From IMG/VR virus record IMGVR_UViG_3300018080_000105, positions 32,001-96,000 of that record: DNA of 64,000 nucleotides. The stretch is one strand, 5' to 3'. Both the position numbers and the translations under genes were made by a program. The stretch's first letter is position 1, and each line of letters starts with the position of its first letter. This stretch comes from a virus. Shown here piece after piece: positions 1 through 64,000 of this stretch. Under the pieces are notes generated by a model. The model did not search any database. It was not told the DNA's origin and worked only from the letters and a program-made list of their open reading frames with translations.

Positions 1-455
1 GACAAAGAATCCTGCAGACTCAGACTGGCATACTTGTGCCCGTCAAGCGAGTCGTTGTCGGTGCGAGCCGGGTGAGATGATCCAGGATCATCTTTGCCAC
101 CCTTGTAGTCGTCCTCTGTCCCAGGGTCTTCCCCGGTGGCCGACTGGTTCGTGCCGATGTTCAGCTGGACATCGTCCTGCTGGCCAGGCTTAGCATCGGA
201 AGCCTGATTGACTCCCGGAGCGCCCTGGTCTTTGTTGACATCGGCGGTGTGTTCGGATCCGCGAGAACCTTCCGACGCTTCCTGGCCGCGGTTGTCCACG
301 TCCTTGGTCGCGTGAGTGGTTGCTCCCTGGTATCCACCGGGATCATCCGGCGTTGGGGTTTCTGCTGCTTTCTCAGCAGCAGCTTTTTCCTGGCCGTCGA
401 TCGGCTGAACGAGTTTGTTCAGAGAATCAAACAGGCTTTGGGTCTGTGTACTCAT
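1..455 (-). CDS. Scaffold-like acidic protein, 3'-truncated by the window edge (MSTQTQSLFDSLNKLVQPIDGQEKAAAEKAAETP...GHKYASLSLQD...)
   Basis: Not in the ORF track; translated manually. ATG at 455 with AAAGGAG SD, open to position 1. Directly downstream of the head protease; low-complexity acidic sequence with KAA, KAA and KYA motifs. Confidence 0.55.
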   Translation of the reverse strand, partial: MSTQTQSLFDSLNKLVQPIDGQEKAAAEKAAETPTPDDPGGYQGATTHATKDVDNRGQEASEGSRGSEHTADVNKDQGAPGVNQASDAKPGQQDDVQLNIGTNQSATGEDPGTEDDYKGGKDDPGSSHPARTDNDSLDGHKYASLSLQDSL

Positions 456-499
456 GAGTCTGTCAACTCCTTTTGACGCTGGAGCCTCCTGGCAAAGTC

Positions 500-2008
500 T
501 TAGGCTGCGTAATTCTGCAGCAAGACCAGATCGGCTGTCAACGCTAAATCGGGTTTATGGGTAGGTTGTGCCCCGAGAAAACTCAGTTGGTACAGGGCAT
601 ATTCTTCGGCCAGCTTACTCACATCACTGTTATCGGAAGCAACCTTCTCGTTCCCACTACGAAGAACAGGAGCTTCTTCCAGGTACAGTGCTGCTCGCGT
701 CACTCGATCCTGCACGTGTGCCGGATGTAGTGAGAAGTGGCTGGCCAGCTTGGCTGCCCACGTCTCGAACCGGGGCGGTGCGACGGCAACTGACGGTGCG
801 TAGTGACTTTTCTTCACTCGCGCCGGCAGATCTCCCTTCTCCAACATCCGTGTAAAGATCCCCGGGAGTTCCCGGGAAACCAACGCTGACACGGTCGCCG
901 CTTTCTCGTGAGAGATATCGGTCGTGGCAGCGAGGAACGCGGACACTGGAAGGCAGATCTGCTGATCTGCCATTGCGCGCAGAGCGTACGCAAACTTATA
1001 GCGGAACTGTGGAGGCAGTTCCAAGTCAGCGTCCTGCACAGAGTCCCGAAACGCTAAGGCAGAAGTCGCCGACAGCGTATTCGGATCCTCGTGTATCTGG
1101 CTTTCTCGGGCGGCCAACAGGTAGGCCGTTTTGATCAGATGCTCGACTTCTTTGGGATAATCACCCTGCAGCATCATTTCGATTGGTTCCACAATGCCCA
1201 TCTGATGGGCCAGCTCGGCGCTCTTAATCACACGCCCATGAACGGCGGCGGATTTCTCCAGAGCGCCCATCACATAAGCGATGCGGTCAGCCGGCCGGTA
1301 GACGTTGCTGATATCGAAGAAGCTGGGTTGTGGGTTGTCAGCGTGCAGATGGTGGATACCGCCATCAATCTCGATCAGCGACCCAATGTTGTCGCGAAGC
1401 CCACCAGCTTTGCACATACCACCCTGGTAGGTCCCGGAACAATAATCAGCAGTAGTAGGAGCCACGTTCGCACAATACGAACAAACGTCGTGCGGAACGG
1501 AGCAGGCCATTGAGACAGCGATCTCTTTGTTCGCTGCCAGCTTTTCCATCTCACGATCAGCAATCAGCCCGCCGTTACGCCGGGCCGCGGCCTCGTTAGC
1601 GTTGAGAGCGACCAGCAGTTCGATCCGCTTCATGGGATCATGCCATGCAGATTTAACCACACGGCCGTAGCTCTTCTTGGGATCTTTGTTCTGATGGTTG
1701 CGATAGAAGCGAGCGAACTTCTCAAAGGTCGGGTGGTACTCGCGACAAACAGAAGCACGGAACCCATCACCGTTACGGTTCGGCCCGTAGAACTCCGTGG
1801 CGCCCATTGCCAACATGTGGACGAGCACCTCGTCGGACGCCACCTTCTCGCGGATACGATCAATGTCCCGGAGCAGGTCGTCAGAAGCGCGCTTCACGAA
1901 CGCATCACGGTCGCTGCCCGTTAGGCCGCGACCTGTGAGTTTGACTTCGCTTACCACGGGCTCGTCGTAATTGAGCGAGTCCGGAGTGACAACTTTGACG
2001 ATGCTCAT
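500..2008 (-). CDS. Prohead/maturation protease (assemblin/HK97-like serine protease) with Cys-rich insert and long helical C-terminal region
   Basis: NHQNKDP..GRVVKS (His), VSMACSV (Ser) and FFDISNVYRPAD match the caudoviral prohead protease pattern H...S...(E/D)xSxVxxPA. CSYC..C..C cluster follows the Ser. Confidence 0.7.
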   Translation of the reverse strand: MSIVKVVTPDSLNYDEPVVSEVKLTGRGLTGSDRDAFVKRASDDLLRDIDRIREKVASDEVLVHMLAMGATEFYGPNRNGDGFRASVCREYHPTFEKFARFYRNHQNKDPKKSYGRVVKSAWHDPMKRIELLVALNANEAAARRNGGLIADREMEKLAANKEIAVSMACSVPHDVCSYCANVAPTTADYCSGTYQGGMCKAGGLRDNIGSLIEIDGGIHHLHADNPQPSFFDISNVYRPADRIAYVMGALEKSAAVHGRVIKSAELAHQMGIVEPIEMMLQGDYPKEVEHLIKTAYLLAARESQIHEDPNTLSATSALAFRDSVQDADLELPPQFRYKFAYALRAMADQQICLPVSAFLAATTDISHEKAATVSALVSRELPGIFTRMLEKGDLPARVKKSHYAPSVAVAPPRFETWAAKLASHFSLHPAHVQDRVTRAALYLEEAPVLRSGNEKVASDNSDVSKLAEEYALYQLSFLGAQPTHKPDLALTADLVLLQNYAA

Positions 2009-2019
2009 AGTTTCCCTCG

Positions 2020-3030
2020 CTAGTTCACGCCACTGCTGAGAGCCGTACCAGCGTTCCGGTAGGCGTTCGTCAGGTCGCGGCCAAACATATAGTTGCCGAG
2101 CAGGCCGACGCCTGCGCCCATAAGTCCGCCGCCAATTTTCCCGCCTATGCCGCCAAGTCGCGGGGTGTATCTACCCACACCTGTACGAGGCGCCAAATGT
2201 CCTGGCATCGCAGACGTACCAGCTCGCAATCGTTCCGCAACAATAGAATTCGGGCGTACGCGTTGCCGCAATGCCTTCCGCTCTGCTTGTGATTGTGAAC
2301 TGTAGCGGTCAAGGTCGCGCTGTGCCCTGTTCGGCAGCGCCGCTCGACGCTTTTGCTGTTGATCCCGAATATACTCTTGCTGAGCAAGCATGGTTTTCTG
2401 GTCACGCAAATTTTGCACGTTGCGAGCTTCTGCCGGATCCGGTTTATTGCCGAACAACTCTTCAACATTGTACTTGCCAACTGCCTGCCGAACTTTACGC
2501 GTATCATGCACGCGGTCAGCTACGTGCCCAGCCGCTGCGCCCGCCGCACCACCTGCCGCGGGCATCCCCCAATCAGTTGCCATCGCCAAATTACTTTCAG
2601 CAGTCGGCGACAATCCGGCCTCGTCTTGATAAGTCTCAGGCGTTATCTTATCGCCAGTACCCGCAGCGTCGAATCGACGCTGCACCGATTCAGGAGTCTC
2701 GATCCCTCCGTTATTGTACTTACGAGGTTGCTCACGAACCCCGGGAGCCTGTCGCTGATCCCACCAGTTCTTGCCAGCAGCACCAGACGCGCCAACGCCC
2801 GCACCCAGCAGCGAACCCAGGATCGCATTACGGAGCCATCGCTTTTTCTTACGCTTGCTCAGCGCACTTGCCAAGAGCCCGGTGCCAAGGCCGACACCGC
2901 CACCAATCAACGCAGAGCGACCCACATCGACCGCCTGCTTCTCATGGCCCACACTAAGCACAGCCTGGATTGCCACGAGACGTGACGCGTCATCAAGCGT
3001 CAGTATATTGGGGTCAAATGATTGAGGCAT
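2020..3030 (-). CDS. Putative virion/ejection protein with Gly-zipper hydrophobic segments and K-x-A motif
   Basis: Start reassigned to ATG 3030 (MPQSFD, AAGGAAG SD). EKQA then ALIGGGVGLGTGLL, AILGSLLGAGVG and IGGGLMGAGVGLL. Confidence 0.6.
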   Translation of the reverse strand: MPQSFDPNILTLDDASRLVAIQAVLSVGHEKQAVDVGRSALIGGGVGLGTGLLASALSKRKKKRWLRNAILGSLLGAGVGASGAAGKNWWDQRQAPGVREQPRKYNNGGIETPESVQRRFDAAGTGDKITPETYQDEAGLSPTAESNLAMATDWGMPAAGGAAGAAAGHVADRVHDTRKVRQAVGKYNVEELFGNKPDPAEARNVQNLRDQKTMLAQQEYIRDQQQKRRAALPNRAQRDLDRYSSQSQAERKALRQRVRPNSIVAERLRAGTSAMPGHLAPRTGVGRYTPRLGGIGGKIGGGLMGAGVGLLGNYMFGRDLTNAYRNAGTALSSGVN

Positions 3031-4402
3031 GTTGACTTCCTTGTGAGAGTGCTGCCTGATCACGAAGTTTCTTGTCGGCGTCAAGGATCTGATCCTGCTC
3101 GAATGTGTCGAGAGCGCCCTGCTGGAGCTTCTTCCGCAGAAGACTCTGTACCAGCATCCGCTGCCCGGCAATGTTCGGCGACAACTGCACCAGATCGTTG
3201 TATGCGTCGGTCACTTCCGGGGCATCGTAGCCAGAAATAACCTCGTCGTTCAACATGAGGTCCTGCAGAGTGGCTTGCGAATTGATTGCCCGCATCTGCG
3301 CCTCGTGCTCAGGATCGTGCAAACTAGCCAATGCCCCGCTCACCCGTTCATCTTCCGACGGCCCGCCCAGCTTCCCGAGACCTTCCGCAAGGTTAGTCGC
3401 GGCAGAGGCTCCGATCAGCGTCGTAAAGGGGTCCATCGACTGCTTTTCCCGCTCGTCAGATGATGAACCCAAGATCGAAGGGCTGACGAGGGGTTCCACG
3501 AAAGGGGCCAGGTCGTGCTCCTGATGGGCAGCCGCAGCCTTATTGGCTTCTGCCAGCTCGCCAGCAGCGATTCGGACATCTTCCGCAGCTTTCAGGACAC
3601 GGTTGACGATCGTGAATGGCGCCTCAGTGGCGTCCAGGTCATCGACAGTTACCGGAAAGGCGTGGCGGCCGGGACTCAGCACAGAGTGACCCAAGTGGTG
3701 GTCTGACAGCTTGGTCAGCCCCGGGTTGACGCTGATCAGCTCGTCCATGACCCGCTTGCCTTTGTTGCCGTGCATCAGCACAACTGCTTCCTTCACAACC
3801 GGAATCGGGTGAGCACCCGGCCGGCGGAAGTAGTCAGTCAGATCGTTGAACGCACTACCCAGTTCATCGAACGCACTGGCATGCTTGCGGCGAGCATCGT
3901 CACAAGCCCACTGCAGCCGCCGCTGTTCGTTGAGTACCGGTCGGAATTCGTTCTTCTCAGATGGCAGGTCTTCCGCCTTCTTGATCAGCATGTCACGAAG
4001 TTGCGACCACTCAGGCAATGATGCCTTCTTCATCAAGCGATGCCGCCGTTGCAGCATAGCTCGCGGACTATAGTTGTACTCCGAGGAGACCACCGTATCG
4101 ATCACAGAGGCTGAGGCCTCTTTGGTCTGTGGCGGGTACAGCGTGTGCTTGACCACTTGCAGGTCTGCCAGCGGGAACTCCGCGCGCTTCTGCAACAAGT
4201 CTTCATTGCTTTTCCGCTGGTGAGTCGTCTGGCCGACGTTGTACGCGTGCACAACCAGGTCGAGTTCTCCCGGGCGCAACTGCATCTCGCGAGCAACCTT
4301 GACGATTGCTTTGTTCGGATCTTCTCCGGCAAGCACGGCATCGGTGGTATGCGAAATCGCATCCATCATGCGTCGCTCTGTTTCCGGTGCGATCTTTTTC
4401 AT
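3014..4402 (-). CDS. K-x-A-rich helical virion-associated protein, function unknown
   Basis: 462 aa ORF in the head module; about 10 of 26 Lys are in K-x-A (manual count). Confidence 0.65.
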   Translation of the reverse strand: MKKIAPETERRMMDAISHTTDAVLAGEDPNKAIVKVAREMQLRPGELDLVVHAYNVGQTTHQRKSNEDLLQKRAEFPLADLQVVKHTLYPPQTKEASASVIDTVVSSEYNYSPRAMLQRRHRLMKKASLPEWSQLRDMLIKKAEDLPSEKNEFRPVLNEQRRLQWACDDARRKHASAFDELGSAFNDLTDYFRRPGAHPIPVVKEAVVLMHGNKGKRVMDELISVNPGLTKLSDHHLGHSVLSPGRHAFPVTVDDLDATEAPFTIVNRVLKAAEDVRIAAGELAEANKAAAAHQEHDLAPFVEPLVSPSILGSSSDEREKQSMDPFTTLIGASAATNLAEGLGKLGGPSEDERVSGALASLHDPEHEAQMRAINSQATLQDLMLNDEVISGYDAPEVTDAYNDLVQLSPNIAGQRMLVQSLLRKKLQQGALDTFEQDQILDADKKLRDQAALSQGSQHASII

Positions 4403-4404
4403 GG

Positions 4405-5367
4405 TTACGCCTCCAGAATCTGGGTCGATTCAGTTTGTGGGAACTCCAACCGTCGTAATACCTCGGGCCGGATGATGTCCTTTCCAACGGACACACGCAT
4501 GGTTTCTTCGTACGTCAGTTCAGCTGCTGTAGTATTGAACTCGTGAGTCACGCTGAACAACTCTTCCTTCTTCCGTCCAATACTGAACGGCAACGTCGTC
4601 ATCATCGCATGGATGTGATCGAGTACCTGTTCCTGTGCTTTACCCGCACTGTCTGTGTTTCGTTCGACTTCAACAAACTTCGTGAACTGTTCCATCAACG
4701 CCAGTTGTGTACCCTGGTTGACGCTGACAGTTTTGGCTGCCAACGCTGCTTTCAGCTTCAGCGTACTGACCGCGTCGTCCAAAACACTGGCACCTACGGC
4801 ATCTGGTGTGCCACACCATACAGGATTTGCGAACTTACTCTCCAGAGCGTCTACGATGTAAGGCCCCAGAAAATATCCATACAGCTTCCAAAGCAGGTCG
4901 TGTTCTCGTTCTGACAAGCCCCGGTGAATCGCTGGCCCCATGACACAGTTCAGAATGTACGAGCGATGTTCCAGCTTCTCTTTGACGTTGAAAAACAAGG
5001 CTTCGTAAGCCGTGATCACCGCCGGGTCCATGTCGCAGCGGAACGCGATAGAGAAATCATCGGTCCGAGCCAGAAGGTGGGCTTCGATCAGGTGCTTCTG
5101 AACATTGGTCGCGGAACTCCAGGCAGTGTGCGCCCAGAAGATGTGAGGTCGTTTAGTAGCCAGGCGGGCCAGTGCGGCTTCGTCCTCAGACGCTCTCTGG
5201 TAGGCACGCAAAAACGATACGGCTTTATTGATCCACTTAAAGCCTTTGAGCCCGTCGCGCTTTCGAGAAGCACGCGGGCCGTCGCGATCGACAATCTCTA
5301 CCGCCCGTTGCCACATCCAGTCGGCGGGGCGGAAGGGATTGCTTGCCATAATGTGGAGAGCGGGCAT
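4405..5367 (-). CDS. Hypothetical phage protein (helical)
   Basis: 320 aa ORF abutting both neighbours; no recognised motif. Confidence 0.7.
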   Translation of the reverse strand: MPALHIMASNPFRPADWMWQRAVEIVDRDGPRASRKRDGLKGFKWINKAVSFLRAYQRASEDEAALARLATKRPHIFWAHTAWSSATNVQKHLIEAHLLARTDDFSIAFRCDMDPAVITAYEALFFNVKEKLEHRSYILNCVMGPAIHRGLSEREHDLLWKLYGYFLGPYIVDALESKFANPVWCGTPDAVGASVLDDAVSTLKLKAALAAKTVSVNQGTQLALMEQFTKFVEVERNTDSAGKAQEQVLDHIHAMMTTLPFSIGRKKEELFSVTHEFNTTAAELTYEETMRVSVGKDIIRPEVLRRLEFPQTESTQILEA

Positions 5368-5371
5368 GTGA

Positions 5372-5794
5372 TTATCCGTTCAATGCCGACGGTTCAATCA
5401 ACAGGCTGAGGCCGTAGGTTTCCGTCCCAGAACCTCCACTGTTGATACGCATCCACAGCCGCCGTACAGGGTTTGTCGGCGTGCCGTCTCTATTGATGTA
5501 AGGGTAGTCTACCGCCGCCCGGTACGCCCCGCTCGTAATGGACACTTGTCCATTCGTAATCGAGTGCGCTTCCGGGTCACCGCCTTCCGTGGCAGAATCG
5601 GCAGACGAGCCAGCTGTCGCCATCGCCGCTACTTCGGAATCATAGATCTCGAAGTTGCCGGCGTCGGTGCCAGAGAGCTGTTTCAAATTGATCTGTTTGA
5701 TCGTCCCACGATGCGGCACATCAAGTCGCACGATCTCTTCCTGTCCAGCCTCGACAGAAAACTGAACAGGGCCATAACCCCATTGGTTACTCAT
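5372..5794 (-). CDS. Hypothetical beta-rich protein (possible virion decoration)
   Basis: Start reassigned to ATG 5794 (MSNQWGY), overlapping the HNH stop; alternating hydrophobic strands. Confidence 0.6.
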   Translation of the reverse strand: MSNQWGYGPVQFSVEAGQEEIVRLDVPHRGTIKQINLKQLSGTDAGNFEIYDSEVAAMATAGSSADSATEGGDPEAHSITNGQVSITSGAYRAAVDYPYINRDGTPTNPVRRLWMRINSGGSGTETYGLSLLIEPSALNG

Positions 5795-6518
5795 GGTCGG
5801 TTCCCCAAAAGATGTTGAATTCGTCAGCGGCCTGCGCGATCTTGATAGCCATCTCAGGCGGGAGTTCAGAAAGGTCTTTGGCGCCCTTCTGCGAGTTGCA
5901 GACACGGCACAATGTAACAGCGTTGCCTGGTCGAAGGCCGTGCCCCTTGGACAACGGCTTTACGTGGTCAGTACACAGACTACGCTGACTGTTACAGTTC
6001 ACGCAGGCCGGCTGCGACTCCCGGAGAGCCTGCTCCATTTCAAGAGTCCACGCGGCATCCAACTGCTGTTTCCTTTCCATCCTCTCGCGGACTTTCATAC
6101 GAGCATACGCAGGCGTCCTTGACTGTCCGTGCGTGCTATTAACCGCACTAGCCCGGCTCCGCTGATAGCACCCGCAGGACTGTGTGTGCCCGTTGCGGAG
6201 CTTGGCAGCCATCACGGCAATCTCACGACCACAGTCACAAAGACATGGCCAGAAATTATTTCCAGGAGCAGGCCGGCGAAGAATCATCAGCCGACCGTAA
6301 CGAGCACCTACTACGAGACGCGATGGCAAGTTGTCCAAGTGCTCTCTCAGAACACAACCACAAGACGTGATCTTGCCCTGCTGGAGGTCCCCAGACCTGA
6401 TCGACTTCTCATTACCGCAGGTACAAACGCATAACCAATACACGCCCTTCCGCGAGGTGTCTCGCTGAAGGACGGTCAGCCGTCCATATCTTCGTCCTGT
6501 GCGGTCAATGAGTTTCAT
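5787..6518 (-). CDS. Free-standing HNH homing endonuclease with two N-terminal CxCG...SCGC repeats
   Basis: GRRYGRLTV..WLCVCTCG..SCGC twice; C-terminal CVNC..TDHVKPLSKG..NAVTLCRVCNSQKG HNH motif. Confidence 0.85.
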   Translation of the reverse strand: MKLIDRTGRRYGRLTVLQRDTSRKGVYWLCVCTCGNEKSIRSGDLQQGKITSCGCVLREHLDNLPSRLVVGARYGRLMILRRPAPGNNFWPCLCDCGREIAVMAAKLRNGHTQSCGCYQRSRASAVNSTHGQSRTPAYARMKVRERMERKQQLDAAWTLEMEQALRESQPACVNCNSQRSLCTDHVKPLSKGHGLRPGNAVTLCRVCNSQKGAKDLSELPPEMAIKIAQAADEFNIFWGTDHE

Positions 6519-8974
6519 CAGTTTGCAACATCCCGAAGACTAAGGTCAGAACTGTCTTCTTCTGGGTACGGTTCAATTGTCTTTTGCTTTAAGAAGAGCA
6601 CGATATCGCCAGTCGACTCGAACGCGTTCCGCAATGAGTCTTCCAGTTCGGGCATATCCTGCTTGCCGTACCTATCGGCAAACTGCTCCTGGTGCCAGTA
6701 GAACTGGAACAGGATACGCCCTAATCGATCAACCGACCGGATGATATCAGGAATGTACCGATCAATCATCGTATCGTCTCGCACAGCTTTCAGCATGGAG
6801 CCGATCATCGCTGTGTCGAAGACTTCCTTCTGACCGGAAGCAGCTGCGTCTGCTACAGCTGCGTGATCCATCGGTCCCGGTGTGGCGCCAGGGCGTACAT
6901 CATAAACCGAAGGATCGGTGTTAGCTGCTGACAACGCCTCGACAGGAACCTCTTCTTCCTGCATGGCGATCGTGTTGCCCTGGAAGCCCATCGGGTTGTA
7001 GCCGCCCTGCATCGCTTCCGGGAATGATGGAGCCATCGGGGCTCCCTCGGTCAGGAAGGGATTAGCGTACTTCACGCGACAAACCATGCCGTTACCAGCA
7101 TGGCTTTTGTGCTTCGCAGTCTTCAGCAGTTCCTGAGAGGCCGGCACAGAAAGCCCGTGGTCATAAACCAGGTGGACCTGTGCATCCCGCGGAGTTAGCC
7201 GGTGACCATTGACGATGTAGCGGGTGCCCTCGTCTACGATTCGCAGCTTTGCGGTTTTCTTCATGATGTTCGCAGTGGCGTCGAACAGGTTGCCAGGCTG
7301 GATCGGCGGATCCTTGCTCGTGGTGTCGTCAGCACAGCAAGGCTCGATATGAGCCTTGTTCTTCCGACGCTCATCCCAGTTCGTCATCTGGACTTTGACA
7401 ACCTTGCAACCCTTCGGCACAAACAAGTCGCCTCGACTGGACCGCATATCGGTTCCGTCTTTGGCATCCAGATGAATCCGTTGCCCGTCAGACCATTTGC
7501 TATACCGATCATAGTTGGATGACGTATCGTAGTCTGTCCAACGACGCATACCCACTTCACGACTACGCGGGTGGTCAGTCTCGAAGTCGACTTTGTAAGA
7601 GTCATCGCCGATCGAATCTTCCACGCGGAACGTACAGGTCGCGTTGCGTCGCGGTCCAACAAGCATGTAGCGATCACCAACAGTCAGAGAGCTGGCGTCA
7701 GACTGACTATCGAGCCAGTCTTGCCAATTCTCTTCGCCGCCCATTTCTTCTTCCTGGCCGGCGGTCCAGATGTCGTGGCGGTCGAAGTTGCCCCAGCTCT
7801 TGTCCCCTTCAAGCCGCACAACCAGGCAGGTGCTTTCACGCCCATCTGGGCCGACTGGGTTGATGACTACCAGACACTTATCGAACTCGCCCGGCTTCGT
7901 CAGCACCTGATAGATGCCAGTTTCACCAGGATTGACGAGCTTTTGTTCGACCTGCAGGTTTACCGCCACAGAGATCTCATCGCCGGAGCGGTGATCTTTG
8001 ATCAGCATGCCGTCTCGCAGCAGCTTTTCCTGGTCCTCTTCGGCGAGGTCCTCGGGCGGCCCGTCCACCATACTCTGTTCGCTGGTGATGATACGGATCT
8101 TCTGACGTGCGTCCGGGCCGTCGTCATCGTCGGCCGCAGTCTTCTCGCCCAGGATGGAACCGGTGATGATTTGGTTCTTATTTACCGAAGCGTACGGGTC
8201 ATCCATCACGGAGCTGATGTTGCTCCGGTTGCGTGCCTCTGACACGGCATCGGTCAGCACATCCATCCCGTGCCAGTTAGCGAAGGCAGCTGCGATCTTG
8301 GGCTTCCGCTGCATCATTTCCACAACCGCCTGCAACGCTGGCAGGCTGGCTTGCTTCATGAAGTCACTCAGATCGAGCTTCGTTTGACAATGATCCGCAA
8401 ATTCGGAGATGCTGTCTTGCAGAGGCCGTGTCGCTAAGTGCCCAAACACTGGCATGAACGCAGCGACAGCAGACGCGTACTTGTGCGGCGACTCGCGGAG
8501 CTTCGAGAGTTCTGGCTGGCTCACGCCGATAGCCGACAGGTTACGGTCAATACCTGCGCCAATGATGTTCGGCTTACGATTGATGACGTAGTTGAGCCAG
8601 TTCTCTTTGAGCGGGACAAACATGTCCTGATTCTTCAGGTACAACAGTTCGTGGCCCTTCAGCTCACCTTGAAGAAAGAACACTGGAGCAAACAGCTGAG
8701 AGCTGCCTACCTTAAAGGCCATCACACCGACAGCCTGGGTGTTCTCTTCGTTGCGGTCGAGCAGCTGGAAGCCCAGCTCGTGATCGAGCAGGGTCGGAGC
8801 TTTATCCCGCATGTAAGCGTGAGCCAAATTGGAGAAGGCCTGCTCAAAGGGAGCGTCGGCACCATCTCCTCCCAATTCGGCTACTTTGATCGTCTGTTCC
8901 GGCGCGTGTGCGTAGTCACGGACACGGTTCATCCAGTAGTCGATTTCATGAGTCTGAGGCATGGGGCGCTCCAT
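6518..8974 (-). CDS. Large K-x-A-containing virion-module protein, function unknown
   Basis: 818 aa ORF with KVA, KYA, KQA, KIA, KTA (x3) and KYA motifs; coupled to the HNH by a TGATG overlap. Confidence 0.7.
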   Translation of the reverse strand: MERPMPQTHEIDYWMNRVRDYAHAPEQTIKVAELGGDGADAPFEQAFSNLAHAYMRDKAPTLLDHELGFQLLDRNEENTQAVGVMAFKVGSSQLFAPVFFLQGELKGHELLYLKNQDMFVPLKENWLNYVINRKPNIIGAGIDRNLSAIGVSQPELSKLRESPHKYASAVAAFMPVFGHLATRPLQDSISEFADHCQTKLDLSDFMKQASLPALQAVVEMMQRKPKIAAAFANWHGMDVLTDAVSEARNRSNISSVMDDPYASVNKNQIITGSILGEKTAADDDDGPDARQKIRIITSEQSMVDGPPEDLAEEDQEKLLRDGMLIKDHRSGDEISVAVNLQVEQKLVNPGETGIYQVLTKPGEFDKCLVVINPVGPDGRESTCLVVRLEGDKSWGNFDRHDIWTAGQEEEMGGEENWQDWLDSQSDASSLTVGDRYMLVGPRRNATCTFRVEDSIGDDSYKVDFETDHPRSREVGMRRWTDYDTSSNYDRYSKWSDGQRIHLDAKDGTDMRSSRGDLFVPKGCKVVKVQMTNWDERRKNKAHIEPCCADDTTSKDPPIQPGNLFDATANIMKKTAKLRIVDEGTRYIVNGHRLTPRDAQVHLVYDHGLSVPASQELLKTAKHKSHAGNGMVCRVKYANPFLTEGAPMAPSFPEAMQGGYNPMGFQGNTIAMQEEEVPVEALSAANTDPSVYDVRPGATPGPMDHAAVADAAASGQKEVFDTAMIGSMLKAVRDDTMIDRYIPDIIRSVDRLGRILFQFYWHQEQFADRYGKQDMPELEDSLRNAFESTGDIVLFLKQKTIEPYPEEDSSDLSLRDVAN
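8173..8186. promoter_or_regulatory. Repeated 14-mer GGTTCTTATTTACC, copy 1 (intragenic)
   Basis: Identical to 50430-50443 and to the reverse complement of 33389-33402. Confidence 0.45.
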
Positions 8975-9043
8975 CCATGGTCGCGGGATTGCGTTATCAC
9001 CGAATTATGTTAGCAGGGCGAGGTTTTTGAGACTACCTCAGCC

Positions 9044-10939
9044 CTACGGGGTCGTTTTGTTAGTGTCAAGATCCTTCCAGCCCTGGGTTGCTCCATGCTC
9101 CCCAAAGCCAGCTCCGTGGGCCAGGGCCGGCACATAGCTGGTCCCGCCCTCGTCCGATACAGCACCTCGTCGGGCGCCTTCCAAAAGACTGTTTTTCTGG
9201 TAACTACCCAACATCCTGGTCATCCAGTCCGGGTCATGTGCCGCATTCGACATTCCCCGAATCATTTCCGGCTGAAACGGAGGAGGCTCGGTATGTGCGT
9301 AAATCGACCGAACTCCGTGTTTCTGCAGATGTTTTACCATCGAAGGCTGGATCTTGGTACCCACGGAATAATGTAGGACGGGTCGTTCGAGATATTTTCC
9401 TGCTGCCTGGTTCGGTGTAATGACCGCGTGGCCCTCACGCGGTTTCCACTGTCGCTCCAGTAATTGGTAAGGAACCACATCATCCTGGACCCAGTCACCC
9501 ATCTCTTCGGTGAGCCTGACATGGTTGATCAGGCCCCGAGAAAGCAGCTCGATATTACGTCGGTGACCACGTGTTCCCATACCGTCAAGCGTGTCGCGGA
9601 ATGCCTTCACAAAGTACCGTCGACCTTCTCCGACGCCTTTATGCTTTACGACTTCGGCCGGGTTGGGGATTCCTTCGGAGATAACATCTCCGGCTTCGAC
9701 CGTGTCACCCTTTTTGACTTTGAGCTCGTAGCCGTGACCAACATAGTGGTCTTCGTTCCCAATGTGGACGTAGTGTCCGCCCTGCGGAGCTTCTCGCACA
9801 GAGTGCACAGTCCCGTCCAACTGAGCATGTGCCGCACCCGCGGCGAATTTCTTAGGGACTTGCACCAGCTGGTTGATGAACTGGAAACCTGAGATGGCAC
9901 CCGCCCCTGCTCCCGCCACGCCCCCAGAATGCTTTGAGGAAATTTGGGCCTGCGTGATCGGTTCCGCGAGTGCCTGGGCCGCGGCAATACCAACATAGTC
10001 ACCGATTGGCGACAATCCTCCACGTTCGCGATATCCCAAATCACGGGCATAAACTCCGCCGTCCTGCGGCCCGCCCACGGTCGGACTGCGAACAAGTATT
10101 TCATCAATGCCATCAGCTTCCAGCTCTTTCAAAATCTTCGGTGTCAGGACCGTATTGCGTTTGTACCCGCCGATCGGGTGCGCCAGCAGTGAACCAGCTG
10201 TATCTGAGTCGTTCGTATTTACCGGCAAACCGCGTGGCGTAGATTCGTCGTAGGGATCGTCATCATCGTCTGACGTAACCAGCAGGCGATGAGTTGCCTG
10301 CACGAGCTGCTTTGCCAGGAATCCGGCATCCTGTGTCGCACTCTTCAAGTCCTGAATCCCTTTCCTCGCACCGAACGCCCCGGCGAAATACTCATAGGGC
10401 TTCAGTCCCATGGAATAACTGCGAAGCACAGGAATCGGCAATGCGTTGCCGCGGTGGTCGGTGTACAGGAGGTCAGCTCCGCGAAGAGAATTCAGATTTA
10501 CGCTGTTACCCCGCGAACCAGACTGTACCTGCATTGCAAGCGGGTTGCCTTCGTCCTTGGATTCCTGCAGGACATCTTTGTGCAGCTGTCCCTGATATTT
10601 CTGCACAGCGAGCAAGACTGCGGTGTCCTTTTGTTCGTCAGACATGTTGGACGAATAGATCTTGTCCAGTTCCTTCTGCATCTTCATCCGCATCTGCCGC
10701 CCAGCCAGTGACTGTCGCAGAGATTTCAATCCAAATGAATAGCCACCCTCGGAGAACGAAGCATCCCGCCCAATGTCAGACAGGCGTTTGGCGACTTCGC
10801 GATATTTATCCGGGTGTTTATCGGCTACTTCCTGGAGCAAAGCACGGATGCCTTTCTTGTCCAGTACCCGGTCGTGGTCGACCAAGTCTTCTGGCAAGAC
10901 ACTGTTGATCCAGAGTTGTCCAAGAGTCGTTTCCAGCAT
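9044..10939 (-). CDS. rpoC: Phage RNA polymerase beta' subunit, C-terminal half (bridge helix, trigger loop, jaw)
   Basis: TTLGQLWIN (TTxGR), SGSRG (SGARG), GARKGIQDLKSATQDAGFLAKQLV (bridge helix), VGIAAAQALAEPITQAQISSKHSGG (trigger loop with His). No Cys. Confidence 0.93.
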   Translation of the reverse strand: MLETTLGQLWINSVLPEDLVDHDRVLDKKGIRALLQEVADKHPDKYREVAKRLSDIGRDASFSEGGYSFGLKSLRQSLAGRQMRMKMQKELDKIYSSNMSDEQKDTAVLLAVQKYQGQLHKDVLQESKDEGNPLAMQVQSGSRGNSVNLNSLRGADLLYTDHRGNALPIPVLRSYSMGLKPYEYFAGAFGARKGIQDLKSATQDAGFLAKQLVQATHRLLVTSDDDDDPYDESTPRGLPVNTNDSDTAGSLLAHPIGGYKRNTVLTPKILKELEADGIDEILVRSPTVGGPQDGGVYARDLGYRERGGLSPIGDYVGIAAAQALAEPITQAQISSKHSGGVAGAGAGAISGFQFINQLVQVPKKFAAGAAHAQLDGTVHSVREAPQGGHYVHIGNEDHYVGHGYELKVKKGDTVEAGDVISEGIPNPAEVVKHKGVGEGRRYFVKAFRDTLDGMGTRGHRRNIELLSRGLINHVRLTEEMGDWVQDDVVPYQLLERQWKPREGHAVITPNQAAGKYLERPVLHYSVGTKIQPSMVKHLQKHGVRSIYAHTEPPPFQPEMIRGMSNAAHDPDWMTRMLGSYQKNSLLEGARRGAVSDEGGTSYVPALAHGAGFGEHGATQGWKDLDTNKTTP

Positions 10940-10944
10940 TCGTA

Positions 10945-11196
10945 TCAGCCAGATTTGATCTGAGGTTGCCCCGGGGCATTAACGTCGATGACTGCGACCG
11001 TCTTATCGATACCAAGGTTACGCAGTACCTCGTTGAACTGTCGCTGCGTAGATTCCTGTGCAGTCTCTGCGATGATCAACTCATCTCCAAGTTCTGCGGC
11101 GACGGCGATCGGATTGTCGAACTTATCAAGAACAACGACCCGAGTGACTTCTTTGGTTGTGAAGTCGCCCAGGCCATTGTGAAACATGATCTTCAT
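10945..11196 (-). CDS. Hypothetical 83 aa protein between the RNAP genes
   Basis: Coupled ORF (TGATG overlap with the upstream gene at 11196). Confidence 0.65.
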   Translation of the reverse strand: MKIMFHNGLGDFTTKEVTRVVVLDKFDNPIAVAAELGDELIIAETAQESTQRQFNEVLRNLGIDKTVAVIDVNAPGQPQIKSG

Positions 11197-11879
11197 CAGA
11201 CCTGCGTCCTCTGCCGCATAATTGCCGCCACAGCCGCAGCCCCGGTCTCGGGGTCGTAGTTGTTGAGAACATCACGCACAGTCAACTGTGCTGCCTTCTC
11301 GCCTCCGCCCCCGGCCAAGCCGGCCTGCATCGGGTTAATATCTGGAATCGGTCCACCGCCGTCATCCGCTGGAGCCATTGCAGCTCCCGGATCCTGCGGC
11401 CCGCCAGGCACTGCCGCTTCCGCGACAGGTGTCGGCGAGCCTGGAGGTGTGATCAGGGCACCCGGATCGAGCTGAATGCCCTGTGCGTTCATAATAGCCG
11501 TCAATTGTTGCTGCAGATTGTACAACCTGAAGTCCAACATCTGCATCATTTGCTCGGGCTTCATTTTTGGCGGGGCTGCTCCAGCACCGCCGGCGGCAGC
11601 TGCCGCCGGGTCGGCTGGAGGAGCGGCACCAGCTGCCATCGCTGGGTCCATCGCACCACCGACCATAGCTGGATCAACAGGAGGCGCCGCTCCGGGCATT
11701 GCTCCAGCCATTGCCGGGTCCATCGGGGGCATGCCGCCTGCAGCCGCCATAGCCGGGTCCATCGGGGCGCCGGCGGGCGCTGCAGGAACGACTGCAATCT
11801 TTTCCATTGAAGGACCGCCTTGATCCTTCCACACACGATGCTGCGCGAGTTCAAGAAGAGCAGGGTTGTAACCGGTCAT
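11196..11879 (-). CDS. Low-complexity P/A/G/M-rich protein with DPAM repeats and K-x-A motifs
   Basis: Five (M/V/A)DPA(M/A) units, EKIA and EKAA motifs, coupled overlaps at both ends. Confidence 0.7.
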   Translation of the reverse strand: MTGYNPALLELAQHRVWKDQGGPSMEKIAVVPAAPAGAPMDPAMAAAGGMPPMDPAMAGAMPGAAPPVDPAMVGGAMDPAMAAGAAPPADPAAAAAGGAGAAPPKMKPEQMMQMLDFRLYNLQQQLTAIMNAQGIQLDPGALITPPGSPTPVAEAAVPGGPQDPGAAMAPADDGGGPIPDINPMQAGLAGGGGEKAAQLTVRDVLNNYDPETGAAAVAAIMRQRTQV

Positions 11880-12487
11880 CAGTTGATCTCCGAATCAGAT
11901 TGGCACGGGCATACGCCGTCATTCATCTTCTTGCCGAAATTGCAATTTGCGCACAACGTCTGCAGAGTATCTGGGAAACCATTCTGAATAGCCCAACGAT
12001 ACAAGTTCGTGGGACCGATTTCCTTCCGGTGAAGATACCCGTCATCGTTCACATGGTCAATTTGTAAGAAATACTCGCGAGTTTCGCCACAGCAGACGCA
12101 TTTCCGTCCGTAGTGATCAAAGACTTGTGACTTCTGCCGCTGATACCGCTCAACCTTCTTGGCCTTGCAGCCCAAGCAGTAAACTCCCGTCTCTACCGGA
12201 GTAGTACAGGTCGGACACAGGCCGGCTTCTCTCCAGGCTGCTCTCCGTTCGTTACTGTTCCGCTGCTGGCTCTTGGCACAGACGGCGCATCTTACACGCC
12301 CAGCTCGGGGTGAGCGAACCCCGCAGTTGACACATTTCCCCGAATTCTTCCGCCGTTCTCGCCGGTCCCTGGATTTCGCCTTGGCGATCTCCGCACAGGC
12401 AGGGCACAGAGCCTTGTCGGTCGGAGTCTCGCACTCAGTGCACTGACCCGCAGCACGACGCCGCCTGTATTGCATGAGGGAAGCCAT
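11879..12487 (-). CDS. HNH-type endonuclease with three N-terminal CxxC..CxxC zinc-finger repeats
   Basis: YGRKCVCCGE..FLQIDHVNDDG..LQTLCANCNFGK His-Me finger; three GxCxxC..CxxC repeats. Confidence 0.8.
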   Translation of the reverse strand: MASLMQYRRRRAAGQCTECETPTDKALCPACAEIAKAKSRDRRERRKNSGKCVNCGVRSPRAGRVRCAVCAKSQQRNSNERRAAWREAGLCPTCTTPVETGVYCLGCKAKKVERYQRQKSQVFDHYGRKCVCCGETREYFLQIDHVNDDGYLHRKEIGPTNLYRWAIQNGFPDTLQTLCANCNFGKKMNDGVCPCQSDSEIN

Positions 12488-15400
12488 TATTTCTCCATGA
12501 TCTTGACCCGCCGACCGACGCCGATCTTGCCCTGTTTGTAGGCTTTGACCGCATCCTGGACAGTGGCGAAAGTGGCGGGGGCGTTCTTCTTGTCCTGCTG
12601 GGCCGAGGCTTCGTAGAGGCCTCCGATATATTCTTGGGAAGGTAAAAAATGTACGCCAAAAGAAGCTGCGCTAAACAAATTCCTGGATGGCAACATTTTC
12701 TGCAGCGCCTCTTCCTTCGCGTCGTCGTCCAGCGGGACGTGATACTGCATGGCGTCCCCGTCGAAATCTGCACCAAATCCGCCCACCACGAGAGGACTAA
12801 TCTTCAAAACGGTGCCTTTCACCAGCCGTGGACGGGCTGCCATGACACCATACCGGTGCAACGTGGGAGCCCGGTTGATCACCACCACGCCACTTTCCAT
12901 CTCGTCCATCATGGCTTTTCGAGCTGTCGGGGTCTTATCTTCAACAGCCCGAGCAGCATCCACACGACTCATACCGCGTCGCACCATCCGGCGAATCATC
13001 GTCGGGCGATAGATCTCCCAGGCTGTCTCTTCCGGAATACCCACTTGATCCATATCGAGGTCAGGGTCCGGGGCAATCACTGAACGACCAACCATGTCTG
13101 TAGAGGAACCCAGCAAACGACGCTGAACCGTCCCGGTCTTTGGGGACGATCCAAAGATGTGTTTCAGAATTCCTTTGACCTTCCGCTCCTGATTCTTTGG
13201 GTGCGTCGGATCACCGAGACCTGTCACGGCTTTGAACGCCTCGTATGTTGCGAGACGTTCATCACCAATATCCTCTTCGTCAAGCTGTTCAGACAACTGC
13301 TTCAGATTGTTGTTTGCATCCCACAGCTCTTTGTAGAGATAGTTCGGGTCCGCAACGAGTGGTAACTTCTTCGCACCCATCGTCGACACCGGACGAAACG
13401 CCGGAGGCAAAACAGGGGCGCGCTTCAGCACCCAGTCTCGCGGATGGATGTTGAGACGCTTTGCACTCTTCAGATATCCGAGCCGGCGGACCGCTTTGTC
13501 TCGGTGAGTCTTCTTCCCGCTGGCGATCTCAGCTCGTGCCCTCGCAATCTCCTTGTCGAGTTCGAGCCCGTTGAGTGCGGCGGCAACAGCGCCCGGACCG
13601 ACACGTCCGTTGAGCTTCTCGCGGCCCGCCAGAATGTCGTTGAACTTGTTCTTTGTCAGCCCCAGCAGCCGCCTGATCGGTTCCTCCATCACAGGGTTCG
13701 GCATGGGTTCCGCAAGTTTGATCGCTGCCCATCGGTTTCCTCCTCCATCGGCGGTTTGGTGCCCGCCAGTCAGCGACTGGTCAAAGAGTCCGCCTTTTGA
13801 CGGCTCCATCGTCTTCCAGTCTACGGTTTCAACATTCTTCAATTCGCGTTCGCCAGCCAGTTCATCAACGTCCTTGTCGGTGAGTGCCATGATATGCACT
13901 TTGTCACCGTTGCGGACCACGTTGATCCCTGACGCTTTCAGACTGTTCACGAACTTACGGTACACATGCGGCACCTCCGGAGTCGGAGGTTTGAACCCGC
14001 TCATATACTGTGCCCAGTAATCCGGATTGGCCTGGCCCCGGATGATGCTGCCGTCTCGAACCACCGATGTAGCTCCGTGTGACAGCAGTGCGTTTGTTTC
14101 CAACATCCCGACACGTTTAGCGCCAGTCTTCCCGCCCTTCGCCGGCGTACGCTCGGCGGTGTATGAGCCAATGCCGCGACCCTGCGCTTTGGAATCAGCT
14201 GTGTGGTGCAGCTTCATCACCCAACGATTACCGGTGAAGATGTCATTCACCTTCCGGTCGTTGGTTGGGTCGATGATTGTCTCCGTGTCTTCCAACCCGG
14301 CTTTCTGAAGTTCGCGTAACGCGAACTCGATCATGTCTTCCTCGTCCTGGAAGTCTGGAACCTTGAATGGCTCACCACGTTTGGCCGCGATCTTTCCAAG
14401 AGCAGCTTCCACAATCTGAGCAGGATTGGTACGGCTGATGACACCCAACGGGTTAAGCAACAGATCGTAGGCTTTGCCATCCTGGTCGGTCGGCATTTGA
14501 TCGTCGGGAATGACGTGGCTGATGATCCCTTTGTCGCCATACCGTCCGCTCAGCTTGTCGCCGACCTTCATTGGGATAGATGCCTTCACAACCACCGACG
14601 CACCCTTCGGCGTCTGGACTACATCAATCACTTCGCCATCGTAGTCGTGGTCCCACTTTAGACTGACGTCCTGAAAGCTGGGCTTCCCACCTTTCAGCAG
14701 ACTCTTCTTGTTTCGTTCCTTTTCACGCGCCACCAGGATCAGTGGGTCGCCTTCTGAGACTTTAGTACCGGGCTTTACCACACCTTCATCGTCGAATCGC
14801 TCCAGAATGTCGCGCCCGTACTTCGACGGAAAGATCGACTGGAACGATTTACGTCCGCGGTGGTCACTCTTCTCCCAGTCATGCGAGTTCTGGTAAGTGT
14901 GCTGCGACGACATTCGCTTCGCGAACGATGCACTGATGACATTGGCATCTTCAAAGTTAAGGCCACCCCATGGAACGTACGCCACACGGGCATTCATTCC
15001 GAGAGCAGTAGTACCCTGTTCGTCTGTGAAGTTAGAGCGCGCCAGCAACTGTCCAGCCTCAAACTGATCACCAGGTTGGACAGTGGCTGTCTGATGCAAG
15101 CTGGTCTTCCGATTGAACGGGAAGTTGTTGTACAGAGGTAGCTCTGCCTTTTTCCCGTCGGCGTAGCGAACCTTGATCCCGTCCGGCGACACCGCTTCAA
15201 CCACCCCTGGCTGGTCAGCGTGAAGGGCGCCCATCTTGTCGGCATACTCTTGCTCGAAGCTGCGACCCTCAACGCCGGGCATCCCTGATTGCACGAGAGG
15301 AGCCTCGGCACCATCCAACGGCATAGCCTGCGTAAGCATTCGTGCGGCCATCACCGCTCGCTGCCCCTTCACCATGGATTTCATGGGGATCATGTTGCCG

Positions 15401-16914
15401 AGAGGACTGAACGTGTCCTCCATATCGGGCACCTCGAAGTCAACCTGTGACTTGTTGACGGTGCGGACCTTGCCGCGAACCAGCGCTCGCACAAAGTCCT
15501 GATCCTTATTCATCTCATTCGGGAACGCTACCACAGAGTCCGCAAAGTCTCGCGGCGATTTGTACACGGTCTGACCGTCCAGTGTCTTCACTGGCGTGTA
15601 CAGTTGTCCGTCTTCCCCTTTGACCGCTCCACGGGCTAATCGCACATCCACGCCAACCTTGCCGCTCTCCGGGGTCCGGAGGAAGTCGATGAAGCCGAAC
15701 TGAGATGGCTGAACCGCGCGGCTCTCGTCCGGGATAGCGTCCAGCGACGTGATACCGCCCTCGCCCATCCGCGTTACACGAGACTGCTGGTCGTACACCT
15801 CGGCCGGGTTGATCTCTTCCAGCGGAGATGCCAGCCCGGAACTCATGAGCGTCGACATCACCGTGTCCTGGTAGGGACTGGTCGCCAAGTTGTCGAGATT
15901 CTTCCGCGGCGTTGCCTTCCACAGCATCTGCCGGGCCACGTTCTTAGCTCGCGACAACCGATCAGCAAACAGGTCTTCGGGACCGTACAGCTTCTGATAA
16001 GCCAACGCGTCACGGTCATCCTCTTCGTCTTCGTCTTTCGCCACACGGATCAGTTTACGGGTGACTTCCAACAGCGTGTCCGCATTGACGTTCTTTACCC
16101 CACGGCCCAGTGTTCGCTGCGTCACCTCCGGATCCAGTTCCATCTCTTCAAACGACTTCACAACAGCAGCCACCTGCCCGAGATCGTCGGCAGTGCCGTT
16201 GCGGTGCAACTTTTTGTACAGCTTACCGATCGCACCTTTGTCGAGCTTCTTCATATTCTCGGCGGTCAGCTCGTTACCCCAGGCCTCTCGCAGCTGCCGG
16301 TCTTCGACACCCATAGCCTTCAATAACGGCATCAGCGGAATACGAGCCTGTCCCATCTGAATGCGGAACACACCGGTCGCGGGGTCGAGGTACAGACGAT
16401 GGCCGTACCCTTTGGAGACATTGACGTGGCTCTCGATCTCGCCGTTGCTCTTCCGGCGAGTGAAGATGCCAGGCCGCAGCCGGGCCTGGTGAGCCATTGT
16501 GTACTCGTTACCGTTCAAAATGAACGTGCCGCGCTGGGTCATGTACGGGACCTTCGCCAGCTGCATGCTACGGCGGGAGACCTCGTTGCCTTCCAGATCT
16601 CGCAGCACGGCATCACCAGTCAGCTTCCTCGCGAGAGTCCCGCGGGCCAGCAAGGCCTTCTTCTGCGCAGCAATGTCGTAGCTGTCCGGCCCGGCCCATC
16701 GCGGGTTTTCGATCGCCAACTGATACTGAGAGTTGCTGACTGGCTCAAACGACTTCGCTGCGGCCAACACGTTGTCAAAAATCATTTGACGCGTACGGGC
16801 GGCGTCTCCGAACCGCCGAAAGTTCCCCGGCCCAACCGCCGGAGCGGGAGCCACTGGAGTTGTCGGCGTCGGTGCGGGTTCTTGATCGTCCAGAATACTG
16901 GGATCAGGCCGCAT
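12487..16914 (-). CDS. rpoB: Phage RNA polymerase beta subunit fused to the N-terminal half of beta' (contains the catalytic DFDGD)
   Basis: Beta motifs PYMTQRGTFILNG, NFEDA, GDKLSGRYGDKG, KLHH, SLKASGINV (about aa 1000). Beta' motifs PVLPPAFRP, LLGSSTDMVGRSVI, NRAPTLHR, GADFDGDAM (12754-12774). No Cys. Confidence 0.95.
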   Translation of the reverse strand: MRPDPSILDDQEPAPTPTTPVAPAPAVGPGNFRRFGDAARTRQMIFDNVLAAAKSFEPVSNSQYQLAIENPRWAGPDSYDIAAQKKALLARGTLARKLTGDAVLRDLEGNEVSRRSMQLAKVPYMTQRGTFILNGNEYTMAHQARLRPGIFTRRKSNGEIESHVNVSKGYGHRLYLDPATGVFRIQMGQARIPLMPLLKAMGVEDRQLREAWGNELTAENMKKLDKGAIGKLYKKLHRNGTADDLGQVAAVVKSFEEMELDPEVTQRTLGRGVKNVNADTLLEVTRKLIRVAKDEDEEDDRDALAYQKLYGPEDLFADRLSRAKNVARQMLWKATPRKNLDNLATSPYQDTVMSTLMSSGLASPLEEINPAEVYDQQSRVTRMGEGGITSLDAIPDESRAVQPSQFGFIDFLRTPESGKVGVDVRLARGAVKGEDGQLYTPVKTLDGQTVYKSPRDFADSVVAFPNEMNKDQDFVRALVRGKVRTVNKSQVDFEVPDMEDTFSPLGNMIPMKSMVKGQRAVMAARMLTQAMPLDGAEAPLVQSGMPGVEGRSFEQEYADKMGALHADQPGVVEAVSPDGIKVRYADGKKAELPLYNNFPFNRKTSLHQTATVQPGDQFEAGQLLARSNFTDEQGTTALGMNARVAYVPWGGLNFEDANVISASFAKRMSSQHTYQNSHDWEKSDHRGRKSFQSIFPSKYGRDILERFDDEGVVKPGTKVSEGDPLILVAREKERNKKSLLKGGKPSFQDVSLKWDHDYDGEVIDVVQTPKGASVVVKASIPMKVGDKLSGRYGDKGIISHVIPDDQMPTDQDGKAYDLLLNPLGVISRTNPAQIVEAALGKIAAKRGEPFKVPDFQDEEDMIEFALRELQKAGLEDTETIIDPTNDRKVNDIFTGNRWVMKLHHTADSKAQGRGIGSYTAERTPAKGGKTGAKRVGMLETNALLSHGATSVVRDGSIIRGQANPDYWAQYMSGFKPPTPEVPHVYRKFVNSLKASGINVVRNGDKVHIMALTDKDVDELAGERELKNVETVDWKTMEPSKGGLFDQSLTGGHQTADGGGNRWAAIKLAEPMPNPVMEEPIRRLLGLTKNKFNDILAGREKLNGRVGPGAVAAALNGLELDKEIARARAEIASGKKTHRDKAVRRLGYLKSAKRLNIHPRDWVLKRAPVLPPAFRPVSTMGAKKLPLVADPNYLYKELWDANNNLKQLSEQLDEEDIGDERLATYEAFKAVTGLGDPTHPKNQERKVKGILKHIFGSSPKTGTVQRRLLGSSTDMVGRSVIAPDPDLDMDQVGIPEETAWEIYRPTMIRRMVRRGMSRVDAARAVEDKTPTARKAMMDEMESGVVVINRAPTLHRYGVMAARPRLVKGTVLKISPLVVGGFGADFDGDAMQYHVPLDDDAKEEALQKMLPSRNLFSAASFGVHFLPSQEYIGGLYEASAQQDKKNAPATFATVQDAVKAYKQGKIGVGRRVKIMEK

Positions 16915-17851
16915 TGACGGTGTCTTCCTCAGTTGTTGCCATCAGCGATACAGGTGCCCGAGACGCCTGCTGCTGTCGGCGGAGCTTCAGTGCTTTGTCC
17001 AACACAGCTTTGTCGGTACTGTCACGACCCCAGTTGTACCCTGCTTTACCGCCAGCCAGCAGTGCCAGCAGCTCCCCGCCGTGAATAGCCCCTCGCGTAG
17101 CGGCCCACCGGTCAGCATTCATACCCGGGGCCTTCGAGATGAGACCATTTTTACGCGTGATCTCGCCCAGCACCGGAATGTTATCAAGCAACGGGAAGAA
17201 TGCCTGCTTCTCCTGCCCATTAGCAACGGCGTCGGCATACTGGTCGGCCAGATCGTTGATGCCCAGGTCGTCACCGGCATTCTTGGCCGCCATTGCTGAC
17301 GCATATTGGTCGCGAATCGCCTGCTGGTATTCACCTTGGGCGGCGTCAACATCTTGTTGATCTGACCAGGCTTTCTCTTTACCGAGCAACCAGTCAATCA
17401 GCTTGTAGCCGCCAAGAGCCCCGGCGCCGCCAACGCCAATAGTCGCCGGTACGCCCCAGTCATTAGCCAATGGATTGGACGTATCACTGACAGGCATCAA
17501 CTTTGAACCGGCATCAAAAGCCTTCTGCCCCAGCTGTTGGGCGCCTCGGCCGATATTCTGAACCGTGTCGCCGAGATCGAACGCCTGTTTGTCCTGCCGC
17601 GGCGGCCCTTGCACGCGCACCGGCTGGGCCTGGTACATCGGCGGCACCACAGTTTCCTGGGTATCGCGAACCATATCCCCGATGCCTTTAAGGCCGCGGT
17701 ACGCCGCACCGCCGGCCGCCCCCACACCAAACGTCAGCAGCAGTTTCCGAAGAGCTTCTCGCTGCAGAGCTTGATTCATCTGTGGCGAGGCTTGCTTCTG
17801 AATGTTACGCAAAAGCGGTTTGCGCTGCGATGGCTTGGATTGTGGTTCCAT
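16904..17851 (-). CDS. Putative virion/ejection protein with repeated KQA motifs and Gly-rich hydrophobic segments
   Basis: Start reassigned to ATG 17851 (MEPQSK, AGGAGG SD). QKQA, DKQA and EKQA motifs, each followed later by a Gly-zipper helix. Confidence 0.65.
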   Translation of the reverse strand: MEPQSKPSQRKPLLRNIQKQASPQMNQALQREALRKLLLTFGVGAAGGAAYRGLKGIGDMVRDTQETVVPPMYQAQPVRVQGPPRQDKQAFDLGDTVQNIGRGAQQLGQKAFDAGSKLMPVSDTSNPLANDWGVPATIGVGGAGALGGYKLIDWLLGKEKAWSDQQDVDAAQGEYQQAIRDQYASAMAAKNAGDDLGINDLADQYADAVANGQEKQAFFPLLDNIPVLGEITRKNGLISKAPGMNADRWAATRGAIHGGELLALLAGGKAGYNWGRDSTDKAVLDKALKLRRQQQASRAPVSLMATTEEDTVNAA

Positions 17852-18224
17852 GACTCCCTCCTGGAGTTGTGCCGTTGGGTGATTTGGCGTTTGGTGACTC
17901 ACCGTAGATCTGCACCCATTCGAGGATAACGTGCAGGCCCTGGTGTTCTTCGTTCCAGTTGTCTGTTCTTTTGGACACTGCGTACCAACCATTGACCACT
18001 CGGTCCATGATCGTCGCAAACTCCTTCATGTCATCTTCCTCCCACAGCTTGAACTGCTGGATGTGGAAGTCCATCACATGAGGAAGGTTCTCGAACTCTT
18101 CTCTGCGAAGGTCTGCTTTACCACCACGAACAGGGAATCCGCCAGCGGTGCCTGGCCAGTGAAGGTCGCCACCATGTTGCGGACCCCCGTGTTCGCCGTG
18201 ATACTTCTTTCTGCTAAACGTCAT
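17805..18224 (-). CDS. Hypothetical phage protein
   Basis: ORF in a co-oriented operon; likely start MTFSRKK. Confidence 0.6.
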   Translation of the reverse strand: MTFSRKKYHGEHGGPQHGGDLHWPGTAGGFPVRGGKADLRREEFENLPHVMDFHIQQFKLWEEDDMKEFATIMDRVVNGWYAVSKRTDNWNEEHQGLHVILEWVQIYGESPNAKSPNGTTPGGSHGTTIQAIAAQTAFA

Positions 18225-18232
18225 GCTGCTGA

Positions 18233-18442
18233 TCAACCTGAACAGTTACTGTAGCTGATCGGATCCGTTGATGTGATCACACGCATTTGAGCGGTGAGCA
18301 ACGATACACGCGAGTTGCAACCGTGACCGGAGAGACGCACTTCATGCGAATCGCCGGAGACGGCCTTCACAACCCCACGCTTGTTGCGGTACTCAGAGTT
18401 CTGGTCAGTGACCAGGACTTTGTCATCCACACTGTGGGCCAT
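18233..18442 (-). CDS. Small KOW/SH3-like protein (paralog 1)
   Basis: DDKVLVT..YRNKRGVV..EVRLSG..PISY; paralog of 18493-18699. Confidence 0.65.
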   Translation of the reverse strand: MAHSVDDKVLVTDQNSEYRNKRGVVKAVSGDSHEVRLSGHGCNSRVSLLTAQMRVITSTDPISYSNCSG

Positions 18443-26456: not shown

Positions 26457-28121
26457 TCACCTTAGTCCAAGAACAGAGCCAGTTACACCGCGAATCATAC
26501 CGCCCCACAATCCCATGTTCTGCAACTTCTTCTGGGCTTGTGGTTTGAGACCGCCAAGAACTCCAAGAACGCCACCCGCGATATGTGCCGTCGCCAAATC
26601 CACGCCGGCTGTCGCCAACCCGCGAATGAAATGCCGCGGCGACAACATCGACGGATTACCATGTAGTTGCTGCACGCCGGTAACCAGTCCGGAAGCAGCC
26701 GCTGCGTGCATCGGTGGAGTGTGGCGACCAGCATCACCCCAAATTGCACGATTAAACGCGTCAACCGGGACAGACTGTAACGCTACCCCGCGACTGCCCG
26801 TGTACCCACTGGAGTTCACTGCGCGTTTAATTCGGTTGACACTTTTCTCAAACTGATCGGACGCTGTGAGTCCCAACGTGTCGAGGTAATCCAAAGCCTG
26901 CTGCTGCGCGCTGGCCTTGTAGTGATTCATATAATCAATTTCGCTCGGAGCGATGTTCTGCTGCGTGACCGGCTGCAGGAATGACTTCCGCCACTGCGGC
27001 TTCCCGGTCGCGTTCTGGTTCATCTGTGCATTAGCCAAGCCTTGTGGGACATGTAAAGCCGCGCCGCCAAGCCCGCCGAGTATCGCCAGGTTCCGTCGCA
27101 GTTTACCGCGTTCCAGGTACTCTTCTGGCAGCAACTGCTCAGCAAGCCAGCCACCGCCGTAACCCAGCCCGGCGCCCAGCAACCCAGACACGATGGAGTT
27201 GGACATTGCCGAAGGCCCACCGGTCAGCTTACCCGCCGCACGGTATGGCAACCCCAGGTACTCCAGCGCAGAGGCTTTCTTGACCATGATCCAATTATCA
27301 GAGTCAGACGGGCCAACCTCAGATTCGGCGATGACTTTGTCGACCCCGTCGATCGAGTTGACGGCTTTCTCCCACTGCTCATAAACCTCTCGGCCGTCAG
27401 AGTCACCAAGCACGATCCACGCCGTCTTGTTTTCCGGATGCCAGTAAACGTAACCGTAACCAGGCATAGCCGGCAGATCTTTAATCGCCGTCTTTAGGGC
27501 GTCCCGGATGGCAGCCGCGAGCTTTAAGCGTTGGGTGACAAGTGCCGGGACCTGTCGCCACAGCGACAGTTCGCCCTTTTTTTCGATGCGTTTGATAGTT
27601 TCATCAGCCACGGTTTTCCATGCCCTCCTGGCGTCTACTGCGCGGTCGTCGAGATAGAGGTCCGCTACAACTTTGTCTGAGGCATCTTCCGGCTGGTCTG
27701 GGTTCTCGTTGATATGGTCGAACGGAATATCGTGTTCTTCCAACCAGCTGCGAACCAGTTTTTTGTCACCACGCACCGTGTTAATGATGATCTGATAACC
27801 CTCGTCCCGAAACCGCTGCATACTCTTCTTGGCGCCCGGCCTCGGCTTCTCGATCTTCTTCGGATCGAACTTGTCGTACATCGAAGCTAGCGTGCCGTCG
27901 AGATCTACAGCCACTGTGGGGAGTCGGTCCGCACGCGACTTCCCCGCAGCGGACTTTCGTCGCCCATCCAACACAGCACTGAGGCCGTCCAGCGGCAGAG
28001 AGGCTTCGGGGGTTTGTATGATCGTGGATAGTCGCGACATTGCGTTTCCCATGACTCCATGGCCTCTTTGAACCACTTCCAGAAAGCCGCGATCGCTCGC
28101 CGCCTTTGTTTGCTTCTCCAC
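26457..28121 (-). CDS. K-x-A polyprotein: HAD-family phosphatase domain + unknown domain + Gly-zipper membrane-like region
   Basis: VAVDLDGTL (DxDxT) and DLYLDDRA (motif IV); K-x-A at domain boundaries; SIVSGLLGAGLGYGGG and LAILGGLGGAAL. Confidence 0.75.
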   Translation of the reverse strand: MEKQTKAASDRGFLEVVQRGHGVMGNAMSRLSTIIQTPEASLPLDGLSAVLDGRRKSAAGKSRADRLPTVAVDLDGTLASMYDKFDPKKIEKPRPGAKKSMQRFRDEGYQIIINTVRGDKKLVRSWLEEHDIPFDHINENPDQPEDASDKVVADLYLDDRAVDARRAWKTVADETIKRIEKKGELSLWRQVPALVTQRLKLAAAIRDALKTAIKDLPAMPGYGYVYWHPENKTAWIVLGDSDGREVYEQWEKAVNSIDGVDKVIAESEVGPSDSDNWIMVKKASALEYLGLPYRAAGKLTGGPSAMSNSIVSGLLGAGLGYGGGWLAEQLLPEEYLERGKLRRNLAILGGLGGAALHVPQGLANAQMNQNATGKPQWRKSFLQPVTQQNIAPSEIDYMNHYKASAQQQALDYLDTLGLTASDQFEKSVNRIKRAVNSSGYTGSRGVALQSVPVDAFNRAIWGDAGRHTPPMHAAAASGLVTGVQQLHGNPSMLSPRHFIRGLATAGVDLATAHIAGGVLGVLGGLKPQAQKKLQNMGLWGGMIRGVTGSVLGLR

Positions 28122-28255
28122 AACGTATGTGATTTCCTGACTGACTTTGCTGCCCGCCGATAATCTTTCGGGGGAACCTTCCTCTGCAGGTTTCGCCGGC
28201 GGCGAGCTCTCTGCTTCGGGGTCATCGGACGCTTCACAGGTTGTGTTGAAACCAT
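27905..28255 (-). CDS. Arg-rich ORF overlapping the HAD polyprotein, or a frameshifted true start of that gene
   Basis: AGGAG SD + ATG 28255, but the alternative frame is open and continuous with 26457-28121. Confidence 0.3.
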   Translation of the reverse strand: MVSTQPVKRPMTPKQRARRRRNLQRKVPPKDYRRAAKSVRKSHTLWRSKQRRRAIAAFWKWFKEAMESWETQCRDYPRSYKPPKPLCRWTASVLCWMGDESPLRGSRVRTDSPQWL

Positions 28256-28325
28256 GCTTTCTCCTGAATAAAAGGATCGTCAGAAGTGCGGCGGGGCAAG
28301 TCTACCAGATCACACGCAGATGCCG

Positions 28326-29243
28326 CTATGTGCCTTTTCGAGGCCGCTTCTTCGGAGTCTTCTTCGGAGTCTTCTTCGGAGTCTTTTTCCGTGGTGGAAT
28401 TTCGGGAACTTTTCGCTTTGGACGTTTCTTTCGCTTGGGTTTCTTCAGTACGTGTTTTGGTGCCTTCTTTTTTCGCTTTTCATTCTTTCCCTCCAACACG
28501 TCCTGCCGGCCACGGGCTCTTTTCTTCCTGCGACGCGGACCTTTTGGTTTACCGTCCGGATGATCTTCCTTCCACAGCACCTTCTCTTCTCTCACCATAG
28601 GCGTCTTACCATCGACGTCGACTGGAATTGGCTGTTCCTCAATCGACGGCAACACGGGAAGATCATCGAGGTCAATCTCCGGAGGCACAATCACTCCGTT
28701 CCGAATATCTTCAGCAATCTGCATGTGAGTGTACGGGTACTCACCGTTCTCGGCTTTCCACTCGTCGTGAACTTGTTGCACAAGATCAGGCAACAACGCC
28801 GCAGAGCCATTGTTGTCGATGACAATGTCACAGTCTTCCGGACGAATTTGACAAGAGTCCACATTCTCCGGCGGATGACGTTGCGACGCATCAACCCAAA
28901 TGGACACATCCACCAGACCGATATCTTTCAACGCCTGCAACTCAGCAGTGCGGCGGATGCCTTCAAGAATGTCATTCTCTTCCAGCATGTCAACGTAGAG
29001 TGTCAAACCGCTGGGCTCGTTGTACTGCCAGATGATGTCGGCCCACTCGGCACGGTGGTTGTGGCGATCATCCCAGCACTCCTCGATGCTCTGATAGCCG
29101 TAAACCGACTTCAAAGTCTCATAGACGACACGTGCCGCGCCTTCGCTGGTGGATTCTTTGTACGCAAGGCCACTGATGCTGGAAAGAATTCGTGCTGTTG
29201 TACCTTTGCCGTGCCGGCCGTAGCCGCAAATCGCAACTGCCAT
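28326..29243 (-). CDS. P-loop (dNMP-kinase-like) protein with a histone-H1-like basic C-terminal tail
   Basis: ICGYGRHGKGTTA Walker A; tail ...KKPKRKKRPKRKVPEIPPRKKTPKKTPKKTPKKRPRKGT. Confidence 0.7.
   Translation of the reverse strand: MAVAICGYGRHGKGTTARILSSISGLAYKESTSEGAARVVYETLKSVYGYQSIEECWDDRHNHRAEWADIIWQYNEPSGLTLYVDMLEENDILEGIRRTAELQALKDIGLVDVSIWVDASQRHPPENVDSCQIRPEDCDIVIDNNGSAALLPDLVQQVHDEWKAENGEYPYTHMQIAEDIRNGVIVPPEIDLDDLPVLPSIEEQPIPVDVDGKTPMVREEKVLWKEDHPDGKPKGPRRRKKRARGRQDVLEGKNEKRKKKAPKHVLKKPKRKKRPKRKVPEIPPRKKTPKKTPKKTPKKRPRKGT
28347..28382. repeat. 3 x 12 bp tandem repeat CTTCTTCGGAGT (encodes TPKK x3)
   Basis: Seen directly in the sequence. Confidence 0.9.
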
Positions 29244-30371
29244 TTATCGCACTCCCTGCAGGAAACGGTCCAATGGATGATGCACCAGTGGCTTCCGTTG
29301 ACCTGACAGGTATGAAGACAGCTGACGCATGGAACGATCTGGATCAGCAGCATTTGCCAGCCGATCCTGTGCGGCAGCCTCGCTGATTGCTCGGTCACCG
29401 CGATGCTTGACCGCCCCCACATGGTTTACCAGATTATCGAGCACTCCGCGAGTGTGGTCGTACTGAAACGGAGTCTGATTGATTGCATTCATGTAGACGC
29501 TGCCGGCCTGCTTGGGTTCGCCGTACGGTTTTCCTTTGTACTGGTACTTCAACGGCCCCAGCACATTAGTTGTACGAACATAGTCAGCCGTCAGCTCCTC
29601 GCCAGAGACAATGTCTCGCAGAGCCCGCATCTGGACATACCCGTCACCTTTGACAATTTCAGTGTTCGGACTGTCCGAGTGATTGGTGTAACGAGCGTCA
29701 TCTGATTGTTCATAGACGTGCTTGCCGTCTTCGTTATCCGGCAAAACTGTCATCAGGCGATCAACGATGATGTCGCCATCGCTGAACTTCTGCGCAGCGA
29801 ACAAACCTTTACCGTGAATAGCCGACTCCCCCACACGGACGGACCTCGCGGCCGCCTTTTGCATGTGGATCATCGACGGCTGTCGTCGTTTCTTCTTACG
29901 GATAGCAAACGTCACATGGAACGGATACTGCGGCGGGCCGAGGCCCAGGTTACGACGAAGCTCCATCAGCCCCGGCGACTTGGCTTCCAGCGCCCAGCAC
30001 TTGGAAACACCGTCCCACGTATGCGGTGTGATCTTTCGGACCACGCCCAGGTTGAACCCGAACATTTGCCCGCGTTCTTTGATCCCGTCCGGGCCGCCGA
30101 TCGATTCCAACTCTTCAGGACGCGCCACAGAGATGTGAGCGTTGTACTGCCCGCTGGAGTCCTGTTTCGGTTGCTCGACCCCGGGTTCGTCAAGAGCCTG
30201 AAACGCACCATTCCCGATTGCATTGGGAACGTCAAGCAAAAGCCATCCAGAGTTGGAAAGGTACAGCTTCCCTTTCATCGCATATGACAGCGGGGGACGT
30301 GCGTCCGCCTGTTTATCTCGCTGCGACAATAGAACAGCCGCTTCCCCGATATCGTATAACGATGCAGACAT
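29244..30371 (-). CDS. K-x-A polyprotein: 2H phosphoesterase domain + SET lysine methyltransferase domain + C-terminal helical domain
   Basis: AHISV and FHVTF (2H HxS/HxT pair); ESAIHGKGLFA..RYTNHSDSPN..ALRDIVSGEELTADY (SET). Confidence 0.85.
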   Translation of the reverse strand: MSASLYDIGEAAVLLSQRDKQADARPPLSYAMKGKLYLSNSGWLLLDVPNAIGNGAFQALDEPGVEQPKQDSSGQYNAHISVARPEELESIGGPDGIKERGQMFGFNLGVVRKITPHTWDGVSKCWALEAKSPGLMELRRNLGLGPPQYPFHVTFAIRKKKRRQPSMIHMQKAAARSVRVGESAIHGKGLFAAQKFSDGDIIVDRLMTVLPDNEDGKHVYEQSDDARYTNHSDSPNTEIVKGDGYVQMRALRDIVSGEELTADYVRTTNVLGPLKYQYKGKPYGEPKQAGSVYMNAINQTPFQYDHTRGVLDNLVNHVGAVKHRGDRAISEAAAQDRLANAADPDRSMRQLSSYLSGQRKPLVHHPLDRFLQGVR

Positions 30372-30376
30372 ACCAG

Positions 30377-31135
30377 TTACTTAAAAGAGTTGGCGGCACC
30401 TTTGAGCCGGCCTGCCAGCAAAGTGCACCGCAAAAATGTCGCGTCTGAGATACTGCCTTCATGAGCAGCGAAAGAACAATATGTAACCGCCCGGGACTCG
30501 CTATTCGGTAAGTCCCGATCTTCAATGTGAAACCATGCTGACGCGGATACACCTTCTGCCTGGTAAATCTGTTTGATGCCCACGTCGTCCGGAAGGGCGT
30601 CCACATCAAAACGGATTTTGCCCGTACGAGAGATTTCCTGCAATCGTAAAATATAGTCACTGTCCAGTTCGTAATGCACGTAACTGATTGGCTCTTGCTG
30701 CCCTTGTCGCACCTGCAATACCGCCGTCGTCCATCTTGGTGACAGCACACCATTCCACGCCCGCAGGATCAGGAAACGATCGATATTGGTGTTTTCCATT
30801 AAATTGTCGAGCTCGCTTACAACATCCGACCATTCTTCCATGAACGAAGAAAAATCCAAGCTCGCAACTTGGAACTCCATCTCGTTCTCAGCCATCACCC
30901 GTGCTTGGTTGTGCTTCAACACCCCGAGGTAGCCGAAATAAGCGGTGACGCAAACGCCCGCAAAACCAATCCCAGCAACGATGACTTCTGTTGAGAGTTT
31001 GTGATCCTTAAAGGACTGCACTCCGAACGTGATGCCAACCGTCACAAGCACAGAGAGTAACGCTACGACCACGAGAAGAGCTAGATGGGCGGGGAATGTA
31101 AGCGGAAGAACATAATCCTTTTTACGGTCACTCAT
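30377..31135 (-). CDS. Two-TM membrane protein with a GAF-like soluble domain
   Basis: Start ATG 31135; two hydrophobic helices, then an alpha/beta domain with GAF-like pattern. Confidence 0.55.
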   Translation of the reverse strand: MSDRKKDYVLPLTFPAHLALLVVVALLSVLVTVGITFGVQSFKDHKLSTEVIVAGIGFAGVCVTAYFGYLGVLKHNQARVMAENEMEFQVASLDFSSFMEEWSDVVSELDNLMENTNIDRFLILRAWNGVLSPRWTTAVLQVRQGQQEPISYVHYELDSDYILRLQEISRTGKIRFDVDALPDDVGIKQIYQAEGVSASAWFHIEDRDLPNSESRAVTYCSFAAHEGSISDATFLRCTLLAGRLKGAANSFK

Positions 31136-31379
31136 CGGCGCTTTGCATCCTTTCGGCGACGACACAACGACAACTATCGGACCCCCTGCCATCCCCGAGC
31201 GACAGGGTCCGGGCTCTCAAAGAGAACCACAACAGCGGCATACTCGGGTACTTCCACTGCTCCACCTCCCCCACCGTAGGCGTTTACCAGATGAGGTTTC
31301 CAAAACTCCCTAACGAATCCATTTCGCTGGATGTTCTCTACCGGTCGGTACCTCGACCAATCCGATAACTGTCGTTGTA

Positions 31380-33365
31380 TCAAGTACGCCCTAGAAAGGC
31401 GTTCTGCGCTTCAGGTGACATCGCTCGCAATTTTTCCATATTGGCTCGCTGATCGTCCGACAGGAAGGTGCTCCAGACTGACTCTGGCAAAGTCTCCACA
31501 GCCCAGTTTTTCGCACCATCCTTCATCCTATCAAACCAACCTTGTTCGCCAGCATCTGATGTCGCAGGCTGTGGAGCCTGTTCGCCGCTTCCCTGGCTTC
31601 CGAAGAGACCAGAGATCGCGTTCTGTGCTCCTTCACCGAACATCCCCGCACCGGCAGCCGCGGCTCCTGCCCCGCCCAGTCCCAGGGCCGCCATCAGCCA
31701 AGACTCAATCCCGCCATCAGACAACGCACTAATCAACCCGATACCGCCAAGCGTCACGCCGAGCCCAAGTAACCACTTCATTGGCGTGTCCATGTTGTTC
31801 CACATCTCGGGGATCTGTTCCATGCTAAAACCGTTCTTGGCCAGTTCAGCTGTACCAGTTTCCTGCATTCCCGGAGTCATCTCGCCAGTCTCTAACGCTT
31901 TAGCGACTTCCTCGTTGCCCGACCACATGTCTTTGATCTTGGTACCCAAGTCAGTAGCCATCGCCGTCGCTTGCTGCGGCATGGACGCGACGAAATCAGC
32001 CATCTGAGTCATCACCCCTGTCTCATTCAACACTTCATTCGATACAGCGTCTGAAACCGCGCCTGCCGTTCCCGGTAGACCCCCGGCCGCGGCGGCAGGA
32101 TCGGCCGTGTTCGGAGCCCCGGCAGGCGCATTCTGTGCGTTCGCCATGTAACGGTCTTTCCGCATGGCATCTGCTGTCTGCGGGTACCCAACTCCGCCAT
32201 ACACTTCGTCTACAGCTTGTGCCCCGGCCGCCAAAGGAGCTGCTCCGCCTGCTCCACTGGCCGCAACGCCCATAGCCCCGTTTCCAAGTAACTGCCCGCC
32301 TCTTGCAGCATTAGCCGCCAAACCACCGCCAGCCGCCAGCCGCGATGCGCCGAGCACTTTACCAGCCCCCGCAGCCAACCCGCCACCAGTTGCCAGCGTC
32401 AACGCCGGCTCCGCGGCTGTATGTGTCCAGCCCAGCCCTGAATGCACTGCTCGCGACACTGGAGAGCCGCCCATTGAATTCGGTTGGTTGGCCATTTGAT
32501 GGTGATGTGCTGCGGCTGTGTTGTTAGCACTCTGGGAACGCCCTTGCAACTGATGCTGCGTGTCGCCAAAGAAACCACGACCAGCATCCGTGCCCATTGG
32601 GCGAGCGTAACTATCAGGACGCGACTCAACACTGTGCCCAAAGTTCGCACCGGTGACCATGTTCGGAAATGTCATCAAGTCTCGCGCCATCATCCGAGAA
32701 TAATCACCACCGGCCTGGCCCCTCATCGCGTCAACGGCCACAGCAGGCAACGCCCCGAGCCCGGCCAACGCTGAGCGACCTGCTCCGGATACGTAGTCCA
32801 TCGCGCCATGCTGTGGCTCATTGGCCTTGTAGTCGACAAACTCGCTGTCGCCCTGTGCGTTATTCTGTCGCGAGCCAACCAGGTGCTCTCGAACAGGTCC
32901 ACTGCCAAACATCTCCCGCATGATATTACCCGGCATCTGATACCACTTCTCGGAAGCAGGAGCTACCTGGCTGCGAAGATCCCGCCCCTGCTGAGCAACT
33001 TGCCGCGTCATCATTTGACGGCTCTGCGGCCCGCTCCCGGGGCGCGCCGGCTTCGGGCGAGCTGCGGGTGCGCTGGTCGGTGCAGTCGTCGGAGCAGCCG
33101 ACGGAGCAGGAGGCATCTTGCTCTGCGGCATATTCTTAGCCGGAACAAACGCGCACTTCTCGAATTCGGCCCGAATCGCTGGATGTCGCTGCACGGCATC
33201 GATGCAGGCTTCCAGAATCTCCAAATCCGAGAGCCCCGCCTGGCCGCACTTCTCCAGGAAGCCTGCCACGAGACGGGACTTTGAGGAATCAATCGAAGCA
33301 ACGGCGTCGCGGCAACGGCGGTTCGTCGCCAGCTTCTGCAACTGCACAAGGCGTGGAGCAGACAC
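31380..33365 (-). CDS. Large Gly/Ala-rich putative virion/ejection protein
   Basis: 661 aa; KLA and KCA motifs, multiple Gly-zipper helices (LLGLGVTLGGIGLISAL, ALGLGGAGAAAAG). Confidence 0.65.
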   Translation of the reverse strand: MSAPRLVQLQKLATNRRCRDAVASIDSSKSRLVAGFLEKCGQAGLSDLEILEACIDAVQRHPAIRAEFEKCAFVPAKNMPQSKMPPAPSAAPTTAPTSAPAARPKPARPGSGPQSRQMMTRQVAQQGRDLRSQVAPASEKWYQMPGNIMREMFGSGPVREHLVGSRQNNAQGDSEFVDYKANEPQHGAMDYVSGAGRSALAGLGALPAVAVDAMRGQAGGDYSRMMARDLMTFPNMVTGANFGHSVESRPDSYARPMGTDAGRGFFGDTQHQLQGRSQSANNTAAAHHHQMANQPNSMGGSPVSRAVHSGLGWTHTAAEPALTLATGGGLAAGAGKVLGASRLAAGGGLAANAARGGQLLGNGAMGVAASGAGGAAPLAAGAQAVDEVYGGVGYPQTADAMRKDRYMANAQNAPAGAPNTADPAAAAGGLPGTAGAVSDAVSNEVLNETGVMTQMADFVASMPQQATAMATDLGTKIKDMWSGNEEVAKALETGEMTPGMQETGTAELAKNGFSMEQIPEMWNNMDTPMKWLLGLGVTLGGIGLISALSDGGIESWLMAALGLGGAGAAAAGAGMFGEGAQNAISGLFGSQGSGEQAPQPATSDAGEQGWFDRMKDGAKNWAVETLPESVWSTFLSDDQRANMEKLRAMSPEAQNAFLGRT

Positions 33366-33388
33366 GGCACTCTCCTGGTTGAGGGAAC

Positions 33389-33402
33389 GGTAAATAAGAA
33401 CC
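33389..33402. promoter_or_regulatory. Repeated 14-mer, copy 2 (intergenic, inverted), within a 6 bp inverted repeat AACGGT/ACCGTT
   Basis: GGTAAATAAGAACC on the plus strand, upstream of the SD of 31380-33365. Confidence 0.5.
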
Positions 33403-33403
33403 G

Positions 33404-33616
33404 TTATTCGGCGTCGTCTATCTGCAGCTCCACAGCTCGTGGCCGGTCGCCTTCGTCGTCAATTTCAAATGCCACCCTGGTGCCGATTGTCAGGTCTTCA
33501 AACATCCCTTTTTTCGGCAAAGCTGACGTGTGGAAAAAGACATCCTTGTCTGCTCCGTCCGGACGAATAAATCCATACCCGTTCGGCTGAAGGTTCACAA
33601 TCTTACCCGCAGGCAT
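33404..33616 (-). CDS. Cold-shock domain protein
   Basis: NGYGFIRPDG (RNP1), DVFFHTSAL (RNP2), 70 aa. Confidence 0.92.
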   Translation of the reverse strand: MPAGKIVNLQPNGYGFIRPDGADKDVFFHTSALPKKGMFEDLTIGTRVAFEIDDEGDRPRAVELQIDDAE

Positions 33617-33644
33617 CTCGATCTCCGATACAATCCGTTGTTTA

Positions 33645-34643
33645 TCAAAGCCTGGCGTACGAGTATTCCGGGGTCTCCGACCGGCGGAGTTCAGGTAGAT
33701 ACGTCAGACATGCGTCTTCAACCGCCTCCCGGAACATGCTGCCTCGGATCCACCAGGTATCGAGTCCCCGCAGGTACTCGTGTGCCTGAAGAATCCTCTT
33801 CTCAGTCAGCAGATCAGGAATCTGGCCGAATTCTTCATAAAATAGAGGGTAGTCTTTCCCAAGGTAGTATTCCGGACCTGGTTGACGATTGATACAGATG
33901 GGAGTTTCTCTTGCGATGCACTCCACAACCGTGTTATTCGCCACCGCGGCCAGCACTTCCATGAGAACGACGTTCTCCGACAAAAGCAAATCGTACTCGG
34001 TATCAGGCACAAAGTGCAAGGTATTCACCTTACCAACGGATTCCCGCCGCCCTGCACCTTTCCCGTAATAGTCACGGCAAAGATCCTGCGCGTGCGACGC
34101 CCAGTAAGAATTCGAGACTAAATGCGTTTTTTGAAGCCAAGCCGGCGTTTTCGCATGCTCGATTGCAGCGACGTTACGGAGAAACCACCCCACCTGCAGA
34201 ATCTGTCGAACAGAGTTTCTGCGGAAGCGATCCGGAGACCACCTCGCCAACGGTAAACCCGTCGGGTGACGGACGGCGACAGCCGGAACTTGCGGCCATT
34301 TCTGACGACACCAAGCGGCTTGCTCTTCGCTGAAACACAGTAGGAGCCGCAGCTGGGGCAAACTTTTGAGCCAACGCTGGTCGTTGTCCAGCCGCGAGAG
34401 GTGGAGTTTCTGAAAGTACCAATCCGGCATAGCAGGCGGATGGTGAAGAAAGCCAATCCACGGAGTACGGTGATAAAAACCTTCGTGCCAGTGTGCGTCG
34501 TACAGAAATGTTCTTTCAACGAAATCATCGAGCAGCACCTCCGCGTCCGCGTCCAGCAGCGGCGACAATGCTTCCAGACAATAGGGCCACCCACTCCGGT
34601 GCTCCCCGTCTCCAACCTTCTGCAGATCAACCAGCCTGAGCAC
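33645..34643 (-). CDS. Probable GT-B-like glycosyltransferase-related protein
   Basis: C-terminal YDLLLSENVV..ANNTVVECIARETP resembles a GT-B donor-binding region; located in the glycan cluster. Confidence 0.45.
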   Translation of the reverse strand: MLRLVDLQKVGDGEHRSGWPYCLEALSPLLDADAEVLLDDFVERTFLYDAHWHEGFYHRTPWIGFLHHPPAMPDWYFQKLHLSRLDNDQRWLKSLPQLRLLLCFSEEQAAWCRQKWPQVPAVAVRHPTGLPLARWSPDRFRRNSVRQILQVGWFLRNVAAIEHAKTPAWLQKTHLVSNSYWASHAQDLCRDYYGKGAGRRESVGKVNTLHFVPDTEYDLLLSENVVLMEVLAAVANNTVVECIARETPICINRQPGPEYYLGKDYPLFYEEFGQIPDLLTEKRILQAHEYLRGLDTWWIRGSMFREAVEDACLTYLPELRRSETPEYSYARL

Positions 34644-35388
34644 GAAGATTCTCCACGATGTCGGCGTAAGTGGTCTTCAGCATGTTGTCCACGTACGCAC
34701 GCTCAACGTCATCAAGATTTCTCGCTCCAGATTTCCGCTTCATCACATGCTTCTCGGACCAAGTATTGTGCCCGTGGTAACAACGGAAATACATACACGC
34801 ATCGTTCCTCAGAATCTGCACTCCGATGTGCTCTCGCAGCGCCAAGATAAACTCTGTGTCTTCCGCTTTGCCTTTGCACGGGAATTCTACCCCGGAATCG
34901 GCAGGCCACAGCATTGTCCCGGGAAACCCCCTACAACGGATCTCCTGTCCGTCATTCACAAACGCCTGGCCTGTCTTCAGATTGCAGTGGATCTCGTGAC
35001 GAAAGATCGAACAGCCGCCAGGACTGGTCTGAATGACTTGATACGCCAAGCGATCAGGATGTGAGTAGTCGTCATCGTCCCATTGGACAATGTAATCGGT
35101 TTCGGCAAGCACGATCCCGATATTACGCAGCTCACCAAGTGTGTACTTTCTCTTGCCTTTGACCGGCTGATCTTCTGGCAACCCGATGCGGTACTCGATC
35201 ACGCCCTCGGGGCACTCGCCGTCAGCAAACAACGGCACGTCCGGGTGGTCATTGATCACCATCAACACCCGCTCACCGGGGTAGTTTTGGTTCTGCCAGG
35301 CTTCGACCGCCTTCATCGCCAACGGATATCTCGCTGACGTTTTCCCGGTCACCAGCACACCTGTCACGCTTGTCTCGTTCGGGTTCAT
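34627..35388 (-). CDS. Glycosyltransferase family 2 (GT-A)
   Basis: LGELRNIGIVLAETDYIVQWDDDDYSHPDRL (DxD motif). Confidence 0.85.
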   Translation of the reverse strand: MNPNETSVTGVLVTGKTSARYPLAMKAVEAWQNQNYPGERVLMVINDHPDVPLFADGECPEGVIEYRIGLPEDQPVKGKRKYTLGELRNIGIVLAETDYIVQWDDDDYSHPDRLAYQVIQTSPGGCSIFRHEIHCNLKTGQAFVNDGQEIRCRGFPGTMLWPADSGVEFPCKGKAEDTEFILALREHIGVQILRNDACMYFRCYHGHNTWSEKHVMKRKSGARNLDDVERAYVDNMLKTTYADIVENLRAQAG

Positions 35389-36479
35389 TCGTGGCCCCTT
35401 ATCCGTTTCGTACCAGCGGCGCGGATAAACGACATCAAAGAATCGTAATTGGTAATTGATTCCTCGATGGGTCCGCCAAGTTTCACAGACGTAGGCGCCA
35501 TATCAACAGGTTCAACACCCAGGTACTTCTGCATCCGCGTGAATTCTATCTCCGGCTGTTCACACACGTCTTCGTAGTACACCACAAGACAATCCGGATA
35601 GTATTGATCCACTTTCTTCCACAACTGCCTCGCCGACTTCGCGTCCCTGTACAGCTTGATCGGATCAACGGTAATCTTCGGGCGTTCTGGCTTCTCGCCG
35701 TCAAACTTATTCCAGACTTGTGACTGCTTTGCCTGCAAATGCGAAACATACCGAGCCAGCAAGTCACGCCGCCGTAAGCTGATCATCGGCGTATTCTGCG
35801 GCACGTTCTGCCACAGATGCCTGTACTTCTTCGAGGGCTTGAACTGTGACGGCCCTTCGTAACCAATGTAAGCGTGGGCAGCAAAACCGTGCTGCGGACT
35901 CCTCCAAAAGGCTTCCAGCACCTGCTGCACATTATCAAAGCCATGCTTCCCGTTGTCACTGTCAGGCACAAAGACTTCCCCGTACACCTCCAGTGCCGGG
36001 TTCTGTGACAAGGCAGTCACGAGCATGTGCGTGCCGCACCGTGGATACGAACTGATGATGAAGCCGGGATCTTTCGATTCCGTCACTGCCATCTCGGTCA
36101 AGTCGTAATTGATACAGAATGCTTTTCCGCCGAACGCCAACACACGCCGCCGACTTTCGCTCACAGGTAAGGCAGCGTGATCATGGAACGTGAAGATGTA
36201 ATCGAACTGGTTGCACCCCGTGGCACTCAGAAACCCATCCGCAGGCATGAACACCAGTTGATGCTCCTGCAAATGATGTGAGGCTTCCGGTGCGTACCAG
36301 TCTTCCCGGATCGGCCACACTTCTGCCGATTTTTTTCTGAACCAGTTGTCGATCTCATTACTGCAAGACTTCAACACCAGTACACGTTTCCCGACCAGAT
36401 TCACGTCGTGTTCTTTCAACAACGCATCCAACCGTTCCAGGCCCGCACTGTCTTTCGTTACTTGTTCAGGACTCGTCAT
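35385..36479 (-). CDS. Sulfotransferase (Stf0/NodH-like) with an N-terminal extra domain
   Basis: ISSYPRCGTHML 5'-PSB loop; LRRRDLLARYVS 3'-PB. Start ATG 36479 with AGGAG SD. Confidence 0.8.
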   Translation of the reverse strand: MTSPEQVTKDSAGLERLDALLKEHDVNLVGKRVLVLKSCSNEIDNWFRKKSAEVWPIREDWYAPEASHHLQEHQLVFMPADGFLSATGCNQFDYIFTFHDHAALPVSESRRRVLAFGGKAFCINYDLTEMAVTESKDPGFIISSYPRCGTHMLVTALSQNPALEVYGEVFVPDSDNGKHGFDNVQQVLEAFWRSPQHGFAAHAYIGYEGPSQFKPSKKYRHLWQNVPQNTPMISLRRRDLLARYVSHLQAKQSQVWNKFDGEKPERPKITVDPIKLYRDAKSARQLWKKVDQYYPDCLVVYYEDVCEQPEIEFTRMQKYLGVEPVDMAPTSVKLGGPIEESITNYDSLMSFIRAAGTKRIRGHE

Positions 36480-37194
36480 CAATAATCTCCTGGACGAAAT
36501 TCCAGTAATCAGTTTCCCGAAAAGCATCCACAAGTTGTTTCCAGTTGCGCACTCTTTCAGACATGGGTCTATCGCCCTGCTTTAATGTTGCCGGCGTCAG
36601 CTGCTTTGGGCTGACGCCGGCCCCCGTTTGAATTTTTTTCATCTGAGCATCCCAGTCAGCCCGCAGTTCTTCGTAAGAAACTCGATGAGTCCACACTCCT
36701 CGGCTCGCAGCTTGCTCCTGTACGCGTTTTGCCTCTTTATCCGCTCGCTGGAAAATCCGAATCTGCTCAATCATCAGCCACGGAGGACACCGCAACGTTC
36801 CCTGGTTCTGTTTGTACTTGTACTGGTCGAAATGACCGGACATTTCAGCCTCCAGCCGACTGATGGCCTGTCGCAGCTTGTTCTTGCGGTACAAGAACAG
36901 CATTGGAGACACCGTCGTCGGCAGATGCCGCCGTTGCAGCACCACCTGAGCCTGCCAGCCAGGCCACAACCCTGGTAGGTCATGCGGGTCGTACAAGTGG
37001 ATCGTGAAGTGCTTGTTTCGGGCTACCAGCTCCTGTGCCACTTTTACCTGGCCCTGCAGCGCACTGTACTCCCTTGGCAACTTTGGATTGGCAAGCCCGT
37101 TGAAGATCTCTGTGGCCACCTTCAACTTCGGGTGACGATTGAGAGCCGTACGGACCATGTGAGTGCCAGATCTCGGTTGTGAAACAATAATCAC
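36466..37194 (-). CDS. Sulfotransferase (Stf0/NodH-like)
   Basis: SQPRSGTHMV; LYRKNKLRQAIS. Confidence 0.82.
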   Translation of the reverse strand: MIIVSQPRSGTHMVRTALNRHPKLKVATEIFNGLANPKLPREYSALQGQVKVAQELVARNKHFTIHLYDPHDLPGLWPGWQAQVVLQRRHLPTTVSPMLFLYRKNKLRQAISRLEAEMSGHFDQYKYKQNQGTLRCPPWLMIEQIRIFQRADKEAKRVQEQAASRGVWTHRVSYEELRADWDAQMKKIQTGAGVSPKQLTPATLKQGDRPMSERVRNWKQLVDAFRETDYWNFVQEIIDDES

Positions 37195-37901
37195 GCCTGT
37201 CCTACCTCCTGCCGGCTTTCGGCAAACCTAAAATAATCACCCAATTTTCCGACCCAAAAGACGTTCCGTAACTCTTCGTAGTTACCCACGATCTCTTGAA
37301 TCGGCCGCTGCTCCTGCTTACTCGTGGTAGGGCGTACCGGTTGCGGGTCCGCCCCGATGGCCTTCTGCAGCATGGCCATATTCTCGTCCCAGTTTTCGAC
37401 CAAATCTTCGTAGTTGATGTAGATGGCGTCAGGGAACAATTCGCGAGACGCCGCAAAAGACTTCTCAGCCATCTTCAACTCATGTTCGACCTCAAATGTC
37501 TCCAAGATCGGCGCGCCCAACGCTCGCTGATCCTCGTTTTTGAAAGTCTGCCACTTTCGCGTAACACGGGCCGTACATACGCTGAACACCCTGCGGAGCA
37601 AATCCTTCCGTTCCAGGCAAATCACCAACGGTTGCTCCTGCTGCAGGACAGGCCAAAGATCTGCCCGAATCTGCGAGAGATTAGACCGCTCGCCTGTGTA
37701 CCCGTGAACAATGAACCCCTCCCCAGGGCCAGTAAATCGTTTGTAGATACCAGCTGCACCTTCGCGACGAAGGACATGCAAGGGCGTAACGTCCTTGTTC
37801 ATCACCTCGCTGTGACACGTAATCTGTGGATGGCGGTCCAGCGCCGTCCGCAGCATGTGGGTACCACACCGCGGGAACGAACGAATGACAAACGGTCTCA
37901 T
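37191..37901 (-). CDS. Sulfotransferase (Stf0/NodH-like)
   Basis: SFPRCGTHML; LERKDLLRRVFS. Confidence 0.82.
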   Translation of the reverse strand: MRPFVIRSFPRCGTHMLRTALDRHPQITCHSEVMNKDVTPLHVLRREGAAGIYKRFTGPGEGFIVHGYTGERSNLSQIRADLWPVLQQEQPLVICLERKDLLRRVFSVCTARVTRKWQTFKNEDQRALGAPILETFEVEHELKMAEKSFAASRELFPDAIYINYEDLVENWDENMAMLQKAIGADPQPVRPTTSKQEQRPIQEIVGNYEELRNVFWVGKLGDYFRFAESRQEVGQA

Positions 37902-38665
37902 AGCGGCTTCCCGTCAGGGTCTACAGGTTGCTTGCATTCTCCTGCGTTAAGCATCAGCGAGCCATACAGCTCGTCATGATGGAGGAAGGATTCCTGCAGC
38001 ACTAAAGTATTGAGTTCATTGACCAGAAACAAATCACATGGCATACCGTGGCCGTGGCCGGCGGCTACCCACTTATCGCGGGCAGACGGTCCGGCCAAAT
38101 AACCGAGGCACCCCATGTGCCAGCGAAACAGGTAGTCTCCGTACTTCTCTGGGAATAACCGAGCCAACGGTCGGAGGAATGCCTGATGCCCGGGGCCTGT
38201 CTGCTTCTGAACGGACAGTTCGCCATAGGGGTACCCAGCCAGCCAACGGCAGGTTTCAAAAGGAGTCGTTTCGCGGCCGTGGAAGCTGACCGCGTCGTAT
38301 TGAGGTTCGTCTCGCAGTAATCGCGCACACGCCCGGATATTGGCCAACACCAACTCCGGGGTCGTGTCCTTCCGTAAACTCATATCATCTTCAAACACGA
38401 GCGTGCAACGATCCGGGTCCGCGTTCCGAAGCATTTCCTGATGACCACGGAATGCCCGGTACTGTCGGAGCGCATAGCCGCGGACCAGCGGCCTGTACGA
38501 ACGGTCTTCCTGCCACTCCGGGTGGTCGGGCGGCATTTCCCAGTCCGGGTTCACGAACTCGGAATACGGCCAGTCCAGCTGTTTGAGTGTCTGGCAAGTC
38601 AACGACACCTTAGACGGGTGCGTCATCACTACGATTTCAACATCATCCCACACCGATGCCATCAC
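37898..38665 (-). CDS. GT25-like glycosyltransferase
   Basis: AFRGHQEML..CTLVFEDD and GYLAG pattern. Confidence 0.55.
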   Translation of the reverse strand: MMASVWDDVEIVVMTHPSKVSLTCQTLKQLDWPYSEFVNPDWEMPPDHPEWQEDRSYRPLVRGYALRQYRAFRGHQEMLRNADPDRCTLVFEDDMSLRKDTTPELVLANIRACARLLRDEPQYDAVSFHGRETTPFETCRWLAGYPYGELSVQKQTGPGHQAFLRPLARLFPEKYGDYLFRWHMGCLGYLAGPSARDKWVAAGHGHGMPCDLFLVNELNTLVLQESFLHHDELYGSLMLNAGECKQPVDPDGKPL

Positions 38666-39432
38666 TTATTCTCCAGCGTTCGTGGCGTCCAATGCCCGGC
38701 CGCCCGGTCGCGGCGAGTCAACTCGACAAGACCCGGCGGTTTGAAGTAGCCCTTTGCCTTGTCCGGGATCTTCTCAAAAACTTCCGGCTCAACGTCACGG
38801 TGTCGTGCCCAGGCAATATGTCCAGGCGTGAACGTGTAGTACAGGAGCTGTCGGAAGTTGGAGTTATTGGGCGTACCGTGGATCAATGCGTCTGCGAAGA
38901 TCAGGATTTGCCCTGCTTTCAGTCCCGGGCAATACAGTTCGTCCGGGGAGCGCTTCGGCATCTTCGTGCGAAATGCCCTGTTACTGGTATGGCTGCCGGG
39001 AATGACGCCCGGCCCACATTGGTCGTGAAGCGCAATGCCGACTTTCAGGTTTGAAGCCTGTCGCACATAGCCCTGTGACTGATAGTACACAGACCCTCGC
39101 TCACTGAACGGGCCGCCATGCACATTGGGGCGGGCACCTTCACCGGGATAGGTGAGCAGGAAGTGATTATCCAGTCTCGCATGATCGCCGCACAGGATAT
39201 GGACAACGCGACGAATCCGGGGGTCCTGCATAACCCAGGTGAACAGGTTAGGCTCCAGATGAATGCACTCCGCTTTCTGTGGCCATTCAATGCCCTTCGG
39301 CCGCTCTTCGGGTGGGAGCTTCAACGGCTCGATCAGTGTTTTGTACTGATCGACCAACTCTGCAGAGACACCTTTTCGCAGAACAGCGTACCCCTGCTCG
39401 TCAATCTGCCCGACAATCTTCTCGGCGTTCAC
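38662..39432 (-). CDS. PhyH-like Fe(II)/2OG-dependent oxygenase, HXG variant (paralog 2)
   Basis: Start GTG 39432 (MNAEKIV); NVHGG, GVIPGSH, LIHGT, FRQLLYYTF. Confidence 0.8.
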   Translation of the reverse strand: MNAEKIVGQIDEQGYAVLRKGVSAELVDQYKTLIEPLKLPPEERPKGIEWPQKAECIHLEPNLFTWVMQDPRIRRVVHILCGDHARLDNHFLLTYPGEGARPNVHGGPFSERGSVYYQSQGYVRQASNLKVGIALHDQCGPGVIPGSHTSNRAFRTKMPKRSPDELYCPGLKAGQILIFADALIHGTPNNSNFRQLLYYTFTPGHIAWARHRDVEPEVFEKIPDKAKGYFKPPGLVELTRRDRAAGHWTPRTLENK

Positions 39433-40181
39433 TTTGCTGCTCCTATCGAGGGCTCTGCCCACTGGAGTTTCCAGCGATCGTCTTTGCCCCACTGCACCAA
39501 ACCAGGAGGCCGAAAATATCCACGAATCTCTTCCGGCAATTTTTGCATCACTTCCGCCGGCCACGGCTCATAGCGCGCCCACGCCACATGCCCCGGAGTG
39601 AATGTGTAGTAAAGCATCTGGCGAAAGCCATCAACATCGGGAGTGCCGTGGAACAACGCATCTGTGAAAATGACAATCGCTCCCGGCTTCATGCCCGGAA
39701 CAACCAATTCGCGGAAATGTCGCCGTCGCCGTTCCTGCGGATAGGCCTCGTCGATCTTATGCGTACCAGGAATAACGCCGGGACCGCCTTGCCGCTGTAG
39801 CGCGATGCCAATCTTCAGATTCGAGGTCAGCTTGATCCCACCTTGTGTATGGTAGTGCACGGCACAATGTTCGCTGAAGGGGCCGCCGTGGACATTCGGT
39901 TTCAACTTGCCACCGGGATACGACAACAAGAAATGATGGTCCAGGCGAGCATGGTCACCACAAAGCCCTCGAATGACTTTTTGCAACCGTTTCTGGAGAA
40001 GAACCTGAGTGAAAGCAACCGGATCGAGATGCAGTACGTCCGCTTTGTGAGACCAACCGCCTTTTGGTTTTACCTGTTGAATCAATTCCAGGTATTTGGC
40101 GACCAACTCCGGCCCCACGCCTTTCTGGAGCACAATGTACCCTTGCTCGTCAATCCGTTGCACAATCTGCTCAGCATTCAC
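39429..40181 (-). CDS. PhyH-like Fe(II)/2OG-dependent oxygenase, HXG variant (paralog 1)
   Basis: NVHGG, GVIPGTH, LFHGT, FRQMLYYTF; close tandem duplicate of 38662-39432. Confidence 0.8.
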   Translation of the reverse strand: MNAEQIVQRIDEQGYIVLQKGVGPELVAKYLELIQQVKPKGGWSHKADVLHLDPVAFTQVLLQKRLQKVIRGLCGDHARLDHHFLLSYPGGKLKPNVHGGPFSEHCAVHYHTQGGIKLTSNLKIGIALQRQGGPGVIPGTHKIDEAYPQERRRRHFRELVVPGMKPGAIVIFTDALFHGTPDVDGFRQMLYYTFTPGHVAWARYEPWPAEVMQKLPEEIRGYFRPPGLVQWGKDDRWKLQWAEPSIGAAK

Positions 40182-40233
40182 TTAGCTTCTCCTGCTGTGA
40201 GGCGTCCGCAGTTTAGCAGCCCATCAACAGAGT

Positions 40234-40818
40234 TCAACTGGCGACATAAGTGAACAGAAAGTGCTCTCGCAGATTCCTTTGCAGTGTCTGGCAATGCACA
40301 CGCTGAATCCGATCAATATCGGAAAACTTCTCGTGCAACTGTTCTTCGTTCTCAAACACCTGTAGGTGAGCATGGTATGGCATGTTGACCGGGCAAGTCG
40401 CGACCACAACGCCTAAACACAGCCTCTTCATCTCTTCCCAGATCTTTTCCGGGTATTCGAGATGCTCCAACAGCTCACAGCACCAGATCAGTTCATAGCC
40501 AGGATTCACCGAGGGTAACGCGTCATACAGATCCGCGGCCCAAAACGCAGGACGGTCACCCTCTTCAGGATGACCGTACTTTTCGCGTGCTTTGAAAATT
40601 CGCTGAGCGGAGTAATCAATCCCACAGTATTCCATACCGCGACGAGTGGCGTACTCAGACGCTCTGCCATCCCCGCAACCTACGTCCAGCATTGCGCCAG
40701 ACTCGGGTGCGTCAGCCAGTGCCATCAATCGTTCCAGATCGGGACCGGCCGGGCTGTAGTAATTCAATTTGCCGTCGTAATACGACTGCAGCTCTGCTTC
40801 TTTCGGGCGTGGGATCAT
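40234..40818 (-). CDS. Class I SAM-dependent methyltransferase
   Basis: MLDVGCGDG, GIDYS, CELLEHL. Confidence 0.88.
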   Translation of the reverse strand: MIPRPKEAELQSYYDGKLNYYSPAGPDLERLMALADAPESGAMLDVGCGDGRASEYATRRGMEYCGIDYSAQRIFKAREKYGHPEEGDRPAFWAADLYDALPSVNPGYELIWCCELLEHLEYPEKIWEEMKRLCLGVVVATCPVNMPYHAHLQVFENEEQLHEKFSDIDRIQRVHCQTLQRNLREHFLFTYVAS

Positions 40819-40836
40819 GCTTCCTGCTCCACGGAG

Positions 40837-41091
40837 TTATGCTTCCTGCTCTTCTTCCTTCTTCGGCAGCATGCTTTTTACAGCTTTGTGGCCAGAATTA
40901 CCACCGAGCAGGTGACCAAGGACCGCCTGTTTCGTCTGCGGTGTGTGCCGAACATGCGGCTGCGGCATCAACCGGCCGGGTTTTCCGGACAGAGTATAAG
41001 ACCGAGCTGTCTTTACTGGCGTCGTCGAAGCCACCGACATCGCTTTGGCGGCCTGTCGTCCCAGATCTGACGCAAACTTAGCAGTATCCAT
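40837..41091 (-). CDS. Small basic K-x-A peptide
   Basis: Start ATG 41091; KFA, KTA and KQA in 84 aa. Confidence 0.5.
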   Translation of the reverse strand: MDTAKFASDLGRQAAKAMSVASTTPVKTARSYTLSGKPGRLMPQPHVRHTPQTKQAVLGHLLGGNSGHKAVKSMLPKKEEEQEA

Positions 41092-41093
41092 GC

Positions 41094-41498
41094 TTAGCCC
41101 TTTGGTTTCGGAGGAGGTGTCGGTCGTGGATCTTTCGGGTTGATGAACCAACGATACTCTTGTTTTGTCATGATCGGGAAGACACGCTTGTCGGCGTAAC
41201 CACCCCATCGTTTAACAGCCCGCTGCTCATTGCCACGAACACGGACGAGGATTGTACAAGGAACAGACTTAACATCCCAGAGCTGAACCAAATCCTTCCG
41301 TTTGTCGACATCGACCGCCACGTCCGCGTAACCCCACTTCTTCAGGATTTCGTCAATGTCGGCTTTGTCGTAGACCGCGTCCTGCACACGGCACGGCCCG
41401 CACCATGTAGCTTTGAACCGCAGGAGCATGTAACTGTCAGCCATCACAGGCGACATCGTCAGGAACACAAACAGTGCTGCAATCAGGCGACTCGTCAT
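41094..41498 (-). CDS. Exported thioredoxin-like protein
   Basis: Signal peptide; WCGPC active site; VKSVP cis-Pro loop. Confidence 0.85.
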   Translation of the reverse strand: MTSRLIAALFVFLTMSPVMADSYMLLRFKATWCGPCRVQDAVYDKADIDEILKKWGYADVAVDVDKRKDLVQLWDVKSVPCTILVRVRGNEQRAVKRWGGYADKRVFPIMTKQEYRWFINPKDPRPTPPPKPKG

Positions 41499-41507
41499 GG
41501 CTGGACC

Positions 41508-42134
41508 TCACTCCGGTTTGCTGATGAAATACGCTACCTTCTTTGTAAATGCAGTCGTCGCGGCTACGCGACTCCGCTGGTTTAGCTGCGCCCGCACACC
41601 CCGCATCCCCTGCTGGTCCAGATCATCACAAACAATGATCCCGCCTTCGGGCATGTGTTCAACACATCGGTCGAACATGTGGAGTGTCGGTTCCGGTACA
41701 TGTCGCCCATCCAGATAGACAAACTGCAACGGGGCTGCAGCGGCCAGGGCCGGCTCGAACGAATCGTCAAAGTGGCCTGGAAAAATCTCGACAGTCGTCT
41801 TTGGGCAAAAGATCTCCAGCGTTTCGATAGCCAGCTCTCGCTTGGCCTCGATGCCTTCCATGCCCACGTACTGCACAGGTCCGTTCTTCTCTGCGGCGGA
41901 ACACATGTACGCAGCACCAATACCGGCACAGGTTCCAATTTCAAAAATGCGGGAAGGAGCATGGTGAATAATAAACCGAGACATCGCACGACCTGCGAGC
42001 TGCCCCATGCTGGCTATTCGCACTCGCTGCTCTTTACCGACAGGCGTACCGCTCACCTCGGAGCGGTGGTAAGCGATCGCGTCACAGCGTGCACGATCTT
42101 CGTCGGTCAATATGGTGGTCGTCCAGTTGTCCAT
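41508..42134 (-). CDS. Class I SAM-dependent methyltransferase (Methyltransf_24-like)
   Basis: IFEIGTCAGIGA; FVYLDGRH; IIVCDD. Confidence 0.85.
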   Translation of the reverse strand: MDNWTTTILTDEDRARCDAIAYHRSEVSGTPVGKEQRVRIASMGQLAGRAMSRFIIHHAPSRIFEIGTCAGIGAAYMCSAAEKNGPVQYVGMEGIEAKRELAIETLEIFCPKTTVEIFPGHFDDSFEPALAAAAPLQFVYLDGRHVPEPTLHMFDRCVEHMPEGGIIVCDDLDQQGMRGVRAQLNQRSRVAATTAFTKKVAYFISKPE

Positions 42135-42274
42135 TTCTCGCTTCCATGCTATGGCTTCCACGGGTTTACAGTGTAACCCCGAAATCACAGAGAACAAAGG
42201 GGAACCAGACCAACGCTGGAAGCTCGCCTGGAAACATCGTACGATGCAGTAATTCCCGGGAAAGGAGTGCCTCT

Positions 42275-43420
42275 ATGTTCAAATTCCAGGATTCTGACGC
42301 GGATTTCAAAGCCCTCACTACACTCGACGCTTCATTGATCCAGCTGGTCGACACTGGTGAGAATAAGCTCACTGGCAAGCCCCGCGCACCGCGTATCGCT
42401 CTCGTTACAGGTGCCAATGGATTTGTTGGCTCCCACCTCACCGCTCACCTGGCCGGCAGCGATCGCTGGGACAAAGTCTTTGCACTGGTCCGCGATGAGA
42501 CCAATTTTGCAGCCAGTCACAAACTCAAAGATTCATGGACAAAGTGGAAAGTCAACGCACCGTCAAACACCCGTCATAAAGTCGAAACATACACTTGGGA
42601 TCCCATGAGCCCTCGGCTCGGCATGAGCGAACAACAGTTCTCCACCCTGGCCTGGCACTCCGATGTTGTGTTTCACCTGGCCGGGGCCACCGCCTACGAC
42701 AAAAACTACAAGCACATGCGGGCAGGGACTTCCCTACTCATGCTGCAACTGCTGGACTTCTGCCGCACAGGCCAACCGAAACAGCTTCACCACATCGGCA
42801 GCATCGCTGATCGCATCATGAGCAGCGTGAAACACAAAGAACGAAACATCCCGTGGACCAGCGGGTACTTTCAGGCGAAATGGGTCGTCGACAAGATGTT
42901 GACTGTGGCACGAGAACAACTCGACATCCCGACCACCAACTACCGGGCGCCATACATTACCGGACCAACCACACACGCCATGGACCCGCAACGACATTAC
43001 TCGTTCTGGCAGATGGCCATCGCCTTAGCCTCCGCAGGACTAATCTGGGATGGCTACTTCCTGCAAGCTGTACCGGTCGACCTGCTTTGTCAGTGTCTGG
43101 CCATGAACGCCCAACGATCTACACCGCTACCAGTTGTCACCCCGACCATGCTCCCGCTACACACTTCCCGAATCATGGGCACCTTGGGCTGTGACCTGAT
43201 CGATCACGAAGAATTCTTCGACCACGTGGCCCCGCACATGCCGGCCGCCACCGGCTTACCAGGGGCTCGTTATCGCGACGTCGAAGTCGCCAGCACCGGG
43301 CAAGGCGACCTGGATCGCTTCATCGCGATCGACAAGATCCCGGACGCCGCAGAGATGTTCAAACGCGGCTTCAGACAGCAGAAGATTCAAAAGGCTGTCC
43401 AACGGGCACAAGGGACTTGA
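42275..43420 (+). CDS. Thioester-reductase-like extended SDR (NAD(P)H dependent); only plus-strand gene
   Basis: AAAGGAG SD + ATG 42275; LVTGANGFVGSHL, VVFHLAG, GYFQAKW (YxxxK), NYRAPYITG. Confidence 0.85.
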   Translation: MFKFQDSDADFKALTTLDASLIQLVDTGENKLTGKPRAPRIALVTGANGFVGSHLTAHLAGSDRWDKVFALVRDETNFAASHKLKDSWTKWKVNAPSNTRHKVETYTWDPMSPRLGMSEQQFSTLAWHSDVVFHLAGATAYDKNYKHMRAGTSLLMLQLLDFCRTGQPKQLHHIGSIADRIMSSVKHKERNIPWTSGYFQAKWVVDKMLTVAREQLDIPTTNYRAPYITGPTTHAMDPQRHYSFWQMAIALASAGLIWDGYFLQAVPVDLLCQCLAMNAQRSTPLPVVTPTMLPLHTSRIMGTLGCDLIDHEEFFDHVAPHMPAATGLPGARYRDVEVASTGQGDLDRFIAIDKIPDAAEMFKRGFRQQKIQKAVQRAQGT

Positions 43421-44765
43421 ACTCTTCAAACTTCCCGCCGGCCGATCGCTCAATGCGTTCTACATACTCAAAATGCACAGCAGGCTCGAAGCCGATGCCT
43501 CGATACAATGACTGCTTCGCTGTCTCTTCTTCCTCGGCGGAAAACGGCCGCGGCCCTGCGACTCTGAACTTGACAGTGTGATGGTCGAGCTGGATCGCTT
43601 GATAGTGATCAACTGGCAGCGCCAAGACCGCTTCACCGTCAACCTTCCCGTCCATCACCGGCCAGATCGCTTCGCCGTCCGGTCGTGTGAACATCCCGCA
43701 AACACGACCGATAATCCTCCGGATCATTGGACCATAAATACCCGGCGGACCCGCCTCGGCCATGTCGCCCAACTCGTACCGAATCAGCGGACTGGAGAAG
43801 TTGTATCGCGGTGTCACGACCACACGACCGATCTCACCTTCCTGACACACTTCATTCTGATCGTTCAGAATCTCCACATAAGCCAACTCGTCTGCTATGT
43901 AATACAAGTTCGGCTCGGCCGGCGACTGATACGCCACATGGCCAACTTCCTGCGTTGTGTACGTGTCAATGACCGGGAGTTGCCATACTTCTGCGGCCAG
44001 GTTACGTGTCTTCGGCGACAACACTTCTCCTGTCGTACGTAAACGTTCGAGGAACGGCAACTTGTACTGATGCCGTTGACAATACAGCGCGATCTCGTGC
44101 ATCAGTGAAGGGTTTGCAAACAGATACGGGCACTTGACACGCCGCAGCAACTTCACAATTTCTGAGACCGGCAATGTTGGCGACACAAGGTAACTTCGCC
44201 CTGTCTTCATGTTGCCCCAACCCCAGTTGTGTCGCAACTGAATCTCGCGGCCTGGACCTTCGTACTTACAAGACACCATCGTCTTTTTGATGTCGTAGCC
44301 ATACAGCTTCATCAACCGAAGCATGTGAGCCATCCACACCGACTGTGCCATGTCATCTGTCATGACAACAAGCGGCGAGCCTGATGACCCGCTGGTCTCC
44401 ATCGGACGCGGTTCGCCCAGTAACGGAAGCGGTTGCCGCGGCATAATGGTCTTCAAGTTGTCCCGAAGATCCGCTCGCGTCAGCACGGGGAAGTTACGCC
44501 AGCCATCAGGAGTCAAAAGCTCCTTCGGAGACATACCAGTCTCTTGAAACCGCTCCACGTAAAACGGACACATCTGTGTCGCGAACCGGAGCAAGTCTCG
44601 CAGAGTCCGTATTTGGTACGCTACCCGGGCTTCCGGAGCAACCTGTCGCAAGACCGGGAGTAGCGGAGAGCTGGGATAGAGCTTATGTCTTTTTGCGGGA
44701 TGCGCGTCGACGTGAGGCGGGTTTCTCTGCACCATCTGCGGCTGTACCATCTTCTTCGTCCTCAT
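43371..44765 (-). CDS. PaaK/CapK-like adenylate-forming (ANL) ligase
   Basis: FPVLTR, ETSGSSG P-loop, YTTQEVG, LIRYELGD, IIGR. Confidence 0.85.
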   Translation of the reverse strand: MRTKKMVQPQMVQRNPPHVDAHPAKRHKLYPSSPLLPVLRQVAPEARVAYQIRTLRDLLRFATQMCPFYVERFQETGMSPKELLTPDGWRNFPVLTRADLRDNLKTIMPRQPLPLLGEPRPMETSGSSGSPLVVMTDDMAQSVWMAHMLRLMKLYGYDIKKTMVSCKYEGPGREIQLRHNWGWGNMKTGRSYLVSPTLPVSEIVKLLRRVKCPYLFANPSLMHEIALYCQRHQYKLPFLERLRTTGEVLSPKTRNLAAEVWQLPVIDTYTTQEVGHVAYQSPAEPNLYYIADELAYVEILNDQNEVCQEGEIGRVVVTPRYNFSSPLIRYELGDMAEAGPPGIYGPMIRRIIGRVCGMFTRPDGEAIWPVMDGKVDGEAVLALPVDHYQAIQLDHHTVKFRVAGPRPFSAEEEETAKQSLYRGIGFEPAVHFEYVERIERSAGGKFEEFKSLVPVGQPFESSAV

Positions 44766-44961
44766 CCTTCGACATCTGCCGAATGGAATTCTTCAGAATC
44801 GTAGTTGCCTCGGCCACCGCTAACCCTCGCCGCCGGTCAGCGGCAGCAATCAAACTCAGCTCCAGGCATTCCATCAGCCCTGCCATCATCTGATCAGTCA
44901 GCGGCAGCACCGCAATCACCTCGCCAGGCACCGCTGGCGTAAGCATCTTCTCGTCAAGCAT
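44683..44961 (-). CDS. Hypothetical protein
   Basis: 92 aa ORF in the operon. Confidence 0.5.
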   Translation of the reverse strand: MLDEKMLTPAVPGEVIAVLPLTDQMMAGLMECLELSLIAAADRRRGLAVAEATTILKNSIRQMSKDEDEEDGTAADGAEKPASRRRASRKKT

Positions 44962-44978
44962 CCTTCACATCCCTTCGA

Positions 44979-45371
44979 TTACGTCAAACCCAGTTCGGTC
45001 GCCCAACCTGGAGTCATCTCGCCAACAATGACGCGGCCGGGCGTGGTGTCAGTATCAATGACAAACGGAGAACTGTGATACAACTCTGGGATGTCATCCA
45101 GGTTGTCTTCCACAAATTTCTTAGACTTCAGCAGCTGCTCAACCGCGGCCACACCCATCGCGTCGAGATACGCCTGTACCTCCGCGATCGTGATCTCCGC
45201 GTTACCTTCACCGTCCTCAACGAACTTACGAATCTGCCAGAAGTTCTCGTACCCAGCACGCCATAAATCGATCATGCCGTCAGCGGTTTGCTCTGAGAAT
45301 TTGGTAATCGCTTCTGCGCGCAATTCCGCAACCGTGGTGTCCGATTTTGTGGGAGGCGTAAAGTGAGGCAT
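44979..45371 (-). CDS. Hypothetical acidic protein (possible fibre chaperone)
   Basis: 130 aa ORF directly downstream of the fibre-like gene. Confidence 0.6.
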   Translation of the reverse strand: MPHFTPPTKSDTTVAELRAEAITKFSEQTADGMIDLWRAGYENFWQIRKFVEDGEGNAEITIAEVQAYLDAMGVAAVEQLLKSKKFVEDNLDDIPELYHSSPFVIDTDTTPGRVIVGEMTPGWATELGLT

Positions 45372-45456
45372 AGCTCATTCCTTGAAATAGAAGCATCGCA
45401 AATCAGACGATAACACACCACAGTAACAAGGGCAACAGCCTGACAACCACGCTTGA

Positions 45457-46770
45457 TCAGCCCGCGGAGATTTTGAGCGTACCCGAATCATTCCACAGTT
45501 GATCAGCCACGGCAGGGTCTGACGTCGGCAAATTCGCCACCGACACAACCCCGTCATCACTGACCGAGAATTGCGACGTGCCGCCGACCTGCAAATCCAA
45601 AAGGTAAGACGCGCCAGGGCTGTTCGTATCTGTCTTATTGATCAACAGGCCTCGGTCATCTCCACTTGTCGACTTGTTGACCGTGTAGTTGATCGTCGCC
45701 ATTGCCTCGTCACCGGTGGCAGTAGACAACGTCGCGGCGAACGTCGGCGGTCCGCTCCAGGACTGCGCACCTGATGCGTACAGATAATGAAGCTCGCCAC
45801 CCGCGCGGAGTAAAAGATAATCCTCCGATTGTATAGAAACACGATTGCCTGCGTACCCGAGATCAATTTTGCAAGTCGCATTAGACAGGCTCTTGATGAC
45901 AGCCCCGGATCCTTCAATCGCAAGTCCGTTGATCGTCAAGTCACGAACCGTCCCTGTACCAGCTGCTTCTGTCGCAATTACGAAATTGTCCGCCGCTTGC
46001 CCGTACATCCGGAGACGTTCGTAGTTACTGTCGTCAGTGTACGTACCGTAAGCCGCAAACGACTGGCTGTTGCTGCCGTTTCGCAAATCCAACTGATTGT
46101 CTGCATCTGAATGGATGCAAGTCGCACCAGCCCGCAATTTAATCCCGACGTTCTCCGATGTACTACGCAGTTGAATGCCTGATGCGTCCCAGGTCCCCTG
46201 CCACGTACCTGCCCCGTAAAAACGTAAAGCACTGGCGCGATTCTCGACAAACGTCCCGTTCGTACCTACCCGACAATTGGTTGGGCCGTACAAGTGGTCG
46301 CCAGATATTTCATACCCGCTGTCACCAAACCCGCCGTCCCCGTCGGACATCTGGACAGCCCCCGCGTCGCCGGCACTGCCGCCCAACTCCAGCCAACTGG
46401 TTACCTGCTCTTTAGTAGCCCCCGTCGCCGGCCCGTCAGATTCCTCGAAGTTGGCTGCCATAGTCCCGGCCGGCAGCGTCAACGCCCCGCCAGTATTAGC
46501 CGCTCGATCGCCGCCGCACCACTGCCCCTGGTGGAACGCAAGGCCCAGTTCGCTGTCGTGACACTCCTGCCCGTAAACAATATCCGGCTGAGGGTCAGCA
46601 ATTTCCGCCGTCAGCTCGGGCGTGCTACAAGTGATTGACTTGGTAATCCCCATCCCGTCCACCCGAACGCGCACAAACCCGTTGACGTCATCATTCATGC
46701 ACGTCCCGGACGCCCCGTTGTACGGGTGGTGGTTGACGATACGAACGCGGTCGCCTTGCGAAAATGGCAT
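45457..46770 (-). CDS. Fibre/spike-like virion protein with an N-terminal KOW/SH3-like module
   Basis: G/S/T-rich beta-strand composition; C-terminal LPTSDP..LWNDSGTLKISAG; N-terminus similar to 18233-18699. Confidence 0.6.
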   Translation of the reverse strand: MPFSQGDRVRIVNHHPYNGASGTCMNDDVNGFVRVRVDGMGITKSITCSTPELTAEIADPQPDIVYGQECHDSELGLAFHQGQWCGGDRAANTGGALTLPAGTMAANFEESDGPATGATKEQVTSWLELGGSAGDAGAVQMSDGDGGFGDSGYEISGDHLYGPTNCRVGTNGTFVENRASALRFYGAGTWQGTWDASGIQLRSTSENVGIKLRAGATCIHSDADNQLDLRNGSNSQSFAAYGTYTDDSNYERLRMYGQAADNFVIATEAAGTGTVRDLTINGLAIEGSGAVIKSLSNATCKIDLGYAGNRVSIQSEDYLLLRAGGELHYLYASGAQSWSGPPTFAATLSTATGDEAMATINYTVNKSTSGDDRGLLINKTDTNSPGASYLLDLQVGGTSQFSVSDDGVVSVANLPTSDPAVADQLWNDSGTLKISAG

Positions 46771-46792
46771 AACAGCCTCCTTGCAGACCAGA

Positions 46793-46993
46793 TTATCCCT
46801 CTTCTTCGGCAGCTGCAGTTAGCGGGATACGGCGCCCGCATTTCCGGCAGACCGCCCACTCTTCTTTTTGCACCAGATTACGGCTGTGACAGTCCGGGCA
46901 ATTGTCCGGGCGATAGTGCACGCACCCCGATACATACCCGTAGTCAGTGTCAGCAGACAGTCGCCCACATTTCTCACAGTAAAAGCTCGACAC
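46793..46993 (-). CDS. Small zinc-ribbon protein
   Basis: CEKC, CPDC, CRKC; AGGAG SD. Confidence 0.65.
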   Translation of the reverse strand: MSSFYCEKCGRLSADTDYGYVSGCVHYRPDNCPDCHSRNLVQKEEWAVCRKCGRRIPLTAAAEEEG

Positions 46994-47068
46994 GATGCTC
47001 TCCTGACGTCCCCACTGTAACGAGTTTCCCGCAGAGCGGGAAGACGGGGCCGTTTGTCCCTGATAGCT

Positions 47069-47106
47069 AAAAAAAGGCCCTGCAGGCCCCTCTCGGGGCC
47101 AAGGGC
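47069..47106 (-). terminator. Intrinsic terminator ending the right-hand accessory transcription unit
   Basis: GCCCT-TG-GCCCC GAGA GGGGC-CTGC-AGGGC then C-TTTTTTT on the minus strand, immediately after a stop codon. Confidence 0.8.
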
Positions 47107-47409
47107 TCAGTAATCAACGGAGTCGGGGATTGGATCCGCTGGCCCTCTCCACGGAGATGCGCCGACCTCGGGTACCCCGCGGCGTTCCCAGTATGCCGCG
47201 TAGCAAGCAGGATGGACCGGAGAACCATCCCAGGTCCAATACGTTCGATTGCGGTAGCGCCCGAGAGGTTGACAACACAACACACACCGGAGATCTGGTT
47301 CAGGGTTCAGCGAGAAAAAGCAGGGCTCTCGCAGTCGCGGCAGCTGGTTGTCGAGCAACACGTAAGCGTTGAACAACATCCAGATCGAAAACCACACTCG
47401 CAATCGCAT
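47107..47409 (-). CDS. Small hypothetical protein (hydrophobic N-terminus, Cys-rich)
   Basis: Start reassigned to ATG 47409 after a GGAG SD. Confidence 0.5.
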   Translation of the reverse strand: MRLRVWFSIWMLFNAYVLLDNQLPRLREPCFFSLNPEPDLRCVLCCQPLGRYRNRTYWTWDGSPVHPACYAAYWERRGVPEVGASPWRGPADPIPDSVDY

Positions 47410-47422
47410 CCTGAACTCCGTT

Positions 47423-47833
47423 TCAAGACATGTCGATATGTCGATGCACCTCCGCCGGTTTCTCCCGCATCGTTCGCGCTGCCTTCTCCAATACCGCGAC
47501 CAGCTCTTCAATTTCATCAAAAGACCAGCCAGTCTTCGTTCGTAGGACGTAGAAATCACCTCCACCCGGTACCGCCTGCATAGTGATCTCCAGTATTTCG
47601 TGATCGGCTGTCGACCCGTCTGTGTTCCCTTCCTGCGTAAACCGGCTGACCTGCTCCTGCATCCAGGGATCTTCCGGGTGGGCGTCTTGCCTCGCCGCTG
47701 GTGCCGTTCGAGGTGGCCGAGCATACGCCGGTGGCGGGGTTACTTGGGGGGCCTGCTCTGCTGCCTGTGAAATCCGTTCGCGATTCTCCAACTCAGCCCT
47801 GAGTCGTTCAGTTGAATACTCGTTGAGTGACAT
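47423..47833 (-). CDS. Hypothetical phage protein
   Basis: 136 aa ORF with SD. Confidence 0.65.
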   Translation of the reverse strand: MSLNEYSTERLRAELENRERISQAAEQAPQVTPPPAYARPPRTAPAARQDAHPEDPWMQEQVSRFTQEGNTDGSTADHEILEITMQAVPGGGDFYVLRTKTGWSFDEIEELVAVLEKAARTMREKPAEVHRHIDMS

Positions 47834-47850
47834 GCTGCTTTCCTGCCGGA

Positions 47851-48330
47851 CTACGCGGGCGTCTCATCAGCTTCCGCATCAATCTGGTAGCACCCATCCG
47901 CGTCAATGGTACCTGTCACAATATCGCCGGTTTTGGCAACATGGTTGAACACTGACTGCAAAGACCGTTGCTGCGGTGTCAGGTTCGCCGAACGCGGATC
48001 AGCAGGATCAACCGGAATCGGAACATTGTCCACAGACACCCCCCGCGGTGGTAGCGAGGTCTCCTCTCCAGGCAACAAATACCGCCCAGTCATCAATCGA
48101 AAAATCGTCACAACCCACATGGAGCCACACGCCAACGTAGTGACGAGCGAAGCAATTTGCCAGAATTGTTGTACCGGGCGATCTGCCGACGACTGTTTGT
48201 TACCACTGGCTAAGTAAAAGACTGTTACCCACGCACAAACCGCACAAAGCAGCATTGCCGCCATCGAACACGCGCGGCCCACCCGCACACTTCTCAAATA
48301 CGCTTTTGTCTTCATCAGCCCTTCTTTCAA
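47851..48330 (-). CDS. Two-TM membrane protein
   Basis: Two hydrophobic helices. Confidence 0.65.
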   Translation of the reverse strand: MKEGLMKTKAYLRSVRVGRACSMAAMLLCAVCAWVTVFYLASGNKQSSADRPVQQFWQIASLVTTLACGSMWVVTIFRLMTGRYLLPGEETSLPPRGVSVDNVPIPVDPADPRSANLTPQQRSLQSVFNHVAKTGDIVTGTIDADGCYQIDAEADETPA

Positions 48331-48644
48331 TCAAGGTCCTGCACGTCCTGCCCCTCCGGCAAAATCGACGGCTGTACGCCGGGGCCTTGATAGACCCCCA
48401 ACATCATCCACAACATAATGGCGGACACAAACTGCTTCACCGGCAGCAATGACTCAAATACTGCCAATCGCCACCAGACAACATGAGTCCCAAGTAACGA
48501 CTGTAGATCTGGCAGCCAATAACGACTCCAATGCAACAGCAGGTACACCGGGTACGCCGTCAAGTAAAATACCACGACCAGTGAACAGAACAACCAGTTA
48601 GGCATTCGATCACTGAGGTGTGGCAGGCTCTGTTCGTCCTCCAT
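48327..48644 (-). CDS. Small membrane protein
   Basis: Hydrophobic segments; TTGA overlap. Confidence 0.6.
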   Translation of the reverse strand: MEDEQSLPHLSDRMPNWLFCSLVVVFYLTAYPVYLLLHWSRYWLPDLQSLLGTHVVWWRLAVFESLLPVKQFVSAIMLWMMLGVYQGPGVQPSILPEGQDVQDLD

Positions 48645-49329
48645 GACGCACCTCCTGCCTGGTTACCTGCGGGACTGTGACGATCGCTGATCGACCACCG
48701 TTACTTTGACCTCCGTCAACACAATCATCAGACGCAGAAACTGAAGAATCTGCTCCGCATCGTCCTTGTCCAAATGCGGCAGTGCCGCTCTCGCTGCTTC
48801 CAGCAAGTCTTCGTGGTTGCTCATTCAATTCCCATTCTTTCACACGTTGGCGAACCAGTATCAGCAGAAGCTCGACCTGGCGAGAATCACACCCGCTCAA
48901 ATCCACTTCGCTGTAATGCACCAGCAACTCGTCGTGCCAGTTCGTGGGTACACAGTCGGAGGCTTTCTCTGCCGGCGGCAGATCCTCTTTGGCAGGGAAA
49001 AGTGCGATCTTGAACAGTCGCATGTCTTCCATGTAGCCACCTGCATAAACGCACAGCAGGCACCCGATCGCCAGGAACAGCACACCCAGCGAATTGATAG
49101 TTTCAAGCGACACCATTTCAGGTGACATGGCCCATGCCCACATCACCAAAGTGCTCAATACCCCGTACAGTTTCAAAACCTGTGGAAATCCCACGGCATT
49201 CCCTTCCGTACTGAGATCCCAATAGCCCGTAATCATCCACCCGCCCAAGAGTGTACCTTGTCGGCGTGGTCGCTGGCGAGAGAGCCTGCGGGTCAACGTC
49301 CAAAATTTCTCCCAAGTAGCTCCAGGCAC
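48610..49329 (-). CDS. Membrane protein (boundaries uncertain)
   Basis: Two hydrophobic helices; both termini may be over-extended. Confidence 0.45.
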   Translation of the reverse strand: MPGATWEKFWTLTRRLSRQRPRRQGTLLGGWMITGYWDLSTEGNAVGFPQVLKLYGVLSTLVMWAWAMSPEMVSLETINSLGVLFLAIGCLLCVYAGGYMEDMRLFKIALFPAKEDLPPAEKASDCVPTNWHDELLVHYSEVDLSGCDSRQVELLLILVRQRVKEWELNEQPRRLAGSSESGTAAFGQGRCGADSSVSASDDCVDGGQSNGGRSAIVTVPQVTRQEVRHGGRTEPATPQ

Positions 49330-49485
49330 CGAGCACGGGCGGCCTTAATCTCGTAGATTCTGTAGCCTTTGCCGTCTTCAGGCGTGAAACGAATCACCAT
49401 CGAACCTTCATCGGCAACCACCAAAAACCGGCGACCGGACTCAATCGTGACAACCAACTGCGGGTCTTCCTCCATGTCACACTCC

Positions 49486-49890
49486 TCACTCAAATGTAAT
49501 ACACCGAACGCGGCGGGACGAAACGCCCGCAGTCTTTTGCCGCTCAGATCTTTCAGACGGGGTTTCGACGGAGACATGTTCGCCGTCGTGTGGTTGAAGA
49601 AAGAAAAGGTGCTGTGTCCCGTCAGGTGCAAACACTTCGATCTCGGTATCCGGGCTCAACCCGCCATCAATCAGCAGATCATTCCCAAACGTCCACGCGG
49701 CTGATTGCTCACTGCGCTCCTTCGTCAACACCGTCAAATTCTCACCACCCACAATCCGAGCGTAATACGTATTGAACGGAGGATTCTCGTCCCGCTCCTT
49801 CGCGCGGCTGCGCGACGAGAGTAAAGCCTCAACCATAGCCGAGCCCGAGACATGGACGTCGCCCCGCACCATCTCTTCCATCGACAACAT
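49486..49890 (-). CDS. Hypothetical protein
   Basis: 134 aa ORF following the dCMP deaminase. Confidence 0.5.
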   Translation of the reverse strand: MLSMEEMVRGDVHVSGSAMVEALLSSRSRAKERDENPPFNTYYARIVGGENLTVLTKERSEQSAAWTFGNDLLIDGGLSPDTEIEVFAPDGTQHLFFLQPHDGEHVSVETPSERSERQKTAGVSSRRVRCITFE

Positions 49891-49900
49891 CGATCAGCCC

Positions 49901-50413
49901 TCAAACAACAACGACTTGTCCTTGTATCAGAACTTCGTTCGTACCGCCCAGATCCAACTCCAGGCTGTCATGCTCGATCCCTGCCTCTGTCAGCATTGAC
50001 CGGCCAATTTTCACCTGGTCGTTCCAGACTTCGTGATCATGCTGCGGCAAGTGATGACCGATCACCCGGCGAATGCCGGTGTCAATAATCGCCCTCGCAC
50101 AAGGTGCGCAGGCATACCATGTGACGTACATGAACAGCCCTTCCGTCTTAATCCCCTTCCGGGCTGCAGCATACAACACCCGCCGCTCAGCATGCCCTGT
50201 GTATTCGTACTTCAACGGACGCTGTCGGCGGTCCGGAGTATCTTCCAGCTCCGGAGGAATATCATTAGCCGCGGCGACCAGAATCTCGCCGTCATCCGGA
50301 TCAATGAGCAAAGCACCCAACTGAGTGCTCTGATCGCCGGAATGGGAAGCAGCGTACGAGTACGCTTCAGAGAGATACCAGGCGTCAGTGCCAGGAACAG
50401 GATTCGACATCAT
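49901..50413 (-). CDS. dCMP deaminase (cytidine/deoxycytidylate deaminase family)
   Basis: STQLGALL, GHAE, YVTWYACAPCARAII, GIRRV. Confidence 0.9.
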   Translation of the reverse strand: MMSNPVPGTDAWYLSEAYSYAASHSGDQSTQLGALLIDPDDGEILVAAANDIPPELEDTPDRRQRPLKYEYTGHAERRVLYAAARKGIKTEGLFMYVTWYACAPCARAIIDTGIRRVIGHHLPQHDHEVWNDQVKIGRSMLTEAGIEHDSLELDLGGTNEVLIQGQVVVV

Positions 50414-50429
50414 AGCACTCCAATGTCAC

Positions 50430-50443
50430 GGTTCTTATTTACC
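50430..50443. promoter_or_regulatory. Repeated 14-mer, copy 3 (intergenic, 16 nt upstream of the dCMP deaminase ATG)
   Basis: GGTTCTTATTTACC, identical to 8173-8186. Confidence 0.5.
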
Positions 50444-50448
50444 ACAAG

Positions 50449-50925
50449 TCAATCAGCCGTCTCGAACGGCGGAGCGTCCGGCAGCGTCGGCGGAAGCCCG
50501 TCCCGCCACGCATTACCGGCTGCCGCCCGCGACAAATGGTCGACGCGAGAGTACAACTCTTCGGCGTCCGGGCCTTCGTGCTCAAAATCAGTAGCTCGAC
50601 ACGTTAGGTGCTGCGCCAACAGCAATGTGTAAATGAAGAGTTTCTTGTACGAGTGAGCACGTTCACCGACGGGAGTAGAGGCTTCCGCCTCCTGCAGCTG
50701 CGCCACGATATAAGCCATCATGACCTGCGACTTATCGGCACGTGACAGCGTCGGCTCAGCGATCACCTCTTCCAGCTGCTTGACCAGTTTTTCATTCTGC
50801 TCATTCAGTCCAATCGTCGCGGCAGCTGCCTTCATGTGTGAGTCAGCTTTAGCTCCCAGTAATTTCAACACAGAGTACGGAAGCGACATAAATCCTCCAG
50901 TCGGGAAGTTGTGAGCATCGATCAC
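50449..50925 (-). CDS. Hypothetical helical protein
   Basis: 158 aa ORF. Confidence 0.6.
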   Translation of the reverse strand: MIDAHNFPTGGFMSLPYSVLKLLGAKADSHMKAAAATIGLNEQNEKLVKQLEEVIAEPTLSRADKSQVMMAYIVAQLQEAEASTPVGERAHSYKKLFIYTLLLAQHLTCRATDFEHEGPDAEELYSRVDHLSRAAAGNAWRDGLPPTLPDAPPFETAD

Positions 50926-51608
50926 CGTGGCAACAGCATCGCACCACGCAGCATGGTCGGGTCGGCGGAAATGACAAAGTCACATCCAATGGTCGCAGCT
51001 TTGCGACCCTCTACCAAATCATCCACACCGTACGTACCGACTTTCACTTTGTGATGTTTGAACCGCTGCGCCTCGCCAACGCTGGCCCAGCAAATGTGAG
51101 AATTGACCGCATGAATCCATGGGTTGTCCCGCAAGTACAACGACGACGCCAACGCGGGGTCGACGACGTTCCAGATCATACGATGCGGACAACCCGCTTT
51201 TCGTAAGCGGTAAAGCAGGGAGGGGTTGAACGAGAGAATCTCCGTTTGCTCCGGAAGATCTGCCTGACACACCGCTGTAACGAGAGACGACATGTAAATA
51301 TCCGACAGATTGTGAACCTTCAGTTCCACCATCAGAATCGGGTTATCGTCAATCAGCTGTACCAACGTGCCAAGCTCTGGCAAGTTGATCCCTGCGTCCC
51401 AAAGTTCGTTACGTCGCACAGTGGGAATGTAGAGTTCTTTCCCGTCATTCGACGTCTGTAACGGGTCGTGCGTCAGCATCAGGTAACCGTCAGACGTCAT
51501 CACCACATCGACCTCGACGTGAGTAACGCCTTCCGCCCTCGCGGCCATCACCGCATTCATGGTGTTCTCGGCACCAAATCCTATCCCGCGGTGTGACGCG
51601 AATCGCAT
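50922..51608 (-). CDS. Glycerophosphodiester phosphodiesterase (GDPD)
   Basis: SHRG..ENT..VEVDV..TSDG..LTHD; MVELK. Confidence 0.88.
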   Translation of the reverse strand: MRFASHRGIGFGAENTMNAVMAARAEGVTHVEVDVVMTSDGYLMLTHDPLQTSNDGKELYIPTVRRNELWDAGINLPELGTLVQLIDDNPILMVELKVHNLSDIYMSSLVTAVCQADLPEQTEILSFNPSLLYRLRKAGCPHRMIWNVVDPALASSLYLRDNPWIHAVNSHICWASVGEAQRFKHHKVKVGTYGVDDLVEGRKAATIGCDFVISADPTMLRGAMLLPR

Positions 51609-51850
51609 TGTTCATCCTTCTTTGCAGTATTGACCTGCAAGCAGCGGTCGTTGTATCTCCAGTTCGGCAACCGCCTCGCATCAAAGAACTCTTTGACAGG
51701 TCGACCATTGAACGGTCCCAACGGTGTCGTGTCGTCATGCTCCGGATTAGATTCGATGATCCCGTCCGTTACCTGGAAGAACGTAGACTGCCGAGTGGTA
51801 TGTTCAATCCAGGCGTAACGGTACAGACCGTCGATATTTGTGGTCATCAA
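51581..51850 (-). CDS. Hypothetical protein
   Basis: 89 aa ORF. Confidence 0.5.
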   Translation of the reverse strand: MMTTNIDGLYRYAWIEHTTRQSTFFQVTDGIIESNPEHDDTTPLGPFNGRPVKEFFDARRLPNWRYNDRCLQVNTAKKDEQCDSRHTAG

Positions 51851-51901
51851 CCCCTCCTCGCCCGCCGGATTTTACCCGGCGGGCACTTCAGTGCAAGTTA
51901 G

Positions 51902-54900
51902 CTAGTTGAGGATCAGAAAATCGTAATTGAGCGGGTCGTTTTCATATTCTCCGTCTACTGCCCGTTCTGCAGCTTCCGGGTCATCAAAGCGCCACTCCAA
52001 CTGACAACTGTCGTACTGCTCACACGCGTCAGTCAGCACCGTTGCCCCGGGAGTACCCTCCGCGTTGTCCCCCAGGTGATCCCAGCCACCATCCCAGAAC
52101 CCGACGCCGTGACCGTTGCGTGTCATGTTGAAAGCATGACCGGCCGCAGATTCACGGTTCTCGAAATACTGACAGTGATCCTGGTAGAAACACCAAGCGT
52201 CTCGCAACACCGCATAGAAATCACCAGTCGACGCGACGGCCTGCGCAGCAATCTCCAAGTTTGGATCCATGCCGAGCAACGGACAAGTCGAGTCATCGTT
52301 GTCGTCATTACCGCAAACCGCAAATGATGCCAAGCTGTGAATGTAGCCGTCCCAGAATGCGTTGAACCCGGGATCATCCGTCAACATCAGCAACGGCAAT
52401 CGAGGATTGTCTTCGATGCTGATTGCCCAAGTGTTATCGTCAAATACCAGCGTAATCCGTGTCGTACGATCCACTGATAACGCACGCAACAACCCGTTCT
52501 GGCACGACGGGTCAGTCCACAACCCAGCATCCCGACCTGCTGCGGCCCTCCAGAACATTCGGCCGTTCTCAAACGGAGTCAAATGCACACTGGGCATGAG
52601 GTGTTGATACCGGTTAGCAAACGCACACACTTCGTCGCACAACGGGTTGAACAAAGGTTCATCCGAAAACAACCCCACAACAGCATCCGCCGCATCATGG
52701 TAACTATCCTCCCAATCAGCAAACCGGCTAGGCAGCCTCTCAGAGATATGAAACCCAAGTTCGTACAGATATCCTCGCAGAAAATCCTGTTCAAACTGCT
52801 GCATCCGTTCAGCCACAGTTGACGGGTCGTCTGCCAAGAGCTCGATCGTAGGGTATGACGACTGCATCAAGACCGGAGAGCTTGGCTGTTCAGCGTAACG
52901 CACCCAGAAGGGCTGAAATTGTGTAGCCCAGATTTCCCGCCAATTTATGCTACTTTCCTGCCACAAACGGGCATTCCATTCATCAATATCCGGCGTACTG
53001 ATGTGATTCCTCGCATAGAAGAACGACATCCCGACATCGTGCAAATGTAAGTCATGATCGAGCACATCTTCTGCCACACTCTGGTAAACAGTCATGCACT
53101 CATCGTGGATCTCCTGCAGCAAATCAAAGCGGATCCGTCGCAGGGTGTCGAACAGGAACGCGCGATTACCATCATCAGATGGAAACACACGTTCGTCATC
53201 TTCGTTAAGCACATGTAACTGCATCGCTGCCAGGTAGCCGTCCATGAACACATGATAACCCGGAAGGTTACCATTTGATGGATACTGCGATCGACACAAC
53301 ACCGCGGCAGGCACCTCAGTTACCGCCCGAGGGTACACGCGCAACCAGCAAGAGCTGTAGGAAATCGTATCCGGTGCCGCCTGCCCTGGCATACCAGTCA
53401 TCCATCCCTGCACCGGCCAGTTGTTTTGCATGAGTGCCAAAACATACCCAGCCTGTGCCGGGTTTGAAACCTGGCCCGGCCGAGTAAGGTCCGCCGTCGC
53501 CACCTGCTGGATGTTTGCCAACACGGCTGCATCTCCCGGCGAACAACTCACACGTCGAGTGACGTAGTGCAAAAACTCAACGTAGTTGATCGTACGAAAA
53601 TCAATTTCAACATCAGGAGCCACCACTGCCGTCACCATCAGCCCCATCACGTAACCATCCCAAGCCATCCTCATCTCAGACGTTTGCATCTCAGACGGGT
53701 AATACCTCATGAGGCCTGTTGCCTGGTTTGCATCCGGATGCGGACACTGTCGCAGTGTCAGCGCGGTCCAGTCGTTACCCTGCCCGTCGACTTCAAACCA
53801 AAATGGTGCTTTCGTCCACGCCAGTTCACGCAACTGCGTGATGTACAGTTGCTCGTACTCCGGATTCTCGGGCAGCGTGATACGGTTCAGAAAAGAGCAG
53901 AATGCCATCCCGTAATAAAAGTAGGTGCGATCAGGCGCCGGTTCTTCTGAATGCGTCAAAACTTCAAAGCCCTGCCGCAACAGATCAACCAAATCCCTCA
54001 CCGCCTCATGCTGCTCCAGAAACACCATAAGCTGACCCTCATGGTAGCGCAAATTCAAATAATCCGCATCTACCAGTCGCACAAGGCTACCGTCGTAGTT
54101 GCGGGTCAGCGTCCCCGTCGCCTCCAGGAAACCTCTCGCAAAATCTACAAAGTCAGACGGTCGATTAAAAATCTGTGCCTGCTCCTCCACAGTGCGAGAG
54201 TAATACTCCAGCGACGTCTGCCACTGAGTCGCTGCCGGCGCTGGTGGTTCGTTCATGTGTTGCCGCTCGAAACCAGCTCGCGGAGAACTGACTTCACTGA
54301 CAATTTCATACACCACCTCTGCGTCCGGCAAAGCTGGATGATCACCGACCCTCGCCGCGGCGAGAACGATTCGCCACTGGGGTTGCTGCGCCGCCCAGTT
54401 AGCAATTCGCAACCGCACATCCGCAGGCAGCGTACCTACCCGCGTCGCCAACGTATCGCTAATCATGTGATCTTCTGCGTTCAACGCCCATGCGGCCGCG
54501 GCCCCGAACAACCACTCCTGTGCTGCTGGAACATTTCCCGCACACCGACTGCAGTAGTTCATGAAAAACGTCCGCTTGTCTTCGAGAGTTTGGTTGTGCT
54601 CTAAGTAGCTCTGCACCGTTTGGCGACGGATATGAGGATCAGGTATCGCCCCGAATCCCTGGGCCTGCGACGCGACAACCCACAACCCGGATAAGAACCC
54701 ATGAAACGCTGCGTCAAACGACGAATCACCATCCGCCAGCATTGGCGGATCCTCGTTACCAAAAACCTGTACCGGTGGAGGCGGATCATCCACCCGTCGC
54801 ATCTCTGCCGGAGCCGGCATCAACAGCACCGGATGGGCGGGGTATCGCACACCATCTGAAAGCTCCACTTCCATCGTGGGCCGCTGCCCGTCAATTGTAT

Positions 54901-55084
54901 GCCCGTTAGGGCACCGCCGTCTCGGTGTCGTAGCCTTGAAGACCGCTTGGCATTCCTGGCAGATGTACTCCAGTTCAGGATGCGGCAGCGGTCCTCCGTG
55001 CAGAAAGCGTTTGTACTCAGCCGGGTCAAGCTGTTGTCGGTGCATCGCCAACCCGATCAAAACATGTTCATCAAGTCGGGGCAT
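51902..55084 (-). CDS. 1060 aa acidic protein: N-terminal Zn ribbon + six diverged helical repeats; only 4 Lys
   Basis: CQEC..CPNGH; repeat anchors FHGFL/ARGFL/WDGYV/MDGYL/LRGYL/WDGYI; last unit carries AGHAFNMTRNGHGVGFWD. Confidence 0.8.
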   Translation of the reverse strand: MPRLDEHVLIGLAMHRQQLDPAEYKRFLHGGPLPHPELEYICQECQAVFKATTPRRRCPNGHTIDGQRPTMEVELSDGVRYPAHPVLLMPAPAEMRRVDDPPPPVQVFGNEDPPMLADGDSSFDAAFHGFLSGLWVVASQAQGFGAIPDPHIRRQTVQSYLEHNQTLEDKRTFFMNYCSRCAGNVPAAQEWLFGAAAAWALNAEDHMISDTLATRVGTLPADVRLRIANWAAQQPQWRIVLAAARVGDHPALPDAEVVYEIVSEVSSPRAGFERQHMNEPPAPAATQWQTSLEYYSRTVEEQAQIFNRPSDFVDFARGFLEATGTLTRNYDGSLVRLVDADYLNLRYHEGQLMVFLEQHEAVRDLVDLLRQGFEVLTHSEEPAPDRTYFYYGMAFCSFLNRITLPENPEYEQLYITQLRELAWTKAPFWFEVDGQGNDWTALTLRQCPHPDANQATGLMRYYPSEMQTSEMRMAWDGYVMGLMVTAVVAPDVEIDFRTINYVEFLHYVTRRVSCSPGDAAVLANIQQVATADLTRPGQVSNPAQAGYVLALMQNNWPVQGWMTGMPGQAAPDTISYSSCWLRVYPRAVTEVPAAVLCRSQYPSNGNLPGYHVFMDGYLAAMQLHVLNEDDERVFPSDDGNRAFLFDTLRRIRFDLLQEIHDECMTVYQSVAEDVLDHDLHLHDVGMSFFYARNHISTPDIDEWNARLWQESSINWREIWATQFQPFWVRYAEQPSSPVLMQSSYPTIELLADDPSTVAERMQQFEQDFLRGYLYELGFHISERLPSRFADWEDSYHDAADAVVGLFSDEPLFNPLCDEVCAFANRYQHLMPSVHLTPFENGRMFWRAAAGRDAGLWTDPSCQNGLLRALSVDRTTRITLVFDDNTWAISIEDNPRLPLLMLTDDPGFNAFWDGYIHSLASFAVCGNDDNDDSTCPLLGMDPNLEIAAQAVASTGDFYAVLRDAWCFYQDHCQYFENRESAAGHAFNMTRNGHGVGFWDGGWDHLGDNAEGTPGATVLTDACEQYDSCQLEWRFDDPEAAERAVDGEYENDPLNYDFLILN

Positions 55085-55087
55085 ACA

Positions 55088-55417
55088 TCACACTCGAATC
55101 TCTTCCAGAACCTCGAAAATCTCGGCAGAGTAATCGGGATCGCCCAGCTCTTCTTTCAGCATGAGTGACCCACAGTTCTGCATATCATCAGACTCAGCCA
55201 CCGCCGCCAACACCAGCACGCCCGCCAATTCAAACGGGCGTTCATGCGGTATCAGCGACGCTACGTGATCGACCCACTTGTTCCGATCATCTTCTGAGCC
55301 GAAGCAGCAAACATCAAACCCTTCGCACTGAGATACGATTCGGAAACCGTACTCAGTAGTCTTGTTGTCGCCGTCGTAATGAATCGTGCGATCCATCTCG
55401 TAGACATTAAATGACAA
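55088..55417 (-). CDS. Hypothetical protein
   Basis: 109 aa ORF. Confidence 0.6.
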   Translation of the reverse strand: MSFNVYEMDRTIHYDGDNKTTEYGFRIVSQCEGFDVCCFGSEDDRNKWVDHVASLIPHERPFELAGVLVLAAVAESDDMQNCGSLMLKEELGDPDYSAEIFEVLEEIRV

Positions 55418-55434
55418 AACGTTGCTCCGTTGTC

Positions 55435-55737
55435 TTAGACTTGCTCATGCTCGACACGAACCTTCGGGTCGAAGATGACGAAACCCAACGTGTGATGATC
55501 GTAAGCGTAAGCAGCCCAGATTCGCTCCTCGATCTGCAACACGATCAACATCTTGTTGACGTACATCGCATCAATGCCCTTATTGGCCAAGGCCTCTCGC
55601 AGTGACTCATTAGCGTCATCCATCGACAACCGCAGATGCTCATAGGCGAAAGGGAACTCAGACAGCCCGTAGTGCATGTCCCAGAACTGCGTTCCCACTT
55701 TCAAATCGTCAACATTGTGTTGTAAAAAATCAGACAT
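55435..55737 (-). CDS. Hypothetical protein
   Basis: 100 aa ORF, overlap-coupled. Confidence 0.6.
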   Translation of the reverse strand: MSDFLQHNVDDLKVGTQFWDMHYGLSEFPFAYEHLRLSMDDANESLREALANKGIDAMYVNKMLIVLQIEERIWAAYAYDHHTLGFVIFDPKVRVEHEQV

Positions 55738-55924
55738 CCTTCAGCGATACCCCCAACCGCTTCGCCCGACGCTGCAGCCAACCACGAATCGGCGCGTCTT
55801 CCGGACAACGACCTTTGTTGAGTCGCTTCAGCGCTTCTTCAATCGCCATATCGCCGGTCTTGACCTGCTCACGAATTCCACGCGTGTCTTTTCTCACATC
55901 ATTCTCCAAGGCTGAGGCGGACAT
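55730..55924 (-). CDS. Hypothetical protein
   Basis: 64 aa ORF. Confidence 0.5.
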   Translation of the reverse strand: MSASALENDVRKDTRGIREQVKTGDMAIEEALKRLNKGRCPEDAPIRGWLQRRAKRLGVSLKDV

Positions 55925-56087
55925 AGTCCACCATGTCAGTCATTTCATACGATTCCCACAGCACCTGTCTTGGATTGCTGCGGTGGTACAAACAAAGCGT
56001 GCCACCCGCAAAATAGCGAACAGCAAAGTAATCAGTGTTGAGAATCCGGTGCTCTTTGAACCGGATGTACGTCGTCAGATGGCTCAC
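55899..56087 (-). CDS. Hypothetical protein
   Basis: 62 aa ORF, GTGA overlap. Confidence 0.5.
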   Translation of the reverse strand: MSHLTTYIRFKEHRILNTDYFAVRYFAGGTLCLYHRSNPRQVLWESYEMTDMVDYVRLSLGE

Positions 56088-56503
56088 GACGACTTCGTGT
56101 CACTGAACAAGTGCGTCAGGTCCACTTCGTAGATAATCGTGTACTGGGTCTGCATCGTCTTTGGATGCCAGTGCGACGTCACATGCAGCACCGTTGTATG
56201 GTCGTCGCGAAGCGCTGTAAGTCGCCGCAACACGTTGGTCGGATCCGCGTACTCTTTCAACAACACCGGAGCCTTCGCGATCTCCGCCAGCCAAGTCGCC
56301 AACGATGCGTCTGTCACTTCCCGCCCGCCGGAAACCGGCCGCACGTAGTCTCGATCATCAAACGTGTTAGGGCCAGCATGCAGGATATCCACCTTCATAC
56401 CCGCCCGCCCCTCCAACGCAAAGAACAGGTGATGATCACAACCAGCGGCTTCCGCCCGCGACCACAACCCTGGCGGCAACGCAGCCGCCGTCTCGTAACT
56501 CAT
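56084..56503 (-). CDS. Hypothetical protein
   Basis: 139 aa ORF with AAGGAG SD. Confidence 0.65.
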   Translation of the reverse strand: MSYETAAALPPGLWSRAEAAGCDHHLFFALEGRAGMKVDILHAGPNTFDDRDYVRPVSGGREVTDASLATWLAEIAKAPVLLKEYADPTNVLRRLTALRDDHTTVLHVTSHWHPKTMQTQYTIIYEVDLTHLFSDTKSS

Positions 56504-56526
56504 GACGTTCTCCTTCCCAAACGTTG

Positions 56527-56542
56527 TCCGGACATGTCCGGA
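56527..56542. promoter_or_regulatory. Perfect 16 bp palindrome TCCGGACATGTCCGGA (operator-like)
   Basis: Intergenic; an 18/21 direct-repeat partner lies at 56609-56629. Confidence 0.4.
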
Positions 56543-56574
56543 TTCTGTTCGGTAATTCTCAGAACCCTGTAAAA

Positions 56575-57324
56575 TCAGGCCGACACCGTTTCAGCGATGG
56601 CCGGATCTTGTCCAAATATGTCCGGATTCGACTCCGAACAGTATTTTGGCTCTTTCATGTACGCGACCATCTTGTCCTGCACATACTCCAGCAACTGCTG
56701 AGAAGGGCGATCCAGAATACCCTCGTCCGCATGCACAGCACCCGGGACGAGCTTCAACCAGATCAACGCCATCGTGACCCGCTCTTGCCACTTTGCCACG
56801 TCGTGGCCCTGCAGCCCGAGACCGCTGACAATCAGAGCCCGTAACGTTTCATGTTGCAGGAACACCGGCAATGGTTTGTCGAGCATCTTTGGGTCCGGAT
56901 CTTTGACAAGGTATTCAGCCTCGCCAACCTCCAGATCCAAGTCAGAGTCTGCAACCCAAACCCATCCCATCACGTAATCGCCGGCATCTCCGCTCCCTGA
57001 AACAGGGGCATCAGCATCAACCTCGATCTTGCCGTCTTCTGCAAGGTGCTCCCTCGCATACGCGACCCGCAATTTGTCAACAACTGTTTGCTCATTCTCT
57101 CGCCGCCAGGACACAGTGCTCGGCAGCAGTGACAGAAAAAGATCGGCATTCGTATCGATCGCTTTCAACGTGGCAGCGATCACGTCCCGTATCGCAGAAG
57201 TCTTGTACGTACTCACAATCAATTGCGGCGGGATGTCTTCGTGCATTGCCGTCTGCTGCCCGACCCACTCAACCAACTTCTCGAAGTCAATGTTCGATAA
57301 ATCGCCCGTCATCAAGCCCTCCAA
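56575..57324 (-). CDS. Hypothetical phage protein
   Basis: 249 aa ORF with an AREHLAEDGKIEVD..YVMGWVWV segment. Confidence 0.65.
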   Translation of the reverse strand: MEGLMTGDLSNIDFEKLVEWVGQQTAMHEDIPPQLIVSTYKTSAIRDVIAATLKAIDTNADLFLSLLPSTVSWRRENEQTVVDKLRVAYAREHLAEDGKIEVDADAPVSGSGDAGDYVMGWVWVADSDLDLEVGEAEYLVKDPDPKMLDKPLPVFLQHETLRALIVSGLGLQGHDVAKWQERVTMALIWLKLVPGAVHADEGILDRPSQQLLEYVQDKMVAYMKEPKYCSESNPDIFGQDPAIAETVSA

Positions 57325-57602
57325 AGCAGACCGACCACCAAGCCGGCAAAGAACACCAGGCCCAACAGCCCGGCCAGTAAGACGCAGCCCAGCATTTCCA
57401 AAGCACGCTGGTCGTCATCGTATTCATCCGCAAAAGCAACCTGCCCGCCAAGCGGCCAGATCACCGGCAAAGAAAGAGCGTCGACATGAATCACCACCTG
57501 TTCCTGCTCAACCAACTCTTTCAGTGGCCCTTGCGGACGAGAATCGCTCCACAAATAGCCGTCTCCGCAACACAAAGCATCGCAGAGCACCGGAAGATCC
57601 AT
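57312..57602 (-). CDS. Small membrane protein (C-terminal TM)
   Basis: LGCVLLAGLLGLVFFAGLVVGLLW. Confidence 0.55.
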   Translation of the reverse strand: MDLPVLCDALCCGDGYLWSDSRPQGPLKELVEQEQVVIHVDALSLPVIWPLGGQVAFADEYDDDQRALEMLGCVLLAGLLGLVFFAGLVVGLLWRA

Positions 57603-57657
57603 TCCGTCAGCTTCCTCGCTGAAGTAATCACGGATTACGTCCAGCGCCAGCTTCGCA

Positions 57658-57954
57658 TCATCGGTCAGATAGATGATCCACCTCCGATAAGTTCTTCAGG
57701 CTGCCGACCCGGTATCCCAGAAACATCCCGGCCGCTAGCGTCGTGATACACACGAGCATAAACACACCATCTGCAATGTAAAAATGACCGGGCGGAGATG
57801 GTGCTCCCGTCATCTCGTACAACCCCGTAGGCGTCCAAATTGAGTAAGCATCTCCTTCGATACACTGTTGCCAGTATTCAGCCCATCGTGAGGTGTCGAC
57901 CTCTGCGCCGGGCAAAGGGGGCGGCGGCGGGACTGGCCCCGGCGGCGGGTACAT
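57658..57954 (-). CDS. Pro-rich small membrane protein
   Basis: Start ATG 57954 with AGGAGG SD; MYPPPGPVPPPPPLP; one TM. Confidence 0.6.
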   Translation of the reverse strand: MYPPPGPVPPPPPLPGAEVDTSRWAEYWQQCIEGDAYSIWTPTGLYEMTGAPSPPGHFYIADGVFMLVCITTLAAGMFLGYRVGSLKNLSEVDHLSDR

Positions 57955-58231
57955 ACGATTGTCCTCCTGGTTGTGCGATATTGTAATCAAGCGATTCCGG
58001 ATCGCCGGACTCTTCAAAAACTTCCTCATCGTGATGATGATGCGCTCGTCGTAGAATCTGATCGATATCGAGTCCTTCCCGGTCACACAAATGCAACAGA
58101 TCCACGAACAGATCTGCCACCATGTCCAGATAGTCTTCCAGGTTACCCAGGTAACTGGATTGATTCGTTTCTCGTGCAAATGCGGACACAGCCTTTTCAG
58201 CCCATGCCGCACGCTGCGCGTTCGTAGTCAT
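57878..58231 (-). CDS. Small helical phage protein
   Basis: NAQRAAWAEKAV..VADLFVDLLHL pattern. Confidence 0.6.
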   Translation of the reverse strand: MTTNAQRAAWAEKAVSAFARETNQSSYLGNLEDYLDMVADLFVDLLHLCDREGLDIDQILRRAHHHHDEEVFEESGDPESLDYNIAQPGGQSYVPAAGASPAAAPFARRRGRHLTMG

Positions 58232-58321
58232 GTGTTACCTTTCCGACAAGAGCGGAAGTGGGGGATTCGCACCCCTCGCTGCAATCTCCGCAGCAACTCG
58301 TACGCCCGATCTTTCCGTGTA

Positions 58322-58582
58322 TCAGTCACCTTTGGCATTGGCAGCCTCCTCGCACACAGGGCAGACCTGGTACAGAATGTACTCCTGCAACTCGTTGAAC
58401 GTGCCCGCCGCATAGATGAGCAGTAACAGCGCGAACAGAAGCACACTACCGATAGCCAAGCCTTTCAGTGCTTCGCTGGCGGCACGTCCGTGCTCGGCCG
58501 CCAGAACCACAGCAAGCAACCACGCGACCAGAAACACAATCAGCACCAAGACGTCTGCTGTGTGAGCTACCGTCCAATTCAT
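58322..58582 (-). CDS. Two-TM small membrane protein
   Basis: Two hydrophobic helices. Confidence 0.6.
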   Translation of the reverse strand: MNWTVAHTADVLVLIVFLVAWLLAVVLAAEHGRAASEALKGLAIGSVLLFALLLLIYAAGTFNELQEYILYQVCPVCEEAANAKGD

Positions 58583-58869
58583 GTTACTGCTTTCTGAAGT
58601 TGCGCAATCTCGTCGGTGAGTCGCTGCATCACCAAGCCCATCGCTTCTTCTTTCGCTGCCTCCAGGCCTCCGGCTTGCAACTCATGAGTTTTGAAAAACG
58701 GATCGCACGACAATAGCCAGGTATCCGGCGGATAATGAATGTGACGATGTACTCTGATCCGCACCGCACCACACGACAGACACCAGGCTTTCGGCTTCCG
58801 TTCCTCTACCGGTTCTCTCTGCGAGTAGCTCGAAATGTCTTCCCACTCAGGTTTTTTTGTTTTTGCCAT
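58579..58869 (-). CDS. Hypothetical phage protein
   Basis: Start ATG 58869 (MAKTKK). Confidence 0.55.
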   Translation of the reverse strand: MAKTKKPEWEDISSYSQREPVEERKPKAWCLSCGAVRIRVHRHIHYPPDTWLLSCDPFFKTHELQAGGLEAAKEEAMGLVMQRLTDEIAQLQKAVT

Positions 58870-59284
58870 CGGTAGCGTGGATCTCCCCTTCTTTGAGGTC
58901 AGCAGCATCCTCGGTTGTAATGCTGACAGTCTGATTCCAACCGGTGCCAATTTGGAGTGTCACACCTGTTTCTACAATGTGGCGAACGGCAATGGACACC
59001 TGCTCCTTAATAATACTACCTACCTTTCTGTCGACTGCGTCGCGAATCTTCCTGTCCATATCACGGTCCAGGCGATTACTAATCCAGCGATCCATACGCT
59101 CCTTTGGTATAGATATCGTTTCGAGCTCTGCTGTGGCACGCTCTTCCAAGCGCTTCTGGATCTTTTCCACATGCTCGTCAACCTGTGAACGCAGCTGTTC
59201 AGCTGAGAGCATCTTATTCACCACGTCCCGCACAGCATTTTTCAACTGAGCAGGCGTTACTCTAATCTCCAATCCGTCCATCAC
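58847..59284 (-). CDS. Hypothetical coiled-coil protein
   Basis: 145 aa helical ORF. Confidence 0.6.
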   Translation of the reverse strand: MMDGLEIRVTPAQLKNAVRDVVNKMLSAEQLRSQVDEHVEKIQKRLEERATAELETISIPKERMDRWISNRLDRDMDRKIRDAVDRKVGSIIKEQVSIAVRHIVETGVTLQIGTGWNQTVSITTEDAADLKEGEIHATDGKNKKT

Positions 59285-59930
59285 TCAAACTTTCAGATAT
59301 TAAGTTCTCAGGCAGAAACGGCAGATGCAGCGACGTTGTGGACATATACCATTCCACAGACTCCCACTCATCAAACGGATCCCCCGTCGTTTCGTAATAG
59401 AGCTGGGCCACTTCGTTGTCAGCCTGCACCCGGATCGTCTCCAATCGCCACTGTACGTCGCGCATCGGTTCGTGATAAGCGACAGCAACGATGTACGTGT
59501 CACCATGCGTGAACTGAGGGTTGTTCCCCAGCGCACCGCCCGGCAACCATTCGGACGTCACCATGAGCCGCTGCGGCCCTTTGAATGGCGTCAAGAGGTC
59601 CGTGCCAGACCGACTTACTCGCGTCCGGTACTCTGTCAACTCTTCAGCAGTCACCTGCTCTACTGACATCAACCGCACCAACAGCTCGCCAATCAGTGCC
59701 TTTCGCTCGGCCGACAGGTATCGCCACTGACGCTGCGACTTTGACAGTACGTCGATCAGTGCCAGCAGGTCTCGCTCTGCCTGGGACATGTCACGAGCGT
59801 GCACCCACAGCTCGTCCAGCTGTGTTTGCAAGTGCACCACGGCCACTCCGGAGTTGAGCTTCATCGCTTCCAGATAGTAAGCCCAGGAGCGTTCCAGCTT
59901 TTCAGTCAGACGCGATATCGGGGCAACCAT
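59262..59930 (-). CDS. Hypothetical phage protein
   Basis: Start ATG 59930 (MVAPIS) after a GGAG SD. Confidence 0.6.
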   Translation of the reverse strand: MVAPISRLTEKLERSWAYYLEAMKLNSGVAVVHLQTQLDELWVHARDMSQAERDLLALIDVLSKSQRQWRYLSAERKALIGELLVRLMSVEQVTAEELTEYRTRVSRSGTDLLTPFKGPQRLMVTSEWLPGGALGNNPQFTHGDTYIVAVAYHEPMRDVQWRLETIRVQADNEVAQLYYETTGDPFDEWESVEWYMSTTSLHLPFLPENLISESLSDGRIGD

Positions 59931-60927
59931 TGTCACTCTCCAGGAACACAGTAAACGCTTCAGAGTAATATCGCAGCACGCCAGACGTGACAGCCAACCG
60001 GGCCACATCTGTCAATGCGGACTCGATCACCGTGAACTCCGGCTTGGAAATATACCTGGTGACTGCCCGCTTCCGCATAAATGCCTTCAGCATCGCCATC
60101 AGGTCATCTTCCAGCTGCGGAAGATTGTACAGCGGCCGGTTGACGATCTGATCATTCAGCGAGATCAACGACTCGTCAGCACAGATCAAATACGCATGCC
60201 GCAACGCATCCGCCCAGCCCCCTGCCTGCTTCTGTGCTTCCTCAGAAGAAAACAACGGCGCAGACAGATCCGGCTCCCCGCCTTCAGCCTCATTCTCTTG
60301 AATCGCCTGGATGGTACTGAACTTGACCTCGCCAACCACGGACAAGTCTCGCACGAAGCCTATGCCGTCCAGCTCTTCGTGTATTTCGTAGGTCATACCG
60401 CGAGGAGTTACGATCGCCTGTTGACCGACCTGCAGAGCGTACGAATCCGCTCCGCGACAGCGATTAAGCAGCTCGGCCACCTCCTTCGCCGGGCCAGCAA
60501 TCTGCTTAACTTCCATAGCGCCAAGCGATTCTTTTGTCGCACTCGGGTGCAGTGTCACGTCCAGCAACACCAGTGACCCAAGAGGCATGTTGTCGTAGTA
60601 AATCACTCCCGGAGGCTCCGAGTCGTACGGCTCTACCACGCGGAGCTGGAACTCCGCGCCCATCAACACGCCGATCCCGTCGGCGCCCGGAAGTATCGTT
60701 GGTGCCGGCTCTTTGACCACTGCAACCAGCTCACACTTCCCAAGCCCGTCAATATCCAGCGAAATAGGGTCATCATTTAGGTCCTGGTCAACCAGCTGTC
60801 GCATTACCGCCACCGGCCCCATCACAGCCGTTGCATACAACAACTCTTCACGCAGCGACAAGCCGACCAACCAGATACCGTTGGGCAACTTCACGTCGCT
60901 ATAATCAACCACAGCTTCTTTTTGCAT
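59902..60927 (-). CDS. Hypothetical phage protein
   Basis: 341 aa ORF. Confidence 0.65.
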   Translation of the reverse strand: MQKEAVVDYSDVKLPNGIWLVGLSLREELLYATAVMGPVAVMRQLVDQDLNDDPISLDIDGLGKCELVAVVKEPAPTILPGADGIGVLMGAEFQLRVVEPYDSEPPGVIYYDNMPLGSLVLLDVTLHPSATKESLGAMEVKQIAGPAKEVAELLNRCRGADSYALQVGQQAIVTPRGMTYEIHEELDGIGFVRDLSVVGEVKFSTIQAIQENEAEGGEPDLSAPLFSSEEAQKQAGGWADALRHAYLICADESLISLNDQIVNRPLYNLPQLEDDLMAMLKAFMRKRAVTRYISKPEFTVIESALTDVARLAVTSGVLRYYSEAFTVFLESDNGCPDIASD

Positions 60928-60943
60928 CTACATCAGCTCCGTT

Positions 60944-61630
60944 TCAAAGAGAGGCGGCGTTCTTCTCCAGAATCGCCTTGCCGTCCGGGATGATTGGGTA
61001 TTCAACTTCCATACGTTCGTACTCATTGTCGTCACGATCATGCAAGAACCAGAACGCCTCAGTCAGCAGTCCTTTCTCCAGGATCTCCTCAGCCAGCTTT
61101 TCTGTTTCCTCAGATCGCCGTGCCTGTTCTTCCGCGCGGGCATATCGCTCCCACATTCGATGCGTAGCCACCCGCAGTTCATCATCAGCAGGGTCAATGT
61201 CCGCGACAATCGTCTTCGGCTTATTCATCGCGACAGGATAAGACTTGTAATACCCTTGGTCACGACGGTCTCGCATCACGTCCAAACAGGCCGTGCCCAG
61301 TTCGTCAATGTTGCGACACAGGTAGTAACGGTCCTCGTGCTTCTCTTTGAAGACCAGCAGCGTCGGCTGGTCGATCATGGCCTGGACCTGTCGGACATAG
61401 CTCATCGACACCTGCACTTCGGCGAACGGTGTGCCCTCGGGAACACACACACGCACACGGATACGCCCCGGCTGCGGCATGACCCACGTCTGTTTCAGAT
61501 CACTCCACGCACGCAAGTGGTAAGCGTCTTCACCTGCACGCGGCCAGGTGTGGTCATAGACGTACTCGAACTTACCGGCGAACAGTGTGTTGAACTCCGA
61601 CAATGTGATTGTTTCAGCTGCTTTTGTCAT
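60944..61630 (-). CDS. Hypothetical phage protein
   Basis: Start ATG 61630 (MTKAAE). Confidence 0.65.
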   Translation of the reverse strand: MTKAAETITLSEFNTLFAGKFEYVYDHTWPRAGEDAYHLRAWSDLKQTWVMPQPGRIRVRVCVPEGTPFAEVQVSMSYVRQVQAMIDQPTLLVFKEKHEDRYYLCRNIDELGTACLDVMRDRRDQGYYKSYPVAMNKPKTIVADIDPADDELRVATHRMWERYARAEEQARRSEETEKLAEEILEKGLLTEAFWFLHDRDDNEYERMEVEYPIIPDGKAILEKNAASL

Positions 61631-61820
61631 CTTCTTCCTTCGCAAAATCCCAACCACGAATCCAGTATTCACGACGCTGCCGTGTCAAGTTAGCCGGACC
61701 AGTAGCGTATTTGTTGTATGTTTGGTACGGGCACGAATCTCGACTGTCCCCGCGGCGGTAGGCCTCTCCGCCGCGTTTCTGACAACCGATCAAGTGCTTA
61801 TTCCACCGAGGACTGTGCAT
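61614..61820 (-). CDS. Rmf/CrpP-fold small protein (ribosome modulation factor-like)
   Basis: GGEAYRRGDSRDSCPYQT...RREYWIRGW vs E. coli RMF GYQAGIAGRSKEMCPYQTLNQRSQWLGGW. Confidence 0.6.
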   Translation of the reverse strand: MHSPRWNKHLIGCQKRGGEAYRRGDSRDSCPYQTYNKYATGPANLTRQRREYWIRGWDFAKEEDDKSS

Positions 61821-62085
61821 GAGCATACCCCAAGAGTTTCCGAGCAGTCGCGCGGTCGACTTCCATCGTCCGGCGTGGTTTCCACTCCCAACCGTTCCAC
61901 CACTGCTCCAGTATGTTGTACCGGAGAGCATTCTTCTCTTCACCTGTCCACATCGCTGTGGGCAGAAAATGTCGAGAGTCACCGATAATGAATGGGTTAC
62001 GCGGCAAATAACGCCGCTCACCCAGCCGATGCCCGTAAAGACAACAGTTCAGCCGTGTTACCAGTCGTTTTATCCGTCGAATCAA
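61798..62085 (-). CDS. Hypothetical protein
   Basis: 95 aa ORF, coupled. Confidence 0.5.
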   Translation of the reverse strand: MIRRIKRLVTRLNCCLYGHRLGERRYLPRNPFIIGDSRHFLPTAMWTGEEKNALRYNILEQWWNGWEWKPRRTMEVDRATARKLLGYAHAQSSVE

Positions 62086-62630
62086 AAGTCTCGCTCCTTC
62101 AGCCAGTCAGCAAATTCTCGGTAAGGTGGCAGATCTGCCGTGGTGGAGCGATTCTCCAACTCTGGCAGATCCCAGTACACATCACGTCTCTCTTCGTACC
62201 TAGCCAGCCAGGCACCCGCAGTGGCTATGTCCATCCAGTACGCCATGAACGCCTGCAGGTTTCGCGTCCGCAAATAATCAATTGCCAACTCACTGTACGC
62301 GTACTGCCAGGCGGCAAACTTCGGACACTCTTCATGCCGTCGGTTGTTTCGCTCCTCTGTCACGACATCCGTCGGCTCCTCGCCGGCCGTGTCGTGGTAC
62401 ATCGACATGACGCCCGTGTCGAAGATAGCCAACGTAGCGTAACAGCCGAAACAGACGTCCCCTTCCCACTCGCCGAACGTGCGGGATTCCAGCTTCACGT
62501 TCTCAAACTCACCCGCGAAGTATGCTTCCGCTCCGCGGATCATGGCGTAAACAGCGTCGCTGGGCTTTTCCCAGATCGTGTTCTTGTACAGAGGGAAACT
62601 ACGCTTCTGAATTACAGTCGTCACGTTCAA
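62082..62630 (-). CDS. Hypothetical protein
   Basis: 182 aa ORF. Confidence 0.6.
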   Translation of the reverse strand: MNVTTVIQKRSFPLYKNTIWEKPSDAVYAMIRGAEAYFAGEFENVKLESRTFGEWEGDVCFGCYATLAIFDTGVMSMYHDTAGEEPTDVVTEERNNRRHEECPKFAAWQYAYSELAIDYLRTRNLQAFMAYWMDIATAGAWLARYEERRDVYWDLPELENRSTTADLPPYREFADWLKERDF

Positions 62631-63096
62631 ATGCCTTCCTGATCCGGTTCACGGCGTTGCGTAACTCTTCCAGGTCGTCGCGATGCTCAAAGTTGAACTG
62701 GAACTCATGCGGTGTCACGAATCCAACACTGTCCGGGTAGTGCGTCTCCACGATCTCAGCCTGCTGGCAAGCCCGGCCGATCGCATCCACATCTGCGGAG
62801 TCAACATTGAAAGGTCGCCCATACAATCGCTTCAGAATCTCCAGTGCCAGGTCCCGAAACAAATCCTTGTCAGGGTGATCGACCCGCGGGTCGTCTGCCT
62901 CATTAAGCAACGCTGCCGCGATCACCACCGGTGGCAGGTCTTCCCCGCCCGCGCCAAAGCAGTCCACGCCCCAGCCTTCAGTAATCCACTCCCTCGCTTG
63001 TTGGATATAACCCTCGCGACTCTGCCCGTTAATTGCCAGGTGGCCAGCATCAACCTCCTTCAACCAGTCCATTATTGCGATGGTATTCTTCATCAC
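62599..63096 (-). CDS. Hypothetical protein
   Basis: 165 aa ORF. Confidence 0.6.
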   Translation of the reverse strand: MMKNTIAIMDWLKEVDAGHLAINGQSREGYIQQAREWITEGWGVDCFGAGGEDLPPVVIAAALLNEADDPRVDHPDKDLFRDLALEILKRLYGRPFNVDSADVDAIGRACQQAEIVETHYPDSVGFVTPHEFQFNFEHRDDLEELRNAVNRIRKAFERDDCNSEA

Positions 63097-63237
63097 TTCC
63101 TCTCAGCCTTCGGTTTCTCCCACGTGTCGTAACGACCCCGCATGCAGTAGCACACCAGACAGATCGCGTAGCTCATTCCACTGGGATAACGTACCCAGTG
63201 AACTCTCCAGCCTTTCTTGCGGCATTTACACACCGCG

Positions 63238-64000
63238 TCACTTGTCCTCGAAGCCAGTCGGGATCTCGGTCATCTTCTTCCCTCGCACCACTGATCCTTT
63301 GATCGGCCGAAGGCGAGGCACCAGATCTTCGTGCCCTTCCTCCCGCATGTGGCGAATTCCAAAGTGAGGTCGACGAGTATGGGGCGTGGACTCCAGCGTC
63401 CTGCCGAGCGACCAACCCTGCCCCTTGCGTTTCTCGGCACGCTTAATGACGTCATCAGTCAGAGGCTTACCCTCATCCCGTTTGCAGACGTCGCGCTCCA
63501 GCAGGCCCAGGTCACCATCTACCAGCAGGCCAAGACAAGCCACCAGCCGGTGTTGCAGGATGTCGATTTCATCCTCTACGTGCTCTTCTTCTGTCTTCTC
63601 AATAACGTTGATCAGCGGCGCACCATTCATACCAATCAACGTGCCCAGCGTTTCAGGGTCCTCTCGTGACAACGGAAACCGCTGCATACGCTGTGTCTGA
63701 TCATCCATGTCAGACCACACCGAGACGTTCGAGTTGCCGGTATCCTCGTTGTACTGCACGATCAACAAATGCGATCGATCAGGTTGTCGCAGCTCCAGTG
63801 CCTGCGTCGTGTACGTGTCGCACTCTTCCAGCTTCTCCCGGCTGGCATTCTCCGCAAACGGCGGGAGCAACCGCGGAACATGTGGCAACCGAAACGGACG
63901 CACAGGAGTGTCATCCGGAATCTTTGCCGCCATCTCTGCGATACACGGGTAGATGTTGTAGTACGGCCTCCCGGCACGAAACCAGGAAAACTCGCACAGC
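63238..64000 (-). CDS. Hypothetical phage protein with a PHxRRxH motif, 5'-truncated by the window edge
   Basis: Frame stays open upstream of the annotated ATG 63933 to the edge (LCEFSWFRAGRPYYNIYPCIAEM); TPHTRRPHFG. Confidence 0.65.
   Translation of the reverse strand, partial: LCEFSWFRAGRPYYNIYPCIAEMAAKIPDDTPVRPFRLPHVPRLLPPFAENASREKLEECDTYTTQALELRQPDRSHLLIVQYNEDTGNSNVSVWSDMDDQTQRMQRFPLSREDPETLGTLIGMNGAPLINVIEKTEEEHVEDEIDILQHRLVACLGLLVDGDLGLLERDVCKRDEGKPLTDDVIKRAEKRKGQGWSLGRTLESTPHTRRPHFGIRHMREEGHEDLVPRLRPIKGSVVRGKKMTEIPTGFEDK

Follow-up and report, generated by a model that had tools for sequence, protein, structure and literature searches.

Herpesvirus assemblins of the UL26/UL80 type cut [V/L/I]-x-A followed by Ser at their release and maturation sites. 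The cleavage code of phage T4, [L/I]-x-E, covers the scaffold protein gp22, gp67, gp68, the internal proteins and gp23, and phiKZ gp175 and SPN3US gp245 have the codes [S/A/G]-x-E and A-x-E. A giant-phage protease removes N-terminal propeptides with several copies of its motif and also cleaves itself (PMC5694885, PMC10052503), and a gp21-type His-Ser-Asp triad has been reported (PMC5694885). We analysed 64,000 nucleotides of a virus record (IMG/VR IMGVR_UViG_3300018080_000105, positions 32,001 to 96,000; hereafter the window), for which a preliminary description had proposed that an assemblin-like protease cuts structural-module proteins after Lys-x-Ala (K-x-A). We consider it likely that K-x-A is read by a head-maturation serine protease that the phage itself encodes at 500-2008 and that is predicted to have the gp21/assemblin fold. 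This is most likely a new cleavage specificity for a known kind of enzyme.

The K-x-A word in the head-gene cluster

The features are as follows; an arrow marks the putative cut.
3-455, minus strand: N-terminal 151 residues of an acidic, Gly/Ala-rich head-core protein of 479 aa, whose gene extends past the window start to G000:31016
500-2008, minus strand: head maturation protease, 502 aa, named from its predicted gp21 fold, gene context and motif load
2020-3030, minus strand: Gly-rich hydrophobic protein, 336 aa; single K-x-A, HEKQA↓V, at residues 29-33
3014-4402, minus strand: scaffold-like core protein, 462 aa
6518-8974, minus strand: conserved head-cluster protein, 818 aa; sites K30, K165, K207, K226, K278, K573, K618 and K635
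11196-11879, minus strand: 227-aa protein; leader site MEKIA↓V at 25-29, the other site 30 residues short of the C-terminus
16904-17851, minus strand: Gly-rich protein, 315 aa; four K-x-A (2.7 expected), two of which align with sites of distant homologs
18710-19120, minus strand: 136-aa protein; K33-L-A and K43-E-A come after a conserved N-terminal segment
G000:28795-29724, just outside the window: capsid protein

Counting reproduced exactly the numbers of the preliminary description. Ala stood at +2 of 13 of the 26 Lys in the protease (3.4 expected), and 10 of the 26 Lys in 3014-4402 began a K-x-A (2.9 expected), compared to 2 of 37 in the RNAP beta'-C chain (9044-10939). The excess survived composition correction, both in composition-preserving shuffles (5,000 per ORF; p<=0.0002 for 500-2008 and for 3014-4402) and in binomial tests (p=7e-6 and 3e-4, respectively). 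When the 215 ORFs of the genome were ranked by K-x-A enrichment, the top three were near neighbours in one head-gene cluster (G000:31016-36402), and a 167-aa ORF immediately downstream ranked fifth. Seven head-cluster proteins had Ala at +2 of 38% of their Lys, compared to 10% in all other minus-strand ORFs, and an N-terminal K-x-A was present in 9 of 14 head-cluster ORFs versus 25 of 138 elsewhere (Fisher p=5e-4).

By shuffling, the count in 6518-8974 gave p=0.02 (8 sites, 3.6 expected) and those in 26457-28121 and 40837-41091 each gave p=0.07; enrichment was not significant for 2020-3030, 11196-11879, 16904-17851, 18710-19120, 29244-30371 or 31380-33365. Within this genome, most of the other ORFs in which the word had been pointed out were at chance by count alone. 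The motif was positionally conserved in relatives for eight of these ORFs, and 31380-33365 and 40837-41091 had no homologs in the five relatives searched. To call many proteins enriched would be an overstatement, because it holds for only about seven gene families; the others have one to three conserved sites. The domain-boundary strings quoted in the preliminary description are present in the sequence, except that 'EKQA↓FDL' really reads DKQA↓FDL.

In the pooled head families, K-x-A ranked first among 1,600 gapped pairs at 2.66 times expectation, a ratio which, like other pooled ratios, overstates the independent evidence because the ortholog pools are phylogenetically related. Similar words were not in excess in this pool (A-x-K 0.85, R-x-A 0.86, K-x-S 0.99, K-x-G 0.76), nor were shifted words. 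The K-x-A word is directional and specific. Sites in head proteins had an extended signature, phi-[E/V/I/T]-K-x-A followed by A/S, and this P5-P2' signature was absent from the K-x-A words of non-head proteins. The cut most likely falls directly behind the Ala, which would then occupy P1, with Lys as P3 and a free choice of residue at P2; the apparent preferences would be Ala/Ser at P1', Glu/Val/Ile/Thr at P4 and Leu/Phe at P5.

The conservation of K-x-A extended over a family of 3,283 protein clusters, and the enrichment recurred in homologous genomes down to 29–35% identity. The cultured Salmonella phage Arash and Vibrio phage D69 had the same pattern, with K-x-A the top word in an unbiased scan; the phage-database matches were Arash and three Vibrio phages only. 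Motif Lys and Ala were more conserved than other Lys and Ala, and the middle residue was not. Across the relatives examined, and again in Arash and D69, the genes follow one order: first the 818-aa protein, then the scaffold-like and Gly-rich proteins, the protease, the acidic protein, the small core proteins and finally the capsid protein. K-x-A-marked capsid, scaffold, maturation protease and packaged enzymes are a trait of a large, mostly uncultured group of ~200-kb phages.

Sites in core, capsid and putative cargo proteins

All ten K-x-A of the scaffold-like protein 3014-4402 lie within its first 290 residues, and cuts there would give pieces of about 16–37 aa. The 79 homologs, down to 28% identity, keep 9–16 sites. 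These are spread over 109 alignment columns, and just 4.3 per protein stand in the same column as a site of the window's protein. The scaffold-like proteins appear to maintain site number while positions turn over. As 3014-4402 was without a Pfam, PHROG or phage-database match, we infer its scaffold role from gene position and motif load only. The full 479-aa acidic protein has 10 K-x-A (3.2 expected, p=4e-4), with K24, K29 and K141 in the part within the window; its 62 orthologs were 2.04-fold enriched and all had a site in the first 45 aa. The capsid protein keeps a single site at residue ~25, found as PGM[E/Q]-K-x-A↓[I/V]DAVNDF in 74 of 75 orthologs (x = Q/K/T/R/N). The mature capsid part is depleted of the word, with 6 K-x-A versus 67 expected.

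The putative leaders were uniform, at 26–33 aa. 2020-3030 has one K-x-A versus 2.0 expected, which would set off a leader of 33 residues. In 68 of 73 relatives, the syntenic gene upstream of the protease carries K-x-A near its N-terminus; past residue 45 the word is slightly rarer than expected (0.76). Four sites of 6518-8974 lie in or at the edge of low-confidence linkers (low-pLDDT segments of the model: 23-37, 134-169, 253-290 and 639-700). K30 and K165 are invariant, and the 74 orthologs were 2.44-fold enriched, 96% of them with a site in the first 45 aa; the protein had no portal or other fold match. The 28 orthologs of 11196-11879 were 2.08-fold enriched and all 28 had a site in the first 45 aa. 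In 16904-17851, AA[KNA]GDDLG aligns with G[KQA]SDDLD and A[KSA]GDHTF of two 26%-identical homologs, and in the 18710-19120 family K-x-A comes straight after the conserved N-terminal segment in 5/5 members, with a varying middle residue.

Two further proteins are modular, with putative cargo roles:
26457-28121, minus strand: modular cargo protein, 554 aa; leader, K56-S-A, HAD phosphatase (~64-166), K281-K-A, Gly-rich C-domain (288-551)
29244-30371, minus strand: cargo polyprotein, 375 aa; leader, K20-Q-A, 2H phosphoesterase, K172-A-A, SET, K287-Q-A, helical tail

The first matched HAD-type domains in Pfam and PHROG, and the second matched 2H-SAK and SET in Pfam. In relatives, the two domains of 26457-28121 were found in different proteins, and K-x-A lay 9–12 residues ahead of the DxDGT motif in 3/3 phages with differing N-terminal fusions. 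Among 19 homologs of 29244-30371, the K-x-A column ahead of 2H was filled in 15 and the one after 2H in 12; both SET-bearing proteins have K-x-A after SET, and two leaderless homologs begin 1–2 residues from the predicted new N-terminus. Junction sites appear to flank the 2H, SET and HAD modules whatever the fusion partner.

Some of these positions could suit a word for docking or targeting, through which the scaffold, the shell or the protease C-domain would recruit proteins into the procapsid, with processing, if any, elsewhere. The word ends short N-terminal leaders, much like T4 capsid-targeting sequences (PMC9958956), and is concentrated in proteins expected inside the procapsid. However, docking gives no reason for 10–16 copies with positional turnover in scaffold-like proteins, and it leaves the copies inside the protease fold and between cargo modules, as well as the depletion of the mature capsid, unexplained. 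The footprint also matches the proven T4 cleavage code: T4's own [L/I]-x-E was enriched 2.8-fold in scaffold gp22 (16 vs 5.8) and 2.7-fold in protease gp21, and not significantly in tail and neck proteins. The known T4 code leaves the same statistical footprint as K-x-A, and we regard docking in place of cleavage as improbable. One word could serve both roles, since in T4 the cleavage motif forms the end of the targeting peptides.

The putative protease and other candidate readers

In the predicted model of 500-2008, a disordered linker (236-272) joins the gp21-fold N-domain (~17-240) to the helical C-domain (273-502). Model residues 17-239 aligned with T4 gp21 (5jbl) at Z 8.9 and rmsd 3.5 A over 142/166 residues (VIA-align); the next rows had Z<=4.9 and included several assemblins, those of herpesviruses scoring Z 3–4.9. 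The top three Foldseek matches were gp21 chains, with E of about 0.05 only. The model thus predicts a gp21/assemblin protease fold for the N-terminal half, which bears out the 'assemblin-like' of the preliminary description. Sequence methods left 500-2008 unlinked to known or curated protease families: no Pfam family matched at E<=0.01, the sole PHROG match was the unannotated phrog_2774, and a profile of 44 sequences found no PDB chain at E<=10. H105, S166 and D224 are invariant in the family, and H219 and H222 nearly so. These conserved residues come in the order His-Ser-Asp, with positions taken from the alignment, and His105-Ser166-(His222/Asp224) is a candidate catalytic triad in gp21-type order. 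About 40 of 141 homologs carry intein-like inserts, directly after H105 and next to S166.

Across 98 representatives of 50%-identity clusters, the protease family had 13.3 K-x-A versus 3.6 expected, and 97 of the 98 were individually significant; in the same analysis [L/I]-x-E (1.07) and [S/A/G]-x-E (1.04) were not enriched. In 500-2008, K39/K55 precede the core and K252/K262 fall within the linker. K455 lies in a loop, 47 residues short of the C-terminus, and K455-V-A↓S is kept in 92% of the family. Many of the family's sites are simply inherited. The highly conserved K97-F-A, K119 and K156-L-A sit inside the folded catalytic core of the model, and they may therefore be kept for structural reasons rather than as substrate sites. 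Among protease-like genes, 500-2008 alone was found to accompany the motif, being present in Arash, D69 and all 80 loci.

Some chymotrypsin-fold enzymes, e.g. alpha-lytic protease, prefer Ala at P1. The window also encodes a trypsin-like (chymotrypsin-fold) protein at 22619-24391 (Pfam Trypsin_2, E=2e-12), and this protein, or a host enzyme cutting after Ala, could be proposed as the reader; we consider this very unlikely. 22619-24391 had no match in the phage collection, Arash and D69 included, nor in five related contigs (completeness of at least 93% for four), the sole positive control in both searches being that other queries matched the same records. All of these phages and contigs still carry the motif; because it is absent from such relatives, 22619-24391 does not appear to read K-x-A. 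A host enzyme is unlikely, as the motif does not differ between phages of Salmonella, those of Vibrio and those of unknown environmental hosts.

Slightly less probable still is that K-x-A has no function of its own and is a by-product of shared ancestry, or of composition and secondary structure in Ala-rich helical proteins. Head proteins are indeed richer in Ala (13.0% vs 9.4%) and largely helical, and inheritance accounts for many protease-family sites. However, the shuffles and binomial tests were already composition-corrected, and the reverse, shifted and chemically similar words lacked enrichment. Site count is also maintained despite turnover, K and A are fixed while x varies, and the word is kept beside unrelated leaders and fusion partners. 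These controls largely refute the by-product explanation. The least credible alternative, also raised in the preliminary description, is that K-x-A is a lysine-modification site for the SET methyltransferase encoded in 29244-30371: the motif centres on Lys, but Pfam SET was found neither in Arash and D69, whose records are complete, nor in two relatives that are 93–100% complete (the window's genome, the only one with SET, being the positive control), the relatives' homologs of 29244-30371 lack the SET part, and all four carry the K-x-A pattern, which refutes SET as a clade-wide reader.

Each computational test proposed with the original protease reading, namely shuffled controls, homologous genomes and mapping to domain boundaries (which placed sites at disordered linkers and module junctions), came out in its favour, and the reading is to that extent supported. 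Motif statistics, conservation and site positions were observed, as were the protease fold of the model and the absence from relatives of the other candidate readers; from these we infer cleavage itself, the exact scissile bond, and cargo packaging and ejection. The proposed order of events is modelled on T4, SPN3US and herpesvirus. A procapsid would assemble from capsid protein, a scaffold-like core (3014-4402 and the 479-aa acidic, 167-aa and 126-aa proteins), protease zymogen, and cargo with 26–33-residue N-terminal leaders. The protease would then activate, its catalytic domain being freed at linker sites K252 and K262 and its ends trimmed at K39/K55 and K455. It would chop the core proteins to pieces of about 15–50 residues able to leave the shell, take 27 residues off the capsid protein and the leaders off other head proteins, and separate the cargo modules (2H, SET and tail; leader, HAD and C-domain). 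Last, it would destroy itself at sites within its own fold.

More tentatively, at a little less than an even chance, K-x-A may be the boundary of a portable 'package and release' cassette, such that a domain behind a leader or between two marks would enter the procapsid, be cut free and be delivered with the DNA. If so, a very large clade could reshuffle its injected effectors module by module, among them the 2H phosphoesterase, SET methyltransferase and HAD phosphatase, and the injected arsenal of thousands of uncultured phages would be readable from sequence alone. The proposed Lys-x-Ala specificity is testable at once in the two cultured relatives.

Comparison with assemblins, giant phages and T4

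The herpesvirus assemblins resemble 500-2008 in Ala at P1, Ser/Ala at P1', a related fold, and a protease domain fused to a C-terminal scaffold-like domain. K252 and K262 would be candidate 'release' sites in the linker, and K455, near the C-terminus, a 'maturation-like' site. Unlike the assemblins, with a hydrophobic P3, the proposed word here has Lys at P3; the gp21 fold match is also much better, and this is a bacterial virus. phiKZ and SPN3US are likewise large phages that package many proteins and have a multisubunit RNA polymerase associated with the virion. They belong to another clade, however, their [S/A/G]-x-E code is not enriched here, and here the motif also lies between enzyme modules of fused cargo.

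T4 shares with this system the protease fold, as predicted by the model, and the same P3-x-P1 code spacing. In both, the motif is densest in scaffold and protease, the capsid protein has an N-terminal propeptide, and packaged proteins have short leaders (PMC9958956). The enzymes themselves differ: gp21 has 212 aa, whereas 500-2008 reaches 502 aa and includes both a 4-Cys insert and a helical C-domain of ~230 residues, and no sequence similarity between them was detectable. The proposed code here has Ala at P1 and Lys at P3, whereas that of T4 has Glu and Leu/Ile.

K-x-A enrichment in the head gene cluster

The ORFs discussed most often here are:
3-455: start of the 479-aa acidic protein, cut by the window start
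500-2008: candidate head maturation protease, 502 aa
3014-4402: scaffold-like protein
5787-6518, minus strand: HNH endonuclease gene directly downstream of the 818-aa gene, within the head cluster
6518-8974, minus strand: strongly conserved 818-aa protein with invariant K30 and K165, folded blocks joined by low-confidence linkers
9044-10939, minus strand: separate 631-aa ORF, the beta' C-terminal part of RNA polymerase
12487-16914, minus strand: 1,475-aa ORF with beta (Rpb2 domains 2, 3, 6) and beta' N-terminal (Rpb1 domains 1, 2) RNA polymerase domains
22619-24391, minus strand: 590-aa protein carrying a trypsin-like peptidase domain (Trypsin_2)
29244-30371: fusion of a 2H phosphoesterase and a SET domain

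The virus record (G000) is 184 kb long; the window is G000:32001-96000, with nearly all of its genes on the minus strand. Lys-x-Ala (K-x-A) accounted for 13 of the 26 Lys residues of 500-2008 (3.4 expected), 10 of 26 in 3014-4402 (2.9 expected) and 2 of 37 in the beta' C-terminal chain 9044-10939. These counts reproduce those of the preliminary description, and the enrichment in the first two proteins survived shuffles preserving each protein's composition (p ≤ 0.0002 for both). The acidic protein carries 10 K-x-A (3.2 expected). Most other ORFs named in that description as motif-bearing were at chance by count in this genome. When 215 ORFs were ranked, the three most enriched shared one cluster, G000:31016-36402, and the gene directly downstream ranked fifth. 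Ala occupied position +2 after 38% of the Lys residues in seven head-cluster proteins compared to 10% in all other minus-strand ORFs, with Ala contents of 13.0% and 9.4%, respectively. K-x-A lay within the first 45 residues in 9 of 14 head-cluster ORFs versus 25 of 138 elsewhere in the genome (Fisher p = 5e-4). Neither RNA polymerase ORF was enriched.

The enrichment recurred in homologous genomes. Normal-length representatives of the 500-2008 family contained 13.3 K-x-A per protein (range 7–19) versus 3.6 expected, individually significant in 97 of 98; the T4 [L/I]-x-E and phiKZ [S/A/G]-x-E words were not enriched in the same 98 (1.07 and 1.04). Conservation was 0.75 for motif Lys and 0.49 for other Lys, 0.85 for motif Ala and 0.52 for other Ala, and merely average for the middle residue. 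By ortholog test across 80 related loci, K-x-A was enriched 2.0–3.2-fold in orthologs of the protease, 3014-4402, the acidic protein, 6518-8974 and 11196-11879, as well as of the 167-aa and 126-aa proteins just beyond the window, and not (0.4–1.2) in orthologs of the tail sheath, RNA polymerase beta', 4405-5367 and others. The tail-sheath family (L002:5468-8395 = G000:19468-22395, and orthologs) had 36 K-x-A versus 88 expected in 37 relatives; the window genome's own sheath is at expectation (2 versus 2.2), and the deficit may reflect relatedness alone.

We scored 1,600 residue pairs at gaps 0 to 3 in seven pooled enriched gene families (28–80 relatives each). K-x-A was the most over-represented (2.66 times expectation), and control words were flat (A-x-K 0.85, K-A 1.06, K-xx-A 1.28, R-x-A 0.86, K-x-S 0.99, K-x-G 0.76). 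The flanks, compared over 2,896 distinct contexts, showed a preference for Leu/Phe at P5, Glu (25%, 3.5-fold) or Val/Ile/Thr at P4, Ala/Ser at P1' and Asp/Ala at P2'; P2 was unconstrained, with Gln mildly preferred. This flank signature was not found around K-x-A words of non-head proteins.

Placement in capsid, leader and cargo proteins

The capsid protein is encoded at G000:28795-29724: it has a hit to PHROG 'major head protein' and another to the capsid protein annotated in Salmonella phage Arash, a cultured relative. Its conserved site reads PGM[E/Q]-K-x-A, with Q, K, T, R or N as x and [I/V]DAVNDF next, in 74 of 75 orthologs; the remainder of the protein carries 6 K-x-A versus 67 expected. 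Predicted leaders are uniformly 26–33 residues long in the capsid, 194-aa, 336-aa, 126-aa, 818-aa, 227-aa and acidic proteins, and 68 of 73 relatives have an N-terminal K-x-A in their syntenic counterpart of 2020-3030. Unbiased scans returned K-x-A as the top word of the head clusters of Arash (42 versus 18 expected) and of the cultured Vibrio phage D69 (48 versus 20). The Arash capsid protein has V-K-E-A before G, ending at residue 29, its protease homolog T-K-Q-A before A, and the D69 capsid protein T-K-E-A before G.

Homologs of 29244-30371 were recovered by direct search of related contigs and protein search, a pattern scan of viral contigs yielding none. In 15 of 19, K-x-A occupies one column just ahead of the 2H domain, although the leaders are unrelated and x varies. 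A second K-x-A follows the 2H domain in 12 of 19, wherever a C-terminal extension is present, and both SET-bearing proteins have a third one behind SET. Two homologs lacking a leader start at most 1–2 residues from the predicted new N-terminus. The protein 26457-28121 is modular, its HAD and C-terminal domains being found in different proteins in relatives, and in all three phages compared K-x-A lies 9–12 residues ahead of the HAD motif DxDGT, despite differing N-terminal fusions. Aligned sites are kept at 26–32% identity in the 18710-19120 (5/5) and 16904-17851 (3/3) families; 31380-33365 and 40837-41091 (also given to 41208) had no homologs in five relatives. K-x-A at domain boundaries, as noted in the preliminary description, is seen in homologs flanking 2H, SET and HAD modules. 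A further apparent use of the word is to set the modules of fused cargo enzymes apart. Gly-rich hydrophobic stretches (GAGVGGLG kind) follow the K-x-A leaders of 26457-28121, 2020-3030, 16904-17851 and 18710-19120 (all minus strand), which suggests membrane-active or self-associating segments in these head-cluster/cargo proteins.

The candidate protease and alternative readings

The AlphaFold model of 500-2008 (pLDDT 80.6) comprises an N-terminal domain (17-239), a disordered linker (236-272) and a helical C-domain. The N-domain matched the T4 prohead protease gp21 (Z 8.9, rmsd 3.5 Å, 142/166 residues); remaining matches were far below, several of them herpesvirus assemblins (Z 3–4.9), in line with the assemblin-like protease call made earlier from sequence. 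Foldseek by itself gave a weak match (E about 0.05), sequence methods linked the protein to nothing known, and a profile search of PDB sequences for gp21 was empty. H105 and S166 are invariant and, together with the H219/H222/D224 block, are candidate catalytic residues in the order His-Ser-Asp reported for the gp21-type triad (PMC5694885). The K39 and K55 sites precede the core, the disordered linker holds K252 and K262, and K455-V-A before S (92% conserved) falls in a loop, 47 residues short of the C-terminus. Other sites are within folded elements, where they may act in self-destruction as they do in T4, or be simply structural.

An invariant cluster of four Cys (C176, C179, C190, C199; residues 176-199) separates the candidate catalytic Ser from the HxxHAD block and resembles a zinc-ribbon insert. 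Roughly 40 of 141 protease cluster representatives (e.g. P0222, P0225, P0227, P0231, P0239, P0263) reach 600–1,300 aa through 350–390-residue inserts. Four conserved positions take them: one follows FG (~75), one comes immediately behind His105, one follows S166-M-A (SMA before C) and one D174-V. Judging from their boundaries (C... HN before C) and Pfam hits PF14528 and PF14890, the inserts look like inteins; placement at H105 and S166 is typical of active-site regions.

For 6518-8974, examined as a portal candidate through an AlphaFold model (pLDDT 64.8), no known fold was recovered: neither Foldseek nor VIA-align wide (best Z 5.4) gave a portal or otherwise convincing match. We therefore do not name it a portal, although a long model of such middling confidence does not argue against one either. 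None of the 80 related loci carries an ortholog of the HNH gene 5787-6518, which is therefore probably a mobile homing-type insertion.

The word is real, specific, conserved and suitably placed for a maturation-protease code, and the adjacent gene has the right predicted fold; we consider it likely that K-x-A is the cleavage code of the head maturation protease. A pure docking word would explain neither the depletion of K-x-A from the mature capsid nor why scaffold-like proteins carry it densely and at shifting positions. The trypsin-like protein 22619-24391 is disfavored as the enzyme: neither the phage collection nor five relatives gave a match to it, and it looks like a lineage-specific addition. 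That composition or shared ancestry makes K-x-A is answered by the shuffles, the flat control words and the 3014-4402 family, whose 79 homologs (identity down to 28%) each have 9–16 K-x-A, spread over 109 alignment columns. A mean of 4.3 of ~12 sites per homolog coincide in column with those of the window protein; site number is maintained and positions are not, and nothing else in the data speaks as strongly against shared ancestry as the explanation. The earlier suggestion that K-x-A is a SET modification site is rejected as a general explanation, SET being absent from the full Arash and D69 records and two near-complete relatives, all motif-bearing, in a search with the window's own genome as positive control.

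Comparison with known maturation codes

Should cleavage at K-x-A be confirmed, sequence alone would tell, in thousands of metagenomic genomes, where mature capsid and core proteins begin and end, which proteins get degraded, and which enzyme modules come free within the head and so are candidates for injection. The clade that the gp21-fold enzyme defines is very large, with 3,283 clusters of the enzyme at 50% identity, and has hardly been cultured. K-x-A would also supply biochemistry with a ready substrate definition, and cultured Arash and D69 make the code directly testable. Searchable literature, with most subscription journals outside it, yielded no prior K-x-A or after-Ala phage maturation code.

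The proven T4 code [L/I]-x-E served as a method control: it was enriched in scaffold gp22 (2.8-fold) and in gp21 (2.7-fold), not significantly so in T4 tail and neck proteins, and it marks the known gp23 propeptide boundary (PMC9958956). SPN3US follows the same logic with A-x-E (PMC5694885, PMC10052503). T4 and phiKZ-like giant phages use short P3-x-P1 codes, both cut after Glu. The present system shares with them the predicted gp21 fold and the P3-x-P1 logic and differs in having Lys/Ala instead of hydrophobic-or-small/Glu. Ala at P1 is herpesvirus-like. Herpesvirus protease-scaffold fusions have release and maturation sites, which the site layout of 500-2008 recalls. The enzyme fold and the P3-x-P1 principle are already known, the Lys/Ala specificity would be new, and Lys-x-Ala looks like a third head-protease code beside those of T4 and the phiKZ-like phages.

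Follow-up and report, generated by a model that had tools for sequence, protein, structure and literature searches.

The window analysed here is a 64,000-nucleotide stretch (positions 32,001 to 96,000) of the IMG/VR record IMGVR_UViG_3300018080_000105, a 184-kb record with a completeness of 89% that comes from an uncultured phage. The two chains of an RNA polymerase (RNAP) are encoded on its minus strand, where an earlier interpretation made from the letters and open reading frames alone (the sequence-only reading) had placed them. The genes that matter are the following, with coordinates in the window unless the genome is named.

500..2008, minus strand: homologue of gp222 of Salmonella phage Arash (match to a virion protein)
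6518..8974, minus strand: 818-aa protein, p818; C-terminus matches the Arash virion protein gp218; 8 Cys
9044..10939, minus strand: C-terminal half of β′, 631 aa (Pfam, alignment); 0 Cys
10945..11196, minus strand: 83-aa protein, P0003, conserved in clade loci; 0 Cys
11196..11879, minus strand: Ala/Pro/Met-rich protein, 227 aa, conserved in clade loci; 0 Cys
11879..12487, minus strand: Cys-rich ORF, 202 aa, HNH-like motif read from the sequence
12487..16914, minus strand: fusion of β and the N-terminal half of β′, 1475 aa (Pfam, alignment); 0 Cys
genome 7148-7954, outside the window: sigma70-type factor (Pfam and fold match)
genome 28795-29724, just outside the window and ~12 kb further downstream: major capsid homologue

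Pfam matches (Rpb2_6, 179 bits; Rpb1_2, 90 bits; Rpb1_5, 66 bits) and alignment to the E. coli enzyme establish that the two chains form a multisubunit RNAP, with a combined size of more than 230 kDa; their matches in Pfam and the PDB are to β and β′ only. Residues ~1-1000 of the fusion chain correspond to β and residues ~1001-1475 to the N-terminal part of β′, ending near E. coli β′ residue 551. The separate chain (β′C) spans residue ~575 to the end of β′. The catalytic features, including all those named in the sequence-only reading, are intact in the alignment: the GADFDGD loop aligns to E. coli β′ 458-464, the β motifs NFED, GDK..GDKG (GDKLSGRYGDKG) and KLHH are the equivalents of E813/D814, K1065/K1073 and H1237, and the trigger-loop histidine is kept in the sequence SSKHSGG. 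The bridge helix and trigger loop are present in β′C, and are the sites of inteins in some homologues. The clamp helices on which sigma docks are present in the fusion chain. A genome-wide search with Pfam models found this RNAP only, and no second one. Fused and split subunits both yield active enzymes in bacteria, as in the rpoBC fusions of Helicobacter and Wolbachia and the γ/β′ split of cyanobacteria, but these enzymes retain both zinc sites, alpha and omega. The cyanobacterial γ chain (624 aa) aligns to the β′ part of the phage fusion up to residue ~551-556; the phage split lies ~60-70 residues before the cyanobacterial one.

To our knowledge, every cellular RNAP studied retains zinc-binding modules in its largest subunit, and these modules are thought to help assembly and clamp function. 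In the phage enzyme, alignment to E. coli β′ confirms that the first zinc ribbon (C70/C72/C85/C88) is wholly deleted, as it is in other clade members, Arash and Vibrio phage D69. At the second site, C814, C888, C895 and C898 are replaced by D, G, Y and D, respectively, and these replacements are themselves conserved across the clade. Both changes had been read by eye from the strings GLFDQSLTGGHQTADGGGNRWAAIKL and VRSPTVGGPQDGGVYARDLG, which are indeed found in the 1475-aa and the 631-aa chain, respectively. The enzyme had also been called zinc-free. This is correct for the two canonical sites; the loss of the ligands suggests that the metal itself is absent, although a metal site without cysteines, for instance an Asp- or His-based one, may still exist.

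Our computed count agrees with the manual scan that had found no cysteine in either chain (0 of 1475 and 0 of 631 residues). At the genome-wide cysteine content of 1.44% (206 crude gene calls), the probability of finding none in 2106 residues is ~6 × 10⁻¹⁴. The purge extends across a clade of ~100 homologues per chain with 54-74% identity and 0.01-0.03% cysteine: 94 of 95 β′C homologues (intein-free set) and 87 of 98 fusion homologues have no cysteine at all, the latter totalling 11 cysteines in 144,255 residues. Across 68 IMG/VR loci, the RNAP contains 0.012-0.027% cysteine and the conserved flanking genes contain 0.95% (p818, over 65 homologues), 1.69% and 2.17% (the gp222 homologue, our second control). 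We considered whether virion proteins of the source phage are simply Cys-poor in general and rejected this, given that the portal and p818 each contain 1.0% cysteine and a baseplate-region protein 2.6%. With 0.4-2.6% in the portal, baseplate, terminase and p818 proteins encoded by this genome, the purge is confined to some proteins rather than affecting the virion as a whole. It is limited to the RNAP, sigma and a few other proteins, some of them large and encoded in the structural and baseplate regions, with normal values in the neighbouring structural genes. Some β′C representatives are much longer (1000-1700 aa) and carry Cys-free C-terminal extensions; these are not fusions to the 818-aa protein, to which they are unrelated.

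The sequence-only reading had noted that no alpha, omega or sigma gene is visible in the window. This is true of the window, but a sigma70-type factor is encoded outside it. Pfam detects its region 3 above the cut-off (Sigma70_r3) and its region 4 weakly; a genome-wide search with the Pfam model of sigma region 2 found nothing. The AlphaFold2 model of the protein (pLDDT 82) matches SigA, SigB, sigmaS and WhiG over ~250 columns with a Foldseek probability of 1.00, the TM-scores being low because the relative domain orientation differs. Taken together, the Pfam and fold matches support a sigma2-sigma3-sigma4 architecture. The factor is a homologue of Arash gp10 and is as Cys-poor as the polymerase (3 cysteines in 17,459 residues over 67 homologues). 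The two Pfam models for alpha (PF01193) and omega (PF01192) have no match in the 184-kb record, which is not quite complete, and divergent analogues or host subunits may supply their roles.

A close cultured relative is absent from 50,697 phage records, against which megablast of the locus gave zero matches. The nearest cultured relatives, at ~30% identity, are Arash and D69. Like the Vibrio phages D148 and D181, they have in common with the source phage the β-β′ fusion, the split near E. coli β′ 551 and the deletion of the first zinc ribbon; in D148 and D181 the fusion protein matches as two segments, and a homing-endonuclease gene is annotated in that stretch. The Arash RNAP (gp206 and gp216, with gp10 as sigma) also resembles ours in having a homologous Cys-free sigma, and phages of the Arash/D69 type have RNAP genes among virion-protein genes in genomes of ~180-187 kb. 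The location inside a head module, as originally proposed, is supported by this synteny: the RNAP genes share one strand with counterparts of proteins found in the Arash virion. Immediately downstream comes the gp218-like gene, followed by the gp222-like gene at 500-2008 and, ~12 kb further on, by the major capsid homologue. The portal gene, which in Arash and D69 is directly upstream of the RNAP genes, has its homologue ~76 kb away in the source phage. A 1213-aa protein of the source phage occupies the position of the Arash virion cell-wall hydrolase. Arash and D69 also have different genes between the two chains, and a P0003 profile did not detect the small ORFs that adjoin their RNAP genes. 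Unlike the source phage, both retain all four cysteines of the second zinc site and one or two others. Thus, the second zinc site does persist in distant homologues, which is part of what the sequence-only reading had named as a refutation, and zinc loss is not required for packaging.

The published proteome of purified Arash virions bears on packaging. The fusion chain gp206 is its most-detected protein (128 unique peptides, 3516 spectra), and gp216 (40 unique peptides, 1210 spectra) and the sigma factor gp10 (24 unique peptides, 467 spectra) are also abundant (PMC10585845). The authors allow for carry-over of abundant enzymes, and their list includes the ribonucleotide reductase (RNR) alpha subunit with 11 unique peptides and 663 spectra and the primase with 2 unique peptides (PMC10585845). 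By our estimate, the density of unique peptides in the RNAP chains and sigma is similar to that of the portal and capsid proteins, and 4-6 times that of RNR.

Cysteine suppression has been reported for the ejected virion RNAPs of N4-like phages (Schitoviridae) (PMC11445570, PMC3715699). The family-wide, near-total suppression in a large virion-borne polymerase is similar to what we observe (0.00075% against 0.865% in the proteome (PMC11445570); here 0.01-0.03% against 1.44%). The N4 enzyme differs in being a single-subunit, T7-like protein of ~3500 aa with an unrelated fold, which recognises hairpin promoters without a sigma factor; the resemblance is one of analogy and not of homology. The virion RNAPs of the phiKZ/AR9 type are multisubunit enzymes derived from β and β′, with split subunits and without alpha or omega, and are packaged and ejected (PMC7598289). 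The phiKZ enzymes are far more divergent, consist of 4-5 chains, lack a sigma70-type factor and exist alongside a second, non-virion RNAP. Iyer et al. ascribe a β′ zinc ribbon to the non-virion RNAPs and mention none for the virion RNAPs (PMC7824862). The phiKZ virion RNAP contains 16 cysteines in 2614 residues (0.61%), compared with 1.16% in the non-virion RNAP and a phage background of 0.77%. Given that this proven virion RNAP has 0.61% cysteine, ejection does not depend on a lack of cysteine, and we rejected the idea that this lack marks ejected multisubunit RNAPs in general. The mReC phages of Weinheimer & Aylward (2020) are likewise uncultured tailed phages in IMG/VR with cellular-type β and β′ that are matched by standard HMMs, but their β (~1150 aa) and β′ (~1400 aa) are encoded by separate genes tens of kb apart (PMC7481178). 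In the portion of that paper's supplement available as text, we found neither the long clade contigs from five metagenomes nor the low-numbered clade contigs of a sixth metagenome that is covered by the mReC tables (PMC7481178). The paper itself does not mention cysteine, zinc, virions or sigma (PMC7481178).

We consider a virion-carried, ejected and sigma-dependent holoenzyme to be the best reading of these data, with a probability of roughly 0.68. The catalytic core, consisting of β joined end-to-end to β′ ~1-551 and the separate C-terminal half of β′, would most likely need neither alpha nor omega and would rely on the sigma70-family factor of three domains that the phage itself encodes, the covalent β-β′ joint taking over some of the role of the assembly platform. 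It would be expressed along with the head genes, loaded into the capsid and delivered together with the DNA, allowing early genes to be transcribed independently of the host polymerase. Selection would have stripped it of every cysteine and of both Cys4 zinc sites; as a reason, we propose that the protein lives outside the reducing cytoplasm (in the capsid, the tail channel and the cell envelope) and, when it refolds after ejection, must avoid disulphide trapping and metal reloading. The original proposal of a packaged enzyme is thus upheld as the best reading: we infer packaging in the source phage from the heavy detection of the Arash homologues in virions and from a purge that is specific to certain genes. 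Throughout this large clade, the RNAP probably travels in the virion and is ejected along with the DNA.

As a cause of the purge, the sequence-only reading had invoked passage through an oxidising periplasm, but this rationale is only correlative, and it presupposes a host with a periplasm. The ejected RNAP of phiKZ retains its cysteines even though the phiKZ host has a periplasm. The enzyme could instead be carried in the virion and have lost its cysteines through long exposure to oxygen in the extracellular capsid, or through having to unfold, thread through the tail and refold without metal, or both, rather than through periplasmic disulphide catalysis. Loss of entire zinc modules, and not of free thiols alone, fits a need to refold, and Arash appears to package its enzyme with a Cys4 zinc site in place. 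However, residence in the virion is insufficient as a cause, because the portal, baseplate and p818 of the same virion retain cysteines, and the interpretation favoured for the N4 family is periplasmic passage (PMC11445570, PMC3715699). We find a non-periplasmic cause somewhat doubtful.

It is distinctly less probable that the RNAP is a non-virion enzyme, made after infection for middle or late transcription in the manner of mReC phages or the phiKZ non-virion RNAP. Its cysteines and zinc would then have been lost for other reasons, for instance zinc economy in oligotrophic water, protection from host defences that act by oxidation or on thiols, or the ability to cope with an infected cell whose interior is oxidising. 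The phiKZ precedent, as discussed above, means that the signature is not diagnostic, a sigma70-type factor would suit a cytoplasmic enzyme equally well, and the presence of RNR, ligases and primase in the Arash mass spectrometry list points to carry-over. Against this stand peptide densities at the level of portal and capsid, and zinc economy explains neither the removal of all non-ligand cysteines nor the purge in a sigma factor that has no zinc site. The purge is shared with other large structural and baseplate-region proteins, and the gene is placed in the head-gene block. Moreover, only one RNAP is encoded, so that without packaging the early genes would need the host RNAP. Finally, although two normally invariant zinc sites are missing, a decaying or non-functional remnant that lost them by drift is effectively refuted by full-length ORFs that hundreds of contigs keep at 54-74% identity, by intact catalytic motifs and conserved D/G/Y/D replacements, and by inteins in the bridge helix and the trigger loop, as is typical of essential active genes.

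A more ambitious version of the preferred reading, which we put forward tentatively and at somewhat less than even odds, is that the holoenzyme (the fusion chain, β′C, sigma and possibly the two conserved small proteins encoded between the chains) is an ejectable machine free of metal, thiols, alpha and omega, and that in this clade zero cysteine labels ejected cargo. The cargo would then comprise the RNAP, sigma, the 1213-aa protein, a 554-aa HAD/PNKP-like enzyme and a handful of other proteins. More generally, the phage enzyme would extend the rule that cysteine suppression marks ejected proteins from the single-subunit enzymes of N4-like phages to a sigma-dependent multisubunit holoenzyme, so that ejected cargo of uncultured phages could be predicted inexpensively from sequence. 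An otherwise orthodox β/β′ enzyme without zinc sites or cysteines, in a large and widespread clade, would be a natural experiment on the purpose of the zinc sites. It would also bear on the minimal needs of assembly, with a covalent β-β′ joint in place of alpha and omega, and on how a polymerase of >230 kDa is unfolded, ejected and refolded. Because Arash, a relative in culture, grows on Salmonella, much of this can be tested directly.

Three ORFs lie between the RNAP genes. P0003 always adjoins or overlaps the start of β′C in clade loci. Structure prediction, which had been suggested for the small neighbours, gave a model of P0003 with a pLDDT of 89, five strands and one helix, but no known fold was recognised: Foldseek found no match at E ≤ 0.001, the best VIA Z was 2.8, and the sequence has no match in Pfam, PHROG or Atlas. 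The secondary structure of the model led us to reject an omega-like identity, which would require an all-helical protein. The 227-aa protein sits between both RNAP genes in most clade loci and has PMDP(A/S)M repeats flanking a highly conserved central helix (KPEQMMQMLDFRLYN..); it is a candidate accessory or packaging factor. P0004 has no family match. The third ORF encodes 19 cysteines in 202 residues and an HNH-like DH..N..N/CxxC motif, without a match in Pfam or PHROG. Its homologue was found in just 1 of 68 related loci, and it is therefore a lineage-specific mobile insertion outside the enzyme. Lastly, the 14-nt motif GGTTCYTATTTACC occurs at 18 sites in the genome, compared with 0-1 in shuffled sequences. 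We set it aside as a cognate promoter, given that relatives do not conserve it in their structural-module loci and that it lies in mixed orientation to genes, but it is a real motif in the source genome and we retain it as a lead.

The window covers bases 32001-96000 of its source record, a 184,021-bp IMG/VR virus with an estimated completeness of 89%. Its RNA polymerase (RNAP) is encoded by two genes:

12487-16914, minus strand: fusion chain, 1475 aa, β plus the N-terminal half of β′ (Pfam RNA_pol_Rpb2_6, 179 bits; Rpb1_2, 90 bits)
9044-10939, minus strand: β′C chain, 631 aa, the C-terminal half of β′ (Pfam Rpb1_5, 66 bits)

In PDB sequence searches, the two proteins match bacterial β′ chains with E values of 1e-55 and 1e-34. 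In an alignment with E. coli RpoB and RpoC, β runs into the β′ N-terminus almost without a linker, the joint being SGINVV-RNGDKVHIMALTDKDV, followed by the β′ N-terminal block. The fusion chain ends at about E. coli β′ residue 551; β′C starts at about residue 575 and bears the bridge helix and trigger loop. All catalytic residues are retained (GADFDGD; β NFED, E813/D814; GDK..GDKG, K1065/K1073; KLHH; the trigger-loop His), and the fusion chain contains the clamp helices for docking sigma region 2, according to an alignment with PDB sequences. The coordinates and sequence strings quoted in the sequence-only reading are correct.

A computed count finds no cysteine in either chain, as that reading had stated. 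With 1.44% cysteine across the whole record (crude gene calls), the probability of finding none in 2106 residues is ~6e-14. The first β′ zinc ribbon (E. coli C70/72/85/88) is wholly deleted in the alignment, and the ligands of the second site, C814/888/895/898, are replaced by D, G, Y and D; loss of these ligands suggests that the enzyme is zinc-free. Large protein databases contain hundreds of homologues with 54-74% identity, on contigs of up to ~230 kb. Cysteine is absent from 94 of 95 intein-free β′C homologues and from 87 of 98 intein-free fusion homologues, the other 11 having one each (11 cysteines in 144,255 residues). Across 68 related IMG/VR loci, cysteine makes up 0.012% and 0.027% of the residues encoded by the two RNAP genes; the values for conserved neighbour genes are 0.95% (the 818-aa protein encoded directly downstream of β′C), 1.69% and 2.17%. 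In the genome under study, cysteine is likewise ordinary in the portal protein (1.0%), the terminase (1.2%), proteins of the baseplate region (0.4-2.6%) and the 818-aa protein (1.0%). The purge is therefore neither a phage-wide compositional quirk nor general to virion proteins; it is a property of the clade and specific to certain genes.

The sequence-only reading saw no sigma gene. This holds within the window, but the genome does encode a sigma factor:

genome 7148-7954, outside the window: sigma70-type protein, 268 aa, adjoining a Baseplate_J gene

Pfam Sigma70_r3 scores above cut-off and region 4 weakly, and the protein is homologous to gp10 of Salmonella phage Arash. Its model, built from a 31-sequence alignment, is helical with three domains (pLDDT 82); the top PDB matches are SigA, SigB, sigmaS and WhiG (Foldseek probability 1.00, ~250 columns). 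The 67 sigma homologues contain only 3 cysteines in 17,459 residues. That the sigma is under the same unusual constraint as the RNAP argues that the two travel together. The original observation is confirmed in full; beyond what the window could show, it is greatly strengthened by being clade-wide, gene-specific and common to the cognate sigma. Pfam searches of the genome, at its estimated 89% completeness, detected neither alpha nor omega, nor sigma region 2, nor another RNAP.

Among cultured phages, the nearest are Salmonella phage Arash and Vibrio phages D69, D148 and D181, which are ~30% identical to the fusion chain over 96-97% of its length. Like the present clade, they have the fused chain and the same split point and lack the first ribbon, but they retain all four cysteines of the second site, plus one or two others. 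Thus, the first loss predates the whole group and the second is specific to the present clade. Purified Arash particles have been analysed by LC-MS (PMC10585845). The fusion chain, gp206, was the most-detected protein (128 unique peptides, 3516 spectra), and β′C (gp216; 40 and 1210) and the sigma gp10 (24 and 467) were also found, alongside the portal (32 and 877), major capsid protein (30 and 1333), ribonucleotide reductase alpha subunit (11 and 663) and primase (2 and 932). The Arash authors allow enzymes in the particles to be either packaged or carried over (PMC10585845). Relative to protein length, the unique-peptide counts of the RNAP chains and sigma resemble those of the portal and capsid proteins, not those of the metabolic enzymes. 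Virion packaging is the best-supported reading for the present RNAP, with a probability of roughly two in three, based on a cultured relative of ~30% identity and a correlative cysteine signature.

A precedent is the N4-like virion RNAP family, which has 0.00075% cysteine against 0.865% for the proteome; cysteine suppression in N4-like ejected proteins has been ascribed to passage through the periplasm, where disulphide formation is catalysed (PMC11445570, PMC3715699). The present enzyme shares this signature but is unrelated, multisubunit and probably sigma-dependent. That ejected RNAPs are cysteine-free as a general rule fails on phiKZ, whose proven virion RNAP (gp80, gp149, gp178, gp180) has 16 cysteines in 2614 aa (0.61%); an RNAP can thus be ejected without being cysteine-free. 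The phiKZ non-virion RNAP has about twice that density (1.16%; phage background, 0.77%), and the pair of values calibrates any rule equating cysteine-free with ejected. Periplasm passage may have caused the purge in the present clade, as the sequence-only reading proposed; oxidation in the capsid, or a need for metal-free refolding after threading, stands on an equal footing.

In most clade loci the RNAP genes are separated by ~975 nt containing two genes. One encodes a protein of ~240 aa that is rich in Ala, Pro and Met and has a strongly conserved central helix (P0004 in the present genome), the other a 70-84-aa protein (P0003) overlapping or abutting the β′C start; both types are almost always cysteine-free across the clade. 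The P0003 model is confident (pLDDT 89) and has five strands and one helix, and a structure search found no known fold match. P0003 was rejected as omega, its fold not being omega-like. Both proteins are candidate accessory subunits or packaging adaptors. Other genes lie nearby:

11879-12487: HNH-like, cysteine-rich ORF, additional in the present genome
5787-6518, minus strand: second HNH endonuclease, 15 cysteines (Pfam HNH, PHROG 374), just downstream of the 818-aa gene
22619-24391, minus strand: 590-aa protein, encoded upstream of the RNAP block, containing a trypsin-like peptidase domain (Trypsin_2, 48 bits)

The first has a homologue in one of 68 related loci and the second in none, which indicates two mobile insertions in the head block. 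The 590-aa protein is possibly a head-maturation or cargo-processing protease. The RNAP genes share their strand with the gp218- and gp222-like genes, both homologous to Arash virion protein genes, and with the gene for the major capsid homologue; the portal gene is ~76 kb away, unlike in Arash and D69.

Ten of 113 ORFs of at least 200 aa in the genome, and several smaller ones, contain no cysteine. Besides the 268-aa sigma (genome 7148-7954), the fusion chain, β′C and the two conserved small proteins from between the RNAP genes, they include:

window 26457-28121, 25889-26452 and 20899-21579, minus strand: sizeable ORFs, among them a 554-aa HAD/PNKP-like protein
genome 10837-14478, 9585-10364 and 31016-32455: sizeable ORFs, among them a 1213-aa protein with no family match, in the position that the virion cell-wall hydrolase occupies in Arash

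These ORFs, the RNAP and the sigma may jointly define the ejected cargo. In Arash, the heavily detected virion proteins gp4 (1097 aa), gp217 ('helicase', 472 aa) and sigma gp10 are cysteine-free, and gp229, also heavily detected, has only 2 cysteines in 2548 aa (phage background, 0.76%).

Phage multisubunit RNAPs and cysteine-suppressed ejected proteins are already known, and the present RNAP is a variant of both, of solid interest to researchers of RNAP structure and phage ejection. The mReC are uncultured tailed phages with cellular-type β and β′ (Weinheimer and Aylward, PMC7481178), encoded by separate genes (~1150 and ~1400 aa) tens of kb apart, unlike the fusion and β′C described here. 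Long contigs of the present clade from five metagenomes, and low-numbered ones from a sixth, which the mReC tables cover, have no match in the available supplement text, at least one file of which is incomplete; cysteine, zinc, virions and sigma are not discussed in the paper (PMC7481178). These sources do not establish the clade as mReC; the Arash-type architecture seems to represent a separate lineage or sublineage.

The 14-nt motif GGTTCYTATTTACC occurs at 18 genome sites with at most two mismatches (8 exact; shuffles, 0-1), four of them in the window:

8173, plus strand: GGTTCYTATTTACC site
10210, plus strand: GGTTCYTATTTACC site
33389, minus strand: GGTTCYTATTTACC site
50430, plus strand: GGTTCYTATTTACC site

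About half lie in intergenic gaps (crude gene calls), several are 17-24 nt upstream of a ribosome-binding site and start codon, and some directly follow a GC hairpin. The motif is a candidate phage-specific promoter; in relatives' structural loci it is not conserved, save for a single syntenic site in the nearest relative (L052).

Many relatives have inteins in both RNAP genes (homologues P0037-P0124, P0130-P0228 and P0244-P0393), those in β′C occupying at least four different positions, located at the bridge helix and trigger loop. The first intein residue is Cys in most of 14 checked, and the first extein residue after resolved C-junctions is always Ser, so the spliced polymerase remains cysteine-free. 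A β′C sub-group (among P0246-P0393) has C-terminal extensions of 400-1000 aa, with Pro/Ala-rich linkers and globular parts, which are likewise cysteine-free and unrelated to the downstream 818-aa protein.

Follow-up and report, generated by a model that had tools for sequence, protein, structure and literature searches.

A SAK-family phage polyvalent protein with predicted 2H phosphoesterase and SET methyltransferase modules separated by K-x-A joints

Why would a virus place a 2H phosphoesterase and a SET lysine methyltransferase in one polypeptide, and why should each of them stand between K-x-A motifs? We addressed this question in a stretch of 64,000 nucleotides (the window), which spans bases 32001-96000 of a 184-kb IMG/VR virus record with a completeness estimate of 89%. 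The gene at 29244-30371 on the minus strand appears in the ORF list as a 375-aa ORF plus stop. It belongs to a long run of minus-strand genes, with 5 nt separating it from the upstream gene and no gap to the downstream one. We searched the intergenic gaps for a common late-promoter word and found none, and a sigma-70 and terminator scan gave no signal above that of shuffled sequences. The features of the gene are the following:

29244..30371, minus strand: whole gene, 2H-SAK / SET / tail polyvalent protein (ORF list, Pfam, model with mean pLDDT 91.2)
30306..30371, minus strand: N-terminal leader, residues 1-22 (helix in both models, leader form in homologues)
29880..30296, minus strand: predicted 2H phosphoesterase domain, residues 26-164 (Pfam PF22547, conserved motifs, structural matches)
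29850..29858, minus strand: K172-A-A174 joint, in the disordered linker 163-174 (pLDDT < 50)
29520..29846, minus strand: predicted minimal SET lysine methyltransferase domain, residues 176-284 (Pfam SET, KMT2B match, fold, invariant residues)
29505..29513, minus strand: K287-Q-A289 joint, with the disordered linker 285-288 (pLDDT < 50)
29247..29504, minus strand: C-terminal helical tail module, residues 290-375 (last module in many homologues)

A sequence-only reading of this locus had described a 2H and a SET domain in a single protein, bracketed by K-x-A. Pfam, AlphaFold modelling and fold searches bore this out, confirming both enzyme domains. The short strings on which the description was based are all in place: DKQA at residues 19-22, AHISV at 78-82, FHVTF at 151-155 and QKAA at 171-174, followed by GKGLFA at 187-192, NHSDSPN at 230-236, GEELTADY at 257-264 and PKQA at 286-289. 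The order along the protein is thus leader helix, K20-Q-A, 2H, K172-A-A, SET, K287-Q-A and helical tail. The AlphaFold2 model of the whole protein, built from 65 homologues, gave a mean pLDDT of 91.2 and a pTM of 0.48. Values of pLDDT below 50 were found solely at residues 163-174 and 285-288, that is, in the two inner K-x-A linkers, and the low pTM fits a predicted arrangement of independent modules on flexible joints.

Regarding the 2H domain, Pfam matched PF22547 (2H-SAK) at residues 55-160 with an E-value of 3.8e-6 and 27.6 bits, the curated cut-off being 27. The same profile scored 30.4 bits in a six-frame search of the genome, where it is present in a single copy, and it was above the cut-off in all 77 homologues scanned; scores of homologues reached up to 50 bits. 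The two catalytic motifs are H79-I-S81 (HxS, nt 30129-30137) and H152-V-T154 (HxT, nt 29910-29918). Both histidines are invariant in alignments of 15 and 53 sequences and nearly so in one of 65, and T154 is invariant or nearly so in the homologue alignments. Modelled alone, the domain reached a pLDDT of 93.5, and its best 19 matches in VIA-align were all 2H enzymes (Z from 7.2 to 4.4, about 100-120 residues each). Foldseek matches were weak, with E-values of 0.01 or worse; profiles of the domain, read up to an E-value of 10, matched neither Acb1 nor any other PDB sequence, and a PHROG search gave no match on the 2H part. From the best structural matches, all of them 2H enzymes, the weak Foldseek scores, the lack of PDB profile matches and the conserved motifs, we conclude that this is a divergent 2H enzyme, predicted to be catalytically intact from the conservation of its motifs.

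The sequence-only reading had compared the domain with Acb1, the phage 2H enzyme that degrades cyclic nucleotides of CBASS, and one could argue that it is specifically an Acb1-type nuclease directed against CBASS or other cyclic oligonucleotides. Acb1 (phage T4 57B / FBB1, PDB 7T27) is indeed the top structural match (7t27_A, Z 7.2, rmsd 3.0 Å over 102 residues), and both proteins are minimal 2H domains with a small fold and two HxS/T motifs. Besides, signal degradation has been proposed for the 2H domains of polyvalent proteins, along with RNase activity (PMC5512222). However, the next matches were drCPDase (Z 6.6), Usb1 (6.5), LigT (6.5) and MHV ns2 (6.4), and as differences below one Z unit count as ties in VIA-align, Acb1 stands level with all of them. 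The Foldseek, PDB and PHROG results above offer no further link, and there is no sequence-level relationship between Acb1 and the SAK 2H domain. The comparison therefore stood at the level of the fold, where it is shared with other 2H enzymes, and failed at the level of sequence, so that an anti-signalling role is one of several candidate activities, and an Acb1-type identity is unlikely. Other minimal 2H phosphodiesterases of viruses are MHV ns2, rotavirus VP3 and the poxvirus cGAMP PDE, and by analogy the viral origin of the protein makes a counter-defence role of its 2H domain plausible. To our knowledge, Acb1 is a free-standing protein and is not known as a module of virion cargo.

The SET part was matched by Pfam SET (PF00856) with an E-value of 1.9e-10, and at the sequence level by the SET domain of KMT2B (E 9.4e-8), with both halves covered. 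Among its structural matches were EZH2 and MLL1, both with Z 12.6, and SET8 with Z 12.0; the comparison with the minimal viral vSET gave a TM of 0.67 and an rmsd of 3.0 Å. The catalytic and SAM-binding motifs are complete (H186-GKGLFA, N230-HSDSPN236 and E258-ELTADY264). Across 15 homologues, there is no variation at residues G187-A192, N230, N236, E259 or the catalytic Y264, and hardly any at H231. According to profile, fold and motifs, this part is a predicted minimal protein-lysine methyltransferase. We found no characterised phage SET in the literature searched. A close comparison is vSET of chlorella virus PBCV-1 (PDB 3KMA), also a minimal SET that comprises some 110 residues and lacks pre- and post-SET modules; among bacterial and archaeal SET proteins, Legionella LegAS4/RomA (PDB 8SWI) provides a bacterial comparison. 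The virion of PBCV-1 contains vSET, which targets the chromatin of the host upon infection and is in this respect a functional analogue. The two differ in that the present phage infects a bacterium, which has no histones, and in that its SET domain is fused into a protein of several modules.

In order to place the protein in its family, we used a HMMER scan of 1.84 billion representatives, which returned at least 1000 cluster representatives with an E-value below 1e-3; for 257 the value was below 1e-30. The family is found in metagenomes only, and its members range from 166 to 1627 aa. Nearly all matches align just to residues ~5-165 of the query, at the N-terminus of the member, so the constant part of the family is an N-terminal leader-KxA-2H-KAA module (2H-SAK in Pfam). 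Pfam detected 2H-SAK in all 77 representatives scanned, InPase in 30 and SET likewise in 30, with SNF2/Helicase_C, LigD 3'-phosphoesterase (LigD_N), HAD-type and C39 peptidase domains as additional ones. Among seven longer members we further found NUDIX, a zinc peptidase, a DNA-ligase OB domain and an insert of the LAGLIDADG type. HMMs derived from the family alignment showed which architectures are the commonest: 75 proteins with 2H alone, 24 with 2H-tail, 17 with 2H-SET-tail, 15 with 2H-InPase-tail and 7 with 2H-SET-InPase-tail. A 2H handle with swappable domains accounts for the Pfam name 'Swiss Army Knife', the origin of which we could not trace in the literature. In cultured phages, no SAK-type 2H domain was detected when 50,697 phage records were searched by tblastn with the whole protein and with two more members of the family, and Megablast of the gene region gave no match.

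With at least two unrelated effector domains and an architecture that varies between relatives, the protein belongs with the phage-type polyvalent proteins described by Iyer, Burroughs, Anand, de Souza and Aravind (2017, J Bacteriol; PMC5512222). That work lists 2H and InPase as phage-only polyvalent domains and predicts packaging in the virion and proteolytic release of the domains, while SET is nowhere mentioned in it (PMC5512222). The likeness lies in several unrelated effector domains on one phage polypeptide, in variable arrangements. The differences are that the processing proposed there uses in-built zincin-like (MPTase) peptidases, whereas SAK proteins have a joint motif shared with head proteins, and that a fixed series in which the leader and the 2H handle precede the blades and a tail follows has no description there (PMC5512222). 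As for Pfam PF22547, the N-terminal domain fits the entry, which defines the domain only. Our literature search found no paper on the SAK family, its joints or its payloads.

The joints themselves are not numerous. The 375-aa protein contains exactly three K-x-A among 22 lysines in total, which is no enrichment (p 0.3), and the non-random feature of the motif in this protein is its placement, not its count. Among the homologues, K-x-A lies at most 9 residues upstream of the 2H start in 116/147 cases (12.2 expected), of the SET start in 37/43 (3.6 expected) and of the tail start in 27/42 (3.5 expected), where the expectation, around 10%, comes from each protein's own motif density and the enrichment is about 10-fold; as the homologues have a common ancestry and we set the borders of the domains immediately behind the motif of the query, the counts do not represent independent events. 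The motif also falls within 30 residues after the 2H domain in 130 of 172 homologues, for an expected 41.9. InPase shows the opposite arrangement, with K-x-A just before the domain in 0/45 and within 30 residues after its end in 36/39. The SET domain starts anywhere from 15 to 1220 residues from the 2H domain, yet it is still preceded by K-x-A. The control motifs K-x-S, K-x-E, K-x-L and R-x-A remained near expectation, while K-x-G, K-A and Q-x-A rose at some domain boundaries; K-x-G resembles a variant form of this site, while K-A and Q-x-A overlap the common K-A-A and K-Q-A forms. Within the joint, K and A are fixed and the middle residue varies, with V/E/T preferred before the motif and A/G/S after it. 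Conservation at domain starts could in part reflect inheritance of a cassette with its own linker. At the level of sequence, the K-x-A joints are a strong signal across the family and the lineage.

The two ends of the protein are also recurrent. The leader is an amphipathic helix at residues 5-24 in both models, which ends at K20-Q-A22 (nt 30306-30314), and a leader of the form 'IGxAxxLL...KxA(A/G)D' is present in 122/159 homologues. Unlike the disordered inner joints, the K20-A22 site is placed by the model where a helix predicted with confidence ends. Directly behind the second HxT motif, the sequence in most members is 'FHITxAVRRKxVLxxNxVS-KAA-S', beyond which they diverge completely. The tail, in which helices are predicted at 292-299, 310-342, 344-355 and 366-371, bears the signature 'DSxYxNA...HPLDRFLQG'. 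It had no match in Pfam or PHROG, and the Atlas gave generic helical look-alikes only. As the tail closes many homologues whatever module precedes it, we regard the C-terminal 86 residues as a recurrent closing module.

We then compared these joints with the lysines of other proteins of the genome. In three ORFs of the head module, K-x-A accounts for 10/19 (window positions -984..455), 13/26 (500..2008) and 10/26 (3014..4402) of the lysines, with binomial p from 4e-4 to 7e-6, while RNA polymerase, tail and replication genes of the same genome have it at background level. The major capsid protein, identified by a weak PHROG match, is encoded upstream of the window (G000 28795-29724; L003:8795-9724, minus strand). 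It has one K-x-A only, in E-K-Q-A at residues 24-27. K and A at about position 25 are kept in 120/120 listed homologues, with a variable middle residue; these homologues are 74-91% identical and contain almost no other K-x-A. This E-K-x-A is, by its position and conservation, a candidate cleavage site of a propeptide.

Cultured relatives are limited to Salmonella phage Arash and three Vibrio phages, with a capsid identity of 29%, and Arash alone among them has a virion proteome. The Arash capsid protein gp226 has V-K-E-A at the aligned position, and K-x-A makes up 10/21 of the lysines in gp220, 8/16 in gp223 and 7/13 in gp225 (L012, 138711-163598). The ORF at 500-2008 (minus strand, 502 aa) is homologous to the Arash virion protein gp222, with 35% identity. 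Its nearest named Atlas clusters are prohead serine proteases, at a sub-threshold score of 0.88-0.89, and it has no protease match in Pfam; the S77 and S78 head proteases of Pfam are absent from the genome. Known head proteases follow rules of a similar kind, L/I-x-E in T4 (IPI-III) and S/A/G-x-E in phiKZ-like phages. The processed head proteins of these phages resemble the present case in a three-residue motif common to scaffold, capsid propeptide and packaged cargo, and in a short N-terminal targeting leader that is removed at the first site; they differ in the motif, here K-x-A, which we know from no characterised head protease. By analogy, a motif common to scaffold-like proteins, the capsid propeptide and cargo looks like a head-protease rule.

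The Arash virion itself, in which the phage RNA polymerase is the most abundant protein by spectrum count (PMC10585845), tells little about the SAK gene. The Arash genome has no PF22547 match, and BLAST against it found homologues of core genes only, with none for the ORFs of 16904-45000. Given that Arash has neither the SAK gene nor homologues of this block, its virion proteome is uninformative on the block.

Because K-x-A is concentrated in scaffold-like proteins of the head module and at the propeptide position of the capsid, loading into the prohead followed by cutting is the most likely mechanism. We therefore see the product of 29244-30371 as a SAK-family polyvalent protein that is probably loaded into the head, cut at K-x-A by the head protease and delivered to the host, a proposal that we hold with about even confidence and for which we infer packaging, cleavage and substrates. 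The 'packaged polyprotein' of the sequence-only reading is plausible on indirect grounds, in view of the motif common to head proteins and the capsid N-terminus, the disorder of the linkers and the polyvalent concept (PMC5512222).

One could argue instead that this is a cytoplasmic multi-enzyme protein that is never packaged, in which K-x-A is an inherited linker, a cassette junction or the site of a protease other than that of the head, and which acts in the infected cell either intact or after processing. The neighbours of the SAK gene would agree with this, as Pfam and PHROG assign no structural function to any of them, and so would the unremarkable motif count of the 375-aa protein taken alone. 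Some members contain C39 or zinc peptidase domains, which suggest a processing independent of the head; self-processing of some SAK proteins may occur. But a cytoplasmic protein leaves unexplained why K-x-A takes up around half of the lysines in head proteins, here and in Arash, and why it stands at the capsid N-terminus, and also why unrelated domains all start just after K-x-A. We consider it improbable, with less weight than loading into the head.

Under head loading and delivery, the steps would be as follows. The leader helix and the 2H domain would form a constant 'handle' and SET a swappable 'blade', with the helical tail closing the protein. The 375-aa protein would be loaded into the prohead, where the head maturation protease would cut it at K-x-A into pieces of about 2.4, 16.8, 12.8 and 9.6 kDa. 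These would enter the host with the DNA, beside the virion RNA polymerase. There, the 2H piece may hydrolyse nucleotides or RNA ends with a 2',3'-cyclic or a 2'-5'/3'-5' linkage, such as a signal of host defence. The SET piece may methylate a protein, either of the host or injected along with it, on a lysine.

The neighbouring genes bear on these putative activities. We compared the neighbourhood with six related IMG/VR loci, in three of which the following gene recurs:

26457..28121, minus strand: syntenic partner, 554 aa, apparent HAD insert plus conserved body of ~400 aa (HAD matches, related loci)

A homologue of this gene lies directly downstream of the SAK gene in two of the loci (L006 and L010) and with one gene between in a third (L007). 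Its PNKP/LNS2-type HAD phosphatase domain spans residues ~59-183 and is flanked by KSA56 and KLA200, while the conserved body of ~400 residues is Gly-rich. The homologue in L006 is 147 residues shorter; the HAD domain appears to be inserted, and shorter homologues appear to be without it. This K-x-A-flanked insert looks like the same cassette logic as that of the SAK protein. The gene at 28326-29243 (minus strand, 305 aa), between the SAK gene and this partner, has an N-terminal half that resembles P-loop dNMP kinases (phrog_38514, E 2.5e-27) and a C-terminal tail that is rich in Lys, Arg and Pro, with TPKK repeats. As neither a homologue in the six related loci nor a paralogue elsewhere in the genome was detected, we take it for a probable accessory gene specific to the lineage. 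The Lys-rich tail had been put forward as a substrate of the SET domain; since the gene has no homologue beside the SET genes of the related loci, we rejected the tail as a conserved substrate. On the opposite strand, the ORF at 28320-29306 (plus strand, 328 aa) was rejected as a gene, being the shadow of the PHROG-supported minus-strand gene and lacking family support. It is longer than the real gene and misleads longest-ORF calling.

The same neighbours raise a further explanation, in which the 2H domain would be a 2',3'-cyclic phosphodiesterase that heals RNA ends and, together with the kinase-like protein of 28326-29243 and the HAD protein of 26457-28121, repairs tRNA cleaved by the host. 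Adjoining genes do encode 2H, kinase-like and HAD_PNKP-like domains, and relatives carry LigD 3'-phosphoesterase and DNA-ligase OB domains. However, the trio is not a conserved arrangement, as the related loci contain no homologue of the kinase-like gene, and an insertion apparently accounts for the HAD domain. Neither an Rnl2 nor an RtcB ligase was found in this 89%-complete genome, and an association with RNA ligases is noted to be always absent for polyvalent 2H domains (PMC5512222). We regard RNA repair as quite improbable, more so than an Acb1-type activity.

Beyond this single protein, loading into the head and cutting at K-x-A may extend to a wider and more speculative proposal, which we put forward only tentatively and hold to be rather less probable than the delivery of this protein. 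In a very abundant clade of ~200-kb phages, none of them cultured, K-x-A would serve as the code for cutting and loading, and SAK as a general enzyme cassette system in which K-x-A-flanked enzymes are shipped in the capsid and freed at infection. The SET domain, as the counterpart of vSET among prokaryotes, would then be the first protein lysine methyltransferase that a virus of bacteria delivers from its virion, and it might modify a protein of the host nucleoid, transcription or translation in the first seconds. If true, there would be a simple rule, readable from sequence, for the enzymes that a large environmental phage group injects with its DNA, and the resulting list would comprise phosphoesterases, pyrophosphatases, methyltransferases, peptidases and helicases. 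Their predicted counter-defence functions would be testable module by module, and, given a phage-delivered SET, one would have to ask which proteins of the bacterium lysine methylation controls in the course of infection. Since Arash, a cultured relative, shares the K-x-A motif, the proposed rule is testable there.

Finally, some additional observations were made in the family and in the window. The members P0106, P0127 and P0135 contain a LAGLIDADG insert, or a C39-like papain-fold peptidase with NUDIX or an SNF2 helicase. SAK genes also occur on contigs of 50-199 kb binned as Aquaspirillum, Alphaproteobacteria, Nanopelagicales and other MAGs (L014-L019), and the size of those with hits in 'bacterial' MAGs (contigs of 123-199 kb) suggests mis-binned phage genomes. 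In the window, the gene at 51902-55084 (minus strand) encodes a protein of 1060 aa with only four lysines, which has weak PHROG matches at its C-terminal end.

Follow-up and report, generated by a model that had tools for sequence, protein, structure and literature searches.

Genes for glycosylating the virus particle have been described in both phages and giant viruses. In mycobacteriophages (Freeman et al. 2023, Cell Host Microbe, PMC10527164, in the account of it given in PMC12619734), soluble glycosyltransferases encoded together with structural genes draw on host donors to glycosylate proteins of the capsid and tail within the cytoplasm, whereas any such activity of the phage locus described here is predicted from its genes. 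In the Megavirinae, genes for a sulfotransferase and for an APS kinase are part of the capsid-fibril glycosylation clusters, for example ma457-ma468 of Moumouvirus australiensis (PMC10117803). These clusters resemble the phage locus in being a viral block of glycosyltransferases and sugar-tailoring enzymes with a predicted sulfotransferase, proposed to serve the virion surface, and their sulfation is likewise a prediction (PMC10117803). They differ in encoding nucleotide-sugar synthesis and SAT/APS kinase, neither of which the phage encodes, while the phage adds three sulfotransferases, HygX-type oxygenases and a ligase-reductase pair. To our knowledge, the virion glycosylation cassettes of mycobacteriophages contain no sulfotransferases, oxygenases or adenylating enzymes.

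At the level of single enzymes, the nearest solved relatives are the sulfotransferases NodH and Stf0 (PDB 9VKI, 1TEX) and HygX, the hygromycin B orthoester oxygenase (PDB 4XC9, 4XCA, 4XCB, 4ZPI), which acts on an oligosaccharide and whose metal motif has been described (PMC13374393).

Composition of the island

The island lies in a 64,000-nucleotide stretch of DNA (the window) taken from the 184-kb record of an uncultured phage, which is 89% complete. It comprises about 13 intact enzyme genes (Table 1): a GT-B, a GT2 and a GT25-like glycosyltransferase, three NodH/Stf0-type sulfotransferases, two Fe/2OG oxygenases, two SAM methyltransferases, a PaaK-like adenylating enzyme, a thioester reductase and an exported thioredoxin. 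The enzyme classes named in the original prediction are found where it had placed them, on profile, fold and motif evidence; the reductase, the thioredoxin with its signal peptide and a small basic protein had been absent from it. Catalytic motifs are intact across the verified enzyme families. All the island enzymes are soluble, having no membrane segments. The packing is operon-like, in that the eight genes lying between 40181 and 33645 overlap their neighbours or abut them stop to start; to that extent the proposed co-transcription stands, but it does not extend to the reductase, the sole gene of the block on the opposite strand.

Table 1. Features of the tailoring island and its flank (positions in the window).
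Feature	Position	Strand	Length (aa)	Evidence
Tailoring island; fibre-like gene beyond, to 46770	33645..44765			
GT-B fold glycosyltransferase	33645..34643	-	332	AF2 model and Foldseek
GT2-type (GT-A) glycosyltransferase	34627..35388	-	253	Profile against solved GT2; invariant DDDD
Sulfotransferase 1	35385..36533	-	382	NodH/Stf0-type domain, ~residues 155-382
Sulfotransferase 2	36466..37194	-	242	Sulfotransfer_3, 31.3 bits
Sulfotransferase 3	37191..37901	-	236	Sulfotransfer_3, 34.9 bits
GT25-like putative glycosyltransferase	37898..38665	-	255	ESM Atlas model; FEDD motif
HygX-type Fe(II)/2-oxoglutarate oxygenase 1	38662..39432	-	256	PhyH E 2.4e-7
HygX-type Fe(II)/2-oxoglutarate oxygenase 2	39429..40181	-	250	PhyH E 2e-6; profile; AF2
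Class I SAM methyltransferase	40234..40818	-	194	Methyltransf_11/12 E 2.5e-13
Small basic protein (from ATG at 41091)	40837..41091	-	~84	Conserved '...MPQPH' motif
Exported thioredoxin-like protein, WCGPC	41094..41498	-	134	Thioredoxin E 3e-9
Methyltransf_24 (O-methyltransferase-like) SAM methyltransferase	41508..42197	-	229	E 3.3e-13
Stand-alone thioester-reductase-type SDR	42275..43420	+	381-443	NAD_binding_4 E 2.5e-30, 105.9 bits
PaaK-like adenylate-forming enzyme	43371..44765	-	464	Solved PaaK-type ligases E 5e-12
Protein between ligase and fibre-like gene	44979..45371	-	130	One weak PHROG match (function unknown)
Possible beta-helix fibre/spike	45457..46770	-	437	Weak tblastn match

The glycosyltransferase core

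The GT-B enzyme has no sequence match in Pfam, PHROG or PDB; its AF2 model (pLDDT 93.3), however, is matched by Foldseek to OtsA, SenB and MshA (probability 1.0, E 7e-10), and the fold thus bears out the earlier description as GT-B-like. Its homologues number 202, many of them on contigs of 205-228 kb, and the family occurs at 152 IMG/VR loci and also in giant-virus MAGs, a further likeness to the Megavirinae. Judged from these sequence comparisons, it is a conserved gene of the phage clade, belonging to a family that is widespread in phages and giant viruses. The Pfam match of the GT2 enzyme lies below the cut-off (E 4e-3; 17.5 vs 23.3 bits), while a four-sequence profile finds solved GT2 enzymes, among them 9jma (E 2.3e-5), and aligns the invariant DDDD with their DxD motif; homologues in the loci L095, L096 and L099 are 42-52% identical. 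As for the GT25-like protein, the model (TM 0.66-0.67 to GT25 clusters) and the FEDD motif agree with its original label, but no sequence match was found in Pfam or PDB, and the GT25 assignment is only a lead. Its homologues in L086, L095 and L099 are 37-48% identical.

In related phages these three glycosyltransferases form a conserved core adjoining virion and cargo genes, and it is the sulfotransferases, methyltransferases, oxygenases, ligase and reductase that are variably present between relatives. Thus in L095 and L099, relatives from the same clade, the GT25-like, GT2 and GT-B genes directly adjoin the same cargo and virion genes, without sulfotransferases there; in the L099 phage two GT4 genes and four tandem sulfotransferases lie 11 kb away. 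In L096 three sulfotransferases are followed by GT2 and next by GT-B, which is the order seen in this phage. The related metagenome cluster L086 retains the Methyltransf_24, thioredoxin, methyltransferase, oxygenase and GT25-like genes at 40-52% identity; beyond these it has sulfotransferases of two other types, a further two methyltransferases and a CMP-sugar cytidylyltransferase. On unrelated viral contigs, too, a NodH-like sulfotransferase often stands directly beside a GT-B gene, and it adjoins a homologue of the present GT-B in L101, L112, L118, L138, L171 and L167/168; control bacterial loci, over 1.16 Mb, gave a single weak sulfotransferase match.

Sulfotransferases and other putative tailoring enzymes

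Sulfotransferase 1 scores 27.9 bits with Sulfotransfer_3, for which the cut-off is 27 bits, and 24.9 bits with Stf0, and carries the motifs PRCGTHM and RRRDLLARYVS; its N-terminal 150 residues, a region additional to NodH and Stf0, have no Pfam match. The PAPS loops, PR(C/S)GTHM and R(K/R)(D/N)xLxxxxS, are kept in all three enzymes and represent the 5'-PSB and 3'-PB motifs of NodH and Stf0. A profile built from the three and their L096 copies aligns over the full length of the LPS sulfotransferase NodH (9vki, E 1.1e-8). Identity to NodH or Stf0 is nevertheless ~25% or less, and scores fall far under the NCBIfam equivalog cut-offs. Known so far as genes, the three stand in tandem, share 26-29% identity and, on their sequences, are old paralogues.

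Both methyltransferases have homologues in L086, 47% identical for the class I enzyme and 52% for the Methyltransf_24 enzyme. The thioredoxin begins with a signal-like hydrophobic stretch and recurs in L086, in L099 and at the start of L095. The small basic protein, with no Pfam match, is probably not a pathway enzyme; its MPQPH motif recurs in L095 and L099 at the end of longer proteins, rich in Pro and Ala, whose genes lie immediately upstream of the glycosyltransferase core.

The reductase, whose reading frame is open from 42089 with its first ATG at 42275, matches TIGR01746 (E 5.5e-31, under the family cut-off) and has the motifs TGANGFVGSH and YFQAK. The best NCBIfam match of the PaaK-like ligase is the DVU_1553 family (2e-19, below cut-off), and all family invariants are present, including the C-terminal lysine, K445; its bacterial homologues, ~35% identical, occur in unrelated contexts without other island genes. 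Ligase and reductase were seen in this phage alone and in none of the relatives compared, and may belong to the making of a different product.

The HygX-type oxygenases

The two oxygenases are 53% identical to one another. Oxygenase 1, whose start is the GTG at 39432 and not 39564, matches protein P0123 and has the motifs of its paralogue (H-G-G ... D-x3-H, R, K), which in oxygenase 2 are H98-G-G100, K123, D174-x3-H178 and R187. The family profile finds HygX at E 1.4e-30, against 5e-19 for EctD and 5e-9 for SyrB2, and Foldseek places the AF2 model of oxygenase 2 (pLDDT 93.5) nearest to HygX (4xca, E 5.8e-13), which shares the double-stranded beta-helix fold. As aligned, both enzymes carry the rare HygX-type metal motif, that is H-x-G ... 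D-x3-H followed by the 2OG-binding arginine, together with the gap-filling lysine, Lys123 aligning with Lys137 of HygX. Like HygX, they sit amid sugar-building genes. The differences are that identity to HygX is ~17-19%, that the relocated ligand is Asp in the phage and Glu in HygX, that the phage family has an extra conserved R-x-D-H motif not found in HygX, and that the phage enzymes, the reaction of which is a prediction, keep company with sulfotransferases whereas HygX belongs to an aminoglycoside pathway.

The replacement of H-x-D/E by H-x-G suggests another reading, namely that the two PhyH-family enzymes are Fe/2OG halogenases and the product is halogenated. In keeping with this, H98-G99-G100 does not vary among close homologues and hardly varies across 133 family members, and the Pfam family also includes SyrB2 and CytC3, which the profile matches at E 5e-9. 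Yet 128 of the 133 sequences have a carboxylate (E or D) four residues ahead of the distal histidine, which is the relocated ligand of the oxygenase HygX, and with the aligned lysine and the first place of HygX in both profile and fold searches halogenation becomes very unlikely.

Proteins from elsewhere join an oxygenase of this family to a GT2 domain (P0132) or to a Sulfotransfer_4 domain (P0184). The family is multi-copy in Planctomycetota, where narrow profiles detected no sulfotransferase or glycosyltransferase among its neighbours. Given this and the bacterial contexts of the ligase, non-viral context therefore does not confirm a glycan role.

Proposed product and acceptor

That the island encodes a glycan pathway of some kind is nonetheless likely, because it combines three glycosyltransferase folds with sulfotransferases of the carbohydrate (NodH/Stf0) type and with oxygenases nearest to a sugar-acting enzyme, and because of the domain fusions just described and the CMP-sugar cytidylyltransferase of the related metagenome cluster. 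The lack of donor-synthesis genes, first claimed for the window, holds for all 184 kb of the record, in which there is neither an APS kinase nor an NTP_transferase, and no gene for PAPS, nucleotide sugars, transport or an initiating transferase. The original reading of a sulfated, methylated and oxidised glycan made from host donors is supported; the choice between the virion, the host surface and DNA as its target is one that the sequence does not make.

Our preferred reading, a tentative one, is of a cytoplasmic island for building and tailoring a glycan from host donors, most likely to decorate a virion protein. What we infer is the sequence in which the enzymes act, what the oxygenases and the ligase-reductase pair do chemically and, most of all, which molecule is the acceptor. 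With nucleotide-sugars supplied by the host, the GT25-like, GT2 and GT-B enzymes would put together a short oligosaccharide, which the lineage-specific genes inserted among the core genes would then modify: the three sulfotransferases, drawing on host PAPS, would sulfate different positions, the methyltransferases would O-methylate the chain, the oxygenases would act on sugar positions by oxidation or oxidative cyclisation, and the PaaK-like enzyme together with the reductase would activate a carboxylic-acid substituent and either reduce or attach it. Most probably, the chain would be carried by a protein of the phage particle, modified before assembly.

Granted a glycan pathway, the chances of a virion protein being the acceptor are about even, while a host envelope glycan is rather unlikely, as is a free glycoside, glycolipid or other acceptor. 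The virion protein is favoured because the enzymes are soluble and export and initiation genes are lacking, and because the core is conserved beside the virion module of a lytic-looking large phage while the tailoring varies between relatives. A candidate acceptor is the 437-aa protein beyond the island. No Pfam or PHROG family was found for it, and the label 'fibre-like' draws on a weak match to a 'pectin lyase fold' protein of a Vibrio phage (tblastn, 23.7% identity over 63% of length, E 2e-4) and on its last 30 residues, 73% identical to a protein of phage C48C1; on these similarities it is possibly a beta-helix fibre or spike. The 130-aa protein next to it has no Pfam match. Against a virion-protein acceptor, no Ser/Thr-rich tail or repeat was found tied to the cluster.

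Alternatively, the soluble enzymes could act during infection on lipid- or nucleotide-linked intermediates of a surface glycan (LPS, capsule or S-layer glycan), altering the cell surface so as, for example, to block further adsorption or the loss of progeny on debris. NodH sulfates LPS and Nod factor, GT2 and GT25 are families typically met in the pathways for LPS and capsule, the phage relies fully on host donors, and an exported thioredoxin accompanies the cluster. The cluster is, however, without a flippase, polymerase, ABC exporter, initiating phosphoglycosyltransferase or any membrane protein, and its core is conserved at the edge of the virion/cargo module in a clade of large, apparently lytic phages, whereas serotype conversion is as a rule encoded by accessory genes in temperate phages. 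Such remodelling of the host envelope is unlikely.

Decidedly less likely is a natural-product-like pathway in which ligase and reductase make an aldehyde or alcohol aglycone that is then glycosylated, methylated, oxidised and sulfated, the outcome being a free glycoside or sulfated glycolipid. An adenylating enzyme and a TIGR01746-type reductase are the classic pair for converting a carboxylic acid to an aldehyde or alcohol, HygX itself comes from an antibiotic pathway, and no protein acceptor was found. Nevertheless the pair is missing from relatives in which the glycosyltransferase core persists, the strand of the reductase resembles that of a separate insertion, and no carrier protein, exporter or resistance gene was found.

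DNA hypermodification, the third of the original targets, in which the enzymes would decorate modified bases of phage DNA, is without support and the least probable of all: hypermodifying phage glycosyltransferases are known (Pyle et al. 2024, as cited in PMC12619734) and a dCMP deaminase lies 3 kb upstream, but the 184-kb record contains no thymidylate-synthase-family hydroxymethylase (no proof in itself, the record being incomplete), a Tet/JBP search gave no match (its controls being equally silent), the oxygenases are of the PhyH/HygX and not the TET/JBP type, and the cluster lies among virion and not replication genes.

Biological significance

The oxygenases of the island are of a rare type that has until now been described from an antibiotic pathway. 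If the glycan is indeed placed on a protein of the particle, glycosylation of the virion in this phage would, by analogy, resemble that of mycobacteriophage virions and of giant-virus fibrils.

Composition and setting of the gene block

The block of predicted glycan-tailoring genes lies on the minus strand between a virion/cargo module and the gene of a 437-aa protein (see table), within an IMG/VR record of 184,021 bp which is estimated by CheckV to be 89% complete and which also encodes a multisubunit RNA polymerase; the window covers bases 32001-96000 of this record. From 40181 to 33645 eight of its genes either overlap or abut their neighbours, and a scan for promoters and terminators gave nothing exceeding chance. 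The enzyme classes named in the original prediction are indeed present, as judged from Pfam, NCBIfam and PDB sequence searches together with two AlphaFold models, and the family matches are clear for the two methyltransferases, the PaaK-like adenylating enzyme (hereafter the ligase) and the two PhyH-family oxygenases. Missing from that first inventory were a thioester reductase on the plus strand, an exported thioredoxin and an adjoining small basic protein. The expectation that sugar and sulfate donors are supplied from outside can be extended from the window to the whole record, which contains no APS kinase and no NTP_transferase and so leaves the host as the source of the donors. No sulfotransferase beyond the three in the block was found elsewhere in the record.

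The flanking region also carries a matrixin-type metalloprotease with a peptidoglycan-binding domain, as well as genes for a dCMP deaminase and a glycerophosphodiester phosphodiesterase (the last two in the order in which the table lists them).

Positions of the block genes and of flanking features in the window
Feature	Position	Remark
Matrixin-type metalloprotease	24405-25244	flanking region
2H/SET polyprotein	29244-30371	virion/cargo-module side of block
661-aa Ala/Gly-rich protein	31380-33365	virion/cargo-module side of block
GT-B protein	33645-34643	
GT2 protein	34627-35388	
Sulfotransferase	35385-36533	Sulfotransfer_3, 27.9 bits
Sulfotransferase	36466-37194	Sulfotransfer_3, 31.3 bits
Sulfotransferase	37191-37901	Sulfotransfer_3, 34.9 bits
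GT25-like protein	37898-38665	
PhyH-family oxygenase	38662-39432	
PhyH-family oxygenase	39429-40181	reference for residue numbering
MPQPH-motif protein	40837-41091	84 aa
Thioredoxin	41094-41498	exported
Thioester reductase	42089/42275-43420	plus strand
PaaK-like ligase	43371-44765	
437-aa protein	45457-46770	opposite flank of block
dCMP deaminase	49901-50413	flanking region
Glycerophosphodiester phosphodiesterase	50922-51608	flanking region

The metal site of the oxygenases

Both oxygenase paralogues, along with their four nearest metagenomic homologues, contain an invariant PN(V/I)HGGP motif at the position occupied by H-x-D in PhyH enzymes. When 1.8 billion representative proteins were searched with a profile, 425 relatives were returned, and 133 full-length members were aligned. 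Nearly invariant in these 133 members are the H-x-G, a PGSHK motif, and an acidic residue placed four before the distal histidine in (E/D)ALxHG, which is then followed by an arginine; the individual counts are 130 for H98, 122 for G100, 128 for E/D174 and 131 for H178. The phage proteins are predicted to have a variant facial triad, H98-G-G100 with D174-A-L-F-H178. In HygX, an enzyme of hygromycin B biosynthesis, the variant triad has the form H-X-G ... E-X3-H and the resulting gap is filled by Lys137 (2026 review, PMC13374393); in the phage proteins an Asp would take the place of the HygX Glu. A lysine, K123, is also invariant in six close homologues, in a column that HMMER aligns with the lysine of the HygX sequence YVKALVYL, albeit that in the wider family a Lys occupies this column in just 16 of 133 sequences.

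Searches with the family profile rank HygX (E 1.4e-30) ahead of the ectoine hydroxylase EctD (5e-19) and of the halogenases SyrB2 and CytC3 (5e-9 to 7e-9). In the same way, the AF2 model has a double-stranded beta-helix fold (pLDDT 93.5), for which the best Foldseek match is HygX 4xca_C (E 5.8e-13). The substrate of HygX is an oligosaccharide. Profile, fold, variant triad and lysine all match HygX, from which the phage enzymes are predicted to be HygX-type oxygenases, an assignment that covers the type of metal site and a role connected with sugars but does not extend to the reaction. The family shares less than 20% identity with HygX and differs from it in a conserved R-x-D-H motif, which has no counterpart there.

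The invariant H-G-G had suggested an Fe(II)/2OG halogenase of the SyrB2, WelO5 or BesD type. The hallmark of these enzymes is H-x-(A/G) in the absence of a carboxylate ligand from the protein, so that a site is free for halide. This idea was dropped once HygX, with its relocated carboxylate, had emerged from the searches by profile and by fold; the conserved Asp/Glu four residues before the distal histidine makes it improbable.

Two gene fusions within the oxygenase family, one to a GT2 domain (P0132, a ‘cell-wall glycosyltransferase’ by its JGI name) and the other to a Sulfotransfer_4 domain (P0184), link the family in function to both glycosyl transfer and sulfation. Of 301 Planctomycetota genomes sampled, 14 contain members (G114, G148, G202 and G276 among them; loci L200-L213). 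Some genomes have as many as seven copies, and several PhyH-like paralogues are sometimes found next to one another. Neither our own profiles nor a scan for sulfatase motifs identified informative neighbours at the Planctomycetota loci, and no close relatives of the oxygenases were found in IMG/VR.

Sulfotransferases and glycosyltransferases

All three sulfotransferases score above the Sulfotransfer_3 cut-off of 27 bits and also match Stf0. In an alignment, each contains the 5'-PSB and 3'-PB motifs of PAPS binding, PR(C/S)GTHM and R..(L)....S. Their profile matches the solved LPS sulfotransferase NodH (9vki) over its whole length with E 1.1e-8, whereas its match to tyrosylprotein sulfotransferases (about E 1e-6) is confined to the PAPS motifs; the gene context favours a sugar as the acceptor. 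With pairwise identities of 26-29%, the three are old paralogues, which presumably differ in specificity. The first of them has an N-terminal extension (residues 1-150) without a family match, and this is also found in the 397-aa homologue of a related phage (locus L096). A tblastn search of cultured phages gave no match for the third sulfotransferase. Sulfotransferases are listed among viral auxiliary genes in several viromics papers.

Of the three glycosyltransferases, the GT2 protein falls below the Pfam cut-off (17.5 against 23.3 bits), and a QWDDDD motif is invariant in four homologues. A profile built from these four matches solved GT2 enzymes (9jma, E 2.3e-5; 6p61, E 4e-4; SpsA, E 4e-3), with the DDDD aligned with their DDDD/DxD motif. 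The GT-B protein has no sequence-family match and no tblastn match in cultured phages; its model (pLDDT 93.3) has the GT-B fold and is matched by Foldseek to OtsA, SenB and MshA (probability 1.0, E 7e-10 to 1e-7, TM 0.53-0.62), while its NTVVECIARxTPI..NR segment aligns weakly (E 0.24) with the nucleotide-binding region of SenB. The GT25-like label proposed for the third is tentative: an ESM Atlas model resembles GT25 clusters at TM 0.66-0.67 and four of five homologues share a FEDD motif, and there is no match to Pfam or PDB sequences with either the single sequence or a profile.

A stable core with changing tailoring genes

A megablast search of cultured phages found no match to the block. 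Homologues of the GT-B protein number 202, many on contigs of 205-228 kb, and IMG/VR contributes 152 loci, giant-virus MAGs included. Four of the IMG/VR loci come from relatives of this phage. Two of these, L095 and L099, contain the GT25-like, GT2 and GT-B genes in the same order as here, and then the same small ORF and the same cargo genes, with no sulfotransferases between the glycosyltransferases; a pair of GT4 genes and a tandem array of four sulfotransferases are encoded 11 kb away in the L099 phage. In L096 the three sulfotransferases, GT2 and GT-B are ordered as here, and upstream are a radical SAM enzyme, a Methyltransf_24 and another GT2-like gene, without an oxygenase. In L101 a single sulfotransferase directly precedes the GT-B gene. 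A 12.4-kb metagenome contig (L086) keeps the Methyltransf_24, thioredoxin, methyltransferase, oxygenase and GT25-like genes at 40-52% identity, and adds sulfotransferases of two other types, a further two methyltransferases and a CMP-sugar cytidylyltransferase. More widely, profiles from our own alignments place a NodH-like sulfotransferase in 8 of 79 viral GT-B loci, directly abutting the GT-B gene in L101, L112, L118, L138, L171 and L167/168; as a control, the sulfotransferase profile gave one weak match in 1.16 Mb of bacterial loci. In other words, the core of three glycosyltransferases is stable at the edge of the virion module and the set of tailoring genes varies among relatives, as would be expected if diversifying selection acts on a surface structure.

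A conserved motif, (K)(A/T)(A/P)xY...GK...MPQPH, forms the C-terminus of proteins that differ greatly in length (40837-41091 here, L095:1-1950 and L099:5649-7403) and whose genes always lie immediately upstream of the glycosyltransferase core; the L099 protein has 584 residues and is Pro/Ala/Thr-rich. The Pro/Thr-rich proteins with this motif could be candidate glycan acceptors.

Beyond the window, weak matches to glycosyltransferases (GT2, E 1e-3; Glycos_transf_1, E 2e-3) occur at genome positions ~141,047-141,820 (L179:2048-2821) and 123,321-123,617 (L175), and the L101 homologue of the gene at 124,280-125,161 directly adjoins the GT-B gene. There may be a second glycan-related locus in the genome. 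Also outside the window is a gene for a tubulin/FtsZ-family GTPase (genome ~121,529-122,689, L178:2530-3690; Pfam Tubulin E 6.7e-11), which recalls the PhuZ-type tubulins known from large phages.

Ligase and thioester reductase

The ligase matches solved PaaK-type structures with E 5e-12 to 1e-7, and G126, S127, E273, R329, D334 and the C-terminal Lys, K445, are invariant in common with 16 homologues; against all NCBIfam equivalogs it scores far below cut-off. The reductase is clearly assigned to NAD_binding_4 (105.9 bits, cut-off 20.1; E 2.5e-30), with the motifs TGANGFVGSH and YFQAK, and is not a full-length member of TIGR01746, for which its 108 bits are below the cut-off of 213. Neither was found in any of the relatives, and a search of IMG/VR gave no close relatives of either or of the fibre-like protein. 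By tblastn, no other gene of the cluster lies near the bacterial ligase homologues at 80 genome loci, two of which were seen by Pfam to have unrelated neighbours (a recombinase, an RTX protein and an outer-membrane protein). The ligase family (loci L002-L081), for which the protein database lists the Pfam entry PF27533, has several copies per genome in Kiloniellaceae, other Alphaproteobacteria and Pirellulales MAGs.

Where the proposed glycan would be made and displayed

Save for the signal peptide of the thioredoxin, no block protein has a membrane-span-like segment and all the enzymes are soluble. Pfam families for an initiating phosphoglycosyltransferase, a flippase, an exporter or a polymerase were not found in the block, so that a self-contained surface-polysaccharide locus of the Wzx/Wzy or ABC type, which requires such membrane proteins, is rejected. 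The simplest model would be the direct glycosylation of a protein in the cytoplasm, after which the glycan would be methylated, sulfated and oxidised. The 437-aa protein, called fibre-like in the original prediction, is weakly beta-helix-like. There is precedent for glycosylation of phage virions in mycobacteriophages, as cited in PMC12619734, and sulfated fibril glycans have been predicted for giant viruses (PMC10117803).

Two other products are possible. One is a remodelled host envelope. The other is a free glycoside or glycolipid, for which the ligase-reductase pair could make the aglycone. Glycosylated or otherwise tailored bases in the phage DNA, as also entertained in the original prediction, lack the enzymes that would make the acceptor base, as the 184-kb, 89% complete record has no match to PF00303 (ThyA-family hydroxymethylase) in a search where controls matched, and none to PF12851 (TET/JBP) in one that was uninformative because its controls were silent.

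Significance

The new elements are the predicted HygX-type oxygenases, the ligase-reductase pair and three diverged sulfotransferases that come with no PAPS supply. The sugar coat of a virus particle bears on its adsorption, on its stability and on how hosts and predators recognise it. To our knowledge, sulfated virion glycans have solely been predicted, for giant viruses, and have not been measured in any virus; the block offers a compact and intact enzyme set with which to probe them, comprising three glycosyltransferases, three sulfotransferases, two methyltransferases and two oxygenases. We know of orthoester or methylenedioxy-type oxidative cyclisation solely from the orthosomycin antibiotics of actinomycetes, and of HygX, which makes such an antibiotic's orthoester, as the sole characterised member of the H-x-G...(E/D)-x3-H oxygenases. 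At its most ambitious, and in our estimation improbably, the proposal would be that a HygX-type cyclisation forms an orthoester, or a bridge of the methylenedioxy type, on an oligosaccharide that is methylated, multiply sulfated and displayed on the particle, and that these oxygenases (425 clusters) are a large uncharacterised family which modifies glycans together with sulfotransferases. The cluster is, in any case, a handle on the family of which HygX is the one characterised member, and the fusions to GT2 and sulfotransferase domains, along with the occurrence in a phage, suggest a general use of this rare metal-site variant in modifying glycans.
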